A stretch of DNA of 64,000 bases. It comes from an uncultured Acidobacteriaceae bacterium (GTDB lineage Bacteria; Acidobacteriota; Terriglobia; Terriglobales; Acidobacteriaceae). The stretch lies in NCBI GenBank assembly GCA_963786075.1, contig CAWAYA010000006.1, positions 36,075 to 100,074 of the forward strand. Direction: 5' to 3'. Positions 1-64,000 of this stretch are shown one piece after another. Positions within the stretch are counted from its first letter, which is position 1. Each line of letters begins with the position of its first letter. The position numbers and the translations under genes are program-made. The notes below the pieces were generated by a model that saw only the letters and a program-made list of their open reading frames with translations, was not told the origin of the DNA and did no database searches.

Positions 1-795
1 GGGGGCCTTTACAGGAAACTTCAGCATTTATATCTGCTTTTCCGTGATAAGGACTATTTCAGGGAGGCAGGAATAACTAAAACTGATCTTCCTGACGCGA
101 TCAAGCACGAGGCCGCTCTCTCGCTTTCGTTTCAGATGTTCCCCGTCACGAAGTGGGCGCCGCTCGACGTCACAGAGGACCACGTGTTCGAAGCGATTGA
201 GTTCCTTTACGACCACATTTCGCGACCGGGTGAGTGGACCCAAATGACGAGCGTCACGGGGTACAACTATCAAGACTATGACGGGTACGACCAGAAGGCG
301 GGGCGCCGGGAGTTCAGGGAAAAGGCCAACCTGCTTCTCGCCGACTACAAGTCTGGGTACGAACTGACGCAGGAAGGCATCATTCTCGCGGCCGGCGCCG
401 ACGGACTCCAGAACATCTTGGATGCGGAGATCGTTCCCTATGACGAGAAGAATGTGGACAGCAAGGTCCGCAACGCGATCGTGAAGTGGAGGAATAGGCG
501 ACTGTCGATTGACGCCAAGAAAGAGGCCATTCGTGAACTTACCGACGTTTTTGAATGGCTGAAGAAGACCAAAGGTCTTGCCGCAGTCCTAGACAAGAAA
601 GACGAGTCTGCCATCTTTGAGCTGGCTAACAATTTTGCAATCCGCCACCACGATCCGAAACAAAAGGCAAACTATGATCGAGCGATCTGGTACTCGTGGA
701 TCTTTCATTTCTACCTGGCGACATATCATGCGGCGATTCGCCTGCTGATTAAGCACGAGCAAAAAGGGAAGAAGCCGCGGGAGAGCACAGTTTGA
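1..795 (+). CDS. hypothetical protein, 5'-partial (reading frame open to the window edge)
   Basis: Frame 1 has no stop from nt 1 to TGA 793-795, so track ORF 136..795 is only the distal part. Upstream residues (GGLYRKLQHLYLLFRDKDYFREAGITKTDLPDAIKHEAALSLSFQ then MFPVTKW..) read as continuous protein. No family recognised by eye. Visibly more AT-rich than neighbours. Confidence 0.6.
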   Translation, partial: GGLYRKLQHLYLLFRDKDYFREAGITKTDLPDAIKHEAALSLSFQMFPVTKWAPLDVTEDHVFEAIEFLYDHISRPGEWTQMTSVTGYNYQDYDGYDQKAGRREFREKANLLLADYKSGYELTQEGIILAAGADGLQNILDAEIVPYDEKNVDSKVRNAIVKWRNRRLSIDAKKEAIRELTDVFEWLKKTKGLAAVLDKKDESAIFELANNFAIRHHDPKQKANYDRAIWYSWIFHFYLATYHAAIRLLIKHEQKGKKPRESTV

Positions 796-1634
796 TCCGT
801 TTCGGGTCTTTGCAGGCCGCGGTCCTCTTGGGGTTCGTATTCGGGGCTGGTCCCTTGCTAGCCCAGTCTGTCGCCCTGCCTTCCTACCTCGGCTTCGACC
901 GCAACACCTACCCCGGCGACGCCAACCTGAAAGTCCTGCACCAGACTTTCTCCTACACCAGCTACTGGCTCAACAACCCTCCCGGCGAGAGGACGAACAC
1001 CTGGACCGGCCACCGCGCCGCCGTAGAATCCGCCGGCTTCGGCTTCCTCGTGCTCTTCAACGGACGCCTCTACGCCGAACTGAAATCTGTAGCCCGCGCC
1101 ACGAAGCTAGGCAGCTCCGACGCGCAAGCCGCCGCCGCTGCCGCGCGCCGCGAAGGCTTTCCCGCGCACACCATCATCTTCCTCGACCAGGAGCAAGGCG
1201 GACGCATGCTGCCCGAGCAGAAAGCCTACATCTACGCCTGGGTCGACGCCGTCACCGCCGCCGGATTCCGCGCCGGCATCTACTGCTCTGGCATTCCGGC
1301 AAAAGACGACGACAACATCGTCACCGCCGAAAATATTCGCGAAAACGCCGCCGGACGCCAAATCGTTTATTGGGCGATCAATGACGCCTGCCCGCCCGCG
1401 CCTGGCTGCACCTTTCCGCTAAATCATCCGCCAAGGCCCGCCCAGAGCGGCGTCCGCTTCGCCGAAGTCTGGCAATTCGCCCAGTCCCCTCAGCGCAAAG
1501 ATGTCGCCGCGCAATGCTCCAACTACAGCCGCGACGGCAATTGCTATCCGCCCGGAATCGCCGCCGCGCAGCAACTCCACGTAGACCTGAACACAGCCAC
1601 GTCACCTGATCCCTCAAACGGCAGGGCACACTGA
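792..1634 (+). CDS. secreted DUF1906 / Rv2525c-like glycoside-hydrolase-fold protein
   Basis: TTG start overlaps the upstream stop (tTTGA). Signal peptide MIRFGSLQAAVLLGFVFGAGPLLAQS. Blocks YPGD..SYWLNNPPGE..GFGFLVLFNG..IIFLDQE..AGIYCSG resemble the DUF1906 (GH25-like barrel) family from memory. Confidence 0.55.
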   Translation: MIRFGSLQAAVLLGFVFGAGPLLAQSVALPSYLGFDRNTYPGDANLKVLHQTFSYTSYWLNNPPGERTNTWTGHRAAVESAGFGFLVLFNGRLYAELKSVARATKLGSSDAQAAAAAARREGFPAHTIIFLDQEQGGRMLPEQKAYIYAWVDAVTAAGFRAGIYCSGIPAKDDDNIVTAENIRENAAGRQIVYWAINDACPPAPGCTFPLNHPPRPAQSGVRFAEVWQFAQSPQRKDVAAQCSNYSRDGNCYPPGIAAAQQLHVDLNTATSPDPSNGRAH

Positions 1635-1711
1635 TCCACACTTGCTTGGATCCGCGCTTGCATGCGCTAAAATAGCGGCTCCCGCAAATCCATTCAGGAG
1701 AAACCCGCCGC

Positions 1712-1852
1712 ATGTCCCGGCTGCGCGCGGGCGCGTCCGCGACCACAAAAATCAACCGCAACGATTTCGGAGTCAGCGGCCTTCCCGGAATCGTCGGCGA
1801 CGACATCACCATCACGCTCGACGTTGAAATGCTCAAGCCGATGGGCAACTAA
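1712..1852 (+). pseudogene. YceI-like protein, C-terminal fragment only (46 codons)
   Basis: Translation MSRLRAGASATTKINRNDFGVSGLPGIVGDDITITLDVEMLKPMGN matches the last strands of YceI-like lipid-binding proteins (..INRxDFGV...VxDxVxIxLxVE). In-frame TAG at 1673 leaves no room for the rest of the domain. AGGAG lies 10 nt upstream of the ATG. Too short to appear in the ORF track. Confidence 0.45.
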
Positions 1853-1896
1853 TTGCCTGTTGCTTTCCGGATTGCGTTAAAATAAAGACATCCGCC

Positions 1897-2331
1897 ATGT
1901 CCGACCGTACTTTCACTCTCGACGAAGCCCAGTCTCTGCTGCCCATACTTGAGTCTCTGCTGCGCGCTGCTATCGACTGTAAGAAGCTCATGGAAGAGGT
2001 CGAGGGCGAAATGCAGGCGCTGAATCACCGCATCTTCCTGAACGGTGGCACGCACGTCGACGTTGTGGCGGTGGCGCGGCGCAAGGCTGAGCGCGCCAAG
2101 GCTGAACAACGAGCCAAAGACGCCCTCGCCGAAATCGATTCCATCGGTGTGCAGGTTAAAGATCTCGATATCGGCCTGCTCGATTTTCCCTGCGAGGTCG
2201 AAGGCCGCATCGTGCTGCTCTGCTGGAAGATGGGCGAACCCTCCATCACGCACTGGCACGGCACCGAAGAAGGATTCGCCGGCCGCAAGCCCATCGACGA
2301 ACGGATCGCTCGCTCCAAGAGAACGAATTAG
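1897..2331 (+). CDS. DUF2203 family protein
   Basis: FTLDEAQSLLPILESLL at the N-terminus and VKDLDIGLLDFPCEVEGRIVLLCWKMGEPSITHWHGTEEGFAGRKPI at the C-terminus are the recognisable DUF2203 blocks. Confidence 0.7.
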   Translation: MSDRTFTLDEAQSLLPILESLLRAAIDCKKLMEEVEGEMQALNHRIFLNGGTHVDVVAVARRKAERAKAEQRAKDALAEIDSIGVQVKDLDIGLLDFPCEVEGRIVLLCWKMGEPSITHWHGTEEGFAGRKPIDERIARSKRTN

Positions 2332-2538
2332 GTTTCAGAAATATCGTCCCGACGACACTCATTCCAAACAATTTCTCGGCAGCAACATCTTCCGGTGCAC
2401 GGTGTTTACACAGGAGGAAAACGATCTGGCCAAAACACGCGGTTTGGATCTTGAATCAAGCGACACTTCGTCAATTTCGCCCGGCTCCCGCGCTGCAAGC
2501 TTTCAGGCAAGCGCGCCGGGCCCAAGAAGGATGACACG

Positions 2539-3531
2539 ATGACACTTCACCGTGCAGTTCGCTTTCTAGCTTTAGCACTTGCGCTGCTGGCCATTCCAGC
2601 AGCCCTGTCTTCTCCATCTTCCGCGCAGATCGGAATCGGCATTGGCATCTCGGTCCACATCGGTCCGCCTGCGCTCCCGGTTTACGAACAGCCCATCTGC
2701 CCCGGCGCCGGCTATCTGTGGACGCCCGGCTACTGGGCCTGGGACGATGACGCCGGCTACTACTGGGTGCCCGGGACTTGGGTGGTCGCACCCGTCGGCA
2801 TGCTCTGGACCCCTGGTTACTGGGGCTGGAACAACGGTCTCTACGTCTGGAATGCCGGCTACTGGGGTCCGCATATCGGCTTCTACGGCGGCATTAACTA
2901 CGGCTTCGGCTATGGCGGCGTCGGCTTTGTGGGCGGTGAATGGCGCGGCGGCGCGTTCTTCTACAACACCGCTGTGATGCATGTGGATACCGTCCACATC
3001 ACCAACGTTTATGTGAACCGGACCGTCATCGTCAATAACGATTCCCACGTTGCGTTTAACGGCGGCGAAGGCGGCATCGCAGCTCGGCCTACCGCACAGG
3101 AAGAAGCGTATTCCCGCGAACCACACACTCCTCCGGTTGCAGCGCAGGTTCAGCATGAACACGCTGCTAGCCAGAACAAGGCCTTGTTCGCATCGAACAA
3201 TCACGGAGCACCCGCGGTCGCCGCCACGGCTCGCCCCGGCGAATTCAGCGGACACGGCGTAGTCGCCGCGAAAGCCCGAGCGCCGTACCACGCGCCTGCA
3301 ATGTCGCCCAAAGAGGCTCGTGCCACGCCGGCCGAATCAAAGGGTAACGAAATGAGGGGCAACCAGCCGAGGAATGCGGGCGAGCCCCGTCCTTCCACTC
3401 CGCCTGCGCGCACGGAGAATGCTCGCCCACAGAACGCTCCGCATCCGGAGAAAGCTCCTAACGCGAAGCCTCCCAAGCAACCCAAGCCGCCCAAGAATCA
3501 GAAGCCCGAGGAAAAGCGCGAAGAGCGGTAA
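2539..3531 (+). CDS. secreted YXWGXW-repeat protein with Lys/Pro-rich tail
   Basis: ATG preceded by AAGGA. Signal peptide ending SSAQ. GYLWTPGYWAWDDDAGYYWVPGTWV..LWTPGYWGWNNGLYVWNAGYWGP repeats. C-terminus PKQPKPPKNQKPEEKREER. Confidence 0.8.
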   Translation: MTLHRAVRFLALALALLAIPAALSSPSSAQIGIGIGISVHIGPPALPVYEQPICPGAGYLWTPGYWAWDDDAGYYWVPGTWVVAPVGMLWTPGYWGWNNGLYVWNAGYWGPHIGFYGGINYGFGYGGVGFVGGEWRGGAFFYNTAVMHVDTVHITNVYVNRTVIVNNDSHVAFNGGEGGIAARPTAQEEAYSREPHTPPVAAQVQHEHAASQNKALFASNNHGAPAVAATARPGEFSGHGVVAAKARAPYHAPAMSPKEARATPAESKGNEMRGNQPRNAGEPRPSTPPARTENARPQNAPHPEKAPNAKPPKQPKPPKNQKPEEKREER

Positions 3532-3552
3532 GAACTTTGCGTGAGAATGCAG

Positions 3553-3586
3553 TGGCCGGCGATTGATCAAGCGCCGGCCATTTTTT
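3553..3586 (+). terminator. rho-independent terminator after first YXWGXW gene
   Basis: Perfect 9-bp stem TGGCCGGCG / CGCCGGCCA (3553-3561, 3572-3580) followed by TTTTTT (3581-3586). Confidence 0.75.
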
Positions 3587-3816
3587 CCTGGGTCATAGGA
3601 ATCGTTCTGCCGTTGATTCACAATGCGCCTAAAGTCTTCACCCTAGTCAGAACTGATTACTGAAATCCGTCGTTTCACATTCCAGACAACTTTTCATCCA
3701 GCAACCTCCTCCAACCTGCGGCTGTTTATGAAGATATCGTTTCGCAACAGCGATTCCGCCCTGTGGCGCCGTTGGAGCTGATTCGAAGCCAGCGCGCCGG
3801 GCATGAGGAAAAGCCA

Positions 3817-5073
3817 ATGAAACATCACCCTGTATTGCGTTTGCTAGCGTTCGGATTCCTGCTGCTGCTCATTCCCGCAGCTCTCTCTTCCATATCTTCC
3901 GCGCAGATCGGCATCGGCATTTCGGTGCGCATCGGTCCGCCTGCGCTGCCGGTTTACGAGCAACCGCTCTGTCCTGGGCCGGGCTATCTATGGACTCCCG
4001 GTTACTGGGCTTGGAGCGACGATGTCGGCTATTACTGGGTGCCCGGCACCTGGGTGGTCGCTCCGGTGGGCCTGTTGTGGACTCCCGGCTACTGGGGCTG
4101 GAACGACGGCGTTTACGCCTGGAATGCTGGCTACTGGGGCCCGCAAGTCGGCTTCTACGGCGGCATTAACTATGGATTCGGCTATGGCGGTGAAGGCTTC
4201 TACGGCGGCGAATGGCGCGGCGGCGCTTTCTTCTATAACACCGCTGTGATGCATGTGAACACCACGGTGATCAGAAACGTTTATGTAAACCGCGAAGTCA
4301 TCGTCAACAACGAGTCCCACGTCGCCTATAACGGGGGCGAAGGCGGAATATCGGCTCGCCCGACCCCGCAACAGGAAGCGTACGCACGCGAAAAGCATAC
4401 GCCTCCGCTGGCAACGCAGGTGCAGCAAGCCCGCGAGGCCAGCCGCAACCCCGAGTTTGCCGCGTCGAGGAATCATGGCGCGCCCCCAGTGGCCGCCACT
4501 GCCAAACCCGGAGAATTCAAAGGACCCGGCGTAGTGCGCGCCAAAGCTGCCGGAGCGCCGTATCATGCGCCAGCCATGTCACCCAAAGAAGCGCGCGCCT
4601 CGGCGCCCGCCCGCAATCGGGTGGCATCTCGTGCGGCCAACGAGCCGAAGGGTAAAGCTCCGGCGCGCGAAGAGAATACCCATGCGGCCAACGAACCGCG
4701 CACCAAGGCTCCGGCGCATGAAACGAAATCTCGTGCCGCCAGCGAACCGAAGCCCGAAGCTCCGGCGCGTGAGGAGAAATCGCGTGCGGCAAGCGAGCCG
4801 CGAGCCAAGGCTCCAGCGCGCGCAGAGGAATCTCACCCACCGACCGAGGCGAGGCGCGAAGCCCCGGCGCGCCAGGAAAAGGCCAGCCCGGCAAGAGAAC
4901 CTCGGGTGAATGCAGCGCAACAAGAGAGGACTCGACCGGAAAACGAGCCGCACGCGCAGAACATGTCGCATCCAGCACCCCGGGAGAGCGCACCCAGAGC
5001 AAGCGCGCCCAAGCCGCCAAGGCGAAGCGCTCCACCCAAGAGCGAGCCGAAAGAGCCCAAGCGGCCGCAGTGA
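3817..5073 (+). CDS. secreted YXWGXW-repeat protein, paralogue with expanded repeat tail
   Basis: Near-identical core to 2539..3531 (GYLWTPGYWAWSDDVGYYWVPGTWV..). ATG 3817 (MKHHPVLRLLAF..) has GAGGAAAAG upstream; track start GTG 3763 is less likely. Signal peptide ends SSAQ. Confidence 0.8.
   Translation: MKHHPVLRLLAFGFLLLLIPAALSSISSAQIGIGISVRIGPPALPVYEQPLCPGPGYLWTPGYWAWSDDVGYYWVPGTWVVAPVGLLWTPGYWGWNDGVYAWNAGYWGPQVGFYGGINYGFGYGGEGFYGGEWRGGAFFYNTAVMHVNTTVIRNVYVNREVIVNNESHVAYNGGEGGISARPTPQQEAYAREKHTPPLATQVQQAREASRNPEFAASRNHGAPPVAATAKPGEFKGPGVVRAKAAGAPYHAPAMSPKEARASAPARNRVASRAANEPKGKAPAREENTHAANEPRTKAPAHETKSRAASEPKPEAPAREEKSRAASEPRAKAPARAEESHPPTEARREAPARQEKASPAREPRVNAAQQERTRPENEPHAQNMSHPAPRESAPRASAPKPPRRSAPPKSEPKEPKRPQ
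4633..4887 (+). repeat. in-frame tandem repeat, 5 x 51 nt (17-aa units AA[NS]EP[KR]xKAPAxExxxx)
   Basis: Units AANEPKGKAPAREENTH / AANEPRTKAPAHETKSR / AASEPKPEAPAREEKSR / AASEPRAKAPARAEESH / PPTEARREAPARQEKAS read directly from the translation. Absent from the upstream paralogue. Confidence 0.85.
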
Positions 5074-5089
5074 GTTTCTGAGCACACAC

Positions 5090-5123
5090 GGCCAGCGCCA
5101 AGTTGCAGCGCTGGCCATTTCTT
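5090..5123 (+). terminator. rho-independent terminator after second YXWGXW gene
   Basis: 9-bp stem GGCCAGCGC / GCGCTGGCC (5090-5098, 5108-5116), 9-nt loop, then ATTTCTT. Confidence 0.6.
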
Positions 5124-5442
5124 ACCAAGCAGATGTCTTTGTGAGGACTGCCGCCCCCGGCTGTCCGCGGAGCGAACCTCCGCCGGGGGTTCTTTCCGGT
5201 TGCTGCTTTTTCCTGCAAGCTCTCCAGCGCCCGCACGTTCTTATTCCGACAGACGGGTTAGCCACGCAGGTTCCGGGCCTGCCCGAAAGGGTAGTTGCGC
5301 GTGCGGCCGGGGAATCTCTGCTACAATTTTTTACAACTGTCGTGGCCTGGAAGTCGTATCTTGGTTGGGAGAGTTGCAGCGCTTTCCGCGCGACTGCCGA
5401 CGGTTTTTGAGCAAGCCTAGGTTTAGGAGTCTCAAACGACTT

Positions 5443-6159
5443 ATGTCATCGACGAAACACAAACTGCGCCTCGCCGGCGCCTTCGCCGCGCTCGCAACCT
5501 TAGCCCTGGCTGTAAGCTGCACCGGCTTTTTCCAGAACCCAATTCTCAGCACTATCACTGTTAATCCCCCAACTCCGAGTATCAACCAAGGCGCAACCCA
5601 ACAGATGACGGCGACCGCAACCTATCAGGACAGCACCACATCGACGTTGACAGGCGGAACAAGCTGCAGCGGGAACACGGTTTGTTGGTCGAGTTCAGAC
5701 ACGATGGTACTCACCATCACTACTGGTGGGTTGGCCACTGGCGTCGCTCAGGGCACAGCAACCATCACCGCGGCTTCCGGCGCTATCACCGGCACCACAC
5801 AAGCGACTGTCGATCTCACAAACGTCACCAACTTCCAAGTTTGTCAGGGCACCTTTGGCTCCACGGACTGCTCCAGCGGCAGCACACCGCTTACTTCAAA
5901 CGTCACGGCTGCCACGAGTCAAACTTATATTGCCCAGGGATCCTCTAACGGACAGACCTTCGACCTTACGGTCGCCTCCACTTGGACGATGGTATCTGCC
6001 GCCCCGGTCAATGGCTCCGTCGAATGCACTAACGACGGCGTGTCCTCTCCTGAGACATGTGCCGTCGACAGCGGTACATCGCCTGGTACTTATAGTTTCA
6101 GTGTGACCTACGGAACAACGACTCCTCTGACGGCCAATCTCAACATAGTGGTGCCCTAG
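5443..6159 (+). CDS. lipoprotein with bacterial Ig-like (Big_2) domain
   Basis: ATG 5443 gives MSSTKHKLRLAGAFAALATLALAVSC (lipobox-like). ITVNPPTPSINQGATQQMTATATYQDST..WSSSD..LTITTGGLATGVAQGTATITA is Big_2-like. The track start 5200 adds an unlikely leader. Confidence 0.7.
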   Translation: MSSTKHKLRLAGAFAALATLALAVSCTGFFQNPILSTITVNPPTPSINQGATQQMTATATYQDSTTSTLTGGTSCSGNTVCWSSSDTMVLTITTGGLATGVAQGTATITAASGAITGTTQATVDLTNVTNFQVCQGTFGSTDCSSGSTPLTSNVTAATSQTYIAQGSSNGQTFDLTVASTWTMVSAAPVNGSVECTNDGVSSPETCAVDSGTSPGTYSFSVTYGTTTPLTANLNIVVP

Positions 6160-6215
6160 TGACGGCCGTGGTGCGACCTAGCTCGGGGCAAACCGGACTG
6201 CCTTGGGGGTCACTG

Positions 6216-6686
6216 TTACGGGCTGACTGTGAACGGCACCGCATTGGAGCCCGCGGCGTTGCACCCGTCTGCGTTCGACGCCGTGACTGACCCCGGATCA
6301 ACGGTTTGGGCCCCACCCGCTGGGTTGTATACGTAGACCGCCGCTGTGTCTGGCTCTGCGATCTGCGTCGCCGAGATCGCAGCGGTAAGCTGGCTACTGT
6401 TGACGAATGAGGTTATTAGGGGCGAGCCGTTCCAAACGACCACAGCGTTGGTGCTGAAATCACCCCCGTTCACGGTGAGTGAAAATCCCCCTGCTCCAGC
6501 GGTTGCACTGCTCGGCGAGATCGAACTTATCGAGGGTTTCGCCGGACAGCCACTGCAGGAGACGATGGGAAGCAGCAAAATCGCGACCGCTGCCAAAAGT
6601 GCCGATATTCCTATCGCTATCGGCATGCACGTCCACCAACGCAGCGAACGCGCAGACTCACTAGGCCGGAATTTCGAGAGGATCAT
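6216..6686 (-). CDS. IPT/TIG-domain lipoprotein
   Basis: ISSISPSSATAGAGGFSLTVNGGDFSTNAVVVWNGSPLITSFVNSSQLTAAI is IPT/TIG-like. LLLPIVSC lipobox. Start uncertain: ATG 6686, alternatives 6626 or 6809. Confidence 0.6.
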   Translation of the reverse strand: MILSKFRPSESARSLRWWTCMPIAIGISALLAAVAILLLPIVSCSGCPAKPSISSISPSSATAGAGGFSLTVNGGDFSTNAVVVWNGSPLITSFVNSSQLTAAISATQIAEPDTAAVYVYNPAGGAQTVDPGSVTASNADGCNAAGSNAVPFTVSP

Positions 6687-7172
6687 CGGCGTCGCCGCAC
6701 AGGTCGTCGGCAGATGTTCATCTTGATTATACAGGGGCTGGCCTGCTTCTGATTTCACAGTGCCAGCACGATTAGGACTGAGGCTGCCCCAGCTTTGCCG
6801 GTTTTGCAAAGCTGGGCACTACGGACCTCGGCGGTTCCCGAAGTTTTCCCACAGTTAGTATGTGACATCCAACCTTGCCTCCACATTTCGAATCAGCGAT
6901 CATGGTCGACGCCGTGACGGTCGGCACGAGCCAACCGTCCCCCGACCATCATCCTATAAGTTCTTTGACATCAAGATTTTACCCGCAACTGATTGAGCCG
7001 AATAGATCAGACTGTCAATTCTGCGCTAATCCCATGATTCCAATAGATCGAGGGGAGGGGGGAGGGGGATACTGCTCCCGGATAAAACGAGCAATCGGCC
7101 CCGGCAAGAGCTCATCCCGCAAAGCGCGCGAAAGATTTATTTCGCGGCAGAAATCCACCGGGTAGAGGGCGC

Positions 7173-7343
7173 CCAGATGACTTGCTGGCAAAGGCGCAGC
7201 ACGCCAGCGGAGCAGGCATTACCCAGACCATCCGAACAGCGCTGCAATTGCTGGCTGCGTCGCAAGCCTACGATCGCCTTCTGCAAATGCGTGGCAAAGT
7301 TCATTTCACTCGCACCTTCGAGCAGTTGAAACAAGATCGTTAA
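7173..7343 (+). pseudogene. vapB: VapB-like ribbon-helix-helix antitoxin remnant lacking a usable start
   Basis: PDDLLAKAQHASGAGITQTIRTALQLLAASQAYDRLLQMRGKVHFTRTFEQLKQDR resembles RHH VapB antitoxins. The open frame (7086-7343) has no ATG/GTG/TTG before TTG 7182. The expected N-terminal strand (..EIHRVEGA) sits in another frame, consistent with loss of one C in the run at 7172-7174. Confidence 0.4.
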
Positions 7344-7392
7344 GACCGTTAGGGAATCGATCGTTAATGAGTCGATCGCGCAGCCGCCACTC

Positions 7393-7771
7393 ATGATCGC
7401 AGCCGACACCAGCACTTGGATCGCGTTTCTGGAAGGCGCTCCCGGCCAGGATTCGCAACTGCTGGGGCGGGCGTTAGGAGATCGGCAGGCACTGATGATC
7501 CCCGCTGTGTTGACCGAGTTGTTAAGCGATCCCGCGCTTCCGTCCGGAGTCGCCGAAACGCTTGCAGAGATTCCAATGATTGAGGTCGAGCCAGTCTATT
7601 GGCAGCGCGCCGGTTTGCTGCGGGCGAAGGTATTGTCGATGCCCCACAAAGCTCGCCTTGGCGATGCCCTGATCGCTCAAACTTGTGTGGACCGCGGAAT
7701 TCCCCTCCTGGACACGAGATAAGGATCTCCGTGCGTTTGCCAACGATGCCCGGCTCCATCTCGTGCTCTGA
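7393..7771 (+). pseudogene. vapC: PIN-domain toxin VapC with a frameshift near the C-terminus
   Basis: MIAADTSTWIAFLEG.., LTELLS and LGDALIAQT carry three PIN acidic residues. The frame stops at TAA 7720-7722 (..GIPLLDTR*). The canonical end TRDKDLRAFANDARLHLVL continues in the +1 frame from 7712 to TGA 7769-7771. Confidence 0.55.
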
Positions 7772-7867
7772 CCGGGCACACGAACCGACACGCCCACTCG
7801 TAAGTTGCCATCCTCGCAAGCCTCAGTATGATCGTGAAAGCGGCTGCCCCCAGCGCCCGCCCACGGT

Positions 7868-7909
7868 TAACAATCAACGAATAACAAACAACGACTAACG
7901 ACCAATCTC
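7868..7909 (+). repeat. tandem 14-nt repeat x3 abutting the pfkA ATG
   Basis: TAACAATCAACGAA / TAACAAACAACGAC / TAACGACCAATCTC, immediately followed by ATG 7910. Confidence 0.85.
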
Positions 7910-8974
7910 ATGTCAGACATTCGCTGCATCGGCATTAACACGGGAGGCGGGGATGCGCCCGGCCTCAACGCCGTCATCCGCGCCGCCACCAAAGCCGCCA
8001 TCGTTAAGTATGGATGGAAGGTCATCGGCATCCCCGATGGCTTCGACGGCCTCATCTGTCCGGAGAAATCGTTTGAACTCACACTCAAGGAAGTGAGCGG
8101 AATTCTGCCCCGCGGCGGAACCATTCTCGGCACCACCAACCGCGGCGATCCCTTTCATTACAAGACGGTCGAGAATGGCAAAGAAGTCTCGCGCGATATT
8201 TCCGGGCAGATCGTCGCCAACGCCGCCAAGCTCGGCATCGATGCGATCATCACCATCGGCGGCGATGGTTCGCAGAAGATCGGCTACGAACTTTTTCAGA
8301 AGGGACTGAAGATCGTCGGCGTGCCCAAGACTATCGACAACGATCTTTCGGCGACCGAGGTCACCTTTGGATTCGACACCGCGCTGCACACCGTCACCGA
8401 CGCCATCGACAAGATTCACACCACCGCCGAGTCACACCACCGCGTGATGGTGGTGGAAGTGATGGGCCGTGACTGCGGCTGGATCGCGCTCGAGGCCGGC
8501 ATCGCCGGAGGGGCGCACGTCATTCTCATCCCAGAAATCCCATTCACCATCGATCATGTCTGCCGCTACATCGCCGAACGGGAAAAAACCGGCAAGTACT
8601 TTACCATCGTGGTGGTGGCTGAAGGCGTGAAGCTGCCGCCCGAACTGAAAGAAAACCGCCGCGCCAGCCCTATCGGCAACCTGATCGGCAATGCCATCGC
8701 CCACGGCTCGAAAAAAGAAGTGCGCATCAGCGTGCTGGGGCATATCCAGCGCGGGGGCACGCCCTCGCCTTTCGATCGCATTCTGGCGACCCGCTTCGGA
8801 GTGGCCGCCGTTGACCTCATCGCTGCCGGGGGTTTCGGCATGATGGTCGCCCTGCACGGCGAGTCGGTCGTTTCCGTCGATGTTGCCCACGCCATCGGCC
8901 ATCTCAAGTCGGTAAATCCCAACGGAGAGCTCGTTCGCACTGCCCGCGCCATCGGCATCGGATTCGGGGACTGA
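7910..8974 (+). CDS. pfkA: 6-phosphofructokinase (probably ATP-dependent)
   Basis: GINTGGGDAPGLN, TIGGDGS, PKTIDND and MGRDCGW motifs of the PFK family. GGDGS (Gly, not Asp) suggests the ATP-dependent type. Confidence 0.9.
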   Translation: MSDIRCIGINTGGGDAPGLNAVIRAATKAAIVKYGWKVIGIPDGFDGLICPEKSFELTLKEVSGILPRGGTILGTTNRGDPFHYKTVENGKEVSRDISGQIVANAAKLGIDAIITIGGDGSQKIGYELFQKGLKIVGVPKTIDNDLSATEVTFGFDTALHTVTDAIDKIHTTAESHHRVMVVEVMGRDCGWIALEAGIAGGAHVILIPEIPFTIDHVCRYIAEREKTGKYFTIVVVAEGVKLPPELKENRRASPIGNLIGNAIAHGSKKEVRISVLGHIQRGGTPSPFDRILATRFGVAAVDLIAAGGFGMMVALHGESVVSVDVAHAIGHLKSVNPNGELVRTARAIGIGFGD

Positions 8975-9068
8975 GGTGCCTGCGCGTCGCGCTTGCAATG
9001 CGTCTTCAGCCCTTCCGTTTTTCGAAGTCTTCGCGAGTCCGTTAGTATTCTCCGTGAGGTGGTAAGCC

Positions 9069-9839
9069 ATGAGCCCCAGCGAGAACGGGCGTCTTGTAAT
9101 TCTTAGCGGACCGTCGTGTGTAGGTAAGACTCCACTCTACAAGGCGCTGGGCAAGTTCTATCCCGAACTGCACAGACAGTTTCACAAACTTGTGCTTTTT
9201 AATAGTCGTGCTCCGCGGCCCGGGGAACGCGATGGAGTGGACTATCACTTTCGCACGCGGGCTCAAGTGGAAGCGTTGCGCACGAATGATCGCTATGCCG
9301 TTCTGGAAGTACGCAATGACCTGCAGGCGCTGGACGTTCAGGAACTCGACTCCCTACTTCAGCGTGGCCATGTTTTTTTCGAGGGGAATCCGTTCGTGGG
9401 CCAGGCTCTGCAGAGTCACTCCCGCCTTGCGAACGCGAATCGGCTGAGCATTTTCATTTCGCCGCTTTCGAGGGATGAGATCGTTTACCTGAAAGCGTCC
9501 GAGCGCAACCTGTCGCTTCAGGATTTCCTCACAGACGTCATGCGGCGTAAGCTGCTGCGGCGGACGCGCCGCCAAAAAGGCGAACTTTCGGCCGCGGACT
9601 TGGAAGACATTGAAAAACGCGCCTCCAGCGCGTACCGCGAATTGCAAGAGGCGTGGCGTTTCCAGTTTGTGATCCCGAATCACGACGGCGAGGATAGTGA
9701 CAACTGGGAAGCGTTTTACTACCTGATTGGCGATGCTCGCAAAACCTTGGAAGCCTTCGCGGCCCTGCTCAAAGGTGAAGTTGCACCCGGCGTCGAGCAA
9801 TGGAAAGAGGATCTTTTGCCGTCAACGCACAAGAGTTAA
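9069..9839 (+). CDS. guanylate kinase-like P-loop protein (divergent, elongated)
   Basis: LSGPSCVGKT P-loop and SRAPRPGERDGVDYHF block as in guanylate kinases. TTR is NSR, the YGT block is not evident, and the length is 256 aa. Confidence 0.6.
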   Translation: MSPSENGRLVILSGPSCVGKTPLYKALGKFYPELHRQFHKLVLFNSRAPRPGERDGVDYHFRTRAQVEALRTNDRYAVLEVRNDLQALDVQELDSLLQRGHVFFEGNPFVGQALQSHSRLANANRLSIFISPLSRDEIVYLKASERNLSLQDFLTDVMRRKLLRRTRRQKGELSAADLEDIEKRASSAYRELQEAWRFQFVIPNHDGEDSDNWEAFYYLIGDARKTLEAFAALLKGEVAPGVEQWKEDLLPSTHKS

Positions 9840-9874
9840 CACGAAAGACTCTTTGCTCGCAGCCTCGGTCTTCT

Positions 9875-9892
9875 CTGTGATCTTGATCACAG
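9875..9892. promoter_or_regulatory. candidate operator palindrome upstream of the CDF transporter
   Basis: CTGTGATC-TT-GATCACAG, a perfect 8-bp inverted repeat. Further half-site-like GGATCACG (9901-9908) and TGTGACC (9911-9917) lie before ATG 9918. Confidence 0.4.
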
Positions 9893-9917
9893 TCAACGTG
9901 GGATCACGCATGTGACC

Positions 9918-10919
9918 ATGCCCCAAGAGGTCCGTCGGCTCGAGGAGCGCATGTCGGGTACGATCGCCGGTTTGTCCAGTCCGTCTGCGCTACAGCGCGA
10001 CCGAGAGGAACTGCGCGTCGCCCGCCTTGCCATGCGCTTGTCCCTGGTTGTGGGCGTGATGATGCTGGTGGGCAAGAGCGTTGCCTACTTCATGACGGGC
10101 TCAGCTGCCATCCTTTCCGACTTCGCCGAATCTGTCGTACATGTCGTGGCCGTCGCGTTTGCCGTGTTCAGCCTGCGGCTGAGCACAAAGCCCGCTGCGC
10201 CCAACTTTCTCTACGGCTATGAACGCATCACATTCTTTTCCGCGGGCTTTGAAGGCGCAATGATCGTTCTGGCCGCGCTGTGGATTCTGGTGGCCACAAT
10301 CGAGAAATGGCTGGCCGGGTTGAAGTTGGAGCATCTGGGTTCCGGCACGCTGCTTCTGCTTGGCGCCGGCTTCCTTAACGCGGGGCTGGGATGGTACCTG
10401 CTCCGGATCGGAAAGCGCAGCCACTCGCTCATCCTCGAAGCCGACGGCAAACACGTGCTCACGGACAGCTTGACCAGCTTTGGGGTAGTGGCTGGACTTG
10501 GCCTGGTGATGCTGACGGGCTGGAAGCCGTTTGACCCGCTGATCGCGATCGCGGTTGCTGTAAACATTCTCTGGTCGGGTGGGCGTTTGGCGTGGCGGTC
10601 AGCGGTTGGCCTGCTCGACTACTCCGACCCGGAAACTGGTAAGCAGATTCGCGAGAAGCTGGACGCCATTTGCAGCGAACTTGGAGTAACTTACCACGGC
10701 GTACGCTTCCGCACCACCGGCTACCGGCAGATCATTGAAATCCATCTGCTGTTTCCCCAAGCGACTCCGGTTGGGAAAGCTCACAGTTTGGCGACCGCGA
10801 TCGAGGAGCGACTGCCTGAAGAGTTAGGCCGGCGCGCCGAGGTGATCACTCACCTGGAATCGCTCGAAGACCATGCCGATGTGCATTCCCACGAACACTA
10901 CACTGGGCGACCGGAGTAA
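9918..10919 (+). CDS. cation diffusion facilitator (CDF) family metal efflux transporter
   Basis: Six hydrophobic segments. ILSDFAESVVH and HVLTDSLTS metal-site-like motifs. Cytoplasmic C-domain ending in His-rich HADVHSHEH. GTG 9912 is an alternative start. Confidence 0.85.
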   Translation: MPQEVRRLEERMSGTIAGLSSPSALQRDREELRVARLAMRLSLVVGVMMLVGKSVAYFMTGSAAILSDFAESVVHVVAVAFAVFSLRLSTKPAAPNFLYGYERITFFSAGFEGAMIVLAALWILVATIEKWLAGLKLEHLGSGTLLLLGAGFLNAGLGWYLLRIGKRSHSLILEADGKHVLTDSLTSFGVVAGLGLVMLTGWKPFDPLIAIAVAVNILWSGGRLAWRSAVGLLDYSDPETGKQIREKLDAICSELGVTYHGVRFRTTGYRQIIEIHLLFPQATPVGKAHSLATAIEERLPEELGRRAEVITHLESLEDHADVHSHEHYTGRPE

Positions 10920-10949
10920 GCAGGGACTTTTCAACCAGAGTCAGGGCCG

Positions 10950-11561
10950 CTAATCCTTCATCATGGCATCAATCAGCGCGTAGAGTTGGCTGGCGTCCTT
11001 CATCTCCACGTAGGGCCTTTCCGGATGGCGGCTGCTGACCACATACACGGTGGGCGTGTGTTCGAGCTTGATCGCTCTGCCCAAATCACGGTCGGCGTTC
11101 ACCTCGGCGGCGAACTTGCCTTGCGGATCGATCACGAAAGGCAATTCTACTTTGTGTTCGCTGGCGAACTTTTCAGCATAGCCGCGCAAGTTCTGCGGAT
11201 TGATCTCGAACTGATTCGCGAAAATATAGTCGCGAAATTCGTTGCCCAGCTCTTTCGAATTTTCATCGAAATAGCGCGCAATCACGGCGGCGTCGTAAGA
11301 CCAGTTGTGCATGGGCAAGGGAAAGTCATGGCGAATCAGCGGAATCTTGTACGTCCTGGAAGCCTGCTCAAGAATAGGCGACACGCGGCGGCACTGCGGG
11401 CACTGCAGATCCTCAAACACCACGATAGCCACCTGCGCGCCCTTGGGCGGACGCAACACTGGGTTCACCGGCTCATTCGCCGCCGCGCACAAACTGGCAG
11501 CTAGCACTAACACCAATAGCGAGAGAAGGAGGGAATGATTTTTGGACATGTTTGTCATCAC
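10950..11561 (-). CDS. DsbA-family thiol:disulfide oxidoreductase (secreted)
   Basis: Signal peptide LLLSLLVLVLAASLCAAA. Thioredoxin-fold CPQC active site in FEDLQCPQCRR. Confidence 0.8.
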   Translation of the reverse strand: MMTNMSKNHSLLLSLLVLVLAASLCAAANEPVNPVLRPPKGAQVAIVVFEDLQCPQCRRVSPILEQASRTYKIPLIRHDFPLPMHNWSYDAAVIARYFDENSKELGNEFRDYIFANQFEINPQNLRGYAEKFASEHKVELPFVIDPQGKFAAEVNADRDLGRAIKLEHTPTVYVVSSRHPERPYVEMKDASQLYALIDAMMKD

Positions 11562-11570
11562 GGCCTGCTT

Positions 11571-12056
11571 TTATGGTAACCGATGCGGCGGCGTGATGTC
11601 AGGATGCCGCCTTTGAGTCTCGCCAAAGTATGCGCGAATGTTTGGGCGCAGGAGGTAAATCAGCAACGCTCCTGCAATGGAGAGGCCAACGCCGCCACGC
11701 AGTAAGTCTCCTCTGAGGCAATTGACCAGATCTCCCAAAACCTGAGTGGCGACAATCGCTATGCATAATCTCCATCCCCAGTGCCGGCGGCGAAGCCAGC
11801 CCACTCCAGCCAGCGCCAGGACCGCGGCCAGAACCGGGAATGCAATCCCGACCAGCTTGCCAAAAGGCGCAAGCTGCTGCCAGCCGCGCGGATTGAGTGC
11901 CCAGACTCGGTCAAGAACTGTTCCTCGCCAAATCAAAGTCACCCCGGCGAGAGAAGCCATCACGGAGCCAAAGAATAGAAACGCGCCGATAGCCGCGAAT
12001 AACAGGGGTCTTGCCCGCACGGCCCCAGTATGGACAGGGTGAAAGTGATTCTCCAT
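11571..12056 (-). CDS. hypothetical membrane protein (4 hydrophobic segments)
   Basis: ORF 9 nt upstream of the DsbA-like gene on the same strand. Hydrophobic helices (LLFAAIGAFLFFGSVMASLAGV, LVGIAFPVLAAVLALAGVGW, ..). No family recognised. Confidence 0.55.
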   Translation of the reverse strand: MENHFHPVHTGAVRARPLLFAAIGAFLFFGSVMASLAGVTLIWRGTVLDRVWALNPRGWQQLAPFGKLVGIAFPVLAAVLALAGVGWLRRRHWGWRLCIAIVATQVLGDLVNCLRGDLLRGGVGLSIAGALLIYLLRPNIRAYFGETQRRHPDITPPHRLP

Positions 12057-12252
12057 TTGCCGACTATAAAACAGAACAACGTCGCATCGGTTCGAAAGCC
12101 ATGTGACTCAAGCGGCGAACCTGTCTTCCGGCAAAGCTTTCCTTACCGAGAACCTACAGTCAACGCGCTATAGTAGAAGCTTAATGCTCGCGTCGGTTTG
12201 CTGGAGTTAACTGGGTGAAGCTAACTAATTGGAAGCAGACCTCGTAAAAAAG

Positions 12253-13308
12253 ATGGTGAAACTCTCTTCTCGATTGCATCTTTATCGGAGCTCCCTGCTC
12301 TTCGTCGTAGCTGTCTTGCTGCTTGGGGTTTCCGCTTGCAGCCGTAGGGGCCAGCGGGTGCTGGAAGTCAACTACGTATCGGTTGCTGAGGCCACGCTGC
12401 GCGACCGGGTGGCCCCCGTCTATAACCACGTGGGAACCGTGAAGAACGGCGAGCGGGTGGAGGTTTTGGAGCACGAAAAGCGCTTTTCCCGGGTGCGCAC
12501 GACGAGCGGCGCCGAAGGTTGGATCGAGCAACGCTACCTGGTAGATCAGCAGACCTACAACGCTCTGCAGAAACTCACGCAAGAAAACCTTAACGATCCA
12601 GTGCAATCTCCCGGTGTGCTGCGGAATGAAACGAATTTGCACATTACCCCCTCTCGCGAGGCCGAGCATCTGTACCAGCTTCCATCCGGCGCGAGAGTCT
12701 CCGTGCTGAAACGCGCTACAGCGGAGAAGCAACTGGGATCGGTAGCCGAGCCCGCCAGAGTTGAGGGCAGATCTTCCGGTGGAAGGTCATCTTCCGGCCC
12801 CGTGTTAGAGGACTGGTGGCTGGTGCGCGATGCCGACAACCGCGTGGGGTGGGTGCTGGCCCGAATGGTGGACCTCGACGTCCCGCTCGACATCGCACAA
12901 TATGCCGAGGGCCAGCGCATCGTCGCATTCTTTGCGCTGAATCAGGTGCTGGATAGCGGAAAGGAGGGCACCGGCAAGAATGTCTCACAGTATTTGTGCG
13001 TCCTCACCGAACCACACGACGGCCTGCCCTACGATTACGATCAGATTCGCGTTTTCACCTGGAACGTGAAAAAGCACCGCTACGAAACCGCCTACCGCGA
13101 ACACGGCCTGAACGGCGTGCTGCCGGTAACCGTGACCAGCGAGAACTTCGATAAGGAAGGCGTGCTGCCGGTTTTCATTCTGCGAGTGAAAGACGACAGC
13201 GGGAACGTCGACGAGCGCAAATACAAATTGAATACGCCCATTGTGCGCAGAGTGCTGGCTCCGGGCGAGCAGAAGCAAGAACCGCGGCGCGCGAAGCATA
13301 GGAGCTAG
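12253..13308 (+). CDS. SH3-domain lipoprotein
   Basis: ATG 12253. LLLGVSAC lipobox. Two bacterial SH3-like segments (GERVEVLEHEKRFSRVRTTSGAEGWIEQRYL; WWLVRDADNRVGWVLARMV). Confidence 0.7.
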   Translation: MVKLSSRLHLYRSSLLFVVAVLLLGVSACSRRGQRVLEVNYVSVAEATLRDRVAPVYNHVGTVKNGERVEVLEHEKRFSRVRTTSGAEGWIEQRYLVDQQTYNALQKLTQENLNDPVQSPGVLRNETNLHITPSREAEHLYQLPSGARVSVLKRATAEKQLGSVAEPARVEGRSSGGRSSSGPVLEDWWLVRDADNRVGWVLARMVDLDVPLDIAQYAEGQRIVAFFALNQVLDSGKEGTGKNVSQYLCVLTEPHDGLPYDYDQIRVFTWNVKKHRYETAYREHGLNGVLPVTVTSENFDKEGVLPVFILRVKDDSGNVDERKYKLNTPIVRRVLAPGEQKQEPRRAKHRS

Positions 13309-13320
13309 TGGGCAAGCCGC

Positions 13321-14130
13321 CTAACTCTTGATTTTGGTCGAAGCTGCGCCAAGAATTTCCCGGCCTTTTTTCTCCTGGACGAAAACCGTTACGTGCAGAT
13401 TCGCAAGGTCCCAATGGGAGTTAAATTTCACAACCGGATCTCCTGCGAAAGAAACTGATGCCCCGTTCGCTTCCGCGACCCCTATCTTCCGCAAGGAACG
13501 CAACGTCGCAACATGGTGCAGAACGTGGCCGGCGTTCTCTCCCAGGCTCACCGAGGAATGCAGGCCGTCTTCCGTTACCGCCAACCACACCTCGGCCACA
13601 TCGCCGGACGCGTTCTGCGTAAGCTTTCCCACCGACACGGTAAAGCGCTGTGATCCCTTTGCTTCCGCGTTGCCGGGTGTGATCGCAATCTCTGTTTTCG
13701 GGCCGCGTGCCGCCTTTCCGATTTCGAACTCTGCTTTTCGCGCGTTACTGCCCACGAACTGGCTACGGCCGTCGACGACGAGTTCCGGCGTGTACGGGTC
13801 ATTCTGGAATAACGCAGCATAGTCTTGCTGCCGCTGCGTCCAGTCCGCAGAAGAAAAGGGATCGATCCATCCATCGTGATTCCAATAGTCGACGTGCTCT
13901 TCCAGCGCGATGATCTCTGCTCCAGCTACCGGCTGTTGTTGCTCCAACTGCTGCAGCAATGCATCCGCCGGCGGACAACTAGAACACCCCTCGGAAGTGA
14001 ACAGCTCAATCACCACTGGCTGGCGCACGGCTTCGGCGGCAGAGCTTTGTGCTTTCGCTTTGGCCGGGAGCGCACACACAAGAAGCAACGCAAACGATAT
14101 GTTTACCGCTGCGACTAAACAATATCTCAT
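13321..14130 (-). CDS. DUF1223 thioredoxin-like protein (secreted)
   Basis: Signal peptide. VVIELFTSEGCSSCPPAD...EEHVDYWNHDGWIDPFSS..WTQRQQDYA is the characteristic DUF1223 pattern. Confidence 0.8.
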   Translation of the reverse strand: MRYCLVAAVNISFALLLVCALPAKAKAQSSAAEAVRQPVVIELFTSEGCSSCPPADALLQQLEQQQPVAGAEIIALEEHVDYWNHDGWIDPFSSADWTQRQQDYAALFQNDPYTPELVVDGRSQFVGSNARKAEFEIGKAARGPKTEIAITPGNAEAKGSQRFTVSVGKLTQNASGDVAEVWLAVTEDGLHSSVSLGENAGHVLHHVATLRSLRKIGVAEANGASVSFAGDPVVKFNSHWDLANLHVTVFVQEKKGREILGAASTKIKS

Positions 14131-14201
14131 CGCTCCCCTCTCGCTCTTTACTCAGAGTGGATGCCTGTCCTACCGGGAAAGTTACACGAGTCGGCCAGCG
14201 G

Positions 14202-15431
14202 CTAGCAGTAAAAGTCAGCGATGCTCTTTACCACCCAGCGTTGTTCGTCTTCGGTGAGTTCGGGGAACATGGGCAGAGCTAGCACCTCTTTGGCGGCGCG
14301 CTCAGCTTGCGGAAAGTCACCTTCGCGATAGCCAAGATAAGTGAAGCAAGGCTGCAGGTGCAGTGGAAGCGGATAGTAGATTTCTGTTCCGATCTTGCGC
14401 GCGGTGAGGAACTCGCGGAGTTCGTCGCGGCGGAAGGCCCGGACGACGTACTGGTGAAACACGTGATGTGCCTTGGCAGAGGTCAGCGGGAGCTGAATGG
14501 GTGCGGCATTCTCAGGTTGCTCACCGGTTGATGTGAGGCCGGCCGCGGCGAAGAGCTGATCGTATCTTGAGGCACGCTCGCGGCGGGCTTCGTTCCATCG
14601 TTCCACATATTTCAGTTTTACTCGCAGGATCGCGGCCTGGATAGCGTCGAGGCGGCTGTTCCATCCCAACTCGTCGTGAATGTAGCGGCGCGGACTGCCA
14701 TGATTCCGCAGGCGGCGCACATGGGCCGCCATCTCGGGGCTGTTGGTAGCTACTAACCCGGCGTCGCCGTAAGCGCTGAGATTTTTTGTGGGATAAAAAC
14801 TAAATGCGGCGCATGCGCCCATGGATCCAGCAGCCTGCCGGCCCCAGCGCGCGCCGATGGCCTGCGCCGCGTCTTCGATCAGGGACAAATGGAACTCGTC
14901 AGCCAGTTCCTGGAGCGACTCCATGTTTGCGCACTGACCGTAGAGATGCACCGGAAGCAGCGCGCGCAGTTTGTCGCGCTTGCTGCCGCGCAGAAAAGAC
15001 CCCACCTGAGCGGGATCGAGATTGAAGGTGCGCGGGTCGATATCGGCAAACACCGGACGGGCGCCGGCCCGCGCAATCGCGCTGGCCGACGCGAAAAAGC
15101 TGAAGGGCGTGGTGAGAACCTGATCTCCGGGCTGTACGCCTGCGGCGACCAGAGCCAGCCACAAAGCGTCGGTGCCGGAGGCGCAACCCACCGAATCGGA
15201 AGCTCCGCAGAATCCCGCCAGTTCGCGCTCGAAAGCCTCCACCTCAGACCCCAAGATGTAATGTTGCGAAGCGCAGACGCGGCCCACGGCCGCCAGAACC
15301 TCGACACGCACTTGTTCGTACTGCCTCTGCAGATCTAGCATGGGCACGGAATCGAGCGCCGCCGCGGACGGCGAGTCGGGCTGTCCCGGCCCTGGTTTGG
15401 ACGCTCCGGACTTCGTGGAAGAAGTGGTCAC
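14202..15431 (-). CDS. DegT/DnrJ/EryC1/StrS-family PLP-dependent sugar aminotransferase
   Basis: LDLQRQYEQVR.., GxxVxxFExxxAxxxG-like block, CASGTDAL, FSFYPTKNL (PLP lysine). GTG 15431 start; ATG 15341 (MLDLQRQY) is an alternative. Confidence 0.85.
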   Translation of the reverse strand: MTTSSTKSGASKPGPGQPDSPSAAALDSVPMLDLQRQYEQVRVEVLAAVGRVCASQHYILGSEVEAFERELAGFCGASDSVGCASGTDALWLALVAAGVQPGDQVLTTPFSFFASASAIARAGARPVFADIDPRTFNLDPAQVGSFLRGSKRDKLRALLPVHLYGQCANMESLQELADEFHLSLIEDAAQAIGARWGRQAAGSMGACAAFSFYPTKNLSAYGDAGLVATNSPEMAAHVRRLRNHGSPRRYIHDELGWNSRLDAIQAAILRVKLKYVERWNEARRERASRYDQLFAAAGLTSTGEQPENAAPIQLPLTSAKAHHVFHQYVVRAFRRDELREFLTARKIGTEIYYPLPLHLQPCFTYLGYREGDFPQAERAAKEVLALPMFPELTEDEQRWVVKSIADFYC

Positions 15432-15779
15432 GGAAGGGAGATTGTAACAGCGTAGGCGACCACCTCAGAGCTTTTTGAAGCGACAGTCATTATGCCCTTT
15501 CGGGTCGTCGGAAGTTCTTATTCAGTATGGGGTTGAGGCCAAAGCCGCAAATTTATACCGTTTTTTATAGATGCTATCCAGAAAAATGTGTTTTCCAGGA
15601 ATAATCAGGTAGACAAACTTGCTTATCTCTATGAATAGGCAGGGCTTTTATCGATTGTGATCATGGAAGGAGATTTGCACGCAGCCCTAGCTACTGCGCA
15701 ATTATTTGTTGCATTGTTCACCCTGCGTTCTGGATCAAGGCCGAAAACGAGCGGGTCTCGATAAAGAGGAGAAAGAAGA

Positions 15780-18700
15780 ATGCCGAGTATCAGGTTTTGC
15801 TTGGGAATGACTCTGATTGTCTTGGTCGTTTCTGCGGTGTCACTGGCACAGACCGGTTTGATTGCCGGGACCGTGACCGATACGAGCGGCGCTGTGGTGC
15901 CGGGGGCAGACGTGACGGTTCGCAATACCGCGACCAACCAGTCCCATGGAACCACCAGCGGCGCGAGCGGCACTTATACCGTGACCGATCTCCCCGTCGG
16001 CCCCTACGAAGTCACGGTGAAGAAAGACGGCTTCAAGGTCTTTCGCCTTCCCAGCATCGAATTGACGGTTGCACAATCGCTCACGGTGGATGCGAAACTA
16101 AGCCCCGGCGCGGCCACGGAAGAAGTGACGGTGCGGGCTGACGCTGAGCAAGAGATAGATCTGGAAACTTCGCAGATCTCCAACTTGGTCGATGAACGCG
16201 AGATGCAGAGCTTGCCTCTGATCACGCGCAATCCATACCAACTGGTGTTGCTGTCGCCAGGGACATCGCAGACCGATAGCTCAAACGGCGGTGTTTCCGT
16301 AAACGGTGCGCGCGACCGGAACAACAACTTCTTGCTCGATGGCGTGGATAACAACGATACCTCCGTGCCTGGTCAAATGGGCGGAGTGCTGAACGCCAAT
16401 CCGGAGTCGACGGAGGAATTCCGCGTCATTACCGACAACTTCAACGCCGAGTACGGTCGCAACACCGGCGCCATCATCGATGTGGTCACCAAGAGCGGAA
16501 CTAATACTCTCCATGGAAACGTCTACTACTTCGGGCGTTGGAACGGTTTCGGAGGAGCGCGCGACTATTTTAACCCCGGCGTTGGCATAAACGCGGGTCC
16601 GATGAATCCTTACATTCGTCACCAGTTCGGGTTTTCCATTGGTGGTCCCATCATCAAGAACAAAACGTTTTTCTTCTTTAACGACGAGATGGATCGCTTC
16701 CTAACCACGCTGACGAACACGGCTGTAATCCCCACACAGGGCTTTCTGAATGGGATGTTCGACTACACCTACGTCGACACCAGCTTCGTTCAGCACACAG
16801 TCCCGATTGACCTGGTCGATACCCCAAGCGGTGGCGGGAATAACCCCTCGGCGAACTTCCCCGCGGGCAGTTACGTCGGCAACCCCATTCCGGCTGATCC
16901 AACCATGCAAAAGGTCTTCGCGTATTATCCGATTGCGCCCGCAGCTTCGTCGTTTAACGGAATCTCGGGAACAACTTTTTTCCCGAGCACGTCGAACACT
17001 CATAGCTACAATCCAATCGTCAAGTTCGATCACCGTTTCAACGATCGCGAGTCCCTCAGCCTGCGCTATGCCTATGACCATTTTTACGATCCCAATCCGT
17101 TCCACGCGGATTTCCTGCCGGGTGGAATCGGAGACATTTCGTCCAAAGATATCGACGAGGGTCTGGCGGTGCAATTGACCTCAACCTTGAGCAACCACTT
17201 GGTCAACAATCTCCAGTTTGGATGGAACCATATCTACGCAACCTTCTACCTCCCCAAAGCGACTACGAACGAGTTGGACGCCCCGGGGGGAACAGACGCC
17301 GTGGGAAACGGCTGGGACTACGCCTTGGATCCGTTCAGCAGCTTCGCCAGCACATTGTCTGGGGCGGATATGCAAGCCCGCAAAACGGGTACGATCAGCT
17401 ATACGGAGAGTCTTAGCTGGGTCCATGGGAATCACACCTTCAAATTTGGTTTCGACTTCCGCGATGTGGGTGAAGGCGGCTTTGACGATTTCACATCCCG
17501 CCGCCAGCTTACCCTGGACCCGGAAGCTGCGTTTGAAGGTTTCAATCCTGGGCAATCGGCGCCATCGGGCCCCACGCCCTCAGGACTGGTTGCCAATGCG
17601 CCATATCTTGCGGACGGGACCGACCCTGACCGAGCGTTGGTGGATTCGGCGGATGCTTATTACGCCGACGTGATTGAGGACGCCCAGTCCCAGTTCTTCA
17701 ACAAGACCGGCGTCCGGCAGCCCACGGACAACAAGATTTTCAAACAGCATGAATTCGACTGGTACGGTCAGGACACGTGGAAGATTCGGCCAAACTTCAC
17801 CCTGAACCTAGGAATGCGTTATCAGCTCAACGGCGTCCCGTACGAGACCAGCGGAAATCTTTCCAACCTGCTGCAAGACCCCGGCACGTTCTTAACTGGC
17901 CAGGCCGTGACCTTCACCGTCGTAGGGCCCGGCTCAGGCCACCAGCTCTACCAGCCGGACTACAAAGATATTGAGCCGCGCGTTGGGTTCAGTTGGGATC
18001 CATGGAAGGACGGCAAGACCGCCGTCCGGGCAGGATTCGGCATCTTCCACGACCGCACGTTCGGCAATGCGTTCGGAAATGTCCGGGCCGATCCACCCTT
18101 TCAGGCGTCCTATACCAACTACCCTGGGATAACCAACACGGGGGAGTACGGGGAGACAATCAACAACGCCTTCGGTTCCGGCACCTTTCCCGGCTGTACA
18201 GCGGGAGTTCCTCCTTGCGCCCAACCTCCCGTCCAGGCGGTTTCACCGTCGATTCCCGATGAGTCGCTAGTGTCGGGTATCGTGGTGTTCGATAGTCACT
18301 TCCCCAATGCTGCCAGCAACAACTGGAATTTGGATATTCAACGGCAATTGCCGGGCAACAACGTCCTAGATGTTGCCTATGTAGGGGCGCAGGGCGTGCA
18401 CATTTACGGTCAACGAGACGGAAACCCGCCCGATCCAAATTTGGTTGCCGAGTTGGTCGCATATTGTAGCAATCCGTCCAACGCCTACGGCTGCTCCCCG
18501 GAAACGGTCAGCGGCTCGTTGCTCTATGAGGGCTTTGAATTCGGCTATCTCCCGTTCGACGCAGTCAATAATAACGCGCTGTTTCAGCCCGACTACCAGA
18601 TCAACGAATTCAACTCCATCTATCACGGCCTGCAGACCAAGTTCACGCATCGCATGAGCCACGGGCTGCAGATACAGGGCGCTTACACTTGGTCGCATGC

Positions 18701-19400
18701 TCTCGACGACTCCGTCGATCCTCTCACGCCCGCCGTCGGAGCACACACGTTTCCGCGCAACTCCCGCAATTTGTCTCAAAACTACGGCAATTCCGACAAC
18801 GACACTCGGCACGTGGCGGTGATCAACTATATTTGGGAACTGCCTTTTGGCCGTGGCAAGGGATATCTCAACCATGGGGCGGTGGGGAGGATTCTGGAAG
18901 GCTTCGAGCTCGACGGCATATTTACCGCACAGACCGGACATCCCTTCCAGGTTCGCGGTACCGAGGACACGCAGAGGACGGGGATCGCAGCCTGGGGTTA
19001 CCAGGTCGGAAATCCCTTCGGCTCGGGAGCCGGTTGTGGCCTTACCCCGGCGCCGGGTTCCGGTTATGCTTACATCTCGAACGAATGTGCTTTTACCAAT
19101 CCTCCATTCGGAGAGGCGTCCAACAATGAACGCAACCAGTGGTATGGGCCGGGATTCTGGGATTGGGATGTGACCCTAGCCAAGAGGATGAGCATTACCG
19201 AGCGGGTCAAAGCTGAACTGCGCTTCGAGGGCTACAACATTCTCAATCACCCGCACTTCCTCAATCCGGGAACGGATCCCCTTGGCGAAAACAATCTGAT
19301 CGGGCAGTCAGAGTTTGGGGTCATTACCAGCACCTTCGTTCAGCCTGACGGGACCACGTCAGCGCGCCAGATTCAGGTGGCCTTGAAGATCGTCTTCTAG
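15780..19400 (+). CDS. TonB-dependent-receptor-like outer-membrane beta-barrel with N-terminal CarboxypepD_reg domain
   Basis: AGAGGAG upstream of the ATG. Signal peptide. GTVTDTSGAVVPGADVTVRNTATNQ beta-sandwich. Plug-like VNGARDRNNNFLLDGVDNND. About 1000-aa barrel ending in the aromatic terminus ..VALKIVF. Confidence 0.85.
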   Translation: MPSIRFCLGMTLIVLVVSAVSLAQTGLIAGTVTDTSGAVVPGADVTVRNTATNQSHGTTSGASGTYTVTDLPVGPYEVTVKKDGFKVFRLPSIELTVAQSLTVDAKLSPGAATEEVTVRADAEQEIDLETSQISNLVDEREMQSLPLITRNPYQLVLLSPGTSQTDSSNGGVSVNGARDRNNNFLLDGVDNNDTSVPGQMGGVLNANPESTEEFRVITDNFNAEYGRNTGAIIDVVTKSGTNTLHGNVYYFGRWNGFGGARDYFNPGVGINAGPMNPYIRHQFGFSIGGPIIKNKTFFFFNDEMDRFLTTLTNTAVIPTQGFLNGMFDYTYVDTSFVQHTVPIDLVDTPSGGGNNPSANFPAGSYVGNPIPADPTMQKVFAYYPIAPAASSFNGISGTTFFPSTSNTHSYNPIVKFDHRFNDRESLSLRYAYDHFYDPNPFHADFLPGGIGDISSKDIDEGLAVQLTSTLSNHLVNNLQFGWNHIYATFYLPKATTNELDAPGGTDAVGNGWDYALDPFSSFASTLSGADMQARKTGTISYTESLSWVHGNHTFKFGFDFRDVGEGGFDDFTSRRQLTLDPEAAFEGFNPGQSAPSGPTPSGLVANAPYLADGTDPDRALVDSADAYYADVIEDAQSQFFNKTGVRQPTDNKIFKQHEFDWYGQDTWKIRPNFTLNLGMRYQLNGVPYETSGNLSNLLQDPGTFLTGQAVTFTVVGPGSGHQLYQPDYKDIEPRVGFSWDPWKDGKTAVRAGFGIFHDRTFGNAFGNVRADPPFQASYTNYPGITNTGEYGETINNAFGSGTFPGCTAGVPPCAQPPVQAVSPSIPDESLVSGIVVFDSHFPNAASNNWNLDIQRQLPGNNVLDVAYVGAQGVHIYGQRDGNPPDPNLVAELVAYCSNPSNAYGCSPETVSGSLLYEGFEFGYLPFDAVNNNALFQPDYQINEFNSIYHGLQTKFTHRMSHGLQIQGAYTWSHALDDSVDPLTPAVGAHTFPRNSRNLSQNYGNSDNDTRHVAVINYIWELPFGRGKGYLNHGAVGRILEGFELDGIFTAQTGHPFQVRGTEDTQRTGIAAWGYQVGNPFGSGAGCGLTPAPGSGYAYISNECAFTNPPFGEASNNERNQWYGPGFWDWDVTLAKRMSITERVKAELRFEGYNILNHPHFLNPGTDPLGENNLIGQSEFGVITSTFVQPDGTTSARQIQVALKIVF

Positions 19401-19422
19401 CGCGTCACCCCTGTCTTTTCTC

Positions 19423-19460
19423 GGCCTGCGGCAAATTTGCCGCAGGCCTTTTCTTCCTTT
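19423..19460 (+). terminator. rho-independent terminator after the first giant OMP gene
   Basis: Perfect 13-bp palindromic stem GGCCTGCGGCAAA / TTTGCCGCAGGCC followed by TTTTCTTCCTTTT. Confidence 0.85.
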
Positions 19461-19580
19461 TACAAGTTCGAGAGAAACACTTGGATTTAGATATTTCGAG
19501 CTGATTGACACTGAATGCAATGAGGGATCCCGAGAGGCCCCTGATTTTTTAGCCAGATACGCTCGCCTCTTGGAGCACGC

Positions 19581-20339
19581 CTACTTCCCGAACACGGGGT
19601 AGTGGCTCGCTGCCCCCATGAAGAACAGGAGCACTACCGACAGAAACGCGTTGGCTCGCGATGCCAGGAAGGCTTGGCGGGCCATGGCTTTGGCTTTGTC
19701 GGGGATGGGCGTGCCGTTGGTGGCGTTGTCGCGGGTCCACTGAATCAGGCGTTTCTGGATACGCCAGATTACTCCCCAGACATTGAGCATCATGACCCAG
19801 CCGATGCCCCCGCCGATGCCGATTGCGAGCAGGCGATTGCTTTCCCAACCGTGGCTGTTGAGGCTCAGGAAGAGCCAGGCTGCGACCGCGACGACCACCG
19901 CATAGACCACGCCGATGAATGCGCCTTTATCGAAGATTCCCTTACCGGGGATGAGGCAGGCGTAGAGCACTCCCCAGACAATCGTCCAGATCAGAAAGAA
20001 GCTGCCCATCGCGGTGCCGCTGCTGGCGCCTCCGTTGTGCGCATCGACCGCGACGATGTTTCCCCAATAGATCAGGCCGGCCAGAACGGTCAGCACGGCC
20101 GACATGCGGAACCACCACAGAGCGCGCGTCATCAGCGGGGGCATGACTTTGCCCCTGGTCGCGGCATCGAGTTCCTTCATCACGGGGACGTTCACCAGAT
20201 TAAAGAAATAGAGAAGGCCGATCCAAGTGATACCTGCGAGAAAGTGAATCCAGCGGACGAACATGAGGAAGTTAGTGTTGAAGTCGCGGGGGATGTGGAT
20301 TTGTGATGCAAGAAAAGTAGCGAGAGCAGCGCTTGCCAT
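19581..20339 (-). CDS. membrane protein resembling the N-terminal membrane domain of urate hydroxylase PuuD
   Basis: VRWIHFLAGITWIGLLYFFNLVNVP is very like the PuuD/urate-oxidase N-terminal membrane domain as I remember it. Six to seven hydrophobic segments. No cytochrome c CxxCH anywhere. Confidence 0.5.
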   Translation of the reverse strand: MASAALATFLASQIHIPRDFNTNFLMFVRWIHFLAGITWIGLLYFFNLVNVPVMKELDAATRGKVMPPLMTRALWWFRMSAVLTVLAGLIYWGNIVAVDAHNGGASSGTAMGSFFLIWTIVWGVLYACLIPGKGIFDKGAFIGVVYAVVVAVAAWLFLSLNSHGWESNRLLAIGIGGGIGWVMMLNVWGVIWRIQKRLIQWTRDNATNGTPIPDKAKAMARQAFLASRANAFLSVVLLFFMGAASHYPVFGK

Positions 20340-20576
20340 GATGCCTCCTAAAATCTAACCGGTAACGCCCACGCCGGGGATTGTACACAACAGCCGGGGT
20401 GATGGGAGAAAGAACAACGGCAGAAGCCTTCACGCAGTGAAAGAAAACCGGTTTCCACAGATTCTCGGTTGAAAAGCGCGAGGGGACGCCGTATGGTACT
20501 CGCAGCTACCTGCCAGGCGGCACAGCCTCGGGAAACCGCGGCGGCGAAGAGGCAGGCTAACCCCCCGTGTTCCTGA

Positions 20577-20618
20577 TGCGGGAAGACCAGTGCGGGAAGA
20601 TCAGTGCTGGAAGACCGC
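20577..20618 (+). repeat. tandem 14-nt repeat x3 in the hfq upstream region
   Basis: TGCGGGAAGACCAG / TGCGGGAAGATCAG / TGCTGGAAGACCGC, ending 87 nt before ATG 20705. Confidence 0.85.
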
Positions 20619-20704
20619 GAGGGACATGCTGTTGCTATGAACTTGCCCGGGAGACTGCGGACCGGGCAGGTGTTGGAGTTCAAAAGAATTTAAGGAGATC
20701 GGCT

Positions 20705-21043
20705 ATGGAAAGCAGCAAGCCGGCGCAGAACATCCAGGATTCCTTCCTGAACACGGCCCGCAAGGAGCGCTTGAACATCACCATCTACCTGCTGAGCGGA
20801 GTGAAGTTGACGGGCCGAATTCGTTCCTTTGACAAATATTCCGTGGTGCTGGAGGCCAGCGGGCAAGAACAATTGATCTTCAAGCACGCCATCTCGACCG
20901 TGGTGATGGGCCGAACGGGGTCGCATGTGGCGCACCTGGCGCATCCCGAGGCGAAGGCCGCGGGCGCGCCCGGAGCGGCGGCATCCTCATCAGCGGGGCC
21001 GACGGCGGTTCCAGCGGCGAGCGCCTCGGGCACCGAAGGGTAG
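20705..21043 (+). CDS. hfq: RNA chaperone Hfq with Ala/Pro-rich C-terminal tail
   Basis: AAGGAG upstream. [51 protein letters not shown] is the canonical Sm1/Sm2 core. Confidence 0.9.
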
Positions 21044-21110
21044 GGGCGTTTTCGGTTTGCGCAGTTCTCATCCCAAGAAGACCCGCGATGGGGCCACCGG
21101 AGCGGGACGT

Positions 21111-22574
21111 GTGCCTCTCGGCGCCGAGCCGCCTCGCAACAATAGTGAAAACTCACAGGAACGCGCGTTCCTGGTGGGCATTGATGTGCGCACGCGAGGA
21201 CGCAACGCCCGCGGCACGGTAACCGCGCAGGCACAGGCGGCCCGCGATGCGGCGTCCGCTGCGCCGAGCGTCGGCGCAAAGTTGCAGAGTTCAGGACAGA
21301 CTTCAGGACAGGGCTCGGGACAAAGCACGGGCAAATCCATCACCAACAAGTCGAGCGTCCCGGAGTTTGACGCGGAAGAATCGTTGGCGGAATTGCGCAC
21401 TCTGGCGGGGAGCGCGGGCGCGAAGGTTGTCGGGGAAATTCTGCAGCGGCGTGACCGGCCCGATCCCGCGACTTTGATCGGCGCGGGCAAGCTCGAGGAA
21501 ATTGCGGGCGCGGCCGCATCGGTGAATGCCGACCTGCTTCTCTTCGATCACGACCTGAGTGCTTCACAGCAGCGCAATATCGAAAAGATTGTTCACCGGC
21601 GGGTGATCGACCGCACGCAGTTGATCCTCGACATTTTTGCCCGGCACGCGCGTACCCGGGAAGGCCAGTTGCAAGTTGAGCTGGCGCAGTTGCAATATCT
21701 GCTGCCGCGTCTCGCGGGGCGTGGGGTGGAGATGTCGCAACTTGGCGGGGGCATCGGCACGCGCGGTCCGGGTGAGACGCAGCTTGAAACTGACCGGCGG
21801 AAAATCGCCCGGCGCGTGCGGCACGTGGAGCAGCAACTGGAAAACGTCCGGCGCATCCGGGCGCAGCAGCGGCAGCGGCGGGAATCGGCTCCGGTAGCGA
21901 CGGTGGCGCTGGTGGGGTATACGAATGCGGGGAAATCGACGCTGTTCAATGCGCTGACCCGGGCTGCCGTGCTGGCTTCGCCGCGCATGTTCGCTACGCT
22001 GGATCCCACGATTCGGGCGGTCGTGCTGCCGTCAAAGCGCAAGGTGCTGCTCTCCGACACAGTCGGATTTATTCGCAGCCTGCCGCACACGCTGGTCTCG
22101 GCATTTCGCGCCACGCTGGAAGAGGTGCAGCGGGCGTCGCTGATCCTGCATGTATCCGACGCTAGCAGCCGGCTCTCGGCGGAGCAGGACGCGCAGGTGG
22201 AGATCGTCCTGAAAGAGTTGGAAGTAGAGAAGAAGCCGCGGCTGCGGGTGATGAACAAAGTCGATCTGCTGGACGAAGAAGTCGCAGAGACTTTGATGAA
22301 CGACGCCTTGCGGGATGACTTGAACACGGTGTACGTGTCAGCGGCGGAGGGAACAGGGCTGGATCGATTGCTGGCGCGCATTGACGCCATGATTGAGGAA
22401 GACCCGGTCAGCCGCGTGCATCTGCGCGTGCCACAGAAAGAAGGGAAGGCCCTGGCCATGCTCGAAGCGAAGGCTCGGATTTATTCGCGGACCTACAAGG
22501 ACGGAGCGGTGGAGTTGGAAGTGGAGGCGCCGGAGTCGGTCGTGAGAAGGATGAGGGAGTGGGTCGCACAGTGA
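21111..22574 (+). CDS. hflX: GTPase HflX
   Basis: ERAFLVGI N-domain. [35 protein letters not shown] (G1), DTVGF (G3), NKVD (G4). Start uncertain: GTG 21111 has GGAG 8 nt upstream, TTG 21057 is the alternative. The track start 20925 overlaps hfq and is rejected. Confidence 0.85.
21291..21338 (+). repeat. in-frame 12-nt tandem repeat x4 inside hflX ([16 protein letters not shown])
   Basis: TCAGGACAGACT / TCAGGACAGGGC / TCGGGACAAAGC / ACGGGCAAATCC. Confidence 0.75.
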
Positions 22575-22702
22575 ACTCTCATCGGCGACCTGTTAGCCGG
22601 TGGCCGAGACGCTTTCCGCGGAGGCGTTGTTCAAAGGCGGGATTCTGATAGAGTGAGCCCTCGATTTTAGAGCTCGATTTTTTCATCGAAGCGAGGTGCA
22701 AG

Positions 22703-23869
22703 GTGAGCACCCAGTTCCGCCTGTTGATCGCTCTGTTCTGTTCCTCGGTTGCAGCTTTTACCCAGCAGGCAACAGCTTCGCCGCAGAATCAGCCTCCCCC
22801 GCAAATGCAGTCTGGCGCGCAGACGACCACCCCCGCGCAACCGAACGGCACGGCGCAGCAGCCAGCCGGCGGAAAGTCTGCCGTTGACCCGGCTCTCAAT
22901 CACCGCATCTGGCTCGACGTGGTAGTCACCGACAAAGCTGGTAATCCACAGCCGGGACTGCAGCAACAGGATTTTTCCATTTTGGATGACAAACTGCCGC
23001 TGAACATTGCTTCGTTCCGCGCCGTGAATGGAACCCGCCCAGCTGAACCTTTACGACTGATCATCCTTCTTGACGCCGTCAATGCGGGTGTCCAAACCTT
23101 GGGCTTCGAGCGACTGGAGCTGGAGAAATACCTGCGCCAGAATAACGGCCATCTCTCTCTGCCAACTTCTCTGGTTTTCTTGACGGATACCGGCACGGAG
23201 GTCGAGCCCACGACTACGCTGGACGGAAACGCGCTCGCCGATTTAGTCGGTTCCAAGGAAACGGGGCTTCGCATCAGCGGACGAGCACAGGGAATCTACG
23301 GTGCCATTGACCGCATGAGCCTTTCTATCCAGACTTTGAAAACCCTTACAGCTTACGAGGCAAACCAACCTGGAAGGAAGCTTCTGCTTTGGTTCAGTCC
23401 GGGATGGTCCTTACTTTCCGGGCCGGGGATCGATCTCAGCAAAAAAAATCAAGAGCGGCTATTCGACACCATCGTAAGCTTTTCCCGCGATCTTCGAGAG
23501 TCCCGAATCACACTGTACAGTATTGATCCGCTAGGCTCATCGGAGGCGGGAACTTTTCGGACTTTTTTTTACAAAAGCTTCCTCAAAGGGGTGCCCTCGG
23601 CCCAAAAGGCTCTCGATGGTGATCTTGCGTTACAAGTTCTTGCGACCCAGAGCGGAGGGAAGGCCCTCAACTCGAACAACGATCTTACCCAATTGATTGC
23701 AAGCTGTGTAGTCGACGTCAAGGCATACTACACCCTCGCCTTTGACGCTCTTCCATCCGACCATCCTGACGAATATCACAGCCTCGACGTCAAAGTCGAC
23801 AAGCCGGGCCTCATCGTACGGACGCGGACGGGATACTACGCGCAACCTTATAAAGAGGAACGAAAATGA
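22703..23869 (+). CDS. secreted VWFA-related protein of the acidobacterial type
   Basis: GTG start with GAGGTG upstream. Signal peptide. IWLDVVVTDKAGNPQPGLQQQDFSILDDKLPLNIASF followed by LIILLDAVN matches the 'VWFA-related Acidobacterial domain' pattern from memory. Confidence 0.65.
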   Translation: MSTQFRLLIALFCSSVAAFTQQATASPQNQPPPQMQSGAQTTTPAQPNGTAQQPAGGKSAVDPALNHRIWLDVVVTDKAGNPQPGLQQQDFSILDDKLPLNIASFRAVNGTRPAEPLRLIILLDAVNAGVQTLGFERLELEKYLRQNNGHLSLPTSLVFLTDTGTEVEPTTTLDGNALADLVGSKETGLRISGRAQGIYGAIDRMSLSIQTLKTLTAYEANQPGRKLLLWFSPGWSLLSGPGIDLSKKNQERLFDTIVSFSRDLRESRITLYSIDPLGSSEAGTFRTFFYKSFLKGVPSAQKALDGDLALQVLATQSGGKALNSNNDLTQLIASCVVDVKAYYTLAFDALPSDHPDEYHSLDVKVDKPGLIVRTRTGYYAQPYKEERK

Positions 23870-24131
23870 TTTATTGTTTCGGGCGAGCGGCCAAGGACAC
23901 AAATTTAAATGGGCCGGCAACCAAGAAGCGGTGACATTCCTTGGCTATCGGCCCATTCGATCCTGAATTGGATCGGAGGTGATATCTCAATGCTAATCCT
24001 CTTTACCGGGAAGTCAAGGATTAGTTGCAGGTTTCTGCATAGCTCGCCAAATCAGGGTTTAGGTGGCGGAATTCGACCATTCTGAGACCTTTTTCCGGGT
24101 CGAACAATCGCATCAAAATCAAGCCTTTGCG

Positions 24132-24160
24132 TTGACATAAACTGCTGCGGACGTTAGACT
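24132..24160 (+). promoter_or_regulatory. candidate sigma70-type promoter of the atp operon
   Basis: TTGACA (24132-24137), 17-nt spacer, TAGACT (24155-24160), about 40 nt upstream of ATG 24202. Confidence 0.4.
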
Positions 24161-24201
24161 TAACAGTTTTCATAGCCCTCATTTTCCTGTATAGCCGCTC
24201 A

Positions 24202-24657
24202 ATGGATCAAACGTTACGACAAGTAGGCGAATTACTGCTTGGGTCCATACCCACAATAATTCTTCTCGCGCTGCTCTATGCGCTCTATGCAACGATTGTG
24301 CACAAGCCGTTGCGGCGCGTGCTGGAAGAGCGGCGCAGCAAGACAGAAGGCGCGGTCGAGAAGGCGCGCGCCGACATTGCTGCAGCCGAGGCGCGCACGT
24401 CAGAATACGAGCAGAGGTTGCGCGAGGCGCGAGCGACCGTGTTCCGCGTGCAGGAAGCTCGGCGCAAGGCAGCGCTGGATGCGCGGACTGCGGCACTGAG
24501 CCAAGCTCGCGACAAAGCCCAGGCGCAAGTGCAGGCTGCGAAGGCTGACATCGAGAAGGATCGAGAAACGGCGCAGAGTGGTTTGCAGAAGGAACTGCAG
24601 GCTCTGGCAGCGGAGATCATGCGGCGGGTACTGGAACCAGCCGGAGCAGGACGTTAG
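24202..24657 (+). CDS. F0F1 ATP synthase subunit b' (second b-type stator subunit)
   Basis: Single N-terminal TM helix (LLLGSIPTIILLALLYALYATIV) then a long charged coiled coil (RRVLEERRSKTEGAVEKARADIAAAEAR..). First gene of the b'-b-delta-alpha-gamma-beta-epsilon block. Confidence 0.75.
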   Translation: MDQTLRQVGELLLGSIPTIILLALLYALYATIVHKPLRRVLEERRSKTEGAVEKARADIAAAEARTSEYEQRLREARATVFRVQEARRKAALDARTAALSQARDKAQAQVQAAKADIEKDRETAQSGLQKELQALAAEIMRRVLEPAGAGR

Positions 24658-25473
24658 GTGTTTCCGCGTGGGATGTCGAAAGTTACGATTCCGGAAATAA
24701 GAAATATGGATTTTGTGAAAAAGATCTTTCGGGCGAGTCTCCTGGCATGGCTCTTGATGAGCTTGGCCGGGGCCACGGGATCGCTGCGCGCCCAGGGCCA
24801 GCCGGCAACACCCCAGAAGCAACAAGAGTCGTCCGGCGCGAGTAAGCAGCGAGGTGTTGGCCAGCAACTGGCGCATGCGACTCGGGAAGCCGCTGGCGAA
24901 GAAAAAGACGAGAGGGCCGAATTTAAGCAGTCGGCATCGGTGAGGCTGATTGCGAAGTGGACGGGGATGAGCCTGCAGCACGCGTATTGGTTGAGCGTGT
25001 TGCTGAATTTTGTTGTGATTGCCGCGGTGATCATCTGGGCCGCCGGTAAGTATTTGCCGGGAATGTTCAACGCCCGTACGGCGGCGATCCAGAAAGCGAT
25101 GCAGGAGGCGCAGAGGGCCAGCGAAGAAGCGCGGCGGCGGCTGGCCGAGATCGAATCGCGCCTGATGAAGCTGGATGTGGAGATTGGCATGATGCGCGAC
25201 TCCGCCGAGAAGGAAGCCGGAGCCGAGGAAGCGCGCATCCAGGCGGCGGTTCAGGAAGATGCGCGGAAGATCGTGGAATCGGCGCAGCAGGAAATCGCTG
25301 CAGCTGGCAAGGCCGCGCGCCGCGAGCTGACAGCTTACGCGGCTGATCTGGCGGTCGGGTTGGCGCAGAAACAGATTCATGTTGATGCGGCAACCGATCA
25401 GGCGCTGGTGCATAGGTTTGCCGGGGAACTGGGTTTGTCTGAGGCTTCGGGGCCGGGAAAGGACGGGCGCTGA
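24658..25473 (+). CDS. atpF: F0F1 ATP synthase subunit b with ~100-aa N-terminal extension
   Basis: TM helix YWLSVLLNFVVIAAVIIWAAGKYLP followed by an ARTAAIQKAMQEAQRASEEARRRLAEIESRL coiled coil. GTG 24658 has GGAG upstream; ATG 24706 is an alternative. Confidence 0.8.
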   Translation: MFPRGMSKVTIPEIRNMDFVKKIFRASLLAWLLMSLAGATGSLRAQGQPATPQKQQESSGASKQRGVGQQLAHATREAAGEEKDERAEFKQSASVRLIAKWTGMSLQHAYWLSVLLNFVVIAAVIIWAAGKYLPGMFNARTAAIQKAMQEAQRASEEARRRLAEIESRLMKLDVEIGMMRDSAEKEAGAEEARIQAAVQEDARKIVESAQQEIAAAGKAARRELTAYAADLAVGLAQKQIHVDAATDQALVHRFAGELGLSEASGPGKDGR

Positions 25474-25476
25474 AGC

Positions 25477-26016
25477 ATGGCTTCCGTTGCCAGCACGTAC
25501 TCCCGGGCATTCGCAGATGTCGTCCTGAGCAAGCATCTCGACGCCGATCGTTCGATTGCGGAATTACGCACGATCGCCAGCCTGCTCGACGAAAGTTCGG
25601 TGCTGCGGCGAGTGTGGGAGAATCCAGCAATTCCCGCTGACCAGAAGCGGCGTGTGCTGGACGTAATCGCCAAGCGTGACGGCATTTCAACCCAGGTGAG
25701 GAATCTGGTCGCGGTGCTGATCGATCATCGGAGAACGCATTTTCTGGATCCCATCATCTTGCAGCTGGCGAAGGAACTCGATGCGCGCCTGGGATTCGCC
25801 GAGGCCGAGATCACCAGCGCTCGCGCTCTTGGCGATGCGGAGAAGCGCGAGTTCGAGGCTCAGGTTGGCAAGTTGACCGGCAAAAAAGTCCGGGCTCAAT
25901 ACGGGCAGGACGCTTCTCTTCTGGGAGGCGCGGTGCTCCGCATCGGCAGTACGATCTACGACGGTTCGGTGAAGGGGCAACTGGAGAGGATTCGGGAAGA
26001 AATAAGCGGCACTTAG
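25477..26016 (+). CDS. atpH: F0F1 ATP synthase subunit delta
   Basis: YSRAFADVV.. N-terminus, ..GGAVLRIGSTIYDGSVKGQLERI C-terminal OSCP signature, and position between b and alpha. Confidence 0.85.
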   Translation: MASVASTYSRAFADVVLSKHLDADRSIAELRTIASLLDESSVLRRVWENPAIPADQKRRVLDVIAKRDGISTQVRNLVAVLIDHRRTHFLDPIILQLAKELDARLGFAEAEITSARALGDAEKREFEAQVGKLTGKKVRAQYGQDASLLGGAVLRIGSTIYDGSVKGQLERIREEISGT

Positions 26017-26070
26017 CAATTGGCAGTCAGCAATTGGACAATTGCTAACTGCCAAGTGCTAAATGCTGAC
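26015..26070 (+). repeat. 4 x 14-nt array forming a long imperfect hairpin (atpH-atpA spacer)
   Basis: AGCAATTGGCAGTC / AGCAATTGGACAAT / TGCTAACTGCCAAG / TGCTAAATGCTGAC. Arm 26015-26037 and the reverse complement of arm 26038-26060 agree at 20 of 23 positions. The array starts inside the atpH TAG. Confidence 0.85.
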
Positions 26071-26083
26071 GACAGCGAATTGA

Positions 26084-27634
<1,551 letters not shown>

Positions 27635-27663
27635 CGCCGAGTGCCTGGTAGCACGCGCAGAGC

Positions 27664-27704
27664 AAGACTCGAGACGCGGGACTCTGGGCTCGGGACTCGA
27701 ACCA
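27664..27704 (+). repeat. about 3 x 14-nt degenerate array abutting the atpG ATG
   Basis: AAGACTCGAGACG / CGGGACTCTGGGCT / CGGGACTCGAACCA, immediately followed by ATG 27705. Confidence 0.75.
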
Positions 27705-30267
<2,563 letters not shown>

Positions 30268-30310
30268 AAAAGTCAGTGGCCGGTTGTCGGTGTTCAGTCG
30301 AAGAGCTGAC

Positions 30311-30340
30311 TGAGAACTGAGAACTGAGAACTGAGAACTG
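30311..30340 (+). repeat. heptamer array (TGAGAAC) x4 + TG abutting the atpC ATG
   Basis: TGAGAAC at 30311, 30318, 30325 and 30332, then TG. The last TGA (30339-30341) overlaps ATG 30341 as TGATG. Confidence 0.95.
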
Positions 30341-30754
30341 ATGTCTGATACTTTCCAACTCGAGATCGTCACGCCGGAAAAGAAAGTCGTCGACACTACT
30401 GCGGCGGAAGTTCAGATTCCCGGCAAGAACGGATATCTGGGCATCCTGCCGGGCCATGCGCCGCTCATTACCGAACTGGCTGTGGGTGAAGTCACGTTCC
30501 GCGCTGCGGGTGACGAGCAGCGCCTTGCGGTCGCGTGGGGATTCGCAGAAGTTTTGCCCGACAAAGTGACGATTCTGGCCGAGACCGCAGAGCGCCCCGC
30601 CGAGATCGACGTGGAACGCGCGCGCAAAGCCAAAGCTCGCGCCGAGGGACGGCTGTCGAGTGGCGATCCGAATGTTGACGTCGAGAGGTCTCTGAACGCG
30701 TTGCACAGGGCAGAGGCACGGCTGGAAGTGGCCGAAGGGAAAAGCCACTTCTAA
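30341..30754 (+). CDS. atpC: F0F1 ATP synthase subunit epsilon
   Basis: FQLEIVTPEKKVVD..VQIPGKNGYLGILPGHAPLIT.L..G is the typical epsilon beta-sandwich. C-terminal helical hairpin. Last gene of the block. Confidence 0.9.
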   Translation: MSDTFQLEIVTPEKKVVDTTAAEVQIPGKNGYLGILPGHAPLITELAVGEVTFRAAGDEQRLAVAWGFAEVLPDKVTILAETAERPAEIDVERARKAKARAEGRLSSGDPNVDVERSLNALHRAEARLEVAEGKSHF

Positions 30755-31945
<1,191 letters not shown>

Positions 31946-31971
31946 CGTGAGCAGGTTACGCCATCCAGCCG

Positions 31972-34900
31972 CTAAGGCACGTTCACCTGATCCCGAGTTT
32001 CCGACGGCACGTACTTCACCGCGGCAGTTCGCTCCAGCTTGTCCCACGCGAACTTGCGGCCTTCGAGCGCGCGCTTCAGCGTCTTGAACAGGACCACCGA
32101 AAATAACTGGCGATAGGCAAAGCGCTGCAGCCAGACCTGGGTGAGCAGCCAAGCATCTTCTTTGTCGTCGGGACGGCGTCGCTCCAGCGCAAACGCCAGA
32201 GCTGACGCCAGGAAGTCGACCACCAGGAACACGAAGAAGAATGCGACCAGTTTGTGGAAGCTCGCGGGATCGGTGGAATCGGGGTGGAAGTATTTCTGGA
32301 TGAAGTACCACGAGGCGCCGAAGGCAAACATGATGTCGATGAGCGGCGACACCAGCGGCAATAGAATCTGGAAGATTACGATGTTCGGCAGCGCCACAAA
32401 TCCCAGCGCTCCCTTGCGCGCAAAAACTCCACTGTGTTTATAGACCGCCTGCAAAACGCCGAAGGACCAGCGGAAGCGCTGGCGCATCAACCCATTCGCA
32501 TTGGTGGGGGCCTCGGTGTAAGCCAGCGCCATGTCTTCGTATTCCACACGGTAGCCGCGGCGCAGAAGCGCCATGGTGAGATCGGCATCTTCCGCGACGG
32601 TGTCGATCTGGTATCCACCCGCTTCTCGTACAGCGGAAACGCGCCACGCACCGATCGCGCCCGGAACCACACTGACCGCGCCGAGCACGTCCAGGGCGCG
32701 GCGCTCGAAGTTCTGGCTGGTGATGTATTCGAGAGCCTGCCAGCGCGTCCACAGATTCACGCGGTTCCCAACCTTGGCGTTGCCCGCGATGGCTCCGACT
32801 TTCGGATTGATGAAATGCGGCACCAGCCGCGAGATCGCGTCACTGGCGATCACAGTGTCGGCATCGATGCCAACGAAGAGTTCGGCATCTCCAATATGTT
32901 CGATGCCATAGTTAAGCGCGTCGGCCTTGCCTGAGTTCATCTTGGTGAGGATAAGAACTTTTCCCGCAGCCTCTTCCCTGGCGAAGGCGTTGCGCGCAAT
33001 TTCGAGAGTGCGGTCCCGGGATCCGTCGTCGATCACAATCACACGCAGGTTGCGATAGTCAGAGTTCAGCGCGGCGCGTACCGTGCGTTCAATCACCTTT
33101 TCTTCGTTGTAGGCAGGAATAAGCACGGCGACCTTCGGCTTGTACGAAGCGATCTCGGCGGGCCTTCCGAAGATTTTCTCCTGCAAGCGGTCGTAGACTG
33201 CAGCCGTGCCGATAAATAGCAAGCGCCCGGTCATCAATATATCGCCGATCAGGAAGATCCACGTGATTCCCATCACGCTCGCGTCGAACAGCCAGAAGCC
33301 AAGCCCGTCAAGGCGCGCGGCCCAAAGCTGGGGGGTTGATAGCGGCGCCATGACGTCGGCGCGAGTCTTGCCGAGTAACTCGTAAATCGGAGCGACCTCG
33401 TACCCGCGCGCGCGGATGCCCTCAATAATCGTAGGCAGAGCGCGCACGGTTTCGGCGCGATCCCCGCCGCCGTCATGCAGCAGAACAATATTGCCGCAGC
33501 GTTGGTCGTTCGGGCTGCACGGCGGCAAGTGTGCCAGCACGTAGGCCGAAATCTCCTCCGCGGTGTGCCGCCGCGGCTTGTCGTTCCAGTCGTTGGGGTC
33601 AATCCGGTTACCCACGGTGGTATAGCCCAAATCCTGCGCCGTTTCGAGCGGACGCACCTGGTCCGCGGTGTCTGGCTCCTCGTCAATGGCATAGGGCGGA
33701 CGCAGCAGCATGGCTCGGACTCCCACCAGGCTGGCGAAAAGCCGTTCGGTCAGGTTCAGCTCCACCTTCATATAGGTCGCCGAGATATTGCTCACATCGG
33801 GATGGGTGAAGGTGTGGTTCCCAATCGTATCGCCTTCTTTGTAAATACGTTTGGCCAGGCTGGGGAACTTGTCCGTCTGAATTCCGATCAGGAAAAACGT
33901 GGCCGTCGCGTGCTCACGCTTTAGCACATCGAGAATCTTTGGAGTCCACTCGGGATCCGGGCCATCGTCGAATGTCAGCACTACTTTGTTGGGACTGTAG
34001 CCGTAGCGGGCGACGCGGTACGGCTCCGGCAAAGACTGAAAAACTTCGTCCGTAATCAGCTTGGAATTCGCATCGATCGTAAGGTCGCGGACACCAGGAG
34101 TGGGCTTGTCTTCAATGCGAAGGATTTCACCCCGGCCCTCCATGTCGACATCCTGGCCGGGAGGTACGTCGCGCAGTTTATCGGCCGATGTGGGGTCGCC
34201 AGGGATGTCCCACACCTTCCACAGTGAACGGTCTTCCCCGCCCAGCCGCCACAAAGCGAACGTCTGGATGCCCAGCGTCTGTGCGGCGCGCATGTGGTTC
34301 AGAGCTGTGACCGCGTCGAGAAACCAGACATCGTGCTGCAGGCTGCGCTCATCCAGATAGCTGAAATGCGGGTTCAGCGCATCGTCGTCGAAGGTGACAT
34401 CTACATCTGAATCGCGCGCCGCCAGCCACGCTTCCTGCGCCGAAACGCTGCTGTCTTTAGCATCGGCCGGCAGCTTGCCGGTCTTCGGCTTGAGCACCCA
34501 GTCGTAGCCGTAGTTGGCTATGGCGCAGATCAGCTTGTCCCGCGGAATAACCTTCACCGCGAACTTGAGATTGTTGACGAACCAGTCCTGCGAAGCGACC
34601 GGCCCTGAGGCCGCGCCGGGATAGTGCTCGTCGTAGTTCATAATGACCACGCCGTCCGCCGGAGCTGCGATCGCGGCATAATCGAACTCCAGATTGTGCG
34701 CGGGCACGCTGACGTAAAGCTTCATCCCGCGGGCATGCAGGTCCGCGGAAAGTTCATTCAGCAGCGCAACGTAGCCCGGCTGACCCACTTTGGGGAACGC
34801 CTCGAAATCCACCATCAATCCGCGGAAACGGTCCGAGGAGAGAAACATCCCCACCTGCTGTCGAAAAACCGCACGCGCGCTGGGATTGTTCAGGAAGTCT

Positions 34901-35481
34901 GTGATTCCCCCCACCCACTCGGTGCCGTCAAAGTTGTTCACCATGGGGAAGACTTCCATGGCGGGGTCTTCGACTTTGAGAAAGGGCATTACGCGATCGT
35001 CGACGGAGCGCACACGATTGTTCTGCACTACGTCGAAAAACTTGTTGGTCTGGTCGTCCACCGCCTGCAGCCGGCCATCGGAAGTGAGAGCGTGCAGCCA
35101 GTCGGGATAGAGCAGGTCGATCTGGCGCGAATAATCGCGCAGAGAAGAAAAGCTGGCCGCATCCCAGGGAACGTAGAATGCAGCCCTGATGCCTTCTTCC
35201 TGATTTAGTTTCACTTCCGAAGCAGGCAGCTTCGACTTGCGATGGGATCGGCTGGCCAACCTTTTCTGGCGCTCACGGGCTTTTCCCTTTTCATTTTCTT
35301 TCAGGGCTCGAAACGCGCGCTTCTGTGGCGAAAAAAGCAGCTCAGGCAGGTGTTCGTCCCGCAGTGTTGTGTACACAAAGAAAATAATCAACGCGGATAG
35401 CACTGCGACCCCGGCGTCGACGAAACGTCTCAGGCGCTTCCAGCGGGCGCGTTGCGGATCGTAAAAGACAGGTTCGGCCAT
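31972..35481 (-). CDS. tri-domain membrane protein: GH18-like + polysaccharide deacetylase (CE4/NodB) + processive family-2 glycosyltransferase
   Basis: aa ~97-415 GH18-like (GLMVDFE). aa ~498-700 NodB (VVLTFDDGPD, GNHTFTHPD, LLHDGGG). aa ~783-1010 GT2 (LIPAYNEE, VIDDGSRD, GIDADT, VAEDADLT, QRFRWSFG). TM segments at aa ~21-40, ~725-760 and ~1025-1130. Confidence 0.85.
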   Translation of the reverse strand: MAEPVFYDPQRARWKRLRRFVDAGVAVLSALIIFFVYTTLRDEHLPELLFSPQKRAFRALKENEKGKARERQKRLASRSHRKSKLPASEVKLNQEEGIRAAFYVPWDAASFSSLRDYSRQIDLLYPDWLHALTSDGRLQAVDDQTNKFFDVVQNNRVRSVDDRVMPFLKVEDPAMEVFPMVNNFDGTEWVGGITDFLNNPSARAVFRQQVGMFLSSDRFRGLMVDFEAFPKVGQPGYVALLNELSADLHARGMKLYVSVPAHNLEFDYAAIAAPADGVVIMNYDEHYPGAASGPVASQDWFVNNLKFAVKVIPRDKLICAIANYGYDWVLKPKTGKLPADAKDSSVSAQEAWLAARDSDVDVTFDDDALNPHFSYLDERSLQHDVWFLDAVTALNHMRAAQTLGIQTFALWRLGGEDRSLWKVWDIPGDPTSADKLRDVPPGQDVDMEGRGEILRIEDKPTPGVRDLTIDANSKLITDEVFQSLPEPYRVARYGYSPNKVVLTFDDGPDPEWTPKILDVLKREHATATFFLIGIQTDKFPSLAKRIYKEGDTIGNHTFTHPDVSNISATYMKVELNLTERLFASLVGVRAMLLRPPYAIDEEPDTADQVRPLETAQDLGYTTVGNRIDPNDWNDKPRRHTAEEISAYVLAHLPPCSPNDQRCGNIVLLHDGGGDRAETVRALPTIIEGIRARGYEVAPIYELLGKTRADVMAPLSTPQLWAARLDGLGFWLFDASVMGITWIFLIGDILMTGRLLFIGTAAVYDRLQEKIFGRPAEIASYKPKVAVLIPAYNEEKVIERTVRAALNSDYRNLRVIVIDDGSRDRTLEIARNAFAREEAAGKVLILTKMNSGKADALNYGIEHIGDAELFVGIDADTVIASDAISRLVPHFINPKVGAIAGNAKVGNRVNLWTRWQALEYITSQNFERRALDVLGAVSVVPGAIGAWRVSAVREAGGYQIDTVAEDADLTMALLRRGYRVEYEDMALAYTEAPTNANGLMRQRFRWSFGVLQAVYKHSGVFARKGALGFVALPNIVIFQILLPLVSPLIDIMFAFGASWYFIQKYFHPDSTDPASFHKLVAFFFVFLVVDFLASALAFALERRRPDDKEDAWLLTQVWLQRFAYRQLFSVVLFKTLKRALEGRKFAWDKLERTAAVKYVPSETRDQVNVP

Positions 35482-35603
35482 GGAGAGCTAATCGTTCATC
35501 GTATGCCGCGGGCGACACGTGGTCAATTCCAGGCGAGGCGTAATTACCAGAGAGGACAGGGTCCGGTGTCGTTGGTGAATAGGATGCACTCTCCCACCCC
35601 GAG

Positions 35604-35659
35604 GATGGCTTCAAGAAGATGGCGTGGAGAAGATGGCTTGAAAAAGATGGCTTCAAACG
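35604..35659 (+). repeat. tandem 14-nt repeat x4 in the divergent spacer between the EPS synthase and GT-C genes
   Basis: GATGGCTTCAAGAA / GATGGCGTGGAGAA / GATGGCTTGAAAAA / GATGGCTTCAAACG, followed by TATATT (35663-35668) and GTG 35675. Confidence 0.9.
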
Positions 35660-35674
35660 CGCTATATTCTCAGC

Positions 35675-37111
35675 GTGCTGGAACTGGTGCGGAAGGATGC
35701 TCGGTTCTTTCTCGCGGCGAGCCTGGCGGCCCTGGCGTTGCGGCTCGTTTTTGTCCTGCACTTTCCGGCCGTCATAGACGATTCCCGCCTGTATGCCGAT
35801 ATCGCCGAAAACTGGCTGCAGCATGGCGTCTACGGCATCACGGATTCCGGGCAGATCATGCCCACTCTCTCCCGCCTGCCCGGGTATCCAGCATTTCTAG
35901 CTGCGATCTTCGCCATTTTCGGCTGGGGCAACTTCCGCGCGGTTCTGCTGATTCAGGTTGTGTTCGATCTAAGCACTTGCTTTCTAATCGCCGATCTTGC
36001 GCGCCGCATTGCATCGGAGCGCGCGGCGAAGGCGGCATTACTGCTGGCCGCACTTTGTCCATTCCTGGCCAACTACTCGGCGGCGGTTCTCACCGAGACC
36101 CTCGAAATATTTTTCACGGCGTTGGCGCTCGATTTAGCCCTGTGCGGGATTGCTGCTTTCCACCGCGACCTCGAGTCAGGGGCAACGCCGCGACCGGCTG
36201 TATGGCTTGGCTGTGGACTGTCAATCGCGGCATGCATTCTCTTGCGGCCAGACGGAGGCATTCTGCTCGGCGCCATTGGGGGATGCTGGGCCCTGGTTTT
36301 CCTGCGATGCTTTGTGGTGAGGTTGAAACAGACATCGGGGGTCGTGCCGCGCTTGCGCCCCGTGCTAAGCGTGGGAGTGATCCTGACCCTCGGCACCTTC
36401 GCTCCGCTAATTCCCTGGACGCTGCGAAACCTGCACACCATGCATCGCTTTGAGCCGCTCGCGCCCCGCTATGCCAACGATTCCGACGAACTCCTGATGC
36501 CGGGCTTCAATCGATGGATCAAGACCTGGATGGCCGACTCGACTTCCGTGCAGGAAATTTATTGGAACGTGCCGGGAGATGACATCGATGTCACGCGCCT
36601 GCCGCGGCGCGCTTTCGATTCCGCTCAGCAGCGGCAGACGACGGAGCAACTCTTCGCCGACTACAACCGGGATAAGGAAGTAACTCAAGAACTCGACGCG
36701 CGCTTTGCCGCGCTGGCGGCGGAGCGCATTCACACCGCGCCCCTGCGTTACTACCTGTGGCTCCCGGCTCTGCGCATTGCCGACATGTGGCTGCGTCCGC
36801 GCACCGAATTGCTGCCTTCTGATCCCCGCTGGTGGGAGTTCAATGACGACCCCACCTGGCTCACAGTCAGCATCGTCTTCGGCACAATCAATCTCGCTTA
36901 TGTCTCAGCTGCGGCAGCCGGCCTCTGGCGCTTGCGCTATTCATTCGGCGTCGGACTACTTCTTATGTTTCTTGCCCTGCGTTCCCTGTTTCTCGGCACG
37001 CTGGAGAATCCCGAGCCGCGCTACACACTGGAATGTTATCCCGTGGTCATAGTCGCAGCAGCCGTGCTCTTCATCGGAAAATCGCATCCAAACCATCGAA
37101 AACCCGCATAA
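35675..37111 (+). CDS. GT-C fold membrane glycosyltransferase (ArnT / PMT_2-like)
   Basis: About 10 or more hydrophobic segments. N-terminal LRLVFVLHFPAVIDDSRLYADIAENWLQHGVYG.. resembles the ArnT/dolichyl-phosphate-mannose transferase family. GTG start uncertain. Confidence 0.65.
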   Translation: MLELVRKDARFFLAASLAALALRLVFVLHFPAVIDDSRLYADIAENWLQHGVYGITDSGQIMPTLSRLPGYPAFLAAIFAIFGWGNFRAVLLIQVVFDLSTCFLIADLARRIASERAAKAALLLAALCPFLANYSAAVLTETLEIFFTALALDLALCGIAAFHRDLESGATPRPAVWLGCGLSIAACILLRPDGGILLGAIGGCWALVFLRCFVVRLKQTSGVVPRLRPVLSVGVILTLGTFAPLIPWTLRNLHTMHRFEPLAPRYANDSDELLMPGFNRWIKTWMADSTSVQEIYWNVPGDDIDVTRLPRRAFDSAQQRQTTEQLFADYNRDKEVTQELDARFAALAAERIHTAPLRYYLWLPALRIADMWLRPRTELLPSDPRWWEFNDDPTWLTVSIVFGTINLAYVSAAAAGLWRLRYSFGVGLLLMFLALRSLFLGTLENPEPRYTLECYPVVIVAAAVLFIGKSHPNHRKPA

Positions 37112-37320
37112 ACAGGCTCCAAAATCTGGAACAAAGTATGTGAGAAGGCGTATTCAAACGTTTCAGAACGCCCAAAACTTTGAAGAATCAGCTTGAACAT
37201 TGTGGCCCGGCAGTTGCACAATATCGCCCTATCAGGTTCCCGGGTCTCCGTTGTCTTCTCTAGCTGTTTCCGGGACACACCATCCGAAGCGTAACGCTTG
37301 TTGTGGGTAAAGGGGGCTCT

Positions 37321-40300
37321 ATGCGTTCAGGCGCACGTGCAGTTACCTTGTTAGCTGGCTTTTTCCTCGCTTTCAGCGTCTTTACTTGGGCGCAGACCGC
37401 AACCACATCGTTGCGCGGTACCGTCTACGATCCCAAAGGCGCCGTCGTCCCGGATGCAACGCTAAGTATCGCCAACCCGGCCACAGGATTCAGCCGTACT
37501 ACCAAGAGTGACACTCAAGGCCGTTACCAGTTTCTCGAACTGCCGCCGGCGACGTATGACCTCACGGTGGACGCCAAGGGTTTCGCCACCATGAAACAAA
37601 GTGGCGTAGTACTCCAGGTGGCAACCCCTGCTACCTTGAACCCCACCATGCAGGTAGCCGGCGGAACCATCACCGTCGAAGTCAGCGGCACCACCCCCTT
37701 GGTCAATACGCAGGATGCCACTCTCGGACATGCTTTTGGAGAGGACCAGATTGCCGATCTGCCCTTCGAAGGGCGCGATCCTGCTGGCATTCTCAGCTTG
37801 CAGACAGGAGTCGTATTCACCGGAAACAGCACGCACATCTCCAGCGCTTCCGACAGCCGGGCCGGCGCGGTGAATGGAGCCCGTAGCGACCAGAGCAACA
37901 TCACTCTCGACGGCGTCGACAACAATGACCAACTCGAAGGCACGGCTTTTACCGGAGCTGTCCGCGAACCCCTCGACGCCATCGAGGAACTCAAGGTGAC
38001 CACCAGCAACTCCGATGCTGACACTGGCCGCTCCTCCGGTGGACAGGTTTCTGAGGTGACCAAGAGCGGCACCAACAAGATTCACGGGTCGCTTTATGTT
38101 TACAACCGGCCGACTTTCACCACGGCGAATGACTGGTTCAACAAGGCCTCGCAACTCCAGTCCGATGAATCGAACACGCCGGCCTTCTTGTTGCGCAATA
38201 CGTTTGGGGCCAACGTAGGCGGCCCCATCATCAAAGACCGTCTATTTTTCTTCGGCGCTTACGAGGGCCAGCGCAAGCGCGAAGATTTGCAAGTCACCCG
38301 CGTTGTTCCCAGTGCGAACCTTCGTGCCGGGAGCATCAGTTATTTTTGTACACAGGATCCAACCTGCCCGGCAAGCGGAGTGAACACTCTGTCGCCCGCC
38401 CAGATCGCCGCGATAGATCCGAACTGCTCCGGCCTCGGCAGTTGCCCGCTGGGACCCGGAGCGAATCCTCTCATCGCTTATCTTCCGGGCAATCCAAACT
38501 CCAGCGTAAACTCCATCTTCAACCAGTACCCCGAGCCCAACACCACATCGGTAGGCGACGGTCTCGACTTTGTGGGTTTTACGTTTCCGTCTCCGCTGCC
38601 CGCGAGTCTGGACGATTACGTCGTGAAGTTCGACTACAACCTCACCAGGGATGGCAACCACCGCTTGTTTCTGAAAGGTATTATGGACAACGAGCGCTCG
38701 GCGGAGCGCAATTTTGTTAACTCCCCCAATACCATTACAGGTGATGGGGGCGAAGAGTTTCCTGGGCAGCCCGAAGGGCAAGTCGAACGCGATAACAACA
38801 AGGGCATCACGGTGGGTTATACCGCCACTCTCAGCAGCACTGTGATCAACAATTTCCACTTCGGATATATTAGCCAGCTGATCAACATCCAGGGCTTGCA
38901 GACCCAGCCCTACAATGATTTCCGCGGCATGGACAACATCGATGCTTTTACTCCCACCATCAATACCCATGTGCCGGTGAAAAACATTGTCGATGACGTC
39001 ACCAAGGTGATGGGCAGCCACACCCTTCAGTTCGGCGGAAACTACCGGGAAATTGACAACCTGCGCGAATCCGACGCGCAGAATTTTTTCCAGGGTCAGA
39101 CCAACGTCTACTGGCTGAATTTCTCTGGTATCTCGAACACCGGCACCAGTCTCGATCCCGCGTCTATTAATCCAGTTACTCAGGAGCAATACTACCCTGC
39201 GGTCGATCCTGATTTCTCCGCGAGTTATGACTTCGCCATGGCGGCCTTGGCCGGGATCATCACCCAGATCAACGCGAACTACGAGTTAAGCAAAACCCTG
39301 AACGTCATTCCACAGGGCCAACTCGTACCTCGCCATTTCCGCAATCACGAATATGAGTTCTACGGGCAGGATGAGTGGAGGGTTAAACCCAACTTCACAT
39401 TTACCTATGGTCTGCGTTATTCGATTCTGCAGCCGCCCTATGAAACCACGGGCACACAGGTCGCACCCACTCTAAGCCTGAATGACTGGTTCAATCAACG
39501 GTCGATAGCGGCAGCCAACGGACAGGTCTACGATCCCATGATCGGCTTCGGTTTGTCGGGCCAGGCCAACGGCAAGGCACCCTATTGGGCCTACGATTAC
39601 AAAGATTTTGCCCCTCGGGTCGCTTTCGCCTATTCGCCCCAGGCCGAGAGCGGCTGGTCCAGGCGCTTGTGGGGCGGACAGGGAAAGACTTCGATTCGTG
39701 CCGGCTACGGTCTGTATTTCGATCACTTCGGAGAAGGCATCACCAACACTTTCGATCGCCAAGGCTCGTTTGGATTGACCACGGCCTTAATTAATCCCGC
39801 TGGAATTCAGACCGTAGACGGCTCGGCCCGGTACTCGGGACTCTACAACATCCCGACCAGCAGCCTCGATGGCTGCACGACTCCTCCTTGCCCGCTTGTC
39901 GGACAGCCGCCTACCGGCCCCTTCCCGGTTTATCCCCCCTCCGGTGCCGCCACTCCCGGCGGCTTTGCCATTACCTGGGGGCTGGATGACAAGCTGAAAA
40001 CTCCCTACTCACACCTCATCGATTTCTCCATCACGCGCGAGTTGCCCTCGAGCTTTGTCTTCGAAGCTTCCTACGTTGGCCGTTTCGCCCATCGCCTAAT
40101 GCAGGAAGAAGACTTGGCGCTGCCGACCAATCTCAGAGACCCCCTGAGCAAGACCACCTACTTCCAGGCAGCGCAAGCGCTGGCCAGGAATTACTATGCC
40201 GGGACCGGAAATCAGAACATCAGTCCCGCGACGATCGGGACAAACTACTGGCAAAATCTGTTTCCGGCCGCTGCAGGGCAGGCACAGAACGTGCTTTTCG

Positions 40301-41418
40301 AGAGCCCGATTACAAGCGGACCTAATGCCGGACTCATCCAGCCTTGCGGGACAAACTCGACCCTCATTTTCCCTACAACGTTGCTGACCGCTACGCAGGC
40401 TATGTACGACCTCTTCTGCAATTATGCCGGCAACGAAACCACGGCACTCGAAACCGCTGATGCGCCGGGCATATTGTCGTTCGAAGCGCCGAACCAGTGC
40501 TTCCCGGCCTGTGCCACCATCAACGGGGTTCAAACTTCGGGGTATGATTACTACTCGCCGCAATTCTCTTCCATGGACGCCTGGAGGAGCATCGGCAACA
40601 GTTCCTACAACGCCGCCCAGTTCAGTCTGCGCCATCGCGCCAACGGTTTGGAATTTGATTTGAATTACACCTACTCCAGGTCAATCGACGATGGCTCCAA
40701 CGCCGAACGCGTGAGTACGTTCGAGGGAGGCGGTTTCGCTAGCCAGATCCTCGATTCCTGGTTCCCCAGGCAGAATCGCGCTGTGTCGGATTTCGACACC
40801 ACTCAAATCTTCAACGCGAACTGGGTCTACGAACTTCCAATCGGCCGCGGCAAGCACTTCGGTGCTGGGATGGGAAGCTTTGCGAATGCGGTCGTTGGCG
40901 GCTGGACCGTATCCGGCCTCTGGCGCTACTCCACCGGATATCCGTTCACGCTGCTCAGTCCGGAATGGGCCACCAACTACGACCTTGAAACTCCGGCCGT
41001 TCCGGTCAGCGCCGCGCGTCCTAAGACTGGAAGTTACATCGTGGCTCAAGCCGGAGGCGGAACCGGCCCGAACGTCTTCCAGGATCCCGGAATCACGGAT
41101 TCAAGCACCAACCCCAACGCTGCCATCAATCTTTTCCGTCAGGCCTATCCCGGCGAGGGGGGATTACGAAACGGCTTGCGGGGGCCCGGCACATTTGACA
41201 TCGATACCACGGTCACAAAAAGCTGGGCCTTTAGAGAGAGCCAGCTCGTGAAGTTCAGTTGGTCGATGTACAACGTCACAAATTCCGCCCGCTTCGACGT
41301 TGGGACGATGCAGTTGAACGGCAACAACTCTCTCTCGAGCAGCAGCAGTTTTGGAAACTTCAGCTCCACGCTCTCCAACCCACGTGTGATGGAGTTCATG
41401 CTGCGGTATGTTTTCTGA
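37321..41418 (+). CDS. TonB-dependent-receptor-like outer-membrane beta-barrel with N-terminal CarboxypepD_reg domain (paralogue of 15780..19400)
   Basis: ATG 37321 with AAAGGGGG upstream. Signal peptide. GTVYDPKGAVVPDATLSIANPATG. VNGARSDQSNITLDGVDNND plug-like block. Terminus ..MLRYVF. Confidence 0.85.
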   Translation: MRSGARAVTLLAGFFLAFSVFTWAQTATTSLRGTVYDPKGAVVPDATLSIANPATGFSRTTKSDTQGRYQFLELPPATYDLTVDAKGFATMKQSGVVLQVATPATLNPTMQVAGGTITVEVSGTTPLVNTQDATLGHAFGEDQIADLPFEGRDPAGILSLQTGVVFTGNSTHISSASDSRAGAVNGARSDQSNITLDGVDNNDQLEGTAFTGAVREPLDAIEELKVTTSNSDADTGRSSGGQVSEVTKSGTNKIHGSLYVYNRPTFTTANDWFNKASQLQSDESNTPAFLLRNTFGANVGGPIIKDRLFFFGAYEGQRKREDLQVTRVVPSANLRAGSISYFCTQDPTCPASGVNTLSPAQIAAIDPNCSGLGSCPLGPGANPLIAYLPGNPNSSVNSIFNQYPEPNTTSVGDGLDFVGFTFPSPLPASLDDYVVKFDYNLTRDGNHRLFLKGIMDNERSAERNFVNSPNTITGDGGEEFPGQPEGQVERDNNKGITVGYTATLSSTVINNFHFGYISQLINIQGLQTQPYNDFRGMDNIDAFTPTINTHVPVKNIVDDVTKVMGSHTLQFGGNYREIDNLRESDAQNFFQGQTNVYWLNFSGISNTGTSLDPASINPVTQEQYYPAVDPDFSASYDFAMAALAGIITQINANYELSKTLNVIPQGQLVPRHFRNHEYEFYGQDEWRVKPNFTFTYGLRYSILQPPYETTGTQVAPTLSLNDWFNQRSIAAANGQVYDPMIGFGLSGQANGKAPYWAYDYKDFAPRVAFAYSPQAESGWSRRLWGGQGKTSIRAGYGLYFDHFGEGITNTFDRQGSFGLTTALINPAGIQTVDGSARYSGLYNIPTSSLDGCTTPPCPLVGQPPTGPFPVYPPSGAATPGGFAITWGLDDKLKTPYSHLIDFSITRELPSSFVFEASYVGRFAHRLMQEEDLALPTNLRDPLSKTTYFQAAQALARNYYAGTGNQNISPATIGTNYWQNLFPAAAGQAQNVLFESPITSGPNAGLIQPCGTNSTLIFPTTLLTATQAMYDLFCNYAGNETTALETADAPGILSFEAPNQCFPACATINGVQTSGYDYYSPQFSSMDAWRSIGNSSYNAAQFSLRHRANGLEFDLNYTYSRSIDDGSNAERVSTFEGGGFASQILDSWFPRQNRAVSDFDTTQIFNANWVYELPIGRGKHFGAGMGSFANAVVGGWTVSGLWRYSTGYPFTLLSPEWATNYDLETPAVPVSAARPKTGSYIVAQAGGGTGPNVFQDPGITDSSTNPNAAINLFRQAYPGEGGLRNGLRGPGTFDIDTTVTKSWAFRESQLVKFSWSMYNVTNSARFDVGTMQLNGNNSLSSSSSFGNFSSTLSNPRVMEFMLRYVF

Positions 41419-41452
41419 GGCTGGGCCGGGTGAACCGCTGGGCAAGGACGTT

Positions 41453-41680
41453 CTACGCCAGCGGCGAGTCGCTCATGCGGAACCGCGTTCGCACGTGCTC
41501 GGAAATGAGCTCGATGGCCGGGCGGTTCGACACGGGATCGCTCTGGGCCAGATATTTCATGGCCTCGACCAGAACACGCTGTCCGTCGACGTAACGAGGA
41601 TCGGACGTGCGCTCTCGTCGCTTAGTGCCAAAATTGGGTGGAACCGGGATGGTAAAAACCTTAGCCATGAATGAACTCAA
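41453..41680 (-). CDS. hypothetical small protein
   Basis: 75-codon ORF, last in the same-strand series serS / membrane protein / LolA-like. No family recognised. Alternative ATG at 41668. Confidence 0.35.
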   Translation of the reverse strand: MSSFMAKVFTIPVPPNFGTKRRERTSDPRYVDGQRVLVEAMKYLAQSDPVSNRPAIELISEHVRTRFRMSDSPLA

Positions 41681-41768
41681 CCTGGATGAAGTCGAAAGGA
41701 ACTCTTAGGCAGTATAGCGCCCTGCGTTCCCTTTTTAGCACACATTCTTGTACTTTAGATTCAGCAAC

Positions 41769-42446
41769 TTACCCGCGGGGCGAGACGAACTGGGTCTTTT
41801 TTGTGGTCTTCAATTGAAACACGTCGCTGCCGATCTTGGCCTTCAGGTTCACCGCAGAATACTTCGCCAGGTGATAGTCGCCCTGGCCCTGGAAGAACTG
41901 CTGCTGCACCGAGATGCCTCGGCTCAAGTCGATCCAGAGCAGAATCTTTGAGATGTTATTGCGGAACTTCTCGCTCTTGGGAATTAGTTGTAGCTCTCCG
42001 GTGGCGACGCCGTCGACGGTCTTCTCACCCAGATAACTTACGTCAAACGACTTTATCAAATCCTCGCCGCTTCCCCCGAAGCCGAGCACCAGGTAGCTCT
42101 CAACGCTGGGTCCTGCGGGATACTCCATGACCTGGTCAATCTTCGGCTGGTAAACCTGCAGCTTGCCGCCCTTGTAAAGCACGAATTTCTGGTCAGGCTG
42201 CTTGATGTCGGCCATCATTTCTATGTCTTTGTCTTTGCCCGCCCTGCGGTAGTAAACCGTGCCCGTCTGCGTGTCGGTTTCGTCCACCACGCGCTGATAC
42301 TGTTCCCACACAAAATCGGCTTGCGTGGCTTGAAAGCTGGCGGCCGCGGCGTCCATCTTTTTGAGCACGCTATCGAGAGACGGCGCTTCCTGCTGCTGCA
42401 AAACAATGCTCAGGGAAAGGAACAAAATGTGGAGGCAGATCATCAT
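41769..42446 (-). CDS. LolA-like outer-membrane lipoprotein carrier/sorting protein
   Basis: Signal peptide. LDSVLKKMDAAAASFQATQADFVWEQY...GTVYYRR..KFVLYKGGKLQVYQPK resembles the LolA-fold family. Confidence 0.5.
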   Translation of the reverse strand: MMICLHILFLSLSIVLQQQEAPSLDSVLKKMDAAAASFQATQADFVWEQYQRVVDETDTQTGTVYYRRAGKDKDIEMMADIKQPDQKFVLYKGGKLQVYQPKIDQVMEYPAGPSVESYLVLGFGGSGEDLIKSFDVSYLGEKTVDGVATGELQLIPKSEKFRNNISKILLWIDLSRGISVQQQFFQGQGDYHLAKYSAVNLKAKIGSDVFQLKTTKKTQFVSPRG

Positions 42447-42498
42447 GGCCGGTTCCCGTGATGTTTGTCGCAGACGATCGTTCTCGCCGAATTCTGTC

Positions 42499-42876
42499 TC
42501 ACGGTTTTCGCTTCACCAAAACACGGTAGGCCTGCACGTGCCCCTTGCCATCGGGAACGCCATCATATTTTACGATCGTGACCTCGCCGGAAATCGGTTC
42601 GATAATATGCAGCAACTGATCCCGCACCGATTGATCGTCCCCTGGAGTAATTGCTTCGGCGGAAATCTGATAGAGTAGACCTCCTTGCGCGTCGGCCGTG
42701 ACCACCACATCGCTGGCATGCGGGCTGCGGAGCGCGGGTTTATCGTTGAAGTCGATGACCCGGGGCGAGAAGAAAACAAAAATGAGAATGAGCGTGACCA
42801 TGATGTCGTAGTGCAGCGTGCCTCGCTCATGCTGCCAGAAGATGTAGCTGCGGATTGTGGGCCAGACGCCCTTCAT
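42499..42876 (-). CDS. hypothetical membrane-anchored protein
   Basis: ATG 42876 gives MKGVWPTIRSYIFWQHERGTLHYDIMVTLILIFVFFSP.. (one TM). The longer track ORF (to 43095) runs through the palindromic repeat and is rejected. Confidence 0.5.
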   Translation of the reverse strand: MKGVWPTIRSYIFWQHERGTLHYDIMVTLILIFVFFSPRVIDFNDKPALRSPHASDVVVTADAQGGLLYQISAEAITPGDDQSVRDQLLHIIEPISGEVTIVKYDGVPDGKGHVQAYRVLVKRKP

Positions 42877-42920
42877 CGGTAGGGAAGGCGCGCCCGCGGC
42901 GGTTGTGGTGATGTCCACAC

Positions 42921-43060
42921 TTTGCAAGTTTAGTCTCCGGGTTTCAAGGTCGCAAGGTTTCAAGGTCGCAGGTTTCAAGGTTTCAAAGTTGCAAAGGCCA
43001 GTGCGACGTGGGATCCTGCAACCTTGAAACCATGAAACGTTGAAACCTTGAAACTTTGCG
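42921..43060. repeat. ~140-nt composite inverted repeat built from GGTTTCAA / TTGAAACC words, directly 3' of serS
   Basis: GGTTTCAA at 42939, 42956, 42971 and 42979. Complementary TTGAAAC at 43024, 43040 and 43048 (ATGAAAC at 43032). The right arm ends at the base before the serS stop (TCA 43061-43063). Confidence 0.85.
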
Positions 43061-44353
43061 TCAAAATCTTTTCCTCGTGATCCTCTCCGCCCCAATATAA
43101 GGCCGCAACACTTCCGGAATCACCACGCTCCCGTCAGCCTGCTGATAATTCTCGACAATCGCTACCCAGGTGCGGCCCACGGCCAGGCCGCTCCCGTTCA
43201 ACGTGTGCACAAACTCGGTCTTGTTCTTGCCTTCCGGACGATAACGGATATTCGCCCGCCGCGCCTGGTACGCTTCGAAATTTGAGCACGACGAAATTTC
43301 GCGAAACAATTGCTGCCCTGGCAGCCACACTTCAATGTCATAAGTCTTCGCCGAAGATGCGCTCAAGTCTCCCGTGCACAAAGTCATCACTCGGTAGTGC
43401 AGACCAAGCTTTTGCAGAACGGTCTCGGCATCCCGTGTAAGCTTCTCGTGCTCTTCGTGCGAATTCTCTGGACGAGAGAATTTCACCAGTTCCACTTTCT
43501 GAAACTGATGCTGCCGAATGATTCCGCGCACGTCTTTGCCATACGATCCGGCCTCGCTGCGGAAGCACGGCGTGTAGGCGGTGAGGGAAATCGGCAATCG
43601 TGCAGCGTCGAGAACTTCGTCACGATAAAGATTCGTAACCGGAACCTCGGCCGTTGGAATCAGCCAGAGATCCTTTTCGCCGTGCGGCACGCGAAAAAGA
43701 TCCGCGGCAAATTTGGGCAACTGTCCCGTGCCATACATCGACTCGGAATTAACCAGGAAAGGCGGCAGAACCTCCGTATATCCGTGCTCACGAGTTTGCA
43801 GATCGAGCATGAAATTCGCCAGCGCGCGCTCGAGCTTCGCACCCAGATCCCAATAAACCGCGAATCGCGCGCCCGTGACCTTCACCGCACGTTCCAAATC
43901 AAGCACGCCAAGTTGCGCTCCTAGATCCCAATGCGGCTTGGGAGCAAAGTCGAATGTGGGCGGCGTTCCCCAGCGGCGAACCTCCACATTCTCCTCGGCG
44001 CTGTGCCCAACCGGGACGCTCGCATCCGGCATGTTGGGAATTCCGGCAAGGATGTCCCGCAAGCGGCCATCGAGATCGGAGGCAGTCTTCTCCCGCGCCT
44101 GAATCTGCTCGCGCAGGTCTTTCGTCTCGGCAATCGCGGCAGTCGCATCCTGGCCGCTCTTCTTCAGTTTGTTGATGTCCTCAGAGGCCTTATTCCGCCG
44201 CGCCTTCATGGTCTCAGCTTCGGTGATGGCTTTCCGGCGCTCCGTGTCGAGGTCGCGGAAATCCCGGAGCACGACAGCCGGATCGGCGCCGCGCTGCCGC
44301 AGCATCTCCTCCACCCGGGACAGATTCTCGCGAACAAAGTTCAGATCAAGCAT
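43061..44353 (-). CDS. serS: seryl-tRNA synthetase
   Basis: [11 protein letters not shown].. N-terminal coiled-coil arm. Class II motifs (..FRSEAGS.GKD.RG..R.HQF.KVE.., ..[13 protein letters not shown]). Confidence 0.95.
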
Positions 44354-44469
44354 GGGAACAACTACTTTACCGGAAGCCGGGCGGGGAATGCACGCGACGG
44401 GGGGCTGAACAGCTTTCGCATCCCCCTCCGCCTGTGTAAACTACCTTCGCGATAAGCCTCGGTTAGGAC

Positions 44470-44961
44470 ATGGAAGAACCTAAAACGCCGTTGGTGCGGC
44501 AGTTCCCCTACAACGTGGTACTGAGGATCGCTGCCACGGCAGCTGGAATCCAGATTATCCACCTGCGAGGTGTGATGGACCCAAGCCGAGGGTGGATTTT
44601 TATGACCCTGCTGTTTTACTGCGGCGCATACCTGTTGATCGCACTGTCGCCTGCAAGCTGGGCTGGGTTTCAAGTCGGTTTTGCCATCGGTTACTCGATT
44701 GCTATGCAAGCGGCAACGATCGTGATTCTTCTCATGCAGCTGCCATTCGCTAGTGCATCCCCGGCGGACCTCGACCACTTGCGTATTCTTCGTTATGCCA
44801 ATCTAGTCCTTCTCGTCGTCGCGGTGGTTACGTGGATTTGGAACCGGCGGAAGATCGACAACCTACTCGCTTTCGCGTTATTGCCCATCGGCATTGTCTA
44901 CCCTTTTGCTGCCTTCTTTGTTCAGGGAGGCATTAGCCTCCTGATATACCGCCGCCCGTAA
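44470..44961 (+). CDS. hypothetical membrane protein
   Basis: 163-codon ORF with 4-5 hydrophobic segments. No family recognised. Confidence 0.5.
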   Translation: MEEPKTPLVRQFPYNVVLRIAATAAGIQIIHLRGVMDPSRGWIFMTLLFYCGAYLLIALSPASWAGFQVGFAIGYSIAMQAATIVILLMQLPFASASPADLDHLRILRYANLVLLVVAVVTWIWNRRKIDNLLAFALLPIGIVYPFAAFFVQGGISLLIYRRP

Positions 44962-45038
44962 GCGTGAGAGCAGTGACAATACCCGAGACTTGAAGGCTTT
45001 CGCGCAAGCTGCCCACCTGTGTACACTACCCTTCGACG

Positions 45039-46721
45039 ATGAGACTCTTCCCCCGCTCCGTTACTGCGTACCGTTGTTTTCTGCTGGCCGTCGTGGCCGC
45101 TCTCATCTTCGCTTCTAACCCAGGCTCCATTCCTGCCTCCTTCGCCTCGGCCTACAACGCCCATCCCAAATTAGTTGTCGTGATCATCATCGACCAGTTC
45201 CGCGGCGACTATCTGGAGCGCTACCGCAGCCAGTTTGGCGAAGCAGGATTTCGCCTGCTGCTCGACCACGGCGCCAACTTCACCGACTGCAACTACGACT
45301 ATGCCAACACCCGCACTGCTCCGGGCCACGCCACGCTGTTCACCGGCGCCTACAGCAATGGCCACGGCATAGTGGCGAACGAGTGGTGGGACCCGAAAAA
45401 AAAGAAAATGGTCACGTCGGTCGAAGACGGCGATACCAAACTCGTCGGCATCGCCGCAGATCAAAATAAAGACAAGCCCGGCGCGTCGCCGCACAACCTG
45501 CTGGCTGACACGCTGGGCGACGAACTTAAGTTAGCGACCGAGGGCAAAGCACGAGTCTTCAGCGTTTCTTTGAAAGACCGCGCAGCCGTCCTGCCCGGCG
45601 GCTTCGCGGCCGATGCTGCCTACTGGATCGATCCCAAAAGTGGCGTCTGGATTACCTCCACTTACTATCGCAACGACTTGCCAAAGTGGGCACAGGATTT
45701 CAACGCCGCCAATCGTGCCGCGAAGTATTGGGATCGCGATTGGAAGAACGCGAACGGAGACGTACTCCGCTCAACTGCGCATCGCAAGGGTAAAGACGGC
45801 TCCGAGGCCGGTTTCTACGAGGTCGTCGGCTCCACGCCCTTCGCGAACGAGTACGAACTGGAATTTGCCAAAGAGTTGGTCGTCTACGAACACCTCGGCG
45901 CTGGCCAAGCCACTGACCTGCTAGCCATCAGTCTCTCTGCAAATGACATTCTCGGTCACCAGGTCGGCCCCGACTCTCCGGAAATGGCCGCCATGGCTCT
46001 CGCACTTGATCGTGAACTCGCCGACTTCTTTAACTTCCTGGGCCATCAAGTCGGCCTAGCGGATTTATGGATCGCACTGTCAGCCGACCATGGTGTCTCC
46101 GCCTTGCCCGATGCCGCGAAAAAACTCCGCATTCCTGCCGCCAATCTCGACGCGAGCAAACTCGAAGCTCAGATCAATAGCGCGCTAACCGCAAGGTTCT
46201 CGCACGCCGCTTCCTACATCAAGTTCGATTACCCGGTAGCCTGGCTCGACCAGGACTCCTTCGCCATGGCTCGCATAAAAGAACACGATGCCGAGACGGT
46301 GGTCGGCGAAGCCATGAAGCAGGCTGGCCTCCGCGATTACTTCACCAAGTCACAATTGGCTGTGGGCGAGGTCCCCGATACCGCGCTCGGCAGAAAGTTT
46401 CTCCACAGCTACTCGCCCGAAGGCGGCTGGTACGTGATGGGAGTTCCAGAAATCTACACAGTCGGCCCAGCGAAGGGCACGGACCACGCATCACCGTACA
46501 CCTACGACACGCATGTGCCGCTGGCTTTCTATGGACTGCCCTTCCGCCCCGGAACCTATCGCACTCACTCCGAGCCAGTCGATCTAGCCGTTACTTTTGC
46601 GTCGCTGCTCGGCATCAACGCTCCCACCCACGCCGTAGGCCGCGTGCTCACGGAAGCGCTCGCGGCACCACATCAGTCAGAAAATTCCGCAGGATCTCCT
46701 GGCGAAAGGCCGCCGCAATGA
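45039..46721 (+). CDS. alkaline phosphatase-superfamily protein (nucleotide pyrophosphatase/phosphodiesterase type)
   Basis: Signal peptide. VVVIIIDQFRGDY, NTRTAPGHATLFTGAYSNGHGIVANEWWD (nucleophile Thr context), LSADHG metal-site block. Confidence 0.8.
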   Translation: MRLFPRSVTAYRCFLLAVVAALIFASNPGSIPASFASAYNAHPKLVVVIIIDQFRGDYLERYRSQFGEAGFRLLLDHGANFTDCNYDYANTRTAPGHATLFTGAYSNGHGIVANEWWDPKKKKMVTSVEDGDTKLVGIAADQNKDKPGASPHNLLADTLGDELKLATEGKARVFSVSLKDRAAVLPGGFAADAAYWIDPKSGVWITSTYYRNDLPKWAQDFNAANRAAKYWDRDWKNANGDVLRSTAHRKGKDGSEAGFYEVVGSTPFANEYELEFAKELVVYEHLGAGQATDLLAISLSANDILGHQVGPDSPEMAAMALALDRELADFFNFLGHQVGLADLWIALSADHGVSALPDAAKKLRIPAANLDASKLEAQINSALTARFSHAASYIKFDYPVAWLDQDSFAMARIKEHDAETVVGEAMKQAGLRDYFTKSQLAVGEVPDTALGRKFLHSYSPEGGWYVMGVPEIYTVGPAKGTDHASPYTYDTHVPLAFYGLPFRPGTYRTHSEPVDLAVTFASLLGINAPTHAVGRVLTEALAAPHQSENSAGSPGERPPQ

Positions 46722-47668
46722 TGCCCTCCCCCGAAAACGGCGGCAAGTCTCCCCTCGATCTCAGCGTCACTTTCGCCGGCATCCAGTTAAAGAACCCCAT
46801 CATCGCCGCCAGCGGCACTTTCGGTTATGGCGTCGAGTTCGAGGATGTGGTCCACCTCGACAAACTGGGTGGATTCGTGGTCAAAGGCCTTTCCCGCGAA
46901 CCGATGATCGGCAACCCCCCGCCGCGCCTATGGGAAACGGCGGCGGGCATGCTTAACGCCATCGGCCTGCAGAACATCGGGGCGGCTGCATTTCTCGAAG
47001 AGAAGCTGCCCAAGCTTCGCCAGCTCAAGAACATCGTTGTGTTCGCCAATGTCTTCGGCTACACCCGCGAGGACTACGAACGAACCATCGAAATTCTCAA
47101 CGACGGCGAAGGCATCGCCGCGTACGAACTCAACGTTTCCTGCCCCAACACCACTTCCGGCGGCCTCCAGTTCGGCAGCGATCCGCGCTCGCTCGATGAA
47201 GTGGTGACTACCGCGAAACGCGCGGCTCGCCGCCCGCTGATCGTGAAACTTTCTCCCAACGTGACCAGCATCGCGCAGATGGCGCACATCGCGCAGGAAG
47301 CCGGTGCGGATGCCATCTCGCTGATCAACACTTTCGTCGCGATGGCCATCGATGCCGACACGCGCAAGCCCCGCATCGCCAACGTCACCGCCGGACTCTC
47401 CGGCCCGGCCATCAAGCCCATCGCCCTACGCATGGTCTACGACGCCGCCCACGCCGTGAACATTCCCGTGATCGGCATGGGAGGCATCTCAACCGCAGCT
47501 GATGTCGTGGAATTCATGCTGGCGGGCGCAACCGGCGTCCAAATCGGCACCGCCAGCTATTGGGATCCGTGCGCCACCGAGAAAATTGTGGACGAACTGC
47601 AACGCTGGTGCCAGGATCGCCACGTAACCCGCCTCGCAGATCTAACCGGCGGCATGATCCTGGAATAG
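46718..47668 (+). CDS. pyrD: dihydroorotate dehydrogenase, class 1 catalytic subunit
   Basis: ATGA overlap with the upstream stop. ASGTFGYG, NVSCPN (active-site Cys), LINT, GLSGPAIKP, IGMGGI motifs. Confidence 0.9.
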   Translation: MMPSPENGGKSPLDLSVTFAGIQLKNPIIAASGTFGYGVEFEDVVHLDKLGGFVVKGLSREPMIGNPPPRLWETAAGMLNAIGLQNIGAAAFLEEKLPKLRQLKNIVVFANVFGYTREDYERTIEILNDGEGIAAYELNVSCPNTTSGGLQFGSDPRSLDEVVTTAKRAARRPLIVKLSPNVTSIAQMAHIAQEAGADAISLINTFVAMAIDADTRKPRIANVTAGLSGPAIKPIALRMVYDAAHAVNIPVIGMGGISTAADVVEFMLAGATGVQIGTASYWDPCATEKIVDELQRWCQDRHVTRLADLTGGMILE

Positions 47669-47706
47669 TTCAGTCCCTAAGTTGTGGTATGAGGGCCCGT
47701 TTTTGC

Positions 47707-47741
47707 CGAGAACTGAGAACTGGGAAGTGAGAACTGGAGTT
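47707..47741 (+). repeat. heptamer array, TGAGAAC-type x5 (same unit as 30311-30340)
   Basis: CGAGAAC / TGAGAAC / TGGGAAG / TGAGAAC / TGGAGTT, ending 2 nt before the stop (CTA 47744-47746) of the convergent gene. The 15-mer GAGAACTGAGAACTG is identical to the atpD-atpC array. Confidence 0.85.
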
Positions 47742-47743
47742 GG

Positions 47744-49045
47744 CTACCGTCCGCGCGTGTACCAGATCGACCCGGGAGACTTGAAATTCCGTCCTTCGCC
47801 CCATACCACGTGCGTGTTTCCAAGATTATCGATGGCAATCGAGAAGTAATCGCCGAAGGGAAAGCGGAAACCATCTGCACGAACATAGTCGTAACCTCGC
47901 GCCGGACCAGAGAGCTGCGTCTCCGCCGTCCAGGTCGCCCCGCCGTTGCTCGAGTTGCGATGGAAAACATTCCACAAAGAAGCGTTGCGCGTGTCCATCC
48001 ACGCAATGCGCACGTCGCCGGCCGCCCCGGCAGTAATCGCTGGAAAACAGTGTTCAACCTGATCATCTGCCGACGAGACGTCCGCTTTCGCTGACCAGCT
48101 TGCCCCGCCTGTGGTGGAAGACGAAAAATATATGCGTTCAGGTCCGCCATGCGTAGCGCCTGCGTTCCAGAGCGCATAGATGGTTCCCGCAGCATCTGAC
48201 GCCAGGGCAATCTGCGCCCCCAGATATTCAGCCTCGCATCCCTGGGCCGCACACTCCGGCGGCGCGCCTGACACGTCGAGCAGAACTGTGTTCCAGCTCC
48301 GTCCCGAATCCGATGACCGGCTCACATAAACGCTCACCGGACGCTTGCTCAGTTCCTGCTGCGCATAGGCTGTCCACGAAAAATAGACATCGCCATTTGG
48401 ACCAACTGTAGCTCCACCCGCCAGCGACCAGCCCGGTTCCGCATTTGCGTTCACCGACACAGAAGAAAAAGTCTGGGCGTAATCATGCGAAGCAGCCACC
48501 ACGACCGTCTGCTCATGATTGAATCCCACGTATACATCCGCCCCGTGCACCGCGAGCACGGGTTTGTCGGCATCGTCGTTGTCGCCCGAGCGCTCTGCTA
48601 CCGCCAAATACCAGGTACGCCCGAAGTCCTGCGACCGCGCCACCATCACGTCGCGCTTGTTGTTCTGCAGCCAGGAGGCGTAAACCGTCTGCCGGTCCAC
48701 GGGATCAACCACAATCTGCGGATCAAACTGCCCGGTCGAAGAAGCCACCAGCGGATGCGGCGCTTGCCACGATACTCCATTGTCATTGCTGACCATCAGC
48801 GCGATTGTGGGCGCGGTGCAGGCCGGGCAATCGCTAACCGCGCCATACTGCGGAAAGAGAATGTAGATGTGTCCATGCCCATCCGTCGCCAGAGCGGGCT
48901 CCCATTGATCCCCAGTGTTATAGCCGACACGGCGTGCGGGAGTGAAGCCCGAAAGGGCTAACGCCGCAGGCGCCATTGCCAGCGCCAATAACAGAAAAGC
49001 GGCAAATTTCTGCACTCCCCGGGCGTGGCTGGACCTGAAAACCAA
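47744..49045 (-). CDS. secreted BNR/Asp-box repeat (sialidase-like beta-propeller) protein
   Basis: Signal peptide. Five Asp-box-like motifs: SNDNGVSW, SQDFGRTW, SSDSGRSW, SSTTGGASW, SSNGGATW. Confidence 0.75.
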   Translation of the reverse strand: MVFRSSHARGVQKFAAFLLLALAMAPAALALSGFTPARRVGYNTGDQWEPALATDGHGHIYILFPQYGAVSDCPACTAPTIALMVSNDNGVSWQAPHPLVASSTGQFDPQIVVDPVDRQTVYASWLQNNKRDVMVARSQDFGRTWYLAVAERSGDNDDADKPVLAVHGADVYVGFNHEQTVVVAASHDYAQTFSSVSVNANAEPGWSLAGGATVGPNGDVYFSWTAYAQQELSKRPVSVYVSRSSDSGRSWNTVLLDVSGAPPECAAQGCEAEYLGAQIALASDAAGTIYALWNAGATHGGPERIYFSSSTTGGASWSAKADVSSADDQVEHCFPAITAGAAGDVRIAWMDTRNASLWNVFHRNSSNGGATWTAETQLSGPARGYDYVRADGFRFPFGDYFSIAIDNLGNTHVVWGEGRNFKSPGSIWYTRGR

Positions 49046-49339
49046 AGGAACTTCTCCTGGGACATCGACTGCGACAGCCTTGCCGCACTTTATAATGAAT
49101 TTCTAATGAGCGTCAATTACCCGTTAAGGCAATGGGCACTTTGGTAACGTCTCGCCTGTCGGAACCGCTAATGCTAATGTGGGGATAGCCGCCCCCTCGA
49201 CGTCGGTCAGGGCAGGCTCTCGGCAGCTATGAAGGGGCCGTTGAGCGAAGCTCGACAGCCTCGTGGTGGGCTGGCAAGCAAGGCGTGACTTTCTGCCCGA
49301 TTCGTCATCTAATAGGGGCCACAAGGAGCAATCTTAGAA

Positions 49340-49816
49340 ATGGAAAAAGCCACATTCGCGGCAGGATGTTTCTGGGGAGTGGAAGCCACCTTCCGGCAGA
49401 TGCCGGGAGTGCTGTCAACCCGCGTAGGCTACACCGGCGGAAACACCGACAGCCCCACTTATAAAGAAGTCTGCACCGATCGCACCGGCCACGCCGAAGC
49501 GGTGGAAGTGGAATTCGATCCCGCCCAGGTGCGCTACACCGACCTGCTGAAAGTCTTCTGGGAGAACCACGACCCCACGCAGCTCAACCGCCAAGGCCCG
49601 GACTGGGGCACCCAATACCGCTCCGCCATCTTCTACCACACGCCGGCGCAGCAAGCCGCAGCGCAAGCCTCGAAGGAAGCGCTCGAAAAGGCGCACCGCT
49701 ACTCCAAGCCCATCGTCACCCAGATCGTCCCGGCAGTAACGTTCTATCCCGCCGAGGACTACCACCAGCAATATCTGGAAAAGCGCGGCTTAGCTAGTTG
49801 CCACATCAAGGCCTAG
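49340..49816 (+). CDS. msrA: peptide-methionine (S)-S-oxide reductase
   Basis: AAGGAG upstream. [12 protein letters not shown] active site. GYTGG....PTY..VC...TGHAE.V.V.FDP. Confidence 0.95.
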
Positions 49817-49877
49817 AGGAGTGGGTTTTTTGCCGGCGCAGCGCTGCGATTACTCGGGGGTTCGTGAAGGAGAAGTC

Positions 49878-50621
49878 TCAGTTCGCCGTCAGCAGCATCG
49901 GCGCACCCTTCGTGATCACCAGCGTATGCTCGTAGTGCGCCGACGGCCGATGATCCGCAGTGACCACCGTCCACTTATCCTGCGCCACGAACGCCCTGCC
50001 CGATCCCGCGGCAATGATGGGTTCGATGGTAATGACCAACCCCTCGGTGAGAACCTGATTCGCTTCCGGATCGGCAAAGTTGGGCACTCTCGGTTCTTCG
50101 TGAATCGTCCGCCCAATGCCGTGCCCACTCAGATCGCGAAGTACGGAGAATCCACTACGCCTCACCTCGCGCTCGATCACTTGCCCAATCTCGAAAACCC
50201 GAAATCCCGCGCGCGCCACCAGCATAGCCTTGGCAAAGGCCCGCTCCGCGCAGGCCACCAGGCGCCGGCACTCCTCAGTGATCTCGCCAACAGGAACGGT
50301 CACCGCGGCGTCGGCCATGAATCCATCTTTTTCGATGGTGACATCCAGCTTGACGAGGTCACCGTCTCGCAGCTTGCGTCCGCCAGGAATCCCATGCACT
50401 GCCTCCTCATTCAGGCTGATGCAGTTCACCCCTGGGAATCCATACACCAGCGCCGGTGCCGATCGCGCTCCATGCTGCCGCATCATGGCCGCACCCACTT
50501 CATCCAATTCCGCCGTCGTGATCCCCGGCCGCACCGCGCTCTTCATCGCCTCCAGCACCAGGCAAACCACGGCCCCCGCCGCACGCATCCCGGTCAATTC
50601 TTCCGGCCCATTGATGGACAT
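49878..50621 (-). CDS. map: type I methionine aminopeptidase
   Basis: Full-length match to the Map pattern: metal ligands in ..LVKLDV.., ..FMADAA.., GHGIGR..HE, ..ITIEP.., ..SAHYEHT. Confidence 0.95.
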   Translation of the reverse strand: MSINGPEELTGMRAAGAVVCLVLEAMKSAVRPGITTAELDEVGAAMMRQHGARSAPALVYGFPGVNCISLNEEAVHGIPGGRKLRDGDLVKLDVTIEKDGFMADAAVTVPVGEITEECRRLVACAERAFAKAMLVARAGFRVFEIGQVIEREVRRSGFSVLRDLSGHGIGRTIHEEPRVPNFADPEANQVLTEGLVITIEPIIAAGSGRAFVAQDKWTVVTADHRPSAHYEHTLVITKGAPMLLTAN

Positions 50622-50674
50622 GACATTTCCCTCGCAGACAGGATACGTCCTCGACGGCGTTCATGGCGATTCCA

Positions 50675-51085
50675 TCAGGAACGGACCGGCTCTCGAGGCC
50701 CGAAGAAGCAAAGCAGCACAAATCCGCCAATGTAATACAGCAGGCTCTGCTGAAAATTGAATCCCAGCAAGCGCTGTGCCAGCCCAAACAAGGCCAGGGC
50801 CTCACACAATCCATAAGTCGCCAAGTAACCGCTCTTCCAGTGTCGCAGAGTAATGGGATCGTCTGGTTGAACTACCAGACCTTCAGCGGAACGCAACACT
50901 AGCGTGCGCCTCACCACAAAGATCACGCCTACCACAGCCACCGCGGCAGTTGAGAAAACATAGCTAAGAGAGGGATCCGCAGCTCTAGCGACTGAGCCCA
51001 CAGCTTCGCCCAGGAGGGCACAGAGTACGATGCTGGCCAGCAACATCCACTGCAAGACGCGCAGCGTCTTCAGCGCCGATTTCAT
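50675..51085 (-). CDS. hypothetical membrane protein
   Basis: 136-codon ORF with 4 hydrophobic segments, same strand as and upstream of map. Confidence 0.5.
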   Translation of the reverse strand: MKSALKTLRVLQWMLLASIVLCALLGEAVGSVARAADPSLSYVFSTAAVAVVGVIFVVRRTLVLRSAEGLVVQPDDPITLRHWKSGYLATYGLCEALALFGLAQRLLGFNFQQSLLYYIGGFVLLCFFGPREPVRS

Positions 51086-51187
51086 TGTGGATATTCTCCC
51101 GCAGTTCCGCGAGAGGGGGGAACGAATCTTTCGGTCGGCATCCGTCCAGCCAATACAACGCCGAACACTAGCGAGGATATCAGCCGG

Positions 51188-51640
51188 CTACGTCCCGGTA
51201 ATCTTCACCCTAAGTTCTTCCGGCAGGCGTTCGCGAATTTCCTGCGGCAGCCGGTCGTGCACCCGCCGCGCCCCTTGCTTGGCCGCATCCAGCACGGTCA
51301 CGGGCGCGGGAGTCGCTACCGCCACTACCAGCCAGATCAGCGCCGACAAGGCAAAACCAGCCAGCGCCGCAATCTCCAGCCAGAAAGCATGCCGCGGAAC
51401 GAAGTGGCGAATCACGCCAAAGGTCAACAGGAAAACTCCGCCCGAAACCGAGGCCAGCGCGATCAGCCCCACGTCAATCGTGCGGTGAATGCGCTGCCGC
51501 CCGCGGCAGTGTTCACATTCCGCAAAATGGCTCTCGTAGTCGCTCCCCATCTCCGGCGCCAGGCCGGAAATGTCATAGCGCCAGCCTGCCAGAATCTTCC
51601 CGACAATCGGATCAATGCACTGCTGACTCATAAGCAACAC
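51188..51640 (-). CDS. membrane protein with N-terminal HxxxCxxC zinc-finger-like motif (anti-sigma zf-HC2-like)
   Basis: HFAECEHCRGR followed by two TM helices. GTG 51640 or ATG 51631 start. Confidence 0.5.
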   Translation of the reverse strand: MLLMSQQCIDPIVGKILAGWRYDISGLAPEMGSDYESHFAECEHCRGRQRIHRTIDVGLIALASVSGGVFLLTFGVIRHFVPRHAFWLEIAALAGFALSALIWLVVAVATPAPVTVLDAAKQGARRVHDRLPQEIRERLPEELRVKITGT

Positions 51641-51647
51641 AAAAGCC

Positions 51648-51698
51648 GGTCTTGGGTCTCAGGATCATAGGTCTTAGGATTTTGATTCTCCCAAGACC
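51648..51698. repeat. intergenic element: two ~15-nt direct repeats framed by a perfect 9-bp inverted repeat
   Basis: GGTCTTGGG (51648-51656) and CCCAAGACC (51690-51698). Inside them GGGTCTCAGGATCAT (51654-51668) and AGGTCTTAGGATTTT (51669-51683), 11/15 identical. Confidence 0.8.
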
Positions 51699-51719
51699 AT
51701 CACCCGACACCCTGTCCTT

Positions 51720-52544
51720 CTAAAGCTGGATCGGCGCTAAAACCTCGCCCTGCATCGCCACCAGTACCCGATTCTGGAACAACCCACCCCGCTCGGCCAG
51801 TGCCTTTTCCGCCTCTCGCCGCGCTATTTCCGGATGATTGTTCTGCTCAGATAGATGCGCCAGCACCACAAAGGCTGCACTGTTATCATAGTCATTAATG
51901 AAGAAATCCGCGAGTTTCTCGTTCGACAAGTGTCCCACGTTGCTCGCCACCCGCTGCTTCACTGCCCAGGGATAAGACCCGCCACGCAGCATCTCTACAT
52001 CATGATTCGATTCCATCACCAGAACGTCAGACCCGCGCAGGTGATCGCGCACATTAGCCGGTAAATAGCCCAGATCGGTCGCCACGCTCACCTTCGTGCC
52101 TTCCACCCGAAACGTGAACCCCACCGGATCGGCGGCGTCGTGGGGAATCGTAAAAGGCTTGACCTCAATATCGCCAACCTGAAAACGATGCCCCGACTCG
52201 AAGCGCTCTAGCCGCTCCAGTTGCAGCCGCTCGCCCTTCTCGTCACGCATGGCCCGCGACCACGCCGTGTGCGTGGCCCCCGTCATAAATATCGGGATGC
52301 GCAACTTCTTCGCCAAAGTTGCTAAACCATAAATGTGATCGGAATGTTCGTGAGTAATCAGAATCGCCGAAAGCGACTGCGGATCCTCGCCCAGCGACTT
52401 CATCCGCTTGAAAGTTTCCCGGCAGGAAATCCCGGCATCGACCAGAATCCGGGTGCGCGCGCTGGCCACAAACGCACAATTCCCCCGGCTCCCGCTCGCC
52501 AGCATCGAAACCGTCACACCCATCCCCGCAGCATACGCGCTCAT
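51720..52544 (-). CDS. MBL-fold metallo-hydrolase
   Basis: ILVDAG.., ILITHEHSDH (HxHxDH), later His/Asp ligands. About 270 aa, typical of YycJ/PhnP-like MBL hydrolases. Confidence 0.85.
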   Translation of the reverse strand: MSAYAAGMGVTVSMLASGSRGNCAFVASARTRILVDAGISCRETFKRMKSLGEDPQSLSAILITHEHSDHIYGLATLAKKLRIPIFMTGATHTAWSRAMRDEKGERLQLERLERFESGHRFQVGDIEVKPFTIPHDAADPVGFTFRVEGTKVSVATDLGYLPANVRDHLRGSDVLVMESNHDVEMLRGGSYPWAVKQRVASNVGHLSNEKLADFFINDYDNSAAFVVLAHLSEQNNHPEIARREAEKALAERGGLFQNRVLVAMQGEVLAPIQL

Positions 52545-52589
52545 CCTGTGGATTCGGGAGTAACTCTCTGGTTATCCGATACCTAAGGG

Positions 52590-52697
52590 CAGCGTCCAGT
52601 GTCCAATGATCAGCGTCCAGCAATCAGCGTCCAGCAATCAGTGGCCAGTCTCGGGTGCAGGTTTTTCTGATCATTGACCACCGATCACTGGCCACTG
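52590..52697. repeat. nine tandem CA-initial heptamers followed by a partially complementary inverted arm
   Basis: CAGCGTC CAGTGTC CAATGAT CAGCGTC CAGCAAT CAGCGTC CAGCAAT CAGTGGC CAGTCTC (52590-52652). Downstream, CTGATCATTG (52667-) and CTGGCCACTG (52688-52697) are the complements of CCAATGATCAG and CAGTGGCCAG. Confidence 0.85.
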
Positions 52698-52702
52698 CCT
52701 TT

Positions 52703-53086
52703 TCACTTTCCCGACCGCAGATTATCGATAACCCCACGCATCAGCGACCCACCATAAGCCCCGGCCACGCCCGGCAGCGCCGCCAGAAACGATCCATACA
52801 CCTGCGCCCGCGTAGGCTTCACCGTCAGAAAAACGTAGGCCACAAGTTCGCTCAAAGGGATAAATATTCCCACCACCACCACCCACCGCCAAGGCCACCG
52901 CGGCCGCAGCAGTCCGAGCAGCATACAAGCCATCAACACCAGCAGAGCCGTCAAGAGCAGGTCATCGATCATGACATCCGCCCAACCCGTGCCTATGCCC
53001 GCAAGCGCCGCCAGAAGATAGAACGGCGCATCGCTGCGGCCAGATGGAGAGACTGTCTCGGTAGTCATGGTCTGCGGGTTTCCCAC
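52703..53086 (-). CDS. hypothetical membrane protein
   Basis: 127-codon ORF (GTG 53086, alternative ATG 53068) with 4 hydrophobic segments. Confidence 0.5.
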   Translation of the reverse strand: MGNPQTMTTETVSPSGRSDAPFYLLAALAGIGTGWADVMIDDLLLTALLVLMACMLLGLLRPRWPWRWVVVVGIFIPLSELVAYVFLTVKPTRAQVYGSFLAALPGVAGAYGGSLMRGVIDNLRSGK

Positions 53087-53114
53087 TAGGTACTGGGTAC
53101 TAGGTACTCGTACT
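53087..53114. repeat. heptamer array TAGGTAC / TGGGTAC / TAGGTAC / TCGTACT
   Basis: Fills most of the 36-nt spacer between the hbd stop (53123) and the putative GTG 53086 of the next gene. Shares a 21-mer (20/21 identical) with 55787-55807. Confidence 0.85.
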
Positions 53115-53122
53115 CTGAATTC

Positions 53123-53971
53123 TCAATACTTGTAAAAGCCCCGCCCGCTCTTGCGTCCCAACCATCCCGCATCCACCATCTTGATCAGCAGCGGACAAGG
53201 CCGGTACTTCGGATCACCCAACCCATCCTGCAACACCCGCATAATGTCGAGGCAAACGTCGAGCCCAATAAAGTCAGCCAAAGTCAGAGGCCCCATGGGA
53301 TGCGCCATCCCTAGCTTGAATACCTCATCCACCGCCTCAGCCGTAGCCACGCCGTCCATCACCGCATACATAGCCTCGTTGAGCAAAGGCATCAGCACAC
53401 GGTTCGAAACAAATCCCGGCGCATCGTTCACCTCCACCGGAGTCTTCTCCAGCTTGACGGACAAATCCCGTACCGTGGCAAAAGTCTCCGCCGAAGTAGC
53501 TAGCCCGCGAATTACCTCCACCAGCTTCATCACCGGCACCGGATTAAAGAAGTGCATCCCAATCACTTTTTCGGGACGCTTGGTTAACGCGGCAAGCTTG
53601 GTAATGGAGATCGAAGAAGTATTCGAAGCCAGGATGACATCCGGCCGAGCCACCCGGTCCAGATCGCGAAAAATCTCCGTCTTGATCTCAATCTTCTCCG
53701 TAGCCGCTTCCACAATAAAGTCGCAATCAGCAAGCCTCGCGCGGTCGATCACGGGATCGATTCGCCGCAGCGCCGATTCTTTGTCGTCCTCAGAGATCTT
53801 GCCCTTCGCCACTTCGCGGTCAAGATTCCTGATGACGGTCTCGAGGCCGCGGTTCAGAAACCGCTGCTCCACGTCGCACAAGACGACCGAATAACCCGCG
53901 CCAGCAAATATCTGTGCAATGCCGCTGCCCATTGTGCCCGCACCAATCACTCCCACACGTTTCATTTCCAT
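53123..53971 (-). CDS. hbd: 3-hydroxybutyryl-CoA dehydrogenase
   Basis: [18 protein letters not shown] Rossmann motif. ..SNTSS.SIT.., ..GMHFFNP.., C-terminal ..GRK.G.GFY.Y. Confidence 0.9.
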
Positions 53972-54109
53972 AACGTTGCTCTAGCGAAAACGCTTGAGTC
54001 TATCACTACGTACGGGAGGTCCGGAATGGAACGCGCAGACACAAAATCCTCCTGCATCCAGGGTCTCCGGCAACTCTTCACGGCTGCAACCTCTTACGCA
54101 CCGTGGGTG

Positions 54110-54120
54110 TAAAATAGCGG
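54110..54120 (+). promoter_or_regulatory. candidate -10 box TAAAAT(AGCGG) upstream of pruA
   Basis: TAAAATAGCGG lies 29 nt before ATG 54149. The identical 11-mer occurs at 1668-1678, and TAAAATA occurs at 61586 before the tRNA. No convincing -35. Confidence 0.3.
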
Positions 54121-54148
54121 TTGCTTCGCAATATTTGAAAGGATCCCC

Positions 54149-55744
54149 ATGGCAACCCTAGAACTCCCCACCCGGCCGCCGCGCACATCGCCCCACCAGG
54201 GCGCCTTCATCAACGAGCCGTTTTTTGATTTCACAAAGGAAGACAACGCCCGCAAGATGCGCGCCGCCATCGAGCGAGTCCGCGGCCAGCTCGGCCGCGA
54301 GTACGACCTCATCATCGGAGGCCAGCGCCTCAAGACCACCGACAAGATCAAGTCCCTGAACCCCGCGAGGCCGTCGCAGGTAGTGGGAATCCATCAGAAG
54401 GCCGGCAAAGAGCACGTAGAGCCGGCCATGACCGCGGCGTTGAAAGCATTCGAGACCTGGAAGCGCACTCCCATTGAAGAGCGCGCCGCCCTGCTGTTCC
54501 GCACCGCCGACCTGCTGCGTGAACGCAAAATGGACCACATGGCCTGGCTCGTCTTCGAAGTCAGCAAAAACTGGGGCGAAGCCGACGCCGACATCTCCGA
54601 AGCGATCGACTTCTGCGAGTTCTACGCCCGAGAAGCCCTGCGCTTCGCCAAAGCCGAACCCCCGGTGCAGATGCCCGGCGAGCGCGACACGCTCGCCTAC
54701 ATCCCGCTAGGCGTAGGCGCGGTCATCCCGCCGTGGAATTTCCCCTGCGCCATCATGGCCGGCCTGGTGGTCGCCTCCATCGTCAGCGGCAACACCGTGA
54801 TTCTCAAGCCGTCGAGCGATTCTCCCACCATCGCCGCGAAATTCGTTGAACTGCTCGAAGAAGCCGGCATGCCCGAAGGCGTAGTGAATTTCTGCCCCGG
54901 CGCCGGAGCCAGCTTCGGCGATGCCGTAGTCGCGCATCCCAAAACGCGTTACATAGCCTTCACCGGATCTCGCGAAGTCGGCCTTCACATCAACAAAACC
55001 GCTGCCACGCAAGCCCCCGGTCAGCTCTGGATCAAACGCACCATCTTAGAAATGGGCGGCAAAGACGCCATCGTCGTTGACGCAGACGCTGACATCGATT
55101 CCGCGGTCGAAGGCGTTGCGCAAGCCGCATTCGGCTTCCAGGGCCAGAAGTGCTCCGCCTGCTCCCGCGCCATAGTCGATGAGCGCATCTACGACAAATT
55201 CCTCGAGCAACTCAAAACCCGCGTAGAAAAAATCACCGTCGGCGATCCCGCCGAAAACGCGAACATGGGAGCAGTCATCAACGAGGGCTCGATGAAGACC
55301 ATCCTCGCCTACATCGAGCAAGGCAAAAAAGATGGACGAGTCCTAACCGGCGGCAATCGCGCCACCGAAGCCGGAGAAGGTTATTTCATTCAGCCAACGG
55401 TAATCGCCGACATCCCGGCAAAGTCGAAACTCGAGCAGGAAGAAATCTTTGGCCCCGTGCTCGCCGTAATCAAAGCCCGCGGCTTCGACAACGCTTTAGA
55501 AATCGCCAACGACACCGAGTTTGGCCTGACCGGCGCCATCTACACCAAATCCCGCGACAAGATCGACCGCGCCAAAACCGATTTCTACGTCGGCAATCTC
55601 TACATCAACCGCAAATGCACCGGAGCCATGGTAGGCGCGCATCCCTTCGGTGGCTTCAACATGTCCGGCACCGATTCCAAATCCGGCGGCCCGGATTATT
55701 TGTACTTGTTCACGCAAGCAAAGTCAGTAGCAGAAAAAATCTAG
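54149..55744 (+). CDS. pruA: L-glutamate gamma-semialdehyde (1-pyrroline-5-carboxylate) dehydrogenase
   Basis: Aldehyde dehydrogenase fold (..PWNFP.., LEMGGKDA, GQKCSACSR catalytic Cys) with the PruA-type N-terminal extension and ~530 aa length. Confidence 0.85.
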   Translation: MATLELPTRPPRTSPHQGAFINEPFFDFTKEDNARKMRAAIERVRGQLGREYDLIIGGQRLKTTDKIKSLNPARPSQVVGIHQKAGKEHVEPAMTAALKAFETWKRTPIEERAALLFRTADLLRERKMDHMAWLVFEVSKNWGEADADISEAIDFCEFYAREALRFAKAEPPVQMPGERDTLAYIPLGVGAVIPPWNFPCAIMAGLVVASIVSGNTVILKPSSDSPTIAAKFVELLEEAGMPEGVVNFCPGAGASFGDAVVAHPKTRYIAFTGSREVGLHINKTAATQAPGQLWIKRTILEMGGKDAIVVDADADIDSAVEGVAQAAFGFQGQKCSACSRAIVDERIYDKFLEQLKTRVEKITVGDPAENANMGAVINEGSMKTILAYIEQGKKDGRVLTGGNRATEAGEGYFIQPTVIADIPAKSKLEQEEIFGPVLAVIKARGFDNALEIANDTEFGLTGAIYTKSRDKIDRAKTDFYVGNLYINRKCTGAMVGAHPFGGFNMSGTDSKSGGPDYLYLFTQAKSVAEKI

Positions 55745-55749
55745 AGAAT

Positions 55750-55807
55750 CAGTACCCGGTACCAGGTAAAACTCATCCCGTCCAGATACTGGGTACTAGG
55801 AACTCGT
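55750..55807. repeat. GGTAC-type heptamer clusters (CAGTACC CGGTACC AGGTAAA ... GATACTG GGTACTA GGAACTC)
   Basis: Convergent spacer pruA / aldo-keto reductase. The second cluster overlaps the reductase stop (CTA 55796-55798) and its last codons. Confidence 0.75.
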
Positions 55808-56833
55808 CTCCACCGGCGCCGGGTTCCTCTCCAAAAACTGATGCTGATGCCAATACGGATAAACCGGCGTCACGTCGCTAGCCTTATCCAACTTCGCAAC
55901 CTGCGCGGCAGACAAGTTCCATCCCGCCGCTCCCAGGTTCTGCCGCAACTGCTCCTCATTCCGCGCCCCAAAAATCACCGTCGAAATCGATGGCCGCTGC
56001 AGCAGCCAGTTTAGCGCCACCTGCGGCACGCTCTTTCCAGTCTCCGCGGCAACCGCATCCAGCGCATCCACCACTTTGTAAAGATGCTCATCCGAAACCT
56101 GCGGACCGAGATCGCCCGTCTTGTGCAGCCTGCTCTCGGCCGGCAAAGGCTGCCCCCGCCGGATCTTTCCCGTCAACCTTCCCCAGCCCAGCGGACTCCA
56201 CACCAGCGCCCCCACTCCCTGGTCCAAAGCCAGCGGCATCAATTCCCATTCATACTCCCGCCCAATCAGCGAGTAATAAACCTGATGGCCGGAGTAGCGC
56301 GCCCAGCCAAACTTATCCGCCACATCAAGCGACTTCATCAAATGCCATCCGGAAAAATTCGAGCACGCAATGTATCGAACCTTCCCGCTCACCACCAGTT
56401 GATTCAGCGTGCTCAGCACTTCCTCCACCGGAGTCAACGCGTCGAACCCATGCAGATGATAGATGTCGATGTAATCCGTCCCCAGCCGCCGCAAGCTGGC
56501 CTCGCAAGCCTTGATCAGGTGATAGCGCGACGACCCCAGATCGTTCGGCCCCGGTCCCATGCGGAACGTCGCCTTAGTCGAGATCAATACCGCATCGCGC
56601 CGTCCGGCAATCGCTTTCCCCAGAATTGTTTCCGAGAGCCCGTCCGAATAAACGTCCGCCGTATCGAAAAGGTTGACCCCCGCTTCGAGGCAAATGTCGA
56701 CCAGTCGAGTCGCCTCAGCCACGTCGCTCGCGCCCCAGGCGCGAAAAAATTCCGTTCCACCGCCAAACGTTCCCGTGCCATAACTCAAGGCGGGTACCTT
56801 CAATCCAGAGCGTCCCAACGTTCGAAATTCCAT
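55796..56833 (-). CDS. aldo/keto reductase
   Basis: ATG 56833 gives MEFRTLGRSGLKVPALSYGTGTFGG.., then ..DTADVY.., ..TK.., ..IDIYHLH.. AKR blocks. The track start 56908 (TTG) lies inside a repeat and is rejected. Confidence 0.9.
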   Translation of the reverse strand: MEFRTLGRSGLKVPALSYGTGTFGGGTEFFRAWGASDVAEATRLVDICLEAGVNLFDTADVYSDGLSETILGKAIAGRRDAVLISTKATFRMGPGPNDLGSSRYHLIKACEASLRRLGTDYIDIYHLHGFDALTPVEEVLSTLNQLVVSGKVRYIACSNFSGWHLMKSLDVADKFGWARYSGHQVYYSLIGREYEWELMPLALDQGVGALVWSPLGWGRLTGKIRRGQPLPAESRLHKTGDLGPQVSDEHLYKVVDALDAVAAETGKSVPQVALNWLLQRPSISTVIFGARNEEQLRQNLGAAGWNLSAAQVAKLDKASDVTPVYPYWHQHQFLERNPAPVETSS

Positions 56834-56897
56834 AGACACTAGATGCCGCGCGGAAAAGAACGATGCGCCGAAAGAGCAGTTCTCAAACTGCTTCATG

Positions 56898-56946
56898 GAG
56901 GAGCACAAATTCGAGGAGCACAGATTTGTCGAGAAGCACAGATCGG
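56898..56946. repeat. 3 degenerate direct repeats (15-18 nt) GAGGAGCACAnAT..
   Basis: GAGGAGCACAAATTC / GAGGAGCACAGATTTGTC / GAGAAGCACAGATCGG, 65-113 nt upstream (minus strand) of the aldo/keto reductase ATG. Confidence 0.8.
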
Positions 56947-57032
56947 GAAGGGCATGACTTCAGTCGTGCCGTTTGGATTGTGAAAGACCCCGGCTTTAGC
57001 CGCTGAGGGATCTTCCCGCATAAGCCGGGAAG

Positions 57033-57059
57033 CAAAAAGGCCGCCTGCCAAGGCGGCCT
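57033..57059 (-). terminator. rho-independent terminator after the LuxR-family regulator
   Basis: On the minus strand, GGCCGCC / GGCGGCC 7-bp stem (57039-57045, 57052-57058) followed by TTTTT (complement of A-run 57034-57038). Confidence 0.65.
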
Positions 57060-57081
57060 CATCGAATGAAATTAAAACTCG

Positions 57082-57756
57082 TTAAGGCATAACCCCAGCC
57101 GGAGGTTGCGGGGCCGGCCCCGCCGTAGTAGCGGCCGCCGCTTCATTCAAAATCCGGTGATGAATGGTGAACAGCGCCAGCTCCAGCCGATCCGACACGC
57201 CAATCTTGTCATACACGTTGCGCAGATAATTCTTGATCACCTGCTCGGTCGTTCCCAGCTGCGTGGCAATTTCTTTGTTCTTGTATCCCTGCACAATCAG
57301 CGCCACAATGCGCAACTCTTTCGCGGTCAGCCGGTCGCGCACCCGCAACCCGACCATATCGTTTTCGGTGAGTTCGCTCGGCACCGCCACGTCCTGCACC
57401 CAGGTCTCACCGCGCGCCACTTTGCGCACACAGTCCACCAGCGCCGCGCTGGTCACATTGCGGTAAACCACGCCATGCGCCCCGTTCGTCATGTGCCGCT
57501 GCGCGCTCTCGCCGGTATCGGCCAGCACCACCACCCGGGTCTTGGCCCGGTTCGCCGATTGAACGATCGCCGCGAAATCGTTGTGAAAGCCCGCGGCCAC
57601 CACCAGCACCGCGGCGCGGAATTTGTCCAGAGCCATGAACATCTGCTCTTGCGTCTGGGCTTGCGCCACAATCCGCATCTCGTCTTCCACCGCTAGCACC
57701 TTGGCGATGCCGGCGCGGAAGATTGCCTGGTTATCGGCCAGAATCAGTTTGAGCAT
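57082..57756 (-). CDS. LuxR/NarL-family DNA-binding regulator with an aspartate-less (atypical) receiver domain
   Basis: C-terminal LTAKELRIVALIVQGYKNKEIATQLGTTEQVIKNYLRNVYDKIGVSDRLELAL HTH. N-terminal receiver fold, but AVLVVAAGF occupies the position of the phospho-acceptor LxxDxxMP block. Confidence 0.8.
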   Translation of the reverse strand: MLKLILADNQAIFRAGIAKVLAVEDEMRIVAQAQTQEQMFMALDKFRAAVLVVAAGFHNDFAAIVQSANRAKTRVVVLADTGESAQRHMTNGAHGVVYRNVTSAALVDCVRKVARGETWVQDVAVPSELTENDMVGLRVRDRLTAKELRIVALIVQGYKNKEIATQLGTTEQVIKNYLRNVYDKIGVSDRLELALFTIHHRILNEAAAATTAGPAPQPPAGVMP

Positions 57757-57796
57757 GTTATCGATACCCCAAAAGTTCCATTGTCATCTCAAGGCT

Positions 57797-57890
57797 GTCA
57801 TCCTGAGGCGGGCGCTTTTTGCCCGTCAAAGGATCCAGGCGAGCCGCGCGAAGCGTCGCGTTTTTTACGACGCGATACCGTTCGGCTCGC
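57797..57890. other. structured intergenic element (two adjacent hairpins, REP-like)
   Basis: GTCATCCTGAGGCGGGC-GCTTTTT-GCCCGTCAAAGGATC, then GCGAGCCG (57839-57846) .. GCGTCG/CGACGC .. CGGCTCGC (57883-57890). Lies between the PilZ and regulator genes. Confidence 0.5.
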
Positions 57891-57928
57891 TTCCCTAATA
57901 CCCTGTCACTCTAAAGAGCCAATTCCAA

Positions 57929-58273
57929 CTACGAGTTCCTGACGAACTCGTAGGAATCGATCACGCAGGCCACACCGCGGCCCTCTTCGCTGGTTCCTGT
58001 GGGATCGGCGCGCACCACGCGCCCCTTGCACTGGATCACCACATTCTCCTGCCCTCCGGTAACGTCGGGCGGCAGCGTGATCTCAAACTCCACCGGCGAA
58101 CCAATCTCCAGCGACGCGTCGGCGCGAATATAAACTCCCGCCGCGCTCAGATTTCCTGTAAGCCCTTTAGTGTCGCCGCTGGCACGTTCATCGTGAATCT
58201 TGATCGGCAATTCCAGCGGAAACCGTTTTCCGGTCCGTGCTTCGGACACAGTCCCTCCTATTTCGTGGCTCAA
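57929..58273 (-). CDS. PilZ-domain protein (candidate c-di-GMP receptor)
   Basis: RTGKR (RxxxR) at aa 13-17 and NLSAAG (NxSxxG) at aa 41-46 with typical spacing. About 110-aa beta-barrel size. Confidence 0.7.
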   Translation of the reverse strand: MSHEIGGTVSEARTGKRFPLELPIKIHDERASGDTKGLTGNLSAAGVYIRADASLEIGSPVEFEITLPPDVTGGQENVVIQCKGRVVRADPTGTSEEGRGVACVIDSYEFVRNS

Positions 58274-58520
58274 TCGTTACACCCTCGCTAAGCCCAGCCA
58301 ACCCCACCAGAATACGCCACTGGCAGGCGATCAGCCACTTTTGTTGCTCAGGGCAGGTTATATCACGGATGCAACCCGGATAAAAGCCTGATTACGAGTT
58401 AGTTAAGGGTAGAACCTAGATTCCCCCCAGGGCGACCGAATCAGGGGCCAATGGCAACGACCCCAAAGAGGACGCAACCGAAATCCTGCCCGATTCATCT
58501 CTCTTAAGAAGGAGAAATCC

Positions 58521-59213
58521 ATGAAAACCAGACTCGCGATTATCGGGTTCTGTTTGGCCATAGCCGTTCCCCTGCTTGCTCAAAAAAAAGAAGATGAGCG
58601 TCTAACAAATTCCGCCACCGTCATGCAGCAGTTGCTTCAGGGAGACAAAGGCCTCCCGACCAGTGTCCTCAACCAAGCCAAATGTGTTCTTGTCTTTCCC
58701 AGCGTCAAGAAAGTTGCGATCGGTATCGGCGGCAGCTACGGGCGCGGTGTTCTCGTGTGCCGTAAGGGTGCCAAGATGAATGGCGCCTGGGGCGCGCCCG
58801 TCATGTATGCCCTGGATCAGGGAAGCCTGGGTATCCAGCTCGGTTCCACGGCAACCGATTATGTGCTGGCGGTCATGCATGACAAGGGGGTCGATGCGAT
58901 CCTCAACGGCAAGATGAAACTTGGCGCCGACGCAGCCGCAGCTGCCGGTCCGACCGGCGCCCAGGCGAGCAGCTACGATGCTGCCAATATGAACTCATCC
59001 GATGTCTTGACTTATGCGCGGTCGAAGGGGCTCTTTGCTGGCGTGTCCCTGGAAGGTGCGTCGATGGAGGCAGATAACGACGCCAACAAGAAACTCTATG
59101 GCAGGGAAGTGGGTGCCAAAGAAATCGTAACCGGCGGTCAGGCGATTGTGCCCGCAGCCGAACCCCTGGTAAGTCTGCTCGATACCACCTCGCCAGTTCG
59201 CAAAGCGAGTTGA
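58521..59213 (+). CDS. secreted SYLF (DUF500/Ysc84-like) lipid-binding domain protein
   Basis: AAGGAG upstream. Signal peptide. AKCVLVFPSVKKVAIGIGGSYGRGVLVCR..GAWGAPVMY..GSLGIQLGS..DYVLAVM pattern. Confidence 0.75.
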   Translation: MKTRLAIIGFCLAIAVPLLAQKKEDERLTNSATVMQQLLQGDKGLPTSVLNQAKCVLVFPSVKKVAIGIGGSYGRGVLVCRKGAKMNGAWGAPVMYALDQGSLGIQLGSTATDYVLAVMHDKGVDAILNGKMKLGADAAAAAGPTGAQASSYDAANMNSSDVLTYARSKGLFAGVSLEGASMEADNDANKKLYGREVGAKEIVTGGQAIVPAAEPLVSLLDTTSPVRKAS

Positions 59214-59344
59214 ATCCGTCACGGGGATGGGCCTCCTGCCCATCCCTGAAACCGGAGCTGTCAGTGAACGATTTTACGAAATGACGCATCGCGCAAACCA
59301 TTCACAAGATTGAGCAAATCTTAAAGAAGGTTCGGGAGGATAAC

Positions 59345-59800
59345 ATGGCAAAAACTGCAATCGGTTTGTTTGAGAATTCAGGAGTAGTGGACCGTGTCGT
59401 TCGCGATCTCGAGGCGCTCGGTTTCCCACGCAACGACGTTCGCGTTATAGCCGAGCCGCGGGATATCCCAGGTGGTGGAGTCTTGGCTACTCCGCACACG
59501 GATTTCGAAGTGGATTTAACGCGGGATCTTATCGCGTTCGGGGTCGAAGAAGCGGACGCGGAAGATTATGTTCAAGCAATAAGGACCGGAGCTGTCCTGG
59601 TCTTCGCGACGAGTTCGGGCGACCAGGCGCAGTTGGCAATTGACATTATGAACCGCCACGGTGCGGTGGAGATCGAAAAGGTGGGCGCCTCACGGCCCCA
59701 ACTCCCAAATGCAGTCGACGCGGCCGATGCGGGCAACCTCGGGCAAGCCCGCCTCGACCGCAATACTTCTGGCTCCGGCGCACGCCTGTTCGTTTGGTAG
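59345..59800 (+). CDS. hypothetical protein (N-terminus reminiscent of YflT-type general stress proteins)
   Basis: GGGAGGA upstream. MAKTAIGLFENSGVVDRVVRDLEALGFPRNDVRVI.. The family assignment is weak. Confidence 0.5.
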   Translation: MAKTAIGLFENSGVVDRVVRDLEALGFPRNDVRVIAEPRDIPGGGVLATPHTDFEVDLTRDLIAFGVEEADAEDYVQAIRTGAVLVFATSSGDQAQLAIDIMNRHGAVEIEKVGASRPQLPNAVDAADAGNLGQARLDRNTSGSGARLFVW

Positions 59801-59908
59801 GTGTTTTCGCTGAGAGCATAAGCCCCGGGACGGACCTTTTCACCACGACCGGTTCCTGCATGGTACCGTTTAAGGGAAGTTTTTTTCTCTAACGAGGGGA
59901 GCTAACCC

Positions 59909-61432
59909 ATGCCCGGTTCATTCTTTTCCCGCGCGGCCGCGCTTCCTCGGCAGCGCCTTTTCATCTTCTCGGTCGTAGCTCTTGTCCTGGCCGCGACTAC
60001 CTGCCTAGTGCCCCAACAGACGGCGGCCCAAAAAGTCGACAATTCCGTCTCCAAGCCTGCGGCAGAAAAATCCACTCCCAATCCGGACGACTCTGCTTCC
60101 GCGTCGCGTCAAACTCTGGCGCAGTTCAACGATGCCCTGGAGAACCTCGCTGCAAAAGTCTCCCCCGCAGTCGTCCAGATTGTTGTAACCGGCTACGGCC
60201 CGTTCCATGAAGAAAGCCGCTCTGAGACCGCGCTCATCGTCCGCCAGCACGCCGTTGGCTCCGGCGTCATTGTCGATCCCAACGGTTACATCATGACCAA
60301 CGCGCATGTAGTCGAAGGCGCACAACGCATTCGCGTAGCCTTGCCCCTGCCTATCGATACCGCCCACTCCCTGGCCGCGGGCAGGCGCCACATCCTTGAA
60401 GCCCGCCTCGTCGGCGTGCACAAGGAAACTGATCTCGCCCTCCTCAAGATCGACGAGAAAGATCTCCCGACGCTGGTCCTGCTCTCGCAGCAACGTCCCC
60501 GCGTAGGCCAATTGGTGTTTGCCATCGGTAGTCCCGAGGGTTTGCAAAACTCCGTCACCATGGGAGTGGTCAGCGCCGTGGCGCGCCAGGCCGATCCCGA
60601 CAAGCCCATCACCTACATCCAGACGGACGCTCCCATTAACCCCGGCAACAGCGGCGGCCCGCTCGTCGATATGAACGGAGCCGTCGTCGGCATCAACACT
60701 TTCATTCTCTCCGAAGGCGGAGGCAGCGAGGGCCTGGGCTTCGCCATTCCCGCCCGCATCGTCGATTTCGTCTATCGCAGCCTGCGCAAATACGGCCACG
60801 TGCATCGCACCGAGATCGGAGCCGTCGCTCAGGAAATCACACCCACCATGGCCGACGGCCTCAAGCTCAGCCAGCGCTGGGGAGTCATCATCGCCGACGT
60901 CAAGCCCGGCGGCCCCGCCGCCACCGCCGGTCTTCAGATTCAGGACATCGTGCTCGCTGCCGATGAGCGGCGCATCGAAACGCTTCCCCAGCTTTCTTCC
61001 GCCCTCTATCTGCATCGCCTCGATCAGGTGCTGAAGCTCGAAGTCCTGCGCGGCGACCAGAAGTTAACTCTCTACGTCCCGGCCATCGAGCATCGCGATG
61101 AGATGGATCAGCTCTTCGACGCTGCCGATCCCGAAAAAAATCTGATCTCCCGCCTCGGCATTCTGGCTACCGATTTAACTGATGACCTGCGCAACAAAAT
61201 CGGCACGCTGCGCATTCCCTCCGGTGTCGTCGTGCTCGGCCGCGCCGCCGACTTGATCCTGCCCGATACCGGCCTCGAAACCGGCGACATCATCCACGCC
61301 CTCAACACCACTCCCATCACATCCATGGACGCGCTGCGCGCCGCCCTCCTCACCCTAAAGACCGGCTCCGCCGTGGTCCTACAAGTCGAACGCTCCGACG
61401 GCCTCACTTACTTGAGTTTCGAGTTGGAGTAG
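59909..61432 (+). CDS. HtrA/DegP-family periplasmic serine protease with two PDZ domains
   Basis: Signal/anchor segment. TNAHVV (His), DLALLKI (Asp), TDAPINPGNSGGPLVD (Ser). Two PDZ-like segments. Confidence 0.9.
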   Translation: MPGSFFSRAAALPRQRLFIFSVVALVLAATTCLVPQQTAAQKVDNSVSKPAAEKSTPNPDDSASASRQTLAQFNDALENLAAKVSPAVVQIVVTGYGPFHEESRSETALIVRQHAVGSGVIVDPNGYIMTNAHVVEGAQRIRVALPLPIDTAHSLAAGRRHILEARLVGVHKETDLALLKIDEKDLPTLVLLSQQRPRVGQLVFAIGSPEGLQNSVTMGVVSAVARQADPDKPITYIQTDAPINPGNSGGPLVDMNGAVVGINTFILSEGGGSEGLGFAIPARIVDFVYRSLRKYGHVHRTEIGAVAQEITPTMADGLKLSQRWGVIIADVKPGGPAATAGLQIQDIVLAADERRIETLPQLSSALYLHRLDQVLKLEVLRGDQKLTLYVPAIEHRDEMDQLFDAADPEKNLISRLGILATDLTDDLRNKIGTLRIPSGVVVLGRAADLILPDTGLETGDIIHALNTTPITSMDALRAALLTLKTGSAVVLQVERSDGLTYLSFELE

Positions 61433-61585
61433 AACAGTCGGGCTCACGCACGTTTCCGCCGCCACCGGCGTGGCTGCCCCATTTCTCGCGCACTTTGCGA
61501 GAAGTGGGAATTCGTAAGGCATGCAGCAAACGGTTTAGATCGCCAGTCCACACCCCAAACTCAGCGTCGCGAACCAAATTTGCCG

Positions 61586-61591
61586 TAAAAT
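61586..61591 (+). promoter_or_regulatory. candidate -10 box (TAAAAT) for tRNA-Arg
   Basis: TAAAAT ends 8 nt before the first tRNA nucleotide (61600). No clear -35. Confidence 0.35.
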
Positions 61592-61599
61592 ACATCCAC

Positions 61600-61676
61600 G
61601 CGCCCGTAGCTCAACTGGATAGAGCATCTGCCTTCGGAGCAGAGGGTTGGGAGTTCGAGTCTCTCCGGGCGCACCA
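61600..61676 (+). tRNA. tRNA-Arg (anticodon UCG), CCA encoded
   Basis: Cloverleaf folded by hand: acceptor GCGCCCG/CGGGCGC, D arm GCTC-AACTGGATA-GAGC, anticodon arm TCTGC-CTTCGGA-GCAGA (U33, anticodon TCG at 61634-61636), T arm GGGAG-TTCGAGT-CTCTC, discriminator A, CCA. Confidence 0.9.
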
Positions 61677-61701
61677 GATTTTTTCAGCAGGCGCAGCCGC
61701 T

Positions 61702-63558
61702 CTAGAATGCCCCTCCGCCACCGCCGCCGAATCCGCCGCCGGAAAACCCTCCGCCCCCGCCGAACCCGCCGCCGCCGCCCCATCCCGACCCCGTAGAGCT
61801 GGCCCGCGGCGCCGAGACGAATACCTGATGCATATCCGTCGCCATGCCATGCATCGCTGAAGAAAACAAAATGGGATTGAAGGCCATGCCGTATCCGTAG
61901 CCGGCGGGCGCCGCGTACCAACTCGGCGGATCTTTTACTATGCCAGAGAAAGCCTGTGCCCAGTGGTTTTCCACGCCCAGCGCCATGGCGTATGGCAGGA
62001 ATTTCTCGAAAGTATTGGGCGGCATCGTCTTGAGACGCTCGGCGTCGACGCGGTTCATGAATTCCTGAAATCCCAGCACGGCAATGTGAATGCGGGACCC
62101 TTTCAGGGTCTTCGCCGTCATCTCCCGGGCAAAGAGCCACCAGATCACGGCCGCGATCAGCAGCGACACGATCAGCACGGGGATGGAACTGAAGAAATCC
62201 GCCCATCGCATGTACTGGAAGATGGCGAATGGCAGCAGGATGCAGAAAGCTGCTCCGGCGCTGTAGCCGTTTGCCGAGTCGGGATCGAGCCGGTAAATTC
62301 CTTTCTGCCTGAGTGCCGACATGATGTCAGTGCGAATTACGGGCACGGCGGTGTAGAAGCGGTTTCTCAAGCTGGAGAGGCGCGTCTCAGACACGCCACC
62401 CACGAAAATGTTCGTCAGCATCACGAGTTCGTGCGGCGCCAGGTTCTCGCCAGCCCACTGAGGCATGGGCTTGAGCAGATGGAAGATGTAATCCTTGTTG
62501 TGGAAGAGGAGGCCTTTTTCGTCCGTCTCTTCGATCTTCAGAAAGCCGCGCACAGCAAGATCGACAATGGTCGATGTAATATCGCGGGGATGAATGCTGT
62601 CGTCAAGCAAAGTTCCTGCCTCGGCAGGACAAATTCCCTCCGGCGGTTCATACATAGGCGCGACCGACATGCCGGGGTCGGGATCGCGGCCTTTGTACCA
62701 CCACAGCGGAAGCATCACGGCGAGCGTAACCACCGGCAGGAAAACCGCGGGATTGCCCCCGATGAACCAGAACAGTCTGGTAAGCCATCCGGGCTCATGG
62801 AGAATTCCTTTGGGAATGTAAACGTCGATGGTCAGGCCGCCGCGCATGGGCAGGGGATTATTGGTTTCAAACTCGGCAGTCGAGCCCTCCACCTTGGCGG
62901 TTGCGTCGCGCTCAGTCGAGCCGTAGACGCCGGTGAAGGCCTGCGCGCGCAGCGAGCCGCTGGCCGCCTCCGGGAAGTGCACGCTGGCGCTGGCGTGATC
63001 GATGGGCACGGGCCAGTCGTTCCCGGTCACGTTCCAGTAGAACTCGTCGTATTGATCGAAGAAGCGCGTGCCATTGCGCACTCGATAAGCGATCTCCACG
63101 ATGCGCGTGTCATTCACGGCGTTCGGAATATAGATTTTGAGATCGCGATAGTCGCCCGAGATCGAAGAGTCATACTTCAGCTTGGCGCCATTTTCATCGG
63201 TGATGCTCGTGACATCGAGGAAGAGGTGGTAGCCGGTTCCGTTCGCTCCGGGATATTCAATGGGAATCGTCCGATGAATGCCGTGCCACTCGCCTACGAA
63301 GTTCAGACTGATGGTCTCGTTGACCAGGGCGCTGCCGTCGGGATTGACGGTAATAGTGTCCTCAAAGTCGGAAACGCGCCAAGACTTGGCAGCGAGCGGA
63401 AGAGTGAAGGCAACGATTGTGACAAAGAGAAACAGCGTCGCTCGTGCTGGATAGAAAATGCGACTCCCGGGGCTGAAGCCGGCATCGATGCCGGATGCGT
63501 TACGCGGCGCTGAAAGTCCGCTCTTCCATGTGACTGCGTGTGTTCTCGAGTCGGCCAA
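61702..63558 (-). CDS. DUF2207-domain membrane protein with Gly-rich C-terminus
   Basis: WRVSDFEDTITVNPDGSALVNETISLNFVGEWHGIHRTIP N-domain. Several TM helices. Tail GGGGGFGGGGGFSGGGFGGGGGGAF. The start is probably downstream of 63558. Confidence 0.8.
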   Translation of the reverse strand: MADSRTHAVTWKSGLSAPRNASGIDAGFSPGSRIFYPARATLFLFVTIVAFTLPLAAKSWRVSDFEDTITVNPDGSALVNETISLNFVGEWHGIHRTIPIEYPGANGTGYHLFLDVTSITDENGAKLKYDSSISGDYRDLKIYIPNAVNDTRIVEIAYRVRNGTRFFDQYDEFYWNVTGNDWPVPIDHASASVHFPEAASGSLRAQAFTGVYGSTERDATAKVEGSTAEFETNNPLPMRGGLTIDVYIPKGILHEPGWLTRLFWFIGGNPAVFLPVVTLAVMLPLWWYKGRDPDPGMSVAPMYEPPEGICPAEAGTLLDDSIHPRDITSTIVDLAVRGFLKIEETDEKGLLFHNKDYIFHLLKPMPQWAGENLAPHELVMLTNIFVGGVSETRLSSLRNRFYTAVPVIRTDIMSALRQKGIYRLDPDSANGYSAGAAFCILLPFAIFQYMRWADFFSSIPVLIVSLLIAAVIWWLFAREMTAKTLKGSRIHIAVLGFQEFMNRVDAERLKTMPPNTFEKFLPYAMALGVENHWAQAFSGIVKDPPSWYAAPAGYGYGMAFNPILFSSAMHGMATDMHQVFVSAPRASSTGSGWGGGGGFGGGGGFSGGGFGGGGGGAF

Positions 63559-63594
63559 CGTTGATCCTCTGTTCGTCCCTAGGGCGAGGCCCGC

Positions 63595-63984
63595 CTACGG
63601 CGGACTCAAATGCTCGGGCAGCTCCATTGCGAATTTGCGCCGCACTTCCTCGCGCAGCCAGGCCTCCGCTTCCGGCCTGGAGCGGAAGGCGTGCGTCGAC
63701 CATCCGGGACGCTCCGTCAGTATCTCCCACATGCGCGACATCCCGAAGCCAACGTCGTAAGGAGAGACAACCGCGGTGATCAGCTCGGGTAGCACGGCGG
63801 CCAGGCGATCGTCCTGCTGCCGGATCGTCCGGATTTCCTCCGCCGAAATGTCCATCGTGGTCTCAGTCTCGTCGATCAGCACCCAGCGCACGCCCTCATA
63901 TTGTTTGCCACTCAGGATACGTTCATTATTGGCGATCAGTTCCTTCCCGCTGAGAAGGCCACGGCACACCCAAAGCCGGCCCAT
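63595..63984 (-). CDS. hypothetical protein (possibly 5'-partial)
   Basis: 129-codon ORF. The frame stays open upstream of ATG 63984 to the window edge (..ILQEG-M), so the true start may lie outside. No family recognised. Confidence 0.5.
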   Translation of the reverse strand: MGRLWVCRGLLSGKELIANNERILSGKQYEGVRWVLIDETETTMDISAEEIRTIRQQDDRLAAVLPELITAVVSPYDVGFGMSRMWEILTERPGWSTHAFRSRPEAEAWLREEVRRKFAMELPEHLSPP

Positions 63985-64000
63985 GCCTTCCTGCAGAATG

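Follow-up and report, generated by a model that had tools for sequence, protein, structure and literature searches.

The spacers between the genes of this stretch of DNA (hereafter the window; 64,000 nucleotides) hold numerous short direct repeats, which raises the question of what these repeats are, how they arise and whether they serve the genes that they separate. TRF detected 11 arrays with a period of 7 or 14 in the non-coding part of the window (~10 kb), compared with 0.20 +/- 0.44 expected from 200 dinucleotide shuffles (maximum 2); none was found by TRF in the 54 kb of coding DNA, for which shuffles predict 1.66, and the coding arrays that do occur have periods that are multiples of three. 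Clear period-7/14 arrays are located at 7868, 20577, 26039, 30309-30341, 35604, 47708, 51648, 52590-52697 and 53085. An earlier note on this DNA had listed 13 loci, each of which holds the described sequence according to inspection and TRF, even though the nature of the repeat partly differs at some of them, and one further locus was found in the atpG-atpD spacer (28787-28807, AGTACCC x3). The proposed period of 7 or 14 applies to most loci; however, the array at 42921-43060 has a period of 8/16, and the 15-nt unit GAGGAGCACAAATTC, which TRF finds repeated about 2.5 times on the minus strand at 56898..56946, upstream of an aldo-keto reductase gene whose start lies near 56803 by Pfam placement, is an outlier. 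Gene bodies are free of arrays, as had been stated, with the loci at 26015 and 55750 reaching a few bases into stop codons. Five independent assemblies carry identical arrays, which rules out an assembly artefact. The core of the earlier reading, according to which this acidobacterium has a family of STRR-like, heptamer-based simple-sequence repeats in its non-coding DNA, was upheld.

The comparison set comprised 81 loci (1.46 Mb, including 1.24 Mb of coding DNA) of Candidatus Sulfotelmatobacter and other Terriglobales. Their non-coding DNA contains 154 period-7 and 80 period-14 arrays (234 together), whereas coding DNA contains no period-7 and only four period-14 arrays, so that the intergenic excess also holds at this scale. 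Since seven is not a multiple of three, the arrays are excluded from coding DNA. In this clade, they are found chiefly in transcribed spacers between co-directional genes and are rare in convergent spacers, i.e., at 3' ends (3/135). The 234 arrays comprise 122 different canonical words, and a limited vocabulary recurs across spacers and genomes. The suggestion that stop triplets are presented in all three frames fits ACTGAGA, GCTAAGA, AGCTAGA and TGATTGN, which contain TGA, TAA or TAG, but not CAACGAC, ACTCGGT or CCGAAGC; it is not a general property of the words, as common ones fail to fit.

An RCTN-type core (ACTG, GCTA, GCTG, ACTC) is common to many words, and A/C-rich arrays end at a median of 7 nt ahead of start codons that lack a Shine-Dalgarno (SD) sequence. 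Both observations would suit binding sites that recur every 7 nt, each unit being read by a protein that binds single-stranded nucleic acid (e.g., ribosomal protein S1, a cold-shock protein or a ring-shaped regulator) and recruits or blocks ribosomes, as was proposed by MacGregor (2015; PMC4679880) for TAACTGA repeats; indeed, exact TAACTGA repeats precede atpC in one relative (L046). This explanation is improbable, given the number of different words, the lack of the core in CAACGAC and CCGAAGC, and the predicted folding, which places most of the arrays in the paired stems of hairpins.

Differences between strains reveal how the arrays change. Relative to a strain of 98.6% identity, the sole indel is an additional 7 nt inside the atpC array; the array adjoining atpC has one unit more in L004 and L008 than in the window. 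The 14-nt unit GATGGCTTCAAGAA (35604..35659, plus strand; x3.8 by TRF), located 15 nt ahead of the GTG start of a PMT_2 glycosyltransferase gene in a spacer between divergent genes, shows a 7-nt indel in comparison to L012. The 5' leader of hfq contains a conserved hairpin, in whose apical part the 14-nt unit TGCGGGAAGACCAG (20577..20618, plus strand; x2.9 by TRF) is present in one (L048), two (L007), three (window, L009) or four copies (L008). Among the non-coding indels of at least 5 nt, 23 of 58 are multiples of 7. Copy number, whose heterogeneity was among the points to be checked, thus differs between strains, and the arrays belong to the heptanucleotide simple-sequence repeats (units of 7 or 14 nt), which are made and remodelled by unit-length slippage. 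Despite these differences, it is extremely unlikely that they act as phase-variation (contingency) loci, which switch expression via copy number: the flanking genes have housekeeping functions (atp, pfk, serS, hfq, dehydrogenases), several independent assemblies agree in their arrays, and the bacterium is free-living in soil.

Slippage might also be the whole explanation. The arrays could be neutral, self-propagating repeats, expanded by slippage (possibly tied to transcription) wherever a frame constraint is absent, with intrastrand template switching keeping the arms complementary, highly transcribed operons such as atp serving as mutational hot spots and the hairpins being functionless. This is in line with the dominance of unit-length indels, with the polymerase-slippage hypothesis of Mrazek, Guo and Shah (2007), as far as it is summarised in PMC4679880 and PMC4692102, and with the finding that copy-number change of a Haemophilus influenzae heptamer requires transcription and the RNA hairpin itself (PMC12721329). 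We nevertheless regard a purely neutral origin as rather unlikely in view of the ATP synthase operon, where the hairpin layout is most consistent.

Four atp spacers were surveyed across about 75 species, and periodicity was scored on the 279 spacers that reach 40 nt or more. In 222 of these the best self-match lag was 7 and in 33 it was 14 (91% together), and long, periodic spacers account for about 95%; among other co-directional spacers, an array is present in 3% and the best lag is 7 or 14 in 22%. Typically, one array lies at or contains the upstream stop codon and its reverse complement is located near the start codon, giving one long imperfect hairpin of ~32 bp. With the 5' array at the stop and the complement only bases before the start, a single hairpin thus takes up the entire spacer. 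The arm words are reverse complements with at most one mismatch in 27 of 32 spacers, compared with 23% for arms paired across spacers, and the folds have median z-scores of -3.7 to -4.5. The main stem begins 0-2 nt past the stop codon, which it includes in atpH-atpA, covers about 0.9 of the spacer and ends, like the 3' array, 3-12 nt ahead of the start codon; stems bridge stop and start in 64-91% of the atp spacers, compared to about 41% after shuffling. Inverted complements had previously been noticed at four loci; such pairs exist, but they are the rule across operon spacers rather than a feature of four loci.

In the window, the atpH-atpA hairpin (26014..26070, plus strand; -37.5 kcal/mol, z -6.2), which has counterparts in orthologous spacers, possesses a 5' arm beginning with the TAG stop codon (TAGCAATTGGCAGTCAGCAATTG) and a complementary 3' arm, CAATTGCTAACTGCCAAGTGCTA, followed by trailing AATGCTGAC units; the 14-mer x2 detected by TRF at 26039 belongs to this hairpin. 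A degenerate GGGACTC-type array adjoins the ATG of atpG (27664..27704, plus strand; z 0.01). Its listing as an array stands only partly, as it is too degenerate for TRF here, but clean ACTCGGG arrays are present in orthologues; the hairpin is decayed in the window genome, while clean ACTCGGG/GAGTACC hairpins occur in L008, L009, L011, L053 and L063. Similarly, the AGTACCC-type heptamers directly 3' of the atpG stop codon (28787..28807, plus strand) represent the 5'-arm type alone, in contrast to full AGCTAGN hairpins in the atpG-atpD spacer of most relatives. The atpD-atpC hairpin (30273..30341, plus strand; -29.2 kcal/mol, z -5.3) combines a 5' arm in which a CAGTGNN array survives as a degenerate relic with a 3' arm of ACTGAGA x4.7 (30309-30341, 100% identity), which adjoins the ATG of atpC.

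The word turns over between lineages, whereas the stop-to-start architecture persists: depending on the species, the same atp spacers carry ACTGAGA, GCTGAGA, CCGAAGC, CACTGAC, CAACGAC, GAGGTCC or other words. Heptamer-free atp spacers (L020, L022 and others) instead contain an unrelated REP-like palindrome, which forms a hairpin there. These observations speak against neutrality, since the four atp spacers are occupied at nearly 100% in the ~75 species even though the words have turned over completely (other spacers: 3-22%), non-heptamer palindromes replace the arrays and the folds are consistently stable. In the atpC spacer, the window and L011 have homologous 5' arms in spite of different 3' words; this argues that the hairpin evolved in place.

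A second operon, around an MBL-fold gene, resembles the atp operon in this respect. Its orf127-MBL hairpin (52597..52697, minus strand; CAGTGGC/CAGTGAT.. paired with ..ACTGATT/GCTGGAC; -42.2 kcal/mol, z -3.0) begins 8 nt past the stop codon, and a conserved leader of ~45 nt comes after it; relatives retain the layout of this spacer while the words turn over. The neighbouring spacer between the 3HCDH gene and orf127 is filled by a GAGTACC/TAGTACC-type array (53087..53114, minus strand; x3.4 by TRF) that forms one arm only; its orthologues carry GAGTACC or TGATTGN arrays beginning at the stop codon. The MBL-orf147 hairpin (51654..51712, minus strand; GGTCTTG.. / ..CAAGACC; -35 kcal/mol, z -4.0; TRF: 7-mer x4.3, 72% identity, from 51648) is present in about 12 of 75 relatives (about 16%), and the closest relatives have spacers of 6-7 nt. 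This patchiness would be expected of neutral repeats, and clean presence or absence between relatives of 94-96% identity, together with a tandem double hairpin in L119 and L134 and the limited vocabulary common to spacers and genomes, could also point to mobile cassettes (REPIN- or MITE-like) that insert as units. Mobility is very unlikely, however: loci with a common word share no conserved ends or loops, each spacer within a genome has its own word, and the atpC hairpin appears to have evolved in place.

Further arrays occupy other contexts. A hairpin of 8/16-nt units (GTTTCAAG.. / ..CTTGAAAC) separates serS from orf139 (42951..43060, minus strand; -57.1 kcal/mol, z -6.05); it begins 3 nt past the serS stop codon, has the same sequence in three strains and precedes GGAG and a GTG start. 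Two arrays lie between convergent genes: GAGAACT x4.1 (47707..47741, plus strand; TRF) between genes for DHODH and a BNR protein (Pfam), with a weak complementary 5' arm that begins at TAG according to folding, and a GGTAC-type pair (55750..55805, plus strand) between aldehyde dehydrogenase and aldo-keto reductase genes, whose inverted arrangement was recovered, but whose fold is weak (z -1.65).

The best reading of these data, which we favour tentatively from sequence and folding, is that slippage has built RNA hairpins between the cistrons, which link initiation on the downstream gene to termination on the upstream one. On this view, selection would act on the fold of the mRNA, which would serve as a control element between cistrons. 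Of the atpA, atpG and atpC starts, 4%, 3% and 4%, respectively, have an SD-like 4-mer at -20..-4, compared to 29% of all genes, and the hairpin would bury the initiation region of a downstream cistron mostly lacking an SD sequence. A ribosome terminating on the upstream cistron may then open the hairpin, because its footprint must melt the base of the stem, resulting in translational coupling by RNA unfolding. Such an unfolding model is covered by a review (PMC12548453), which also lists a reference on E. coli atpHA, and a heptamer repeat of H. influenzae forms a functional mRNA hairpin arm (PMC12721329). Lone A/C-rich arrays ahead of start codons may act as unstructured leaders, e.g., the 14-nt (7+7) direct array at 7868..7909 (plus strand; x2.3 by TRF), which adjoins the ATG of the phosphofructokinase gene (7910; Pfam PFK), lacks a complementary arm and folds at -1.2 kcal/mol (z +0.74).

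Several observations speak against the coupling reading. In stems defined by Watson-Crick pairing, G.U-type (166) and A.C-type (178) mismatches gave no wobble signature of sense-strand RNA selection, RNAalifold found compensatory changes within one word family in 1 of 22 pairs, a better fold on the sense than on the antisense strand was seen for only three of the four atp spacers, and the MBL-orf147 hairpin is patchy. The missing G.U bias, as well as the unbalanced arm lengths and degenerate 5' arms, would fit neutral repeats. The stop-to-start geometry may itself be trivial, as a hairpin growing in a minimal spacer necessarily touches both codons. Moreover, coupling cannot be the sole role, because the leader in orf127-MBL separates the hairpin from the start and two arrays lie in convergent spacers.

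Hairpins beginning right after stop codons, including those in spacers not next to a start and in convergent spacers, could alternatively be REP-like elements of RNA processing or stability, i.e., RNase III substrates or barriers to 3' exonucleases that set unequal subunit levels by cutting or protecting individual cistron segments of a polycistronic mRNA. The stems (median 32 bp, mismatches mostly 1x1 and 2x2) are long enough for RNase III, which cuts the heptamer-armed hairpin in the hmw1A 5'-UTR (PMC12721329), and they share their niche with the palindromes of L020 and L022. A role in processing or stability is unlikely, however, as arrays seldom occur in convergent spacers and canonical GC-rich terminators serve the gene ends in the window.

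Slippage-prone 7-/14-base repeats have precedents in cyanobacteria and in a small number of other bacteria, and the arrays are not a new category; the new point is the architecture of inverted pairs that fold the gap from stop to start, chiefly in the atp operon. The STRR of heterocystous cyanobacteria are likewise tandem heptamers with several words per genome (e.g., STRR1 CCCCAGT and STRR3 CAACAGT, some sharing the ACTG core) in non-coding DNA, often inside operons. They belong to another phylum and use other words, whereas the arrays described here are short (3-9 units), mostly paired with their reverse complement and form stop-to-start hairpins. STRR, the one analogue named in the earlier note, are not the only one. 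Mrazek, Guo and Shah (2007; via PMC4679880 and PMC4692102) described long simple-sequence repeats (LSSR) of 5-11 nt, with heptamers being the commonest in many free-living bacteria; inverted pairs and conservation in atp spacers do not feature in these summaries. In marine Beggiatoaceae and in some Cyanobacteria and Bacteroidetes, direct repeats of TAACTGA are located immediately upstream of starts, over the expected ribosome-binding site of genes without SD, and ACTGAGA is one or two bases off this word; however, one word dominates there and is repeated almost exclusively in direct orientation, in 169 direct sets and one inverted set (PMC4679880), compared to more than 100 words, mostly in inverted pairs, here. 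In H. influenzae, the transcribed (ATCTTTC)n repeat of hmw1A shifts by whole units and forms one arm of a long regulatory mRNA hairpin, but at least 11 units pair with a non-repeat G-rich arm at one phase-variable virulence locus with demonstrated RNase III cleavage (PMC12721329), whereas here many housekeeping loci are involved, both arms are repetitive and the hairpins are predicted by folding. Xanthomonas and Nostoc carry intergenic GGGAATC and GGGGA(C/T)T repeats, which related species keep between the same genes, which vary in length and sequence and which include inverted copies; unlike the words found here, which lack G-runs, they are G-tract repeats that form G-quadruplexes (PMC4692102).

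REP, BIME and REPIN elements of Proteobacteria also form hairpins in transcribed operon spacers just past stop codons, and the palindrome in the atp spacers of some relatives is a true REP-like one. REPs follow one consensus throughout a genome and depend on a RAYT transposase for their spread, in contrast to the tandem-heptamer arms described here, which lack a consensus and apparently evolved in place. The coupling structures of E. coli atpHA and uncH concern the same operon and junctions. There, secondary structure around the downstream start is reportedly opened by upstream translation, and the structures are said to be unique sequences involving coding RNA; they are neither built from repeats nor spacer-filling hairpins. 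The source organism is a peat acidobacterium, and the same inverted-pair habit is seen in its relatives.

The earlier note had described intergenic arrays of 7-nt or 14-nt units at 13 loci of the window, and matching sequences are present at all 13 positions; at two of them, however, the unit length differs. A tandem-repeat finder (TRF) called period-7/14 arrays at 7868, 20577, 26039, 30309, 35604, 47708, 51648, 52590/52609/52669 and 53085. The repeat at 42921-43060 consists of 8/16-nt rather than 7/14-nt units (a period-8/16 pair at 42940/43020), and that at 56898 of 15-nt units (called with period 15). The sequence at 27664 is as described but too degenerate for TRF, and the locus at 55750 does contain an inverted pair, albeit a weak one. 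A further array not listed there, three copies of AGTACCC at 28787-28807, is located in the atpG-atpD spacer. According to a rough gene call based on a codon model, 84% of the window is coding. Its non-coding DNA (~10.2 kb) contains 11 period-7/14 arrays, compared to 0.20 +/- 0.44 (maximum 2) in 200 segment-wise dinucleotide shuffles of the window, and its coding DNA (~54 kb) contains none, compared to 1.66 expected; the arrays of other lengths in coding DNA have periods divisible by three. The same array sequences were found in five independent ENA, NCBI and Logan contigs, which excludes an assembly artefact. The acidobacterial origin proposed from the gene content was confirmed, the closest genomes being Candidatus Sulfotelmatobacter or Acidobacteriaceae/Terriglobales MAGs. 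Three of the listed arrays are located between genes of the ATP synthase operon at 24.2-30.8 kb (b', b, δ, α, γ, β, ε). The neighbours of the others are genes for phosphofructokinase, serS, dihydroorotate dehydrogenase, an MBL-fold hydrolase, 3-hydroxyacyl-CoA dehydrogenase, aldehyde dehydrogenase and aldo-keto reductase, as well as the hfq leader. All flanking genes have housekeeping functions and the arrays are identical in independent assemblies, which argues against contingency loci for phase variation.

The survey was extended to relatives with AtpG identities of 68-95%, from which 80 loci surrounding atpG were taken, giving, together with the window, 81 loci and 1.46 Mb (TRF score >= 40). 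The non-coding DNA (0.226 Mb) contains 154 period-7 and 80 period-14 arrays, and each other period occurs at most 13 times; in the coding DNA (1.24 Mb), no period-7 and four period-14 arrays were detected. The arrays are thus excluded from genes, and the excess in non-coding DNA on which the earlier note depended is real, with 234 arrays versus 4. TRF arrays occupy 45% of the atp spacers, i.e., the atpH-atpA, atpA-atpG, atpG-atpD and atpD-atpC gaps, and 3%, 8% and 2% of the other co-directional, divergent and convergent spacers, respectively. A more sensitive lag test revealed that non-atp spacers are only mildly enriched in 7/14 periodicity: 7 or 14 is the best lag in 22% of the co-directional, 45% of the divergent and 20% of the convergent spacers, the chance expectation being ~15% and the value for coding DNA 6%. 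Non-atp arrays are mainly found in the nearest relatives of the window. G/T-rich arrays start a median of 5 nt downstream of the upstream stop codon, and A/C-rich arrays stop a median of 7 nt upstream of the downstream start.

The repeats originate and change via slippage of whole units. In a strain that is 98.6% identical over 6.2 kb, the sole indel is an extra TGAGAAC unit before atpC, and a gain of 7 nt in this array is seen in L004 and L008. The 14-mer of the hfq leader (locus 20577) lies in the apical region of a hairpin that is otherwise conserved; its copy number is one in L048, two in L007, three in both the window and L009, and four in L008. Close relatives differ from the window by 58 non-coding indels that are 5 nt or longer, and 23 of these are multiples of seven, one in seven being expected by chance. 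In the serS spacer, three strains have the same sequence; the arrays are thus not extreme mutators, and hypervariability can be dismissed. The hfq 5' leader as a whole (window 20540-20705, plus strand; the 170 nt preceding hfq in L007-L086) is conserved in ~50 relatives. It has the order ...GGCAGGTTGTCCCCCCGTGTTCCT-(variable apical hairpin)-AGGAACATGCTGTTG...TAAGGAGATCGGCTATG and includes a perfect Shine-Dalgarno (SD) sequence. It has no match in Rfam and looks like an undescribed structured leader.

A comparison of the four orthologous atp spacers in ~75 species showed that the repeats form paired-array hairpins. The stop codon is almost always followed by three to five heptamers, a loop, three to nine reverse-complement heptamers, a short T-rich tail and the ATG, and the stop codon frequently lies inside the first unit of the 5' array (e.g., TAGCTCTTAGCTTTTAGC). 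Among the 279 atp spacers that reach a length of 40 nt, self-matching is best at lag 7 in 222 cases and at lag 14 in 33, and the mean match fraction of the atp spacers is 0.458 at lag 7 versus ~0.24 at other lags. Both arms were called by TRF in 32 spacers; in 27 of these, the words of the two arms are reverse-complementary with at most one mismatch, compared to 23% when arms of different spacers are paired. Median fold z-scores range from -3.7 to -4.5. The main stem starts 0-2 nt past the stop codon (at atpH-atpA, the stop codon is part of it) and leaves 3-12 nt free in front of the start; it covers ~90% of the spacer and contains a median of 32 bp, interrupted mostly by 1x1 and 2x2 mismatches. 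A regular 7-nt spacing of helices within the stems was not seen, the spacings being broad (3-8 nt). Within the window, dinucleotide shuffling gave z-scores of -6.2 for the fold at 26014, -5.3 at 30265, -6.05 at 42916, -4.0 at 51629 and -3.0 at 52590; by the same measure, no fold was found in the pfk leader (+0.7) and the decayed atpA-atpG spacer (0.0). The strong G/T versus A/C chirality of the arms is only partly real: TRF-called arms show the order GT-rich then AC-rich in a ratio of 28:1, and at the level of base pairs the U-A orientation is skewed (2080 versus 1494) and G-C is balanced.

The repeated words themselves are highly diverse. The 234 arrays comprise 122 canonical words, the commonest of which are AACTGAG (31), AAGAGCT (22), AAGCTAG (20), AACGACC (15) and AAAAGCT (14), and even with this turnover, the atp junctions are occupied almost universally. 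The word before atpC is TGAGAAC in the window, GCTGAGA in L007 and CCGAAGC in L009, at AtpG identities of 94-95%. The arrays appear to evolve in place: the degenerate 5' arm before atpC of the window (GTCAGTGGCC..GTGTTCAGTC) and the CAGTGNN arm of L011 and L012 are homologous, and the 3' arm consists of ACTGACC in these relatives and of a perfect ACTGAGA array in the window, which suggests that the 3' arm of the window switched its word and was homogenised, with the 5' arm trailing behind. RNAalifold analysis of 11 atpA-atpG spacers of the ACTGAGA type yielded a 22-pair consensus with one compensatory pair only; covariation lies between word families, on the scale of whole words, rather than within one family. 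In six relatives (L020, L022, L034, L049, L063 and L075), an unrelated REP/REPIN-like palindrome, GTAGAGACGTAGCTTGCTACGTCTC ... GAGACGTAACAAGTTACGTCTCTAC, replaces the heptamer hairpins of several atp spacers and forms a hairpin in the same junctions; four copies each are present in L020 and L022 and none in the window. Based on the slippage origin, the exclusion from genes, the paired-array hairpins, the occupancy despite turnover and the REP-like replacements, we argue that the hairpin fold, and not the word, is the maintained feature.

Similar hairpins were found in a second operon at ~51-53 kb, for which 80 loci around the MBL-fold gene (MBL) were collected from metagenomes. In most relatives, the spacer between orf127, for which an exact-protein look-up returned no record, and MBL contains a heptamer hairpin beginning 3-8 nt after the stop codon, and its words turn over; 85% of these spacers are periodic (median z -2.8), and between the hairpin and the start lies a conserved leader of ~45 nt. 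In the 3HCDH-orf127 spacer, one-armed arrays beginning at the stop codon (TGATGATTGTTGATTG..., GAGTACC...) predominate. The MBL-orf147 hairpin is restricted to ~12 of 75 relatives, and relatives that are 94-96% identical to the window have spacers of 6-7 nt without a hairpin. In L119 and L134, the MBL-orf147 spacer contains a tandem of two complete GGTCTTA-type hairpins, each ~82 nt long; thus, whole hairpins can duplicate as units. The region upstream of the MBL gene call (52470-52590, minus strand; AGGTATCGGATAACCAGAGAGTTACTCCCGAATCCACAGG...) is conserved at the nucleotide level among relatives that are 82-96% identical. The conserved N-terminus MLASGSRGNCAF suggests that the true start of MBL is the ATG at 52544 or a nearby GTG; this candidate start is preceded by the conserved ~45-nt leader, which contains a palindrome.

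The repeats are linked to genes that lack an SD sequence. An SD-like 4-mer at positions -20 to -4 precedes 29% of all called genes (background 11%) and 4% of the atpA, 3% of the atpG, 4% of the atpC and 40% of the atpD starts; canonical SDs do occur in this genome, e.g., the esterase gene at 30785 is preceded by GGAGG and hfq by AAGGAGA. The predicted stem of the atp spacers covers the initiation region and adjoins the upstream stop codon, which is the structure expected for translational coupling by RNA unfolding (reviewed in PMC12548453, citing studies on E. coli atpHA and uncH). From this arrangement, we infer that the fold couples translation: it would act on the mRNA, burying the region where translation of the downstream cistron begins without an SD, and a ribosome terminating on the upstream cistron would melt it. 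In H. influenzae hmw1A, a heptamer repeat forms one arm of a functional mRNA hairpin that is cut by RNase III, and changes in copy number require the hairpin, its transcription and RNase III (PMC12721329). This is the only case with an established function among the heptamer systems compared. It is conceivable, although we consider it doubtful, that Terriglobales use an unrecognised class of intercistronic control, in which hairpins that are formed and constantly renewed from slippage-prone heptamers replace SD-led initiation in atp and some other operons, so that initiation downstream would depend on the upstream-terminating ribosome or on RNase III; if true, this would be the first functional explanation of STRR-type heptamer repeats across bacteria generally.

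Mismatches in stems defined by Watson-Crick pairs comprise 166 G.U and 178 A.C, so that an RNA role is neither supported nor contradicted by this balance. The difference between sense and antisense folding energies is significant in three of four spacers and is confounded by composition. Since a G.U excess is missing, the stop-to-start geometry could merely follow from hairpin growth in a minimal spacer, and some hairpins lie away from any start or between convergent genes, three other explanations have to be considered besides translational coupling. The hairpins may serve RNase III processing or REP-like stabilisation, the arrays may propagate themselves in a neutral, transcription-linked manner, or the periodic words may be bound by proteins such as S1 or Csp, as put forward by MacGregor. 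Intrinsic terminators were rejected, since the stems are long, imperfect and located within operons, rather than short, GC-rich and followed by a U-tract, and arrays are found in only 3 of 135 convergent spacers; canonical terminators are present elsewhere in the window (~19.42 kb and 57.0 kb). G-quadruplexes and CRISPR-like arrays were likewise discarded, as the words lack G-runs and the arrays have no unique spacers.

Heptamer repeats in cyanobacteria were first reported decades ago. With tandem 7/14 units above chance, confinement to non-coding DNA and whole-unit length polymorphism between relatives, the arrays described here belong to the already described heptameric simple-sequence repeats (LSSR/STRR-type). 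As far as PMC4679880 and PMC4692102 relate the work of Mrazek (2007), heptamers are the commonest long simple repeats in many free-living bacteria. TAACTGA repeats lie directly 5' of SD-less starts in Beggiatoaceae, Cyanobacteria and Bacteroidetes (PMC4679880), GGGAATC repeats are retained between the same genes in Xanthomonas (PMC4692102), and in Nostoc heptamers are found close to start codons. STRRs in the strict sense are defined by a heterocystous cyanobacterial host and a particular set of words, whereas the arrays studied here have other words and a Terriglobales host. The TAACTGA network (MacGregor 2015) shares the position before SD-less starts, but consists of direct repeats of one dominant word, which among the 122 words found here occurs only in L046. 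REP/REPIN elements are based on a genome-wide consensus palindrome, whereas the loci in the window have no common consensus. In the literature searched, there was no report of such arrays in Acidobacteria, of a systematic inverted-pair hairpin reaching from stop to start, or of hairpin conservation at every atp operon junction across an order-level clade. The four junctions of this essential operon, whose subunits are needed in unequal stoichiometry, represent a natural experiment in ~75 species: the hairpin stays while the word changes at the same junctions, so that structural and sequence constraint can be separated. For acidobacterial MAGs, gene callers and assemblers should anticipate arrays at start and stop codons.

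Several further features were observed. The atp operon of the window encodes two b-type subunits, and directly upstream of it there is neither an a nor a c gene. Its γ subunit (27705-28784, plus strand) has 359 amino acids, whereas typical bacterial γ subunits are shorter, and contains acidic stretches, which served as search patterns for relatives. A tRNA gene at 61600-61673 (plus strand, 67.8 bits) was the sole match in an Rfam scan of the whole window (E <= 1), in which none of the arrays was matched. It is followed by a CCG-rich array at 61715-61779 (period 3/9/18), which belongs to the 3' portion of ORF 61702-63558 on the minus strand. A 51/102-nt tandem repeat called by TRF at 4626-4872 (plus strand; 2-3.5 copies, 73-79% identity) lies within the ORF 3763-5073 and presumably encodes a repetitive protein segment. 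Finally, a dispersed element of ~115 nt at 57796-57920 (minus strand), which contains GCGAGCC..CGCGCGGCTCGCC and ends with ...CTCAGGATGACA or TCGGAATGACAA, is also present in L100, L108, L126 and L130 and in many atp spacers (L018, L024, L025, L028, L034, L050 and L069). With 32 copies of its motif in 24 loci, it resembles a MITE or a REP-like repeat of the clade.
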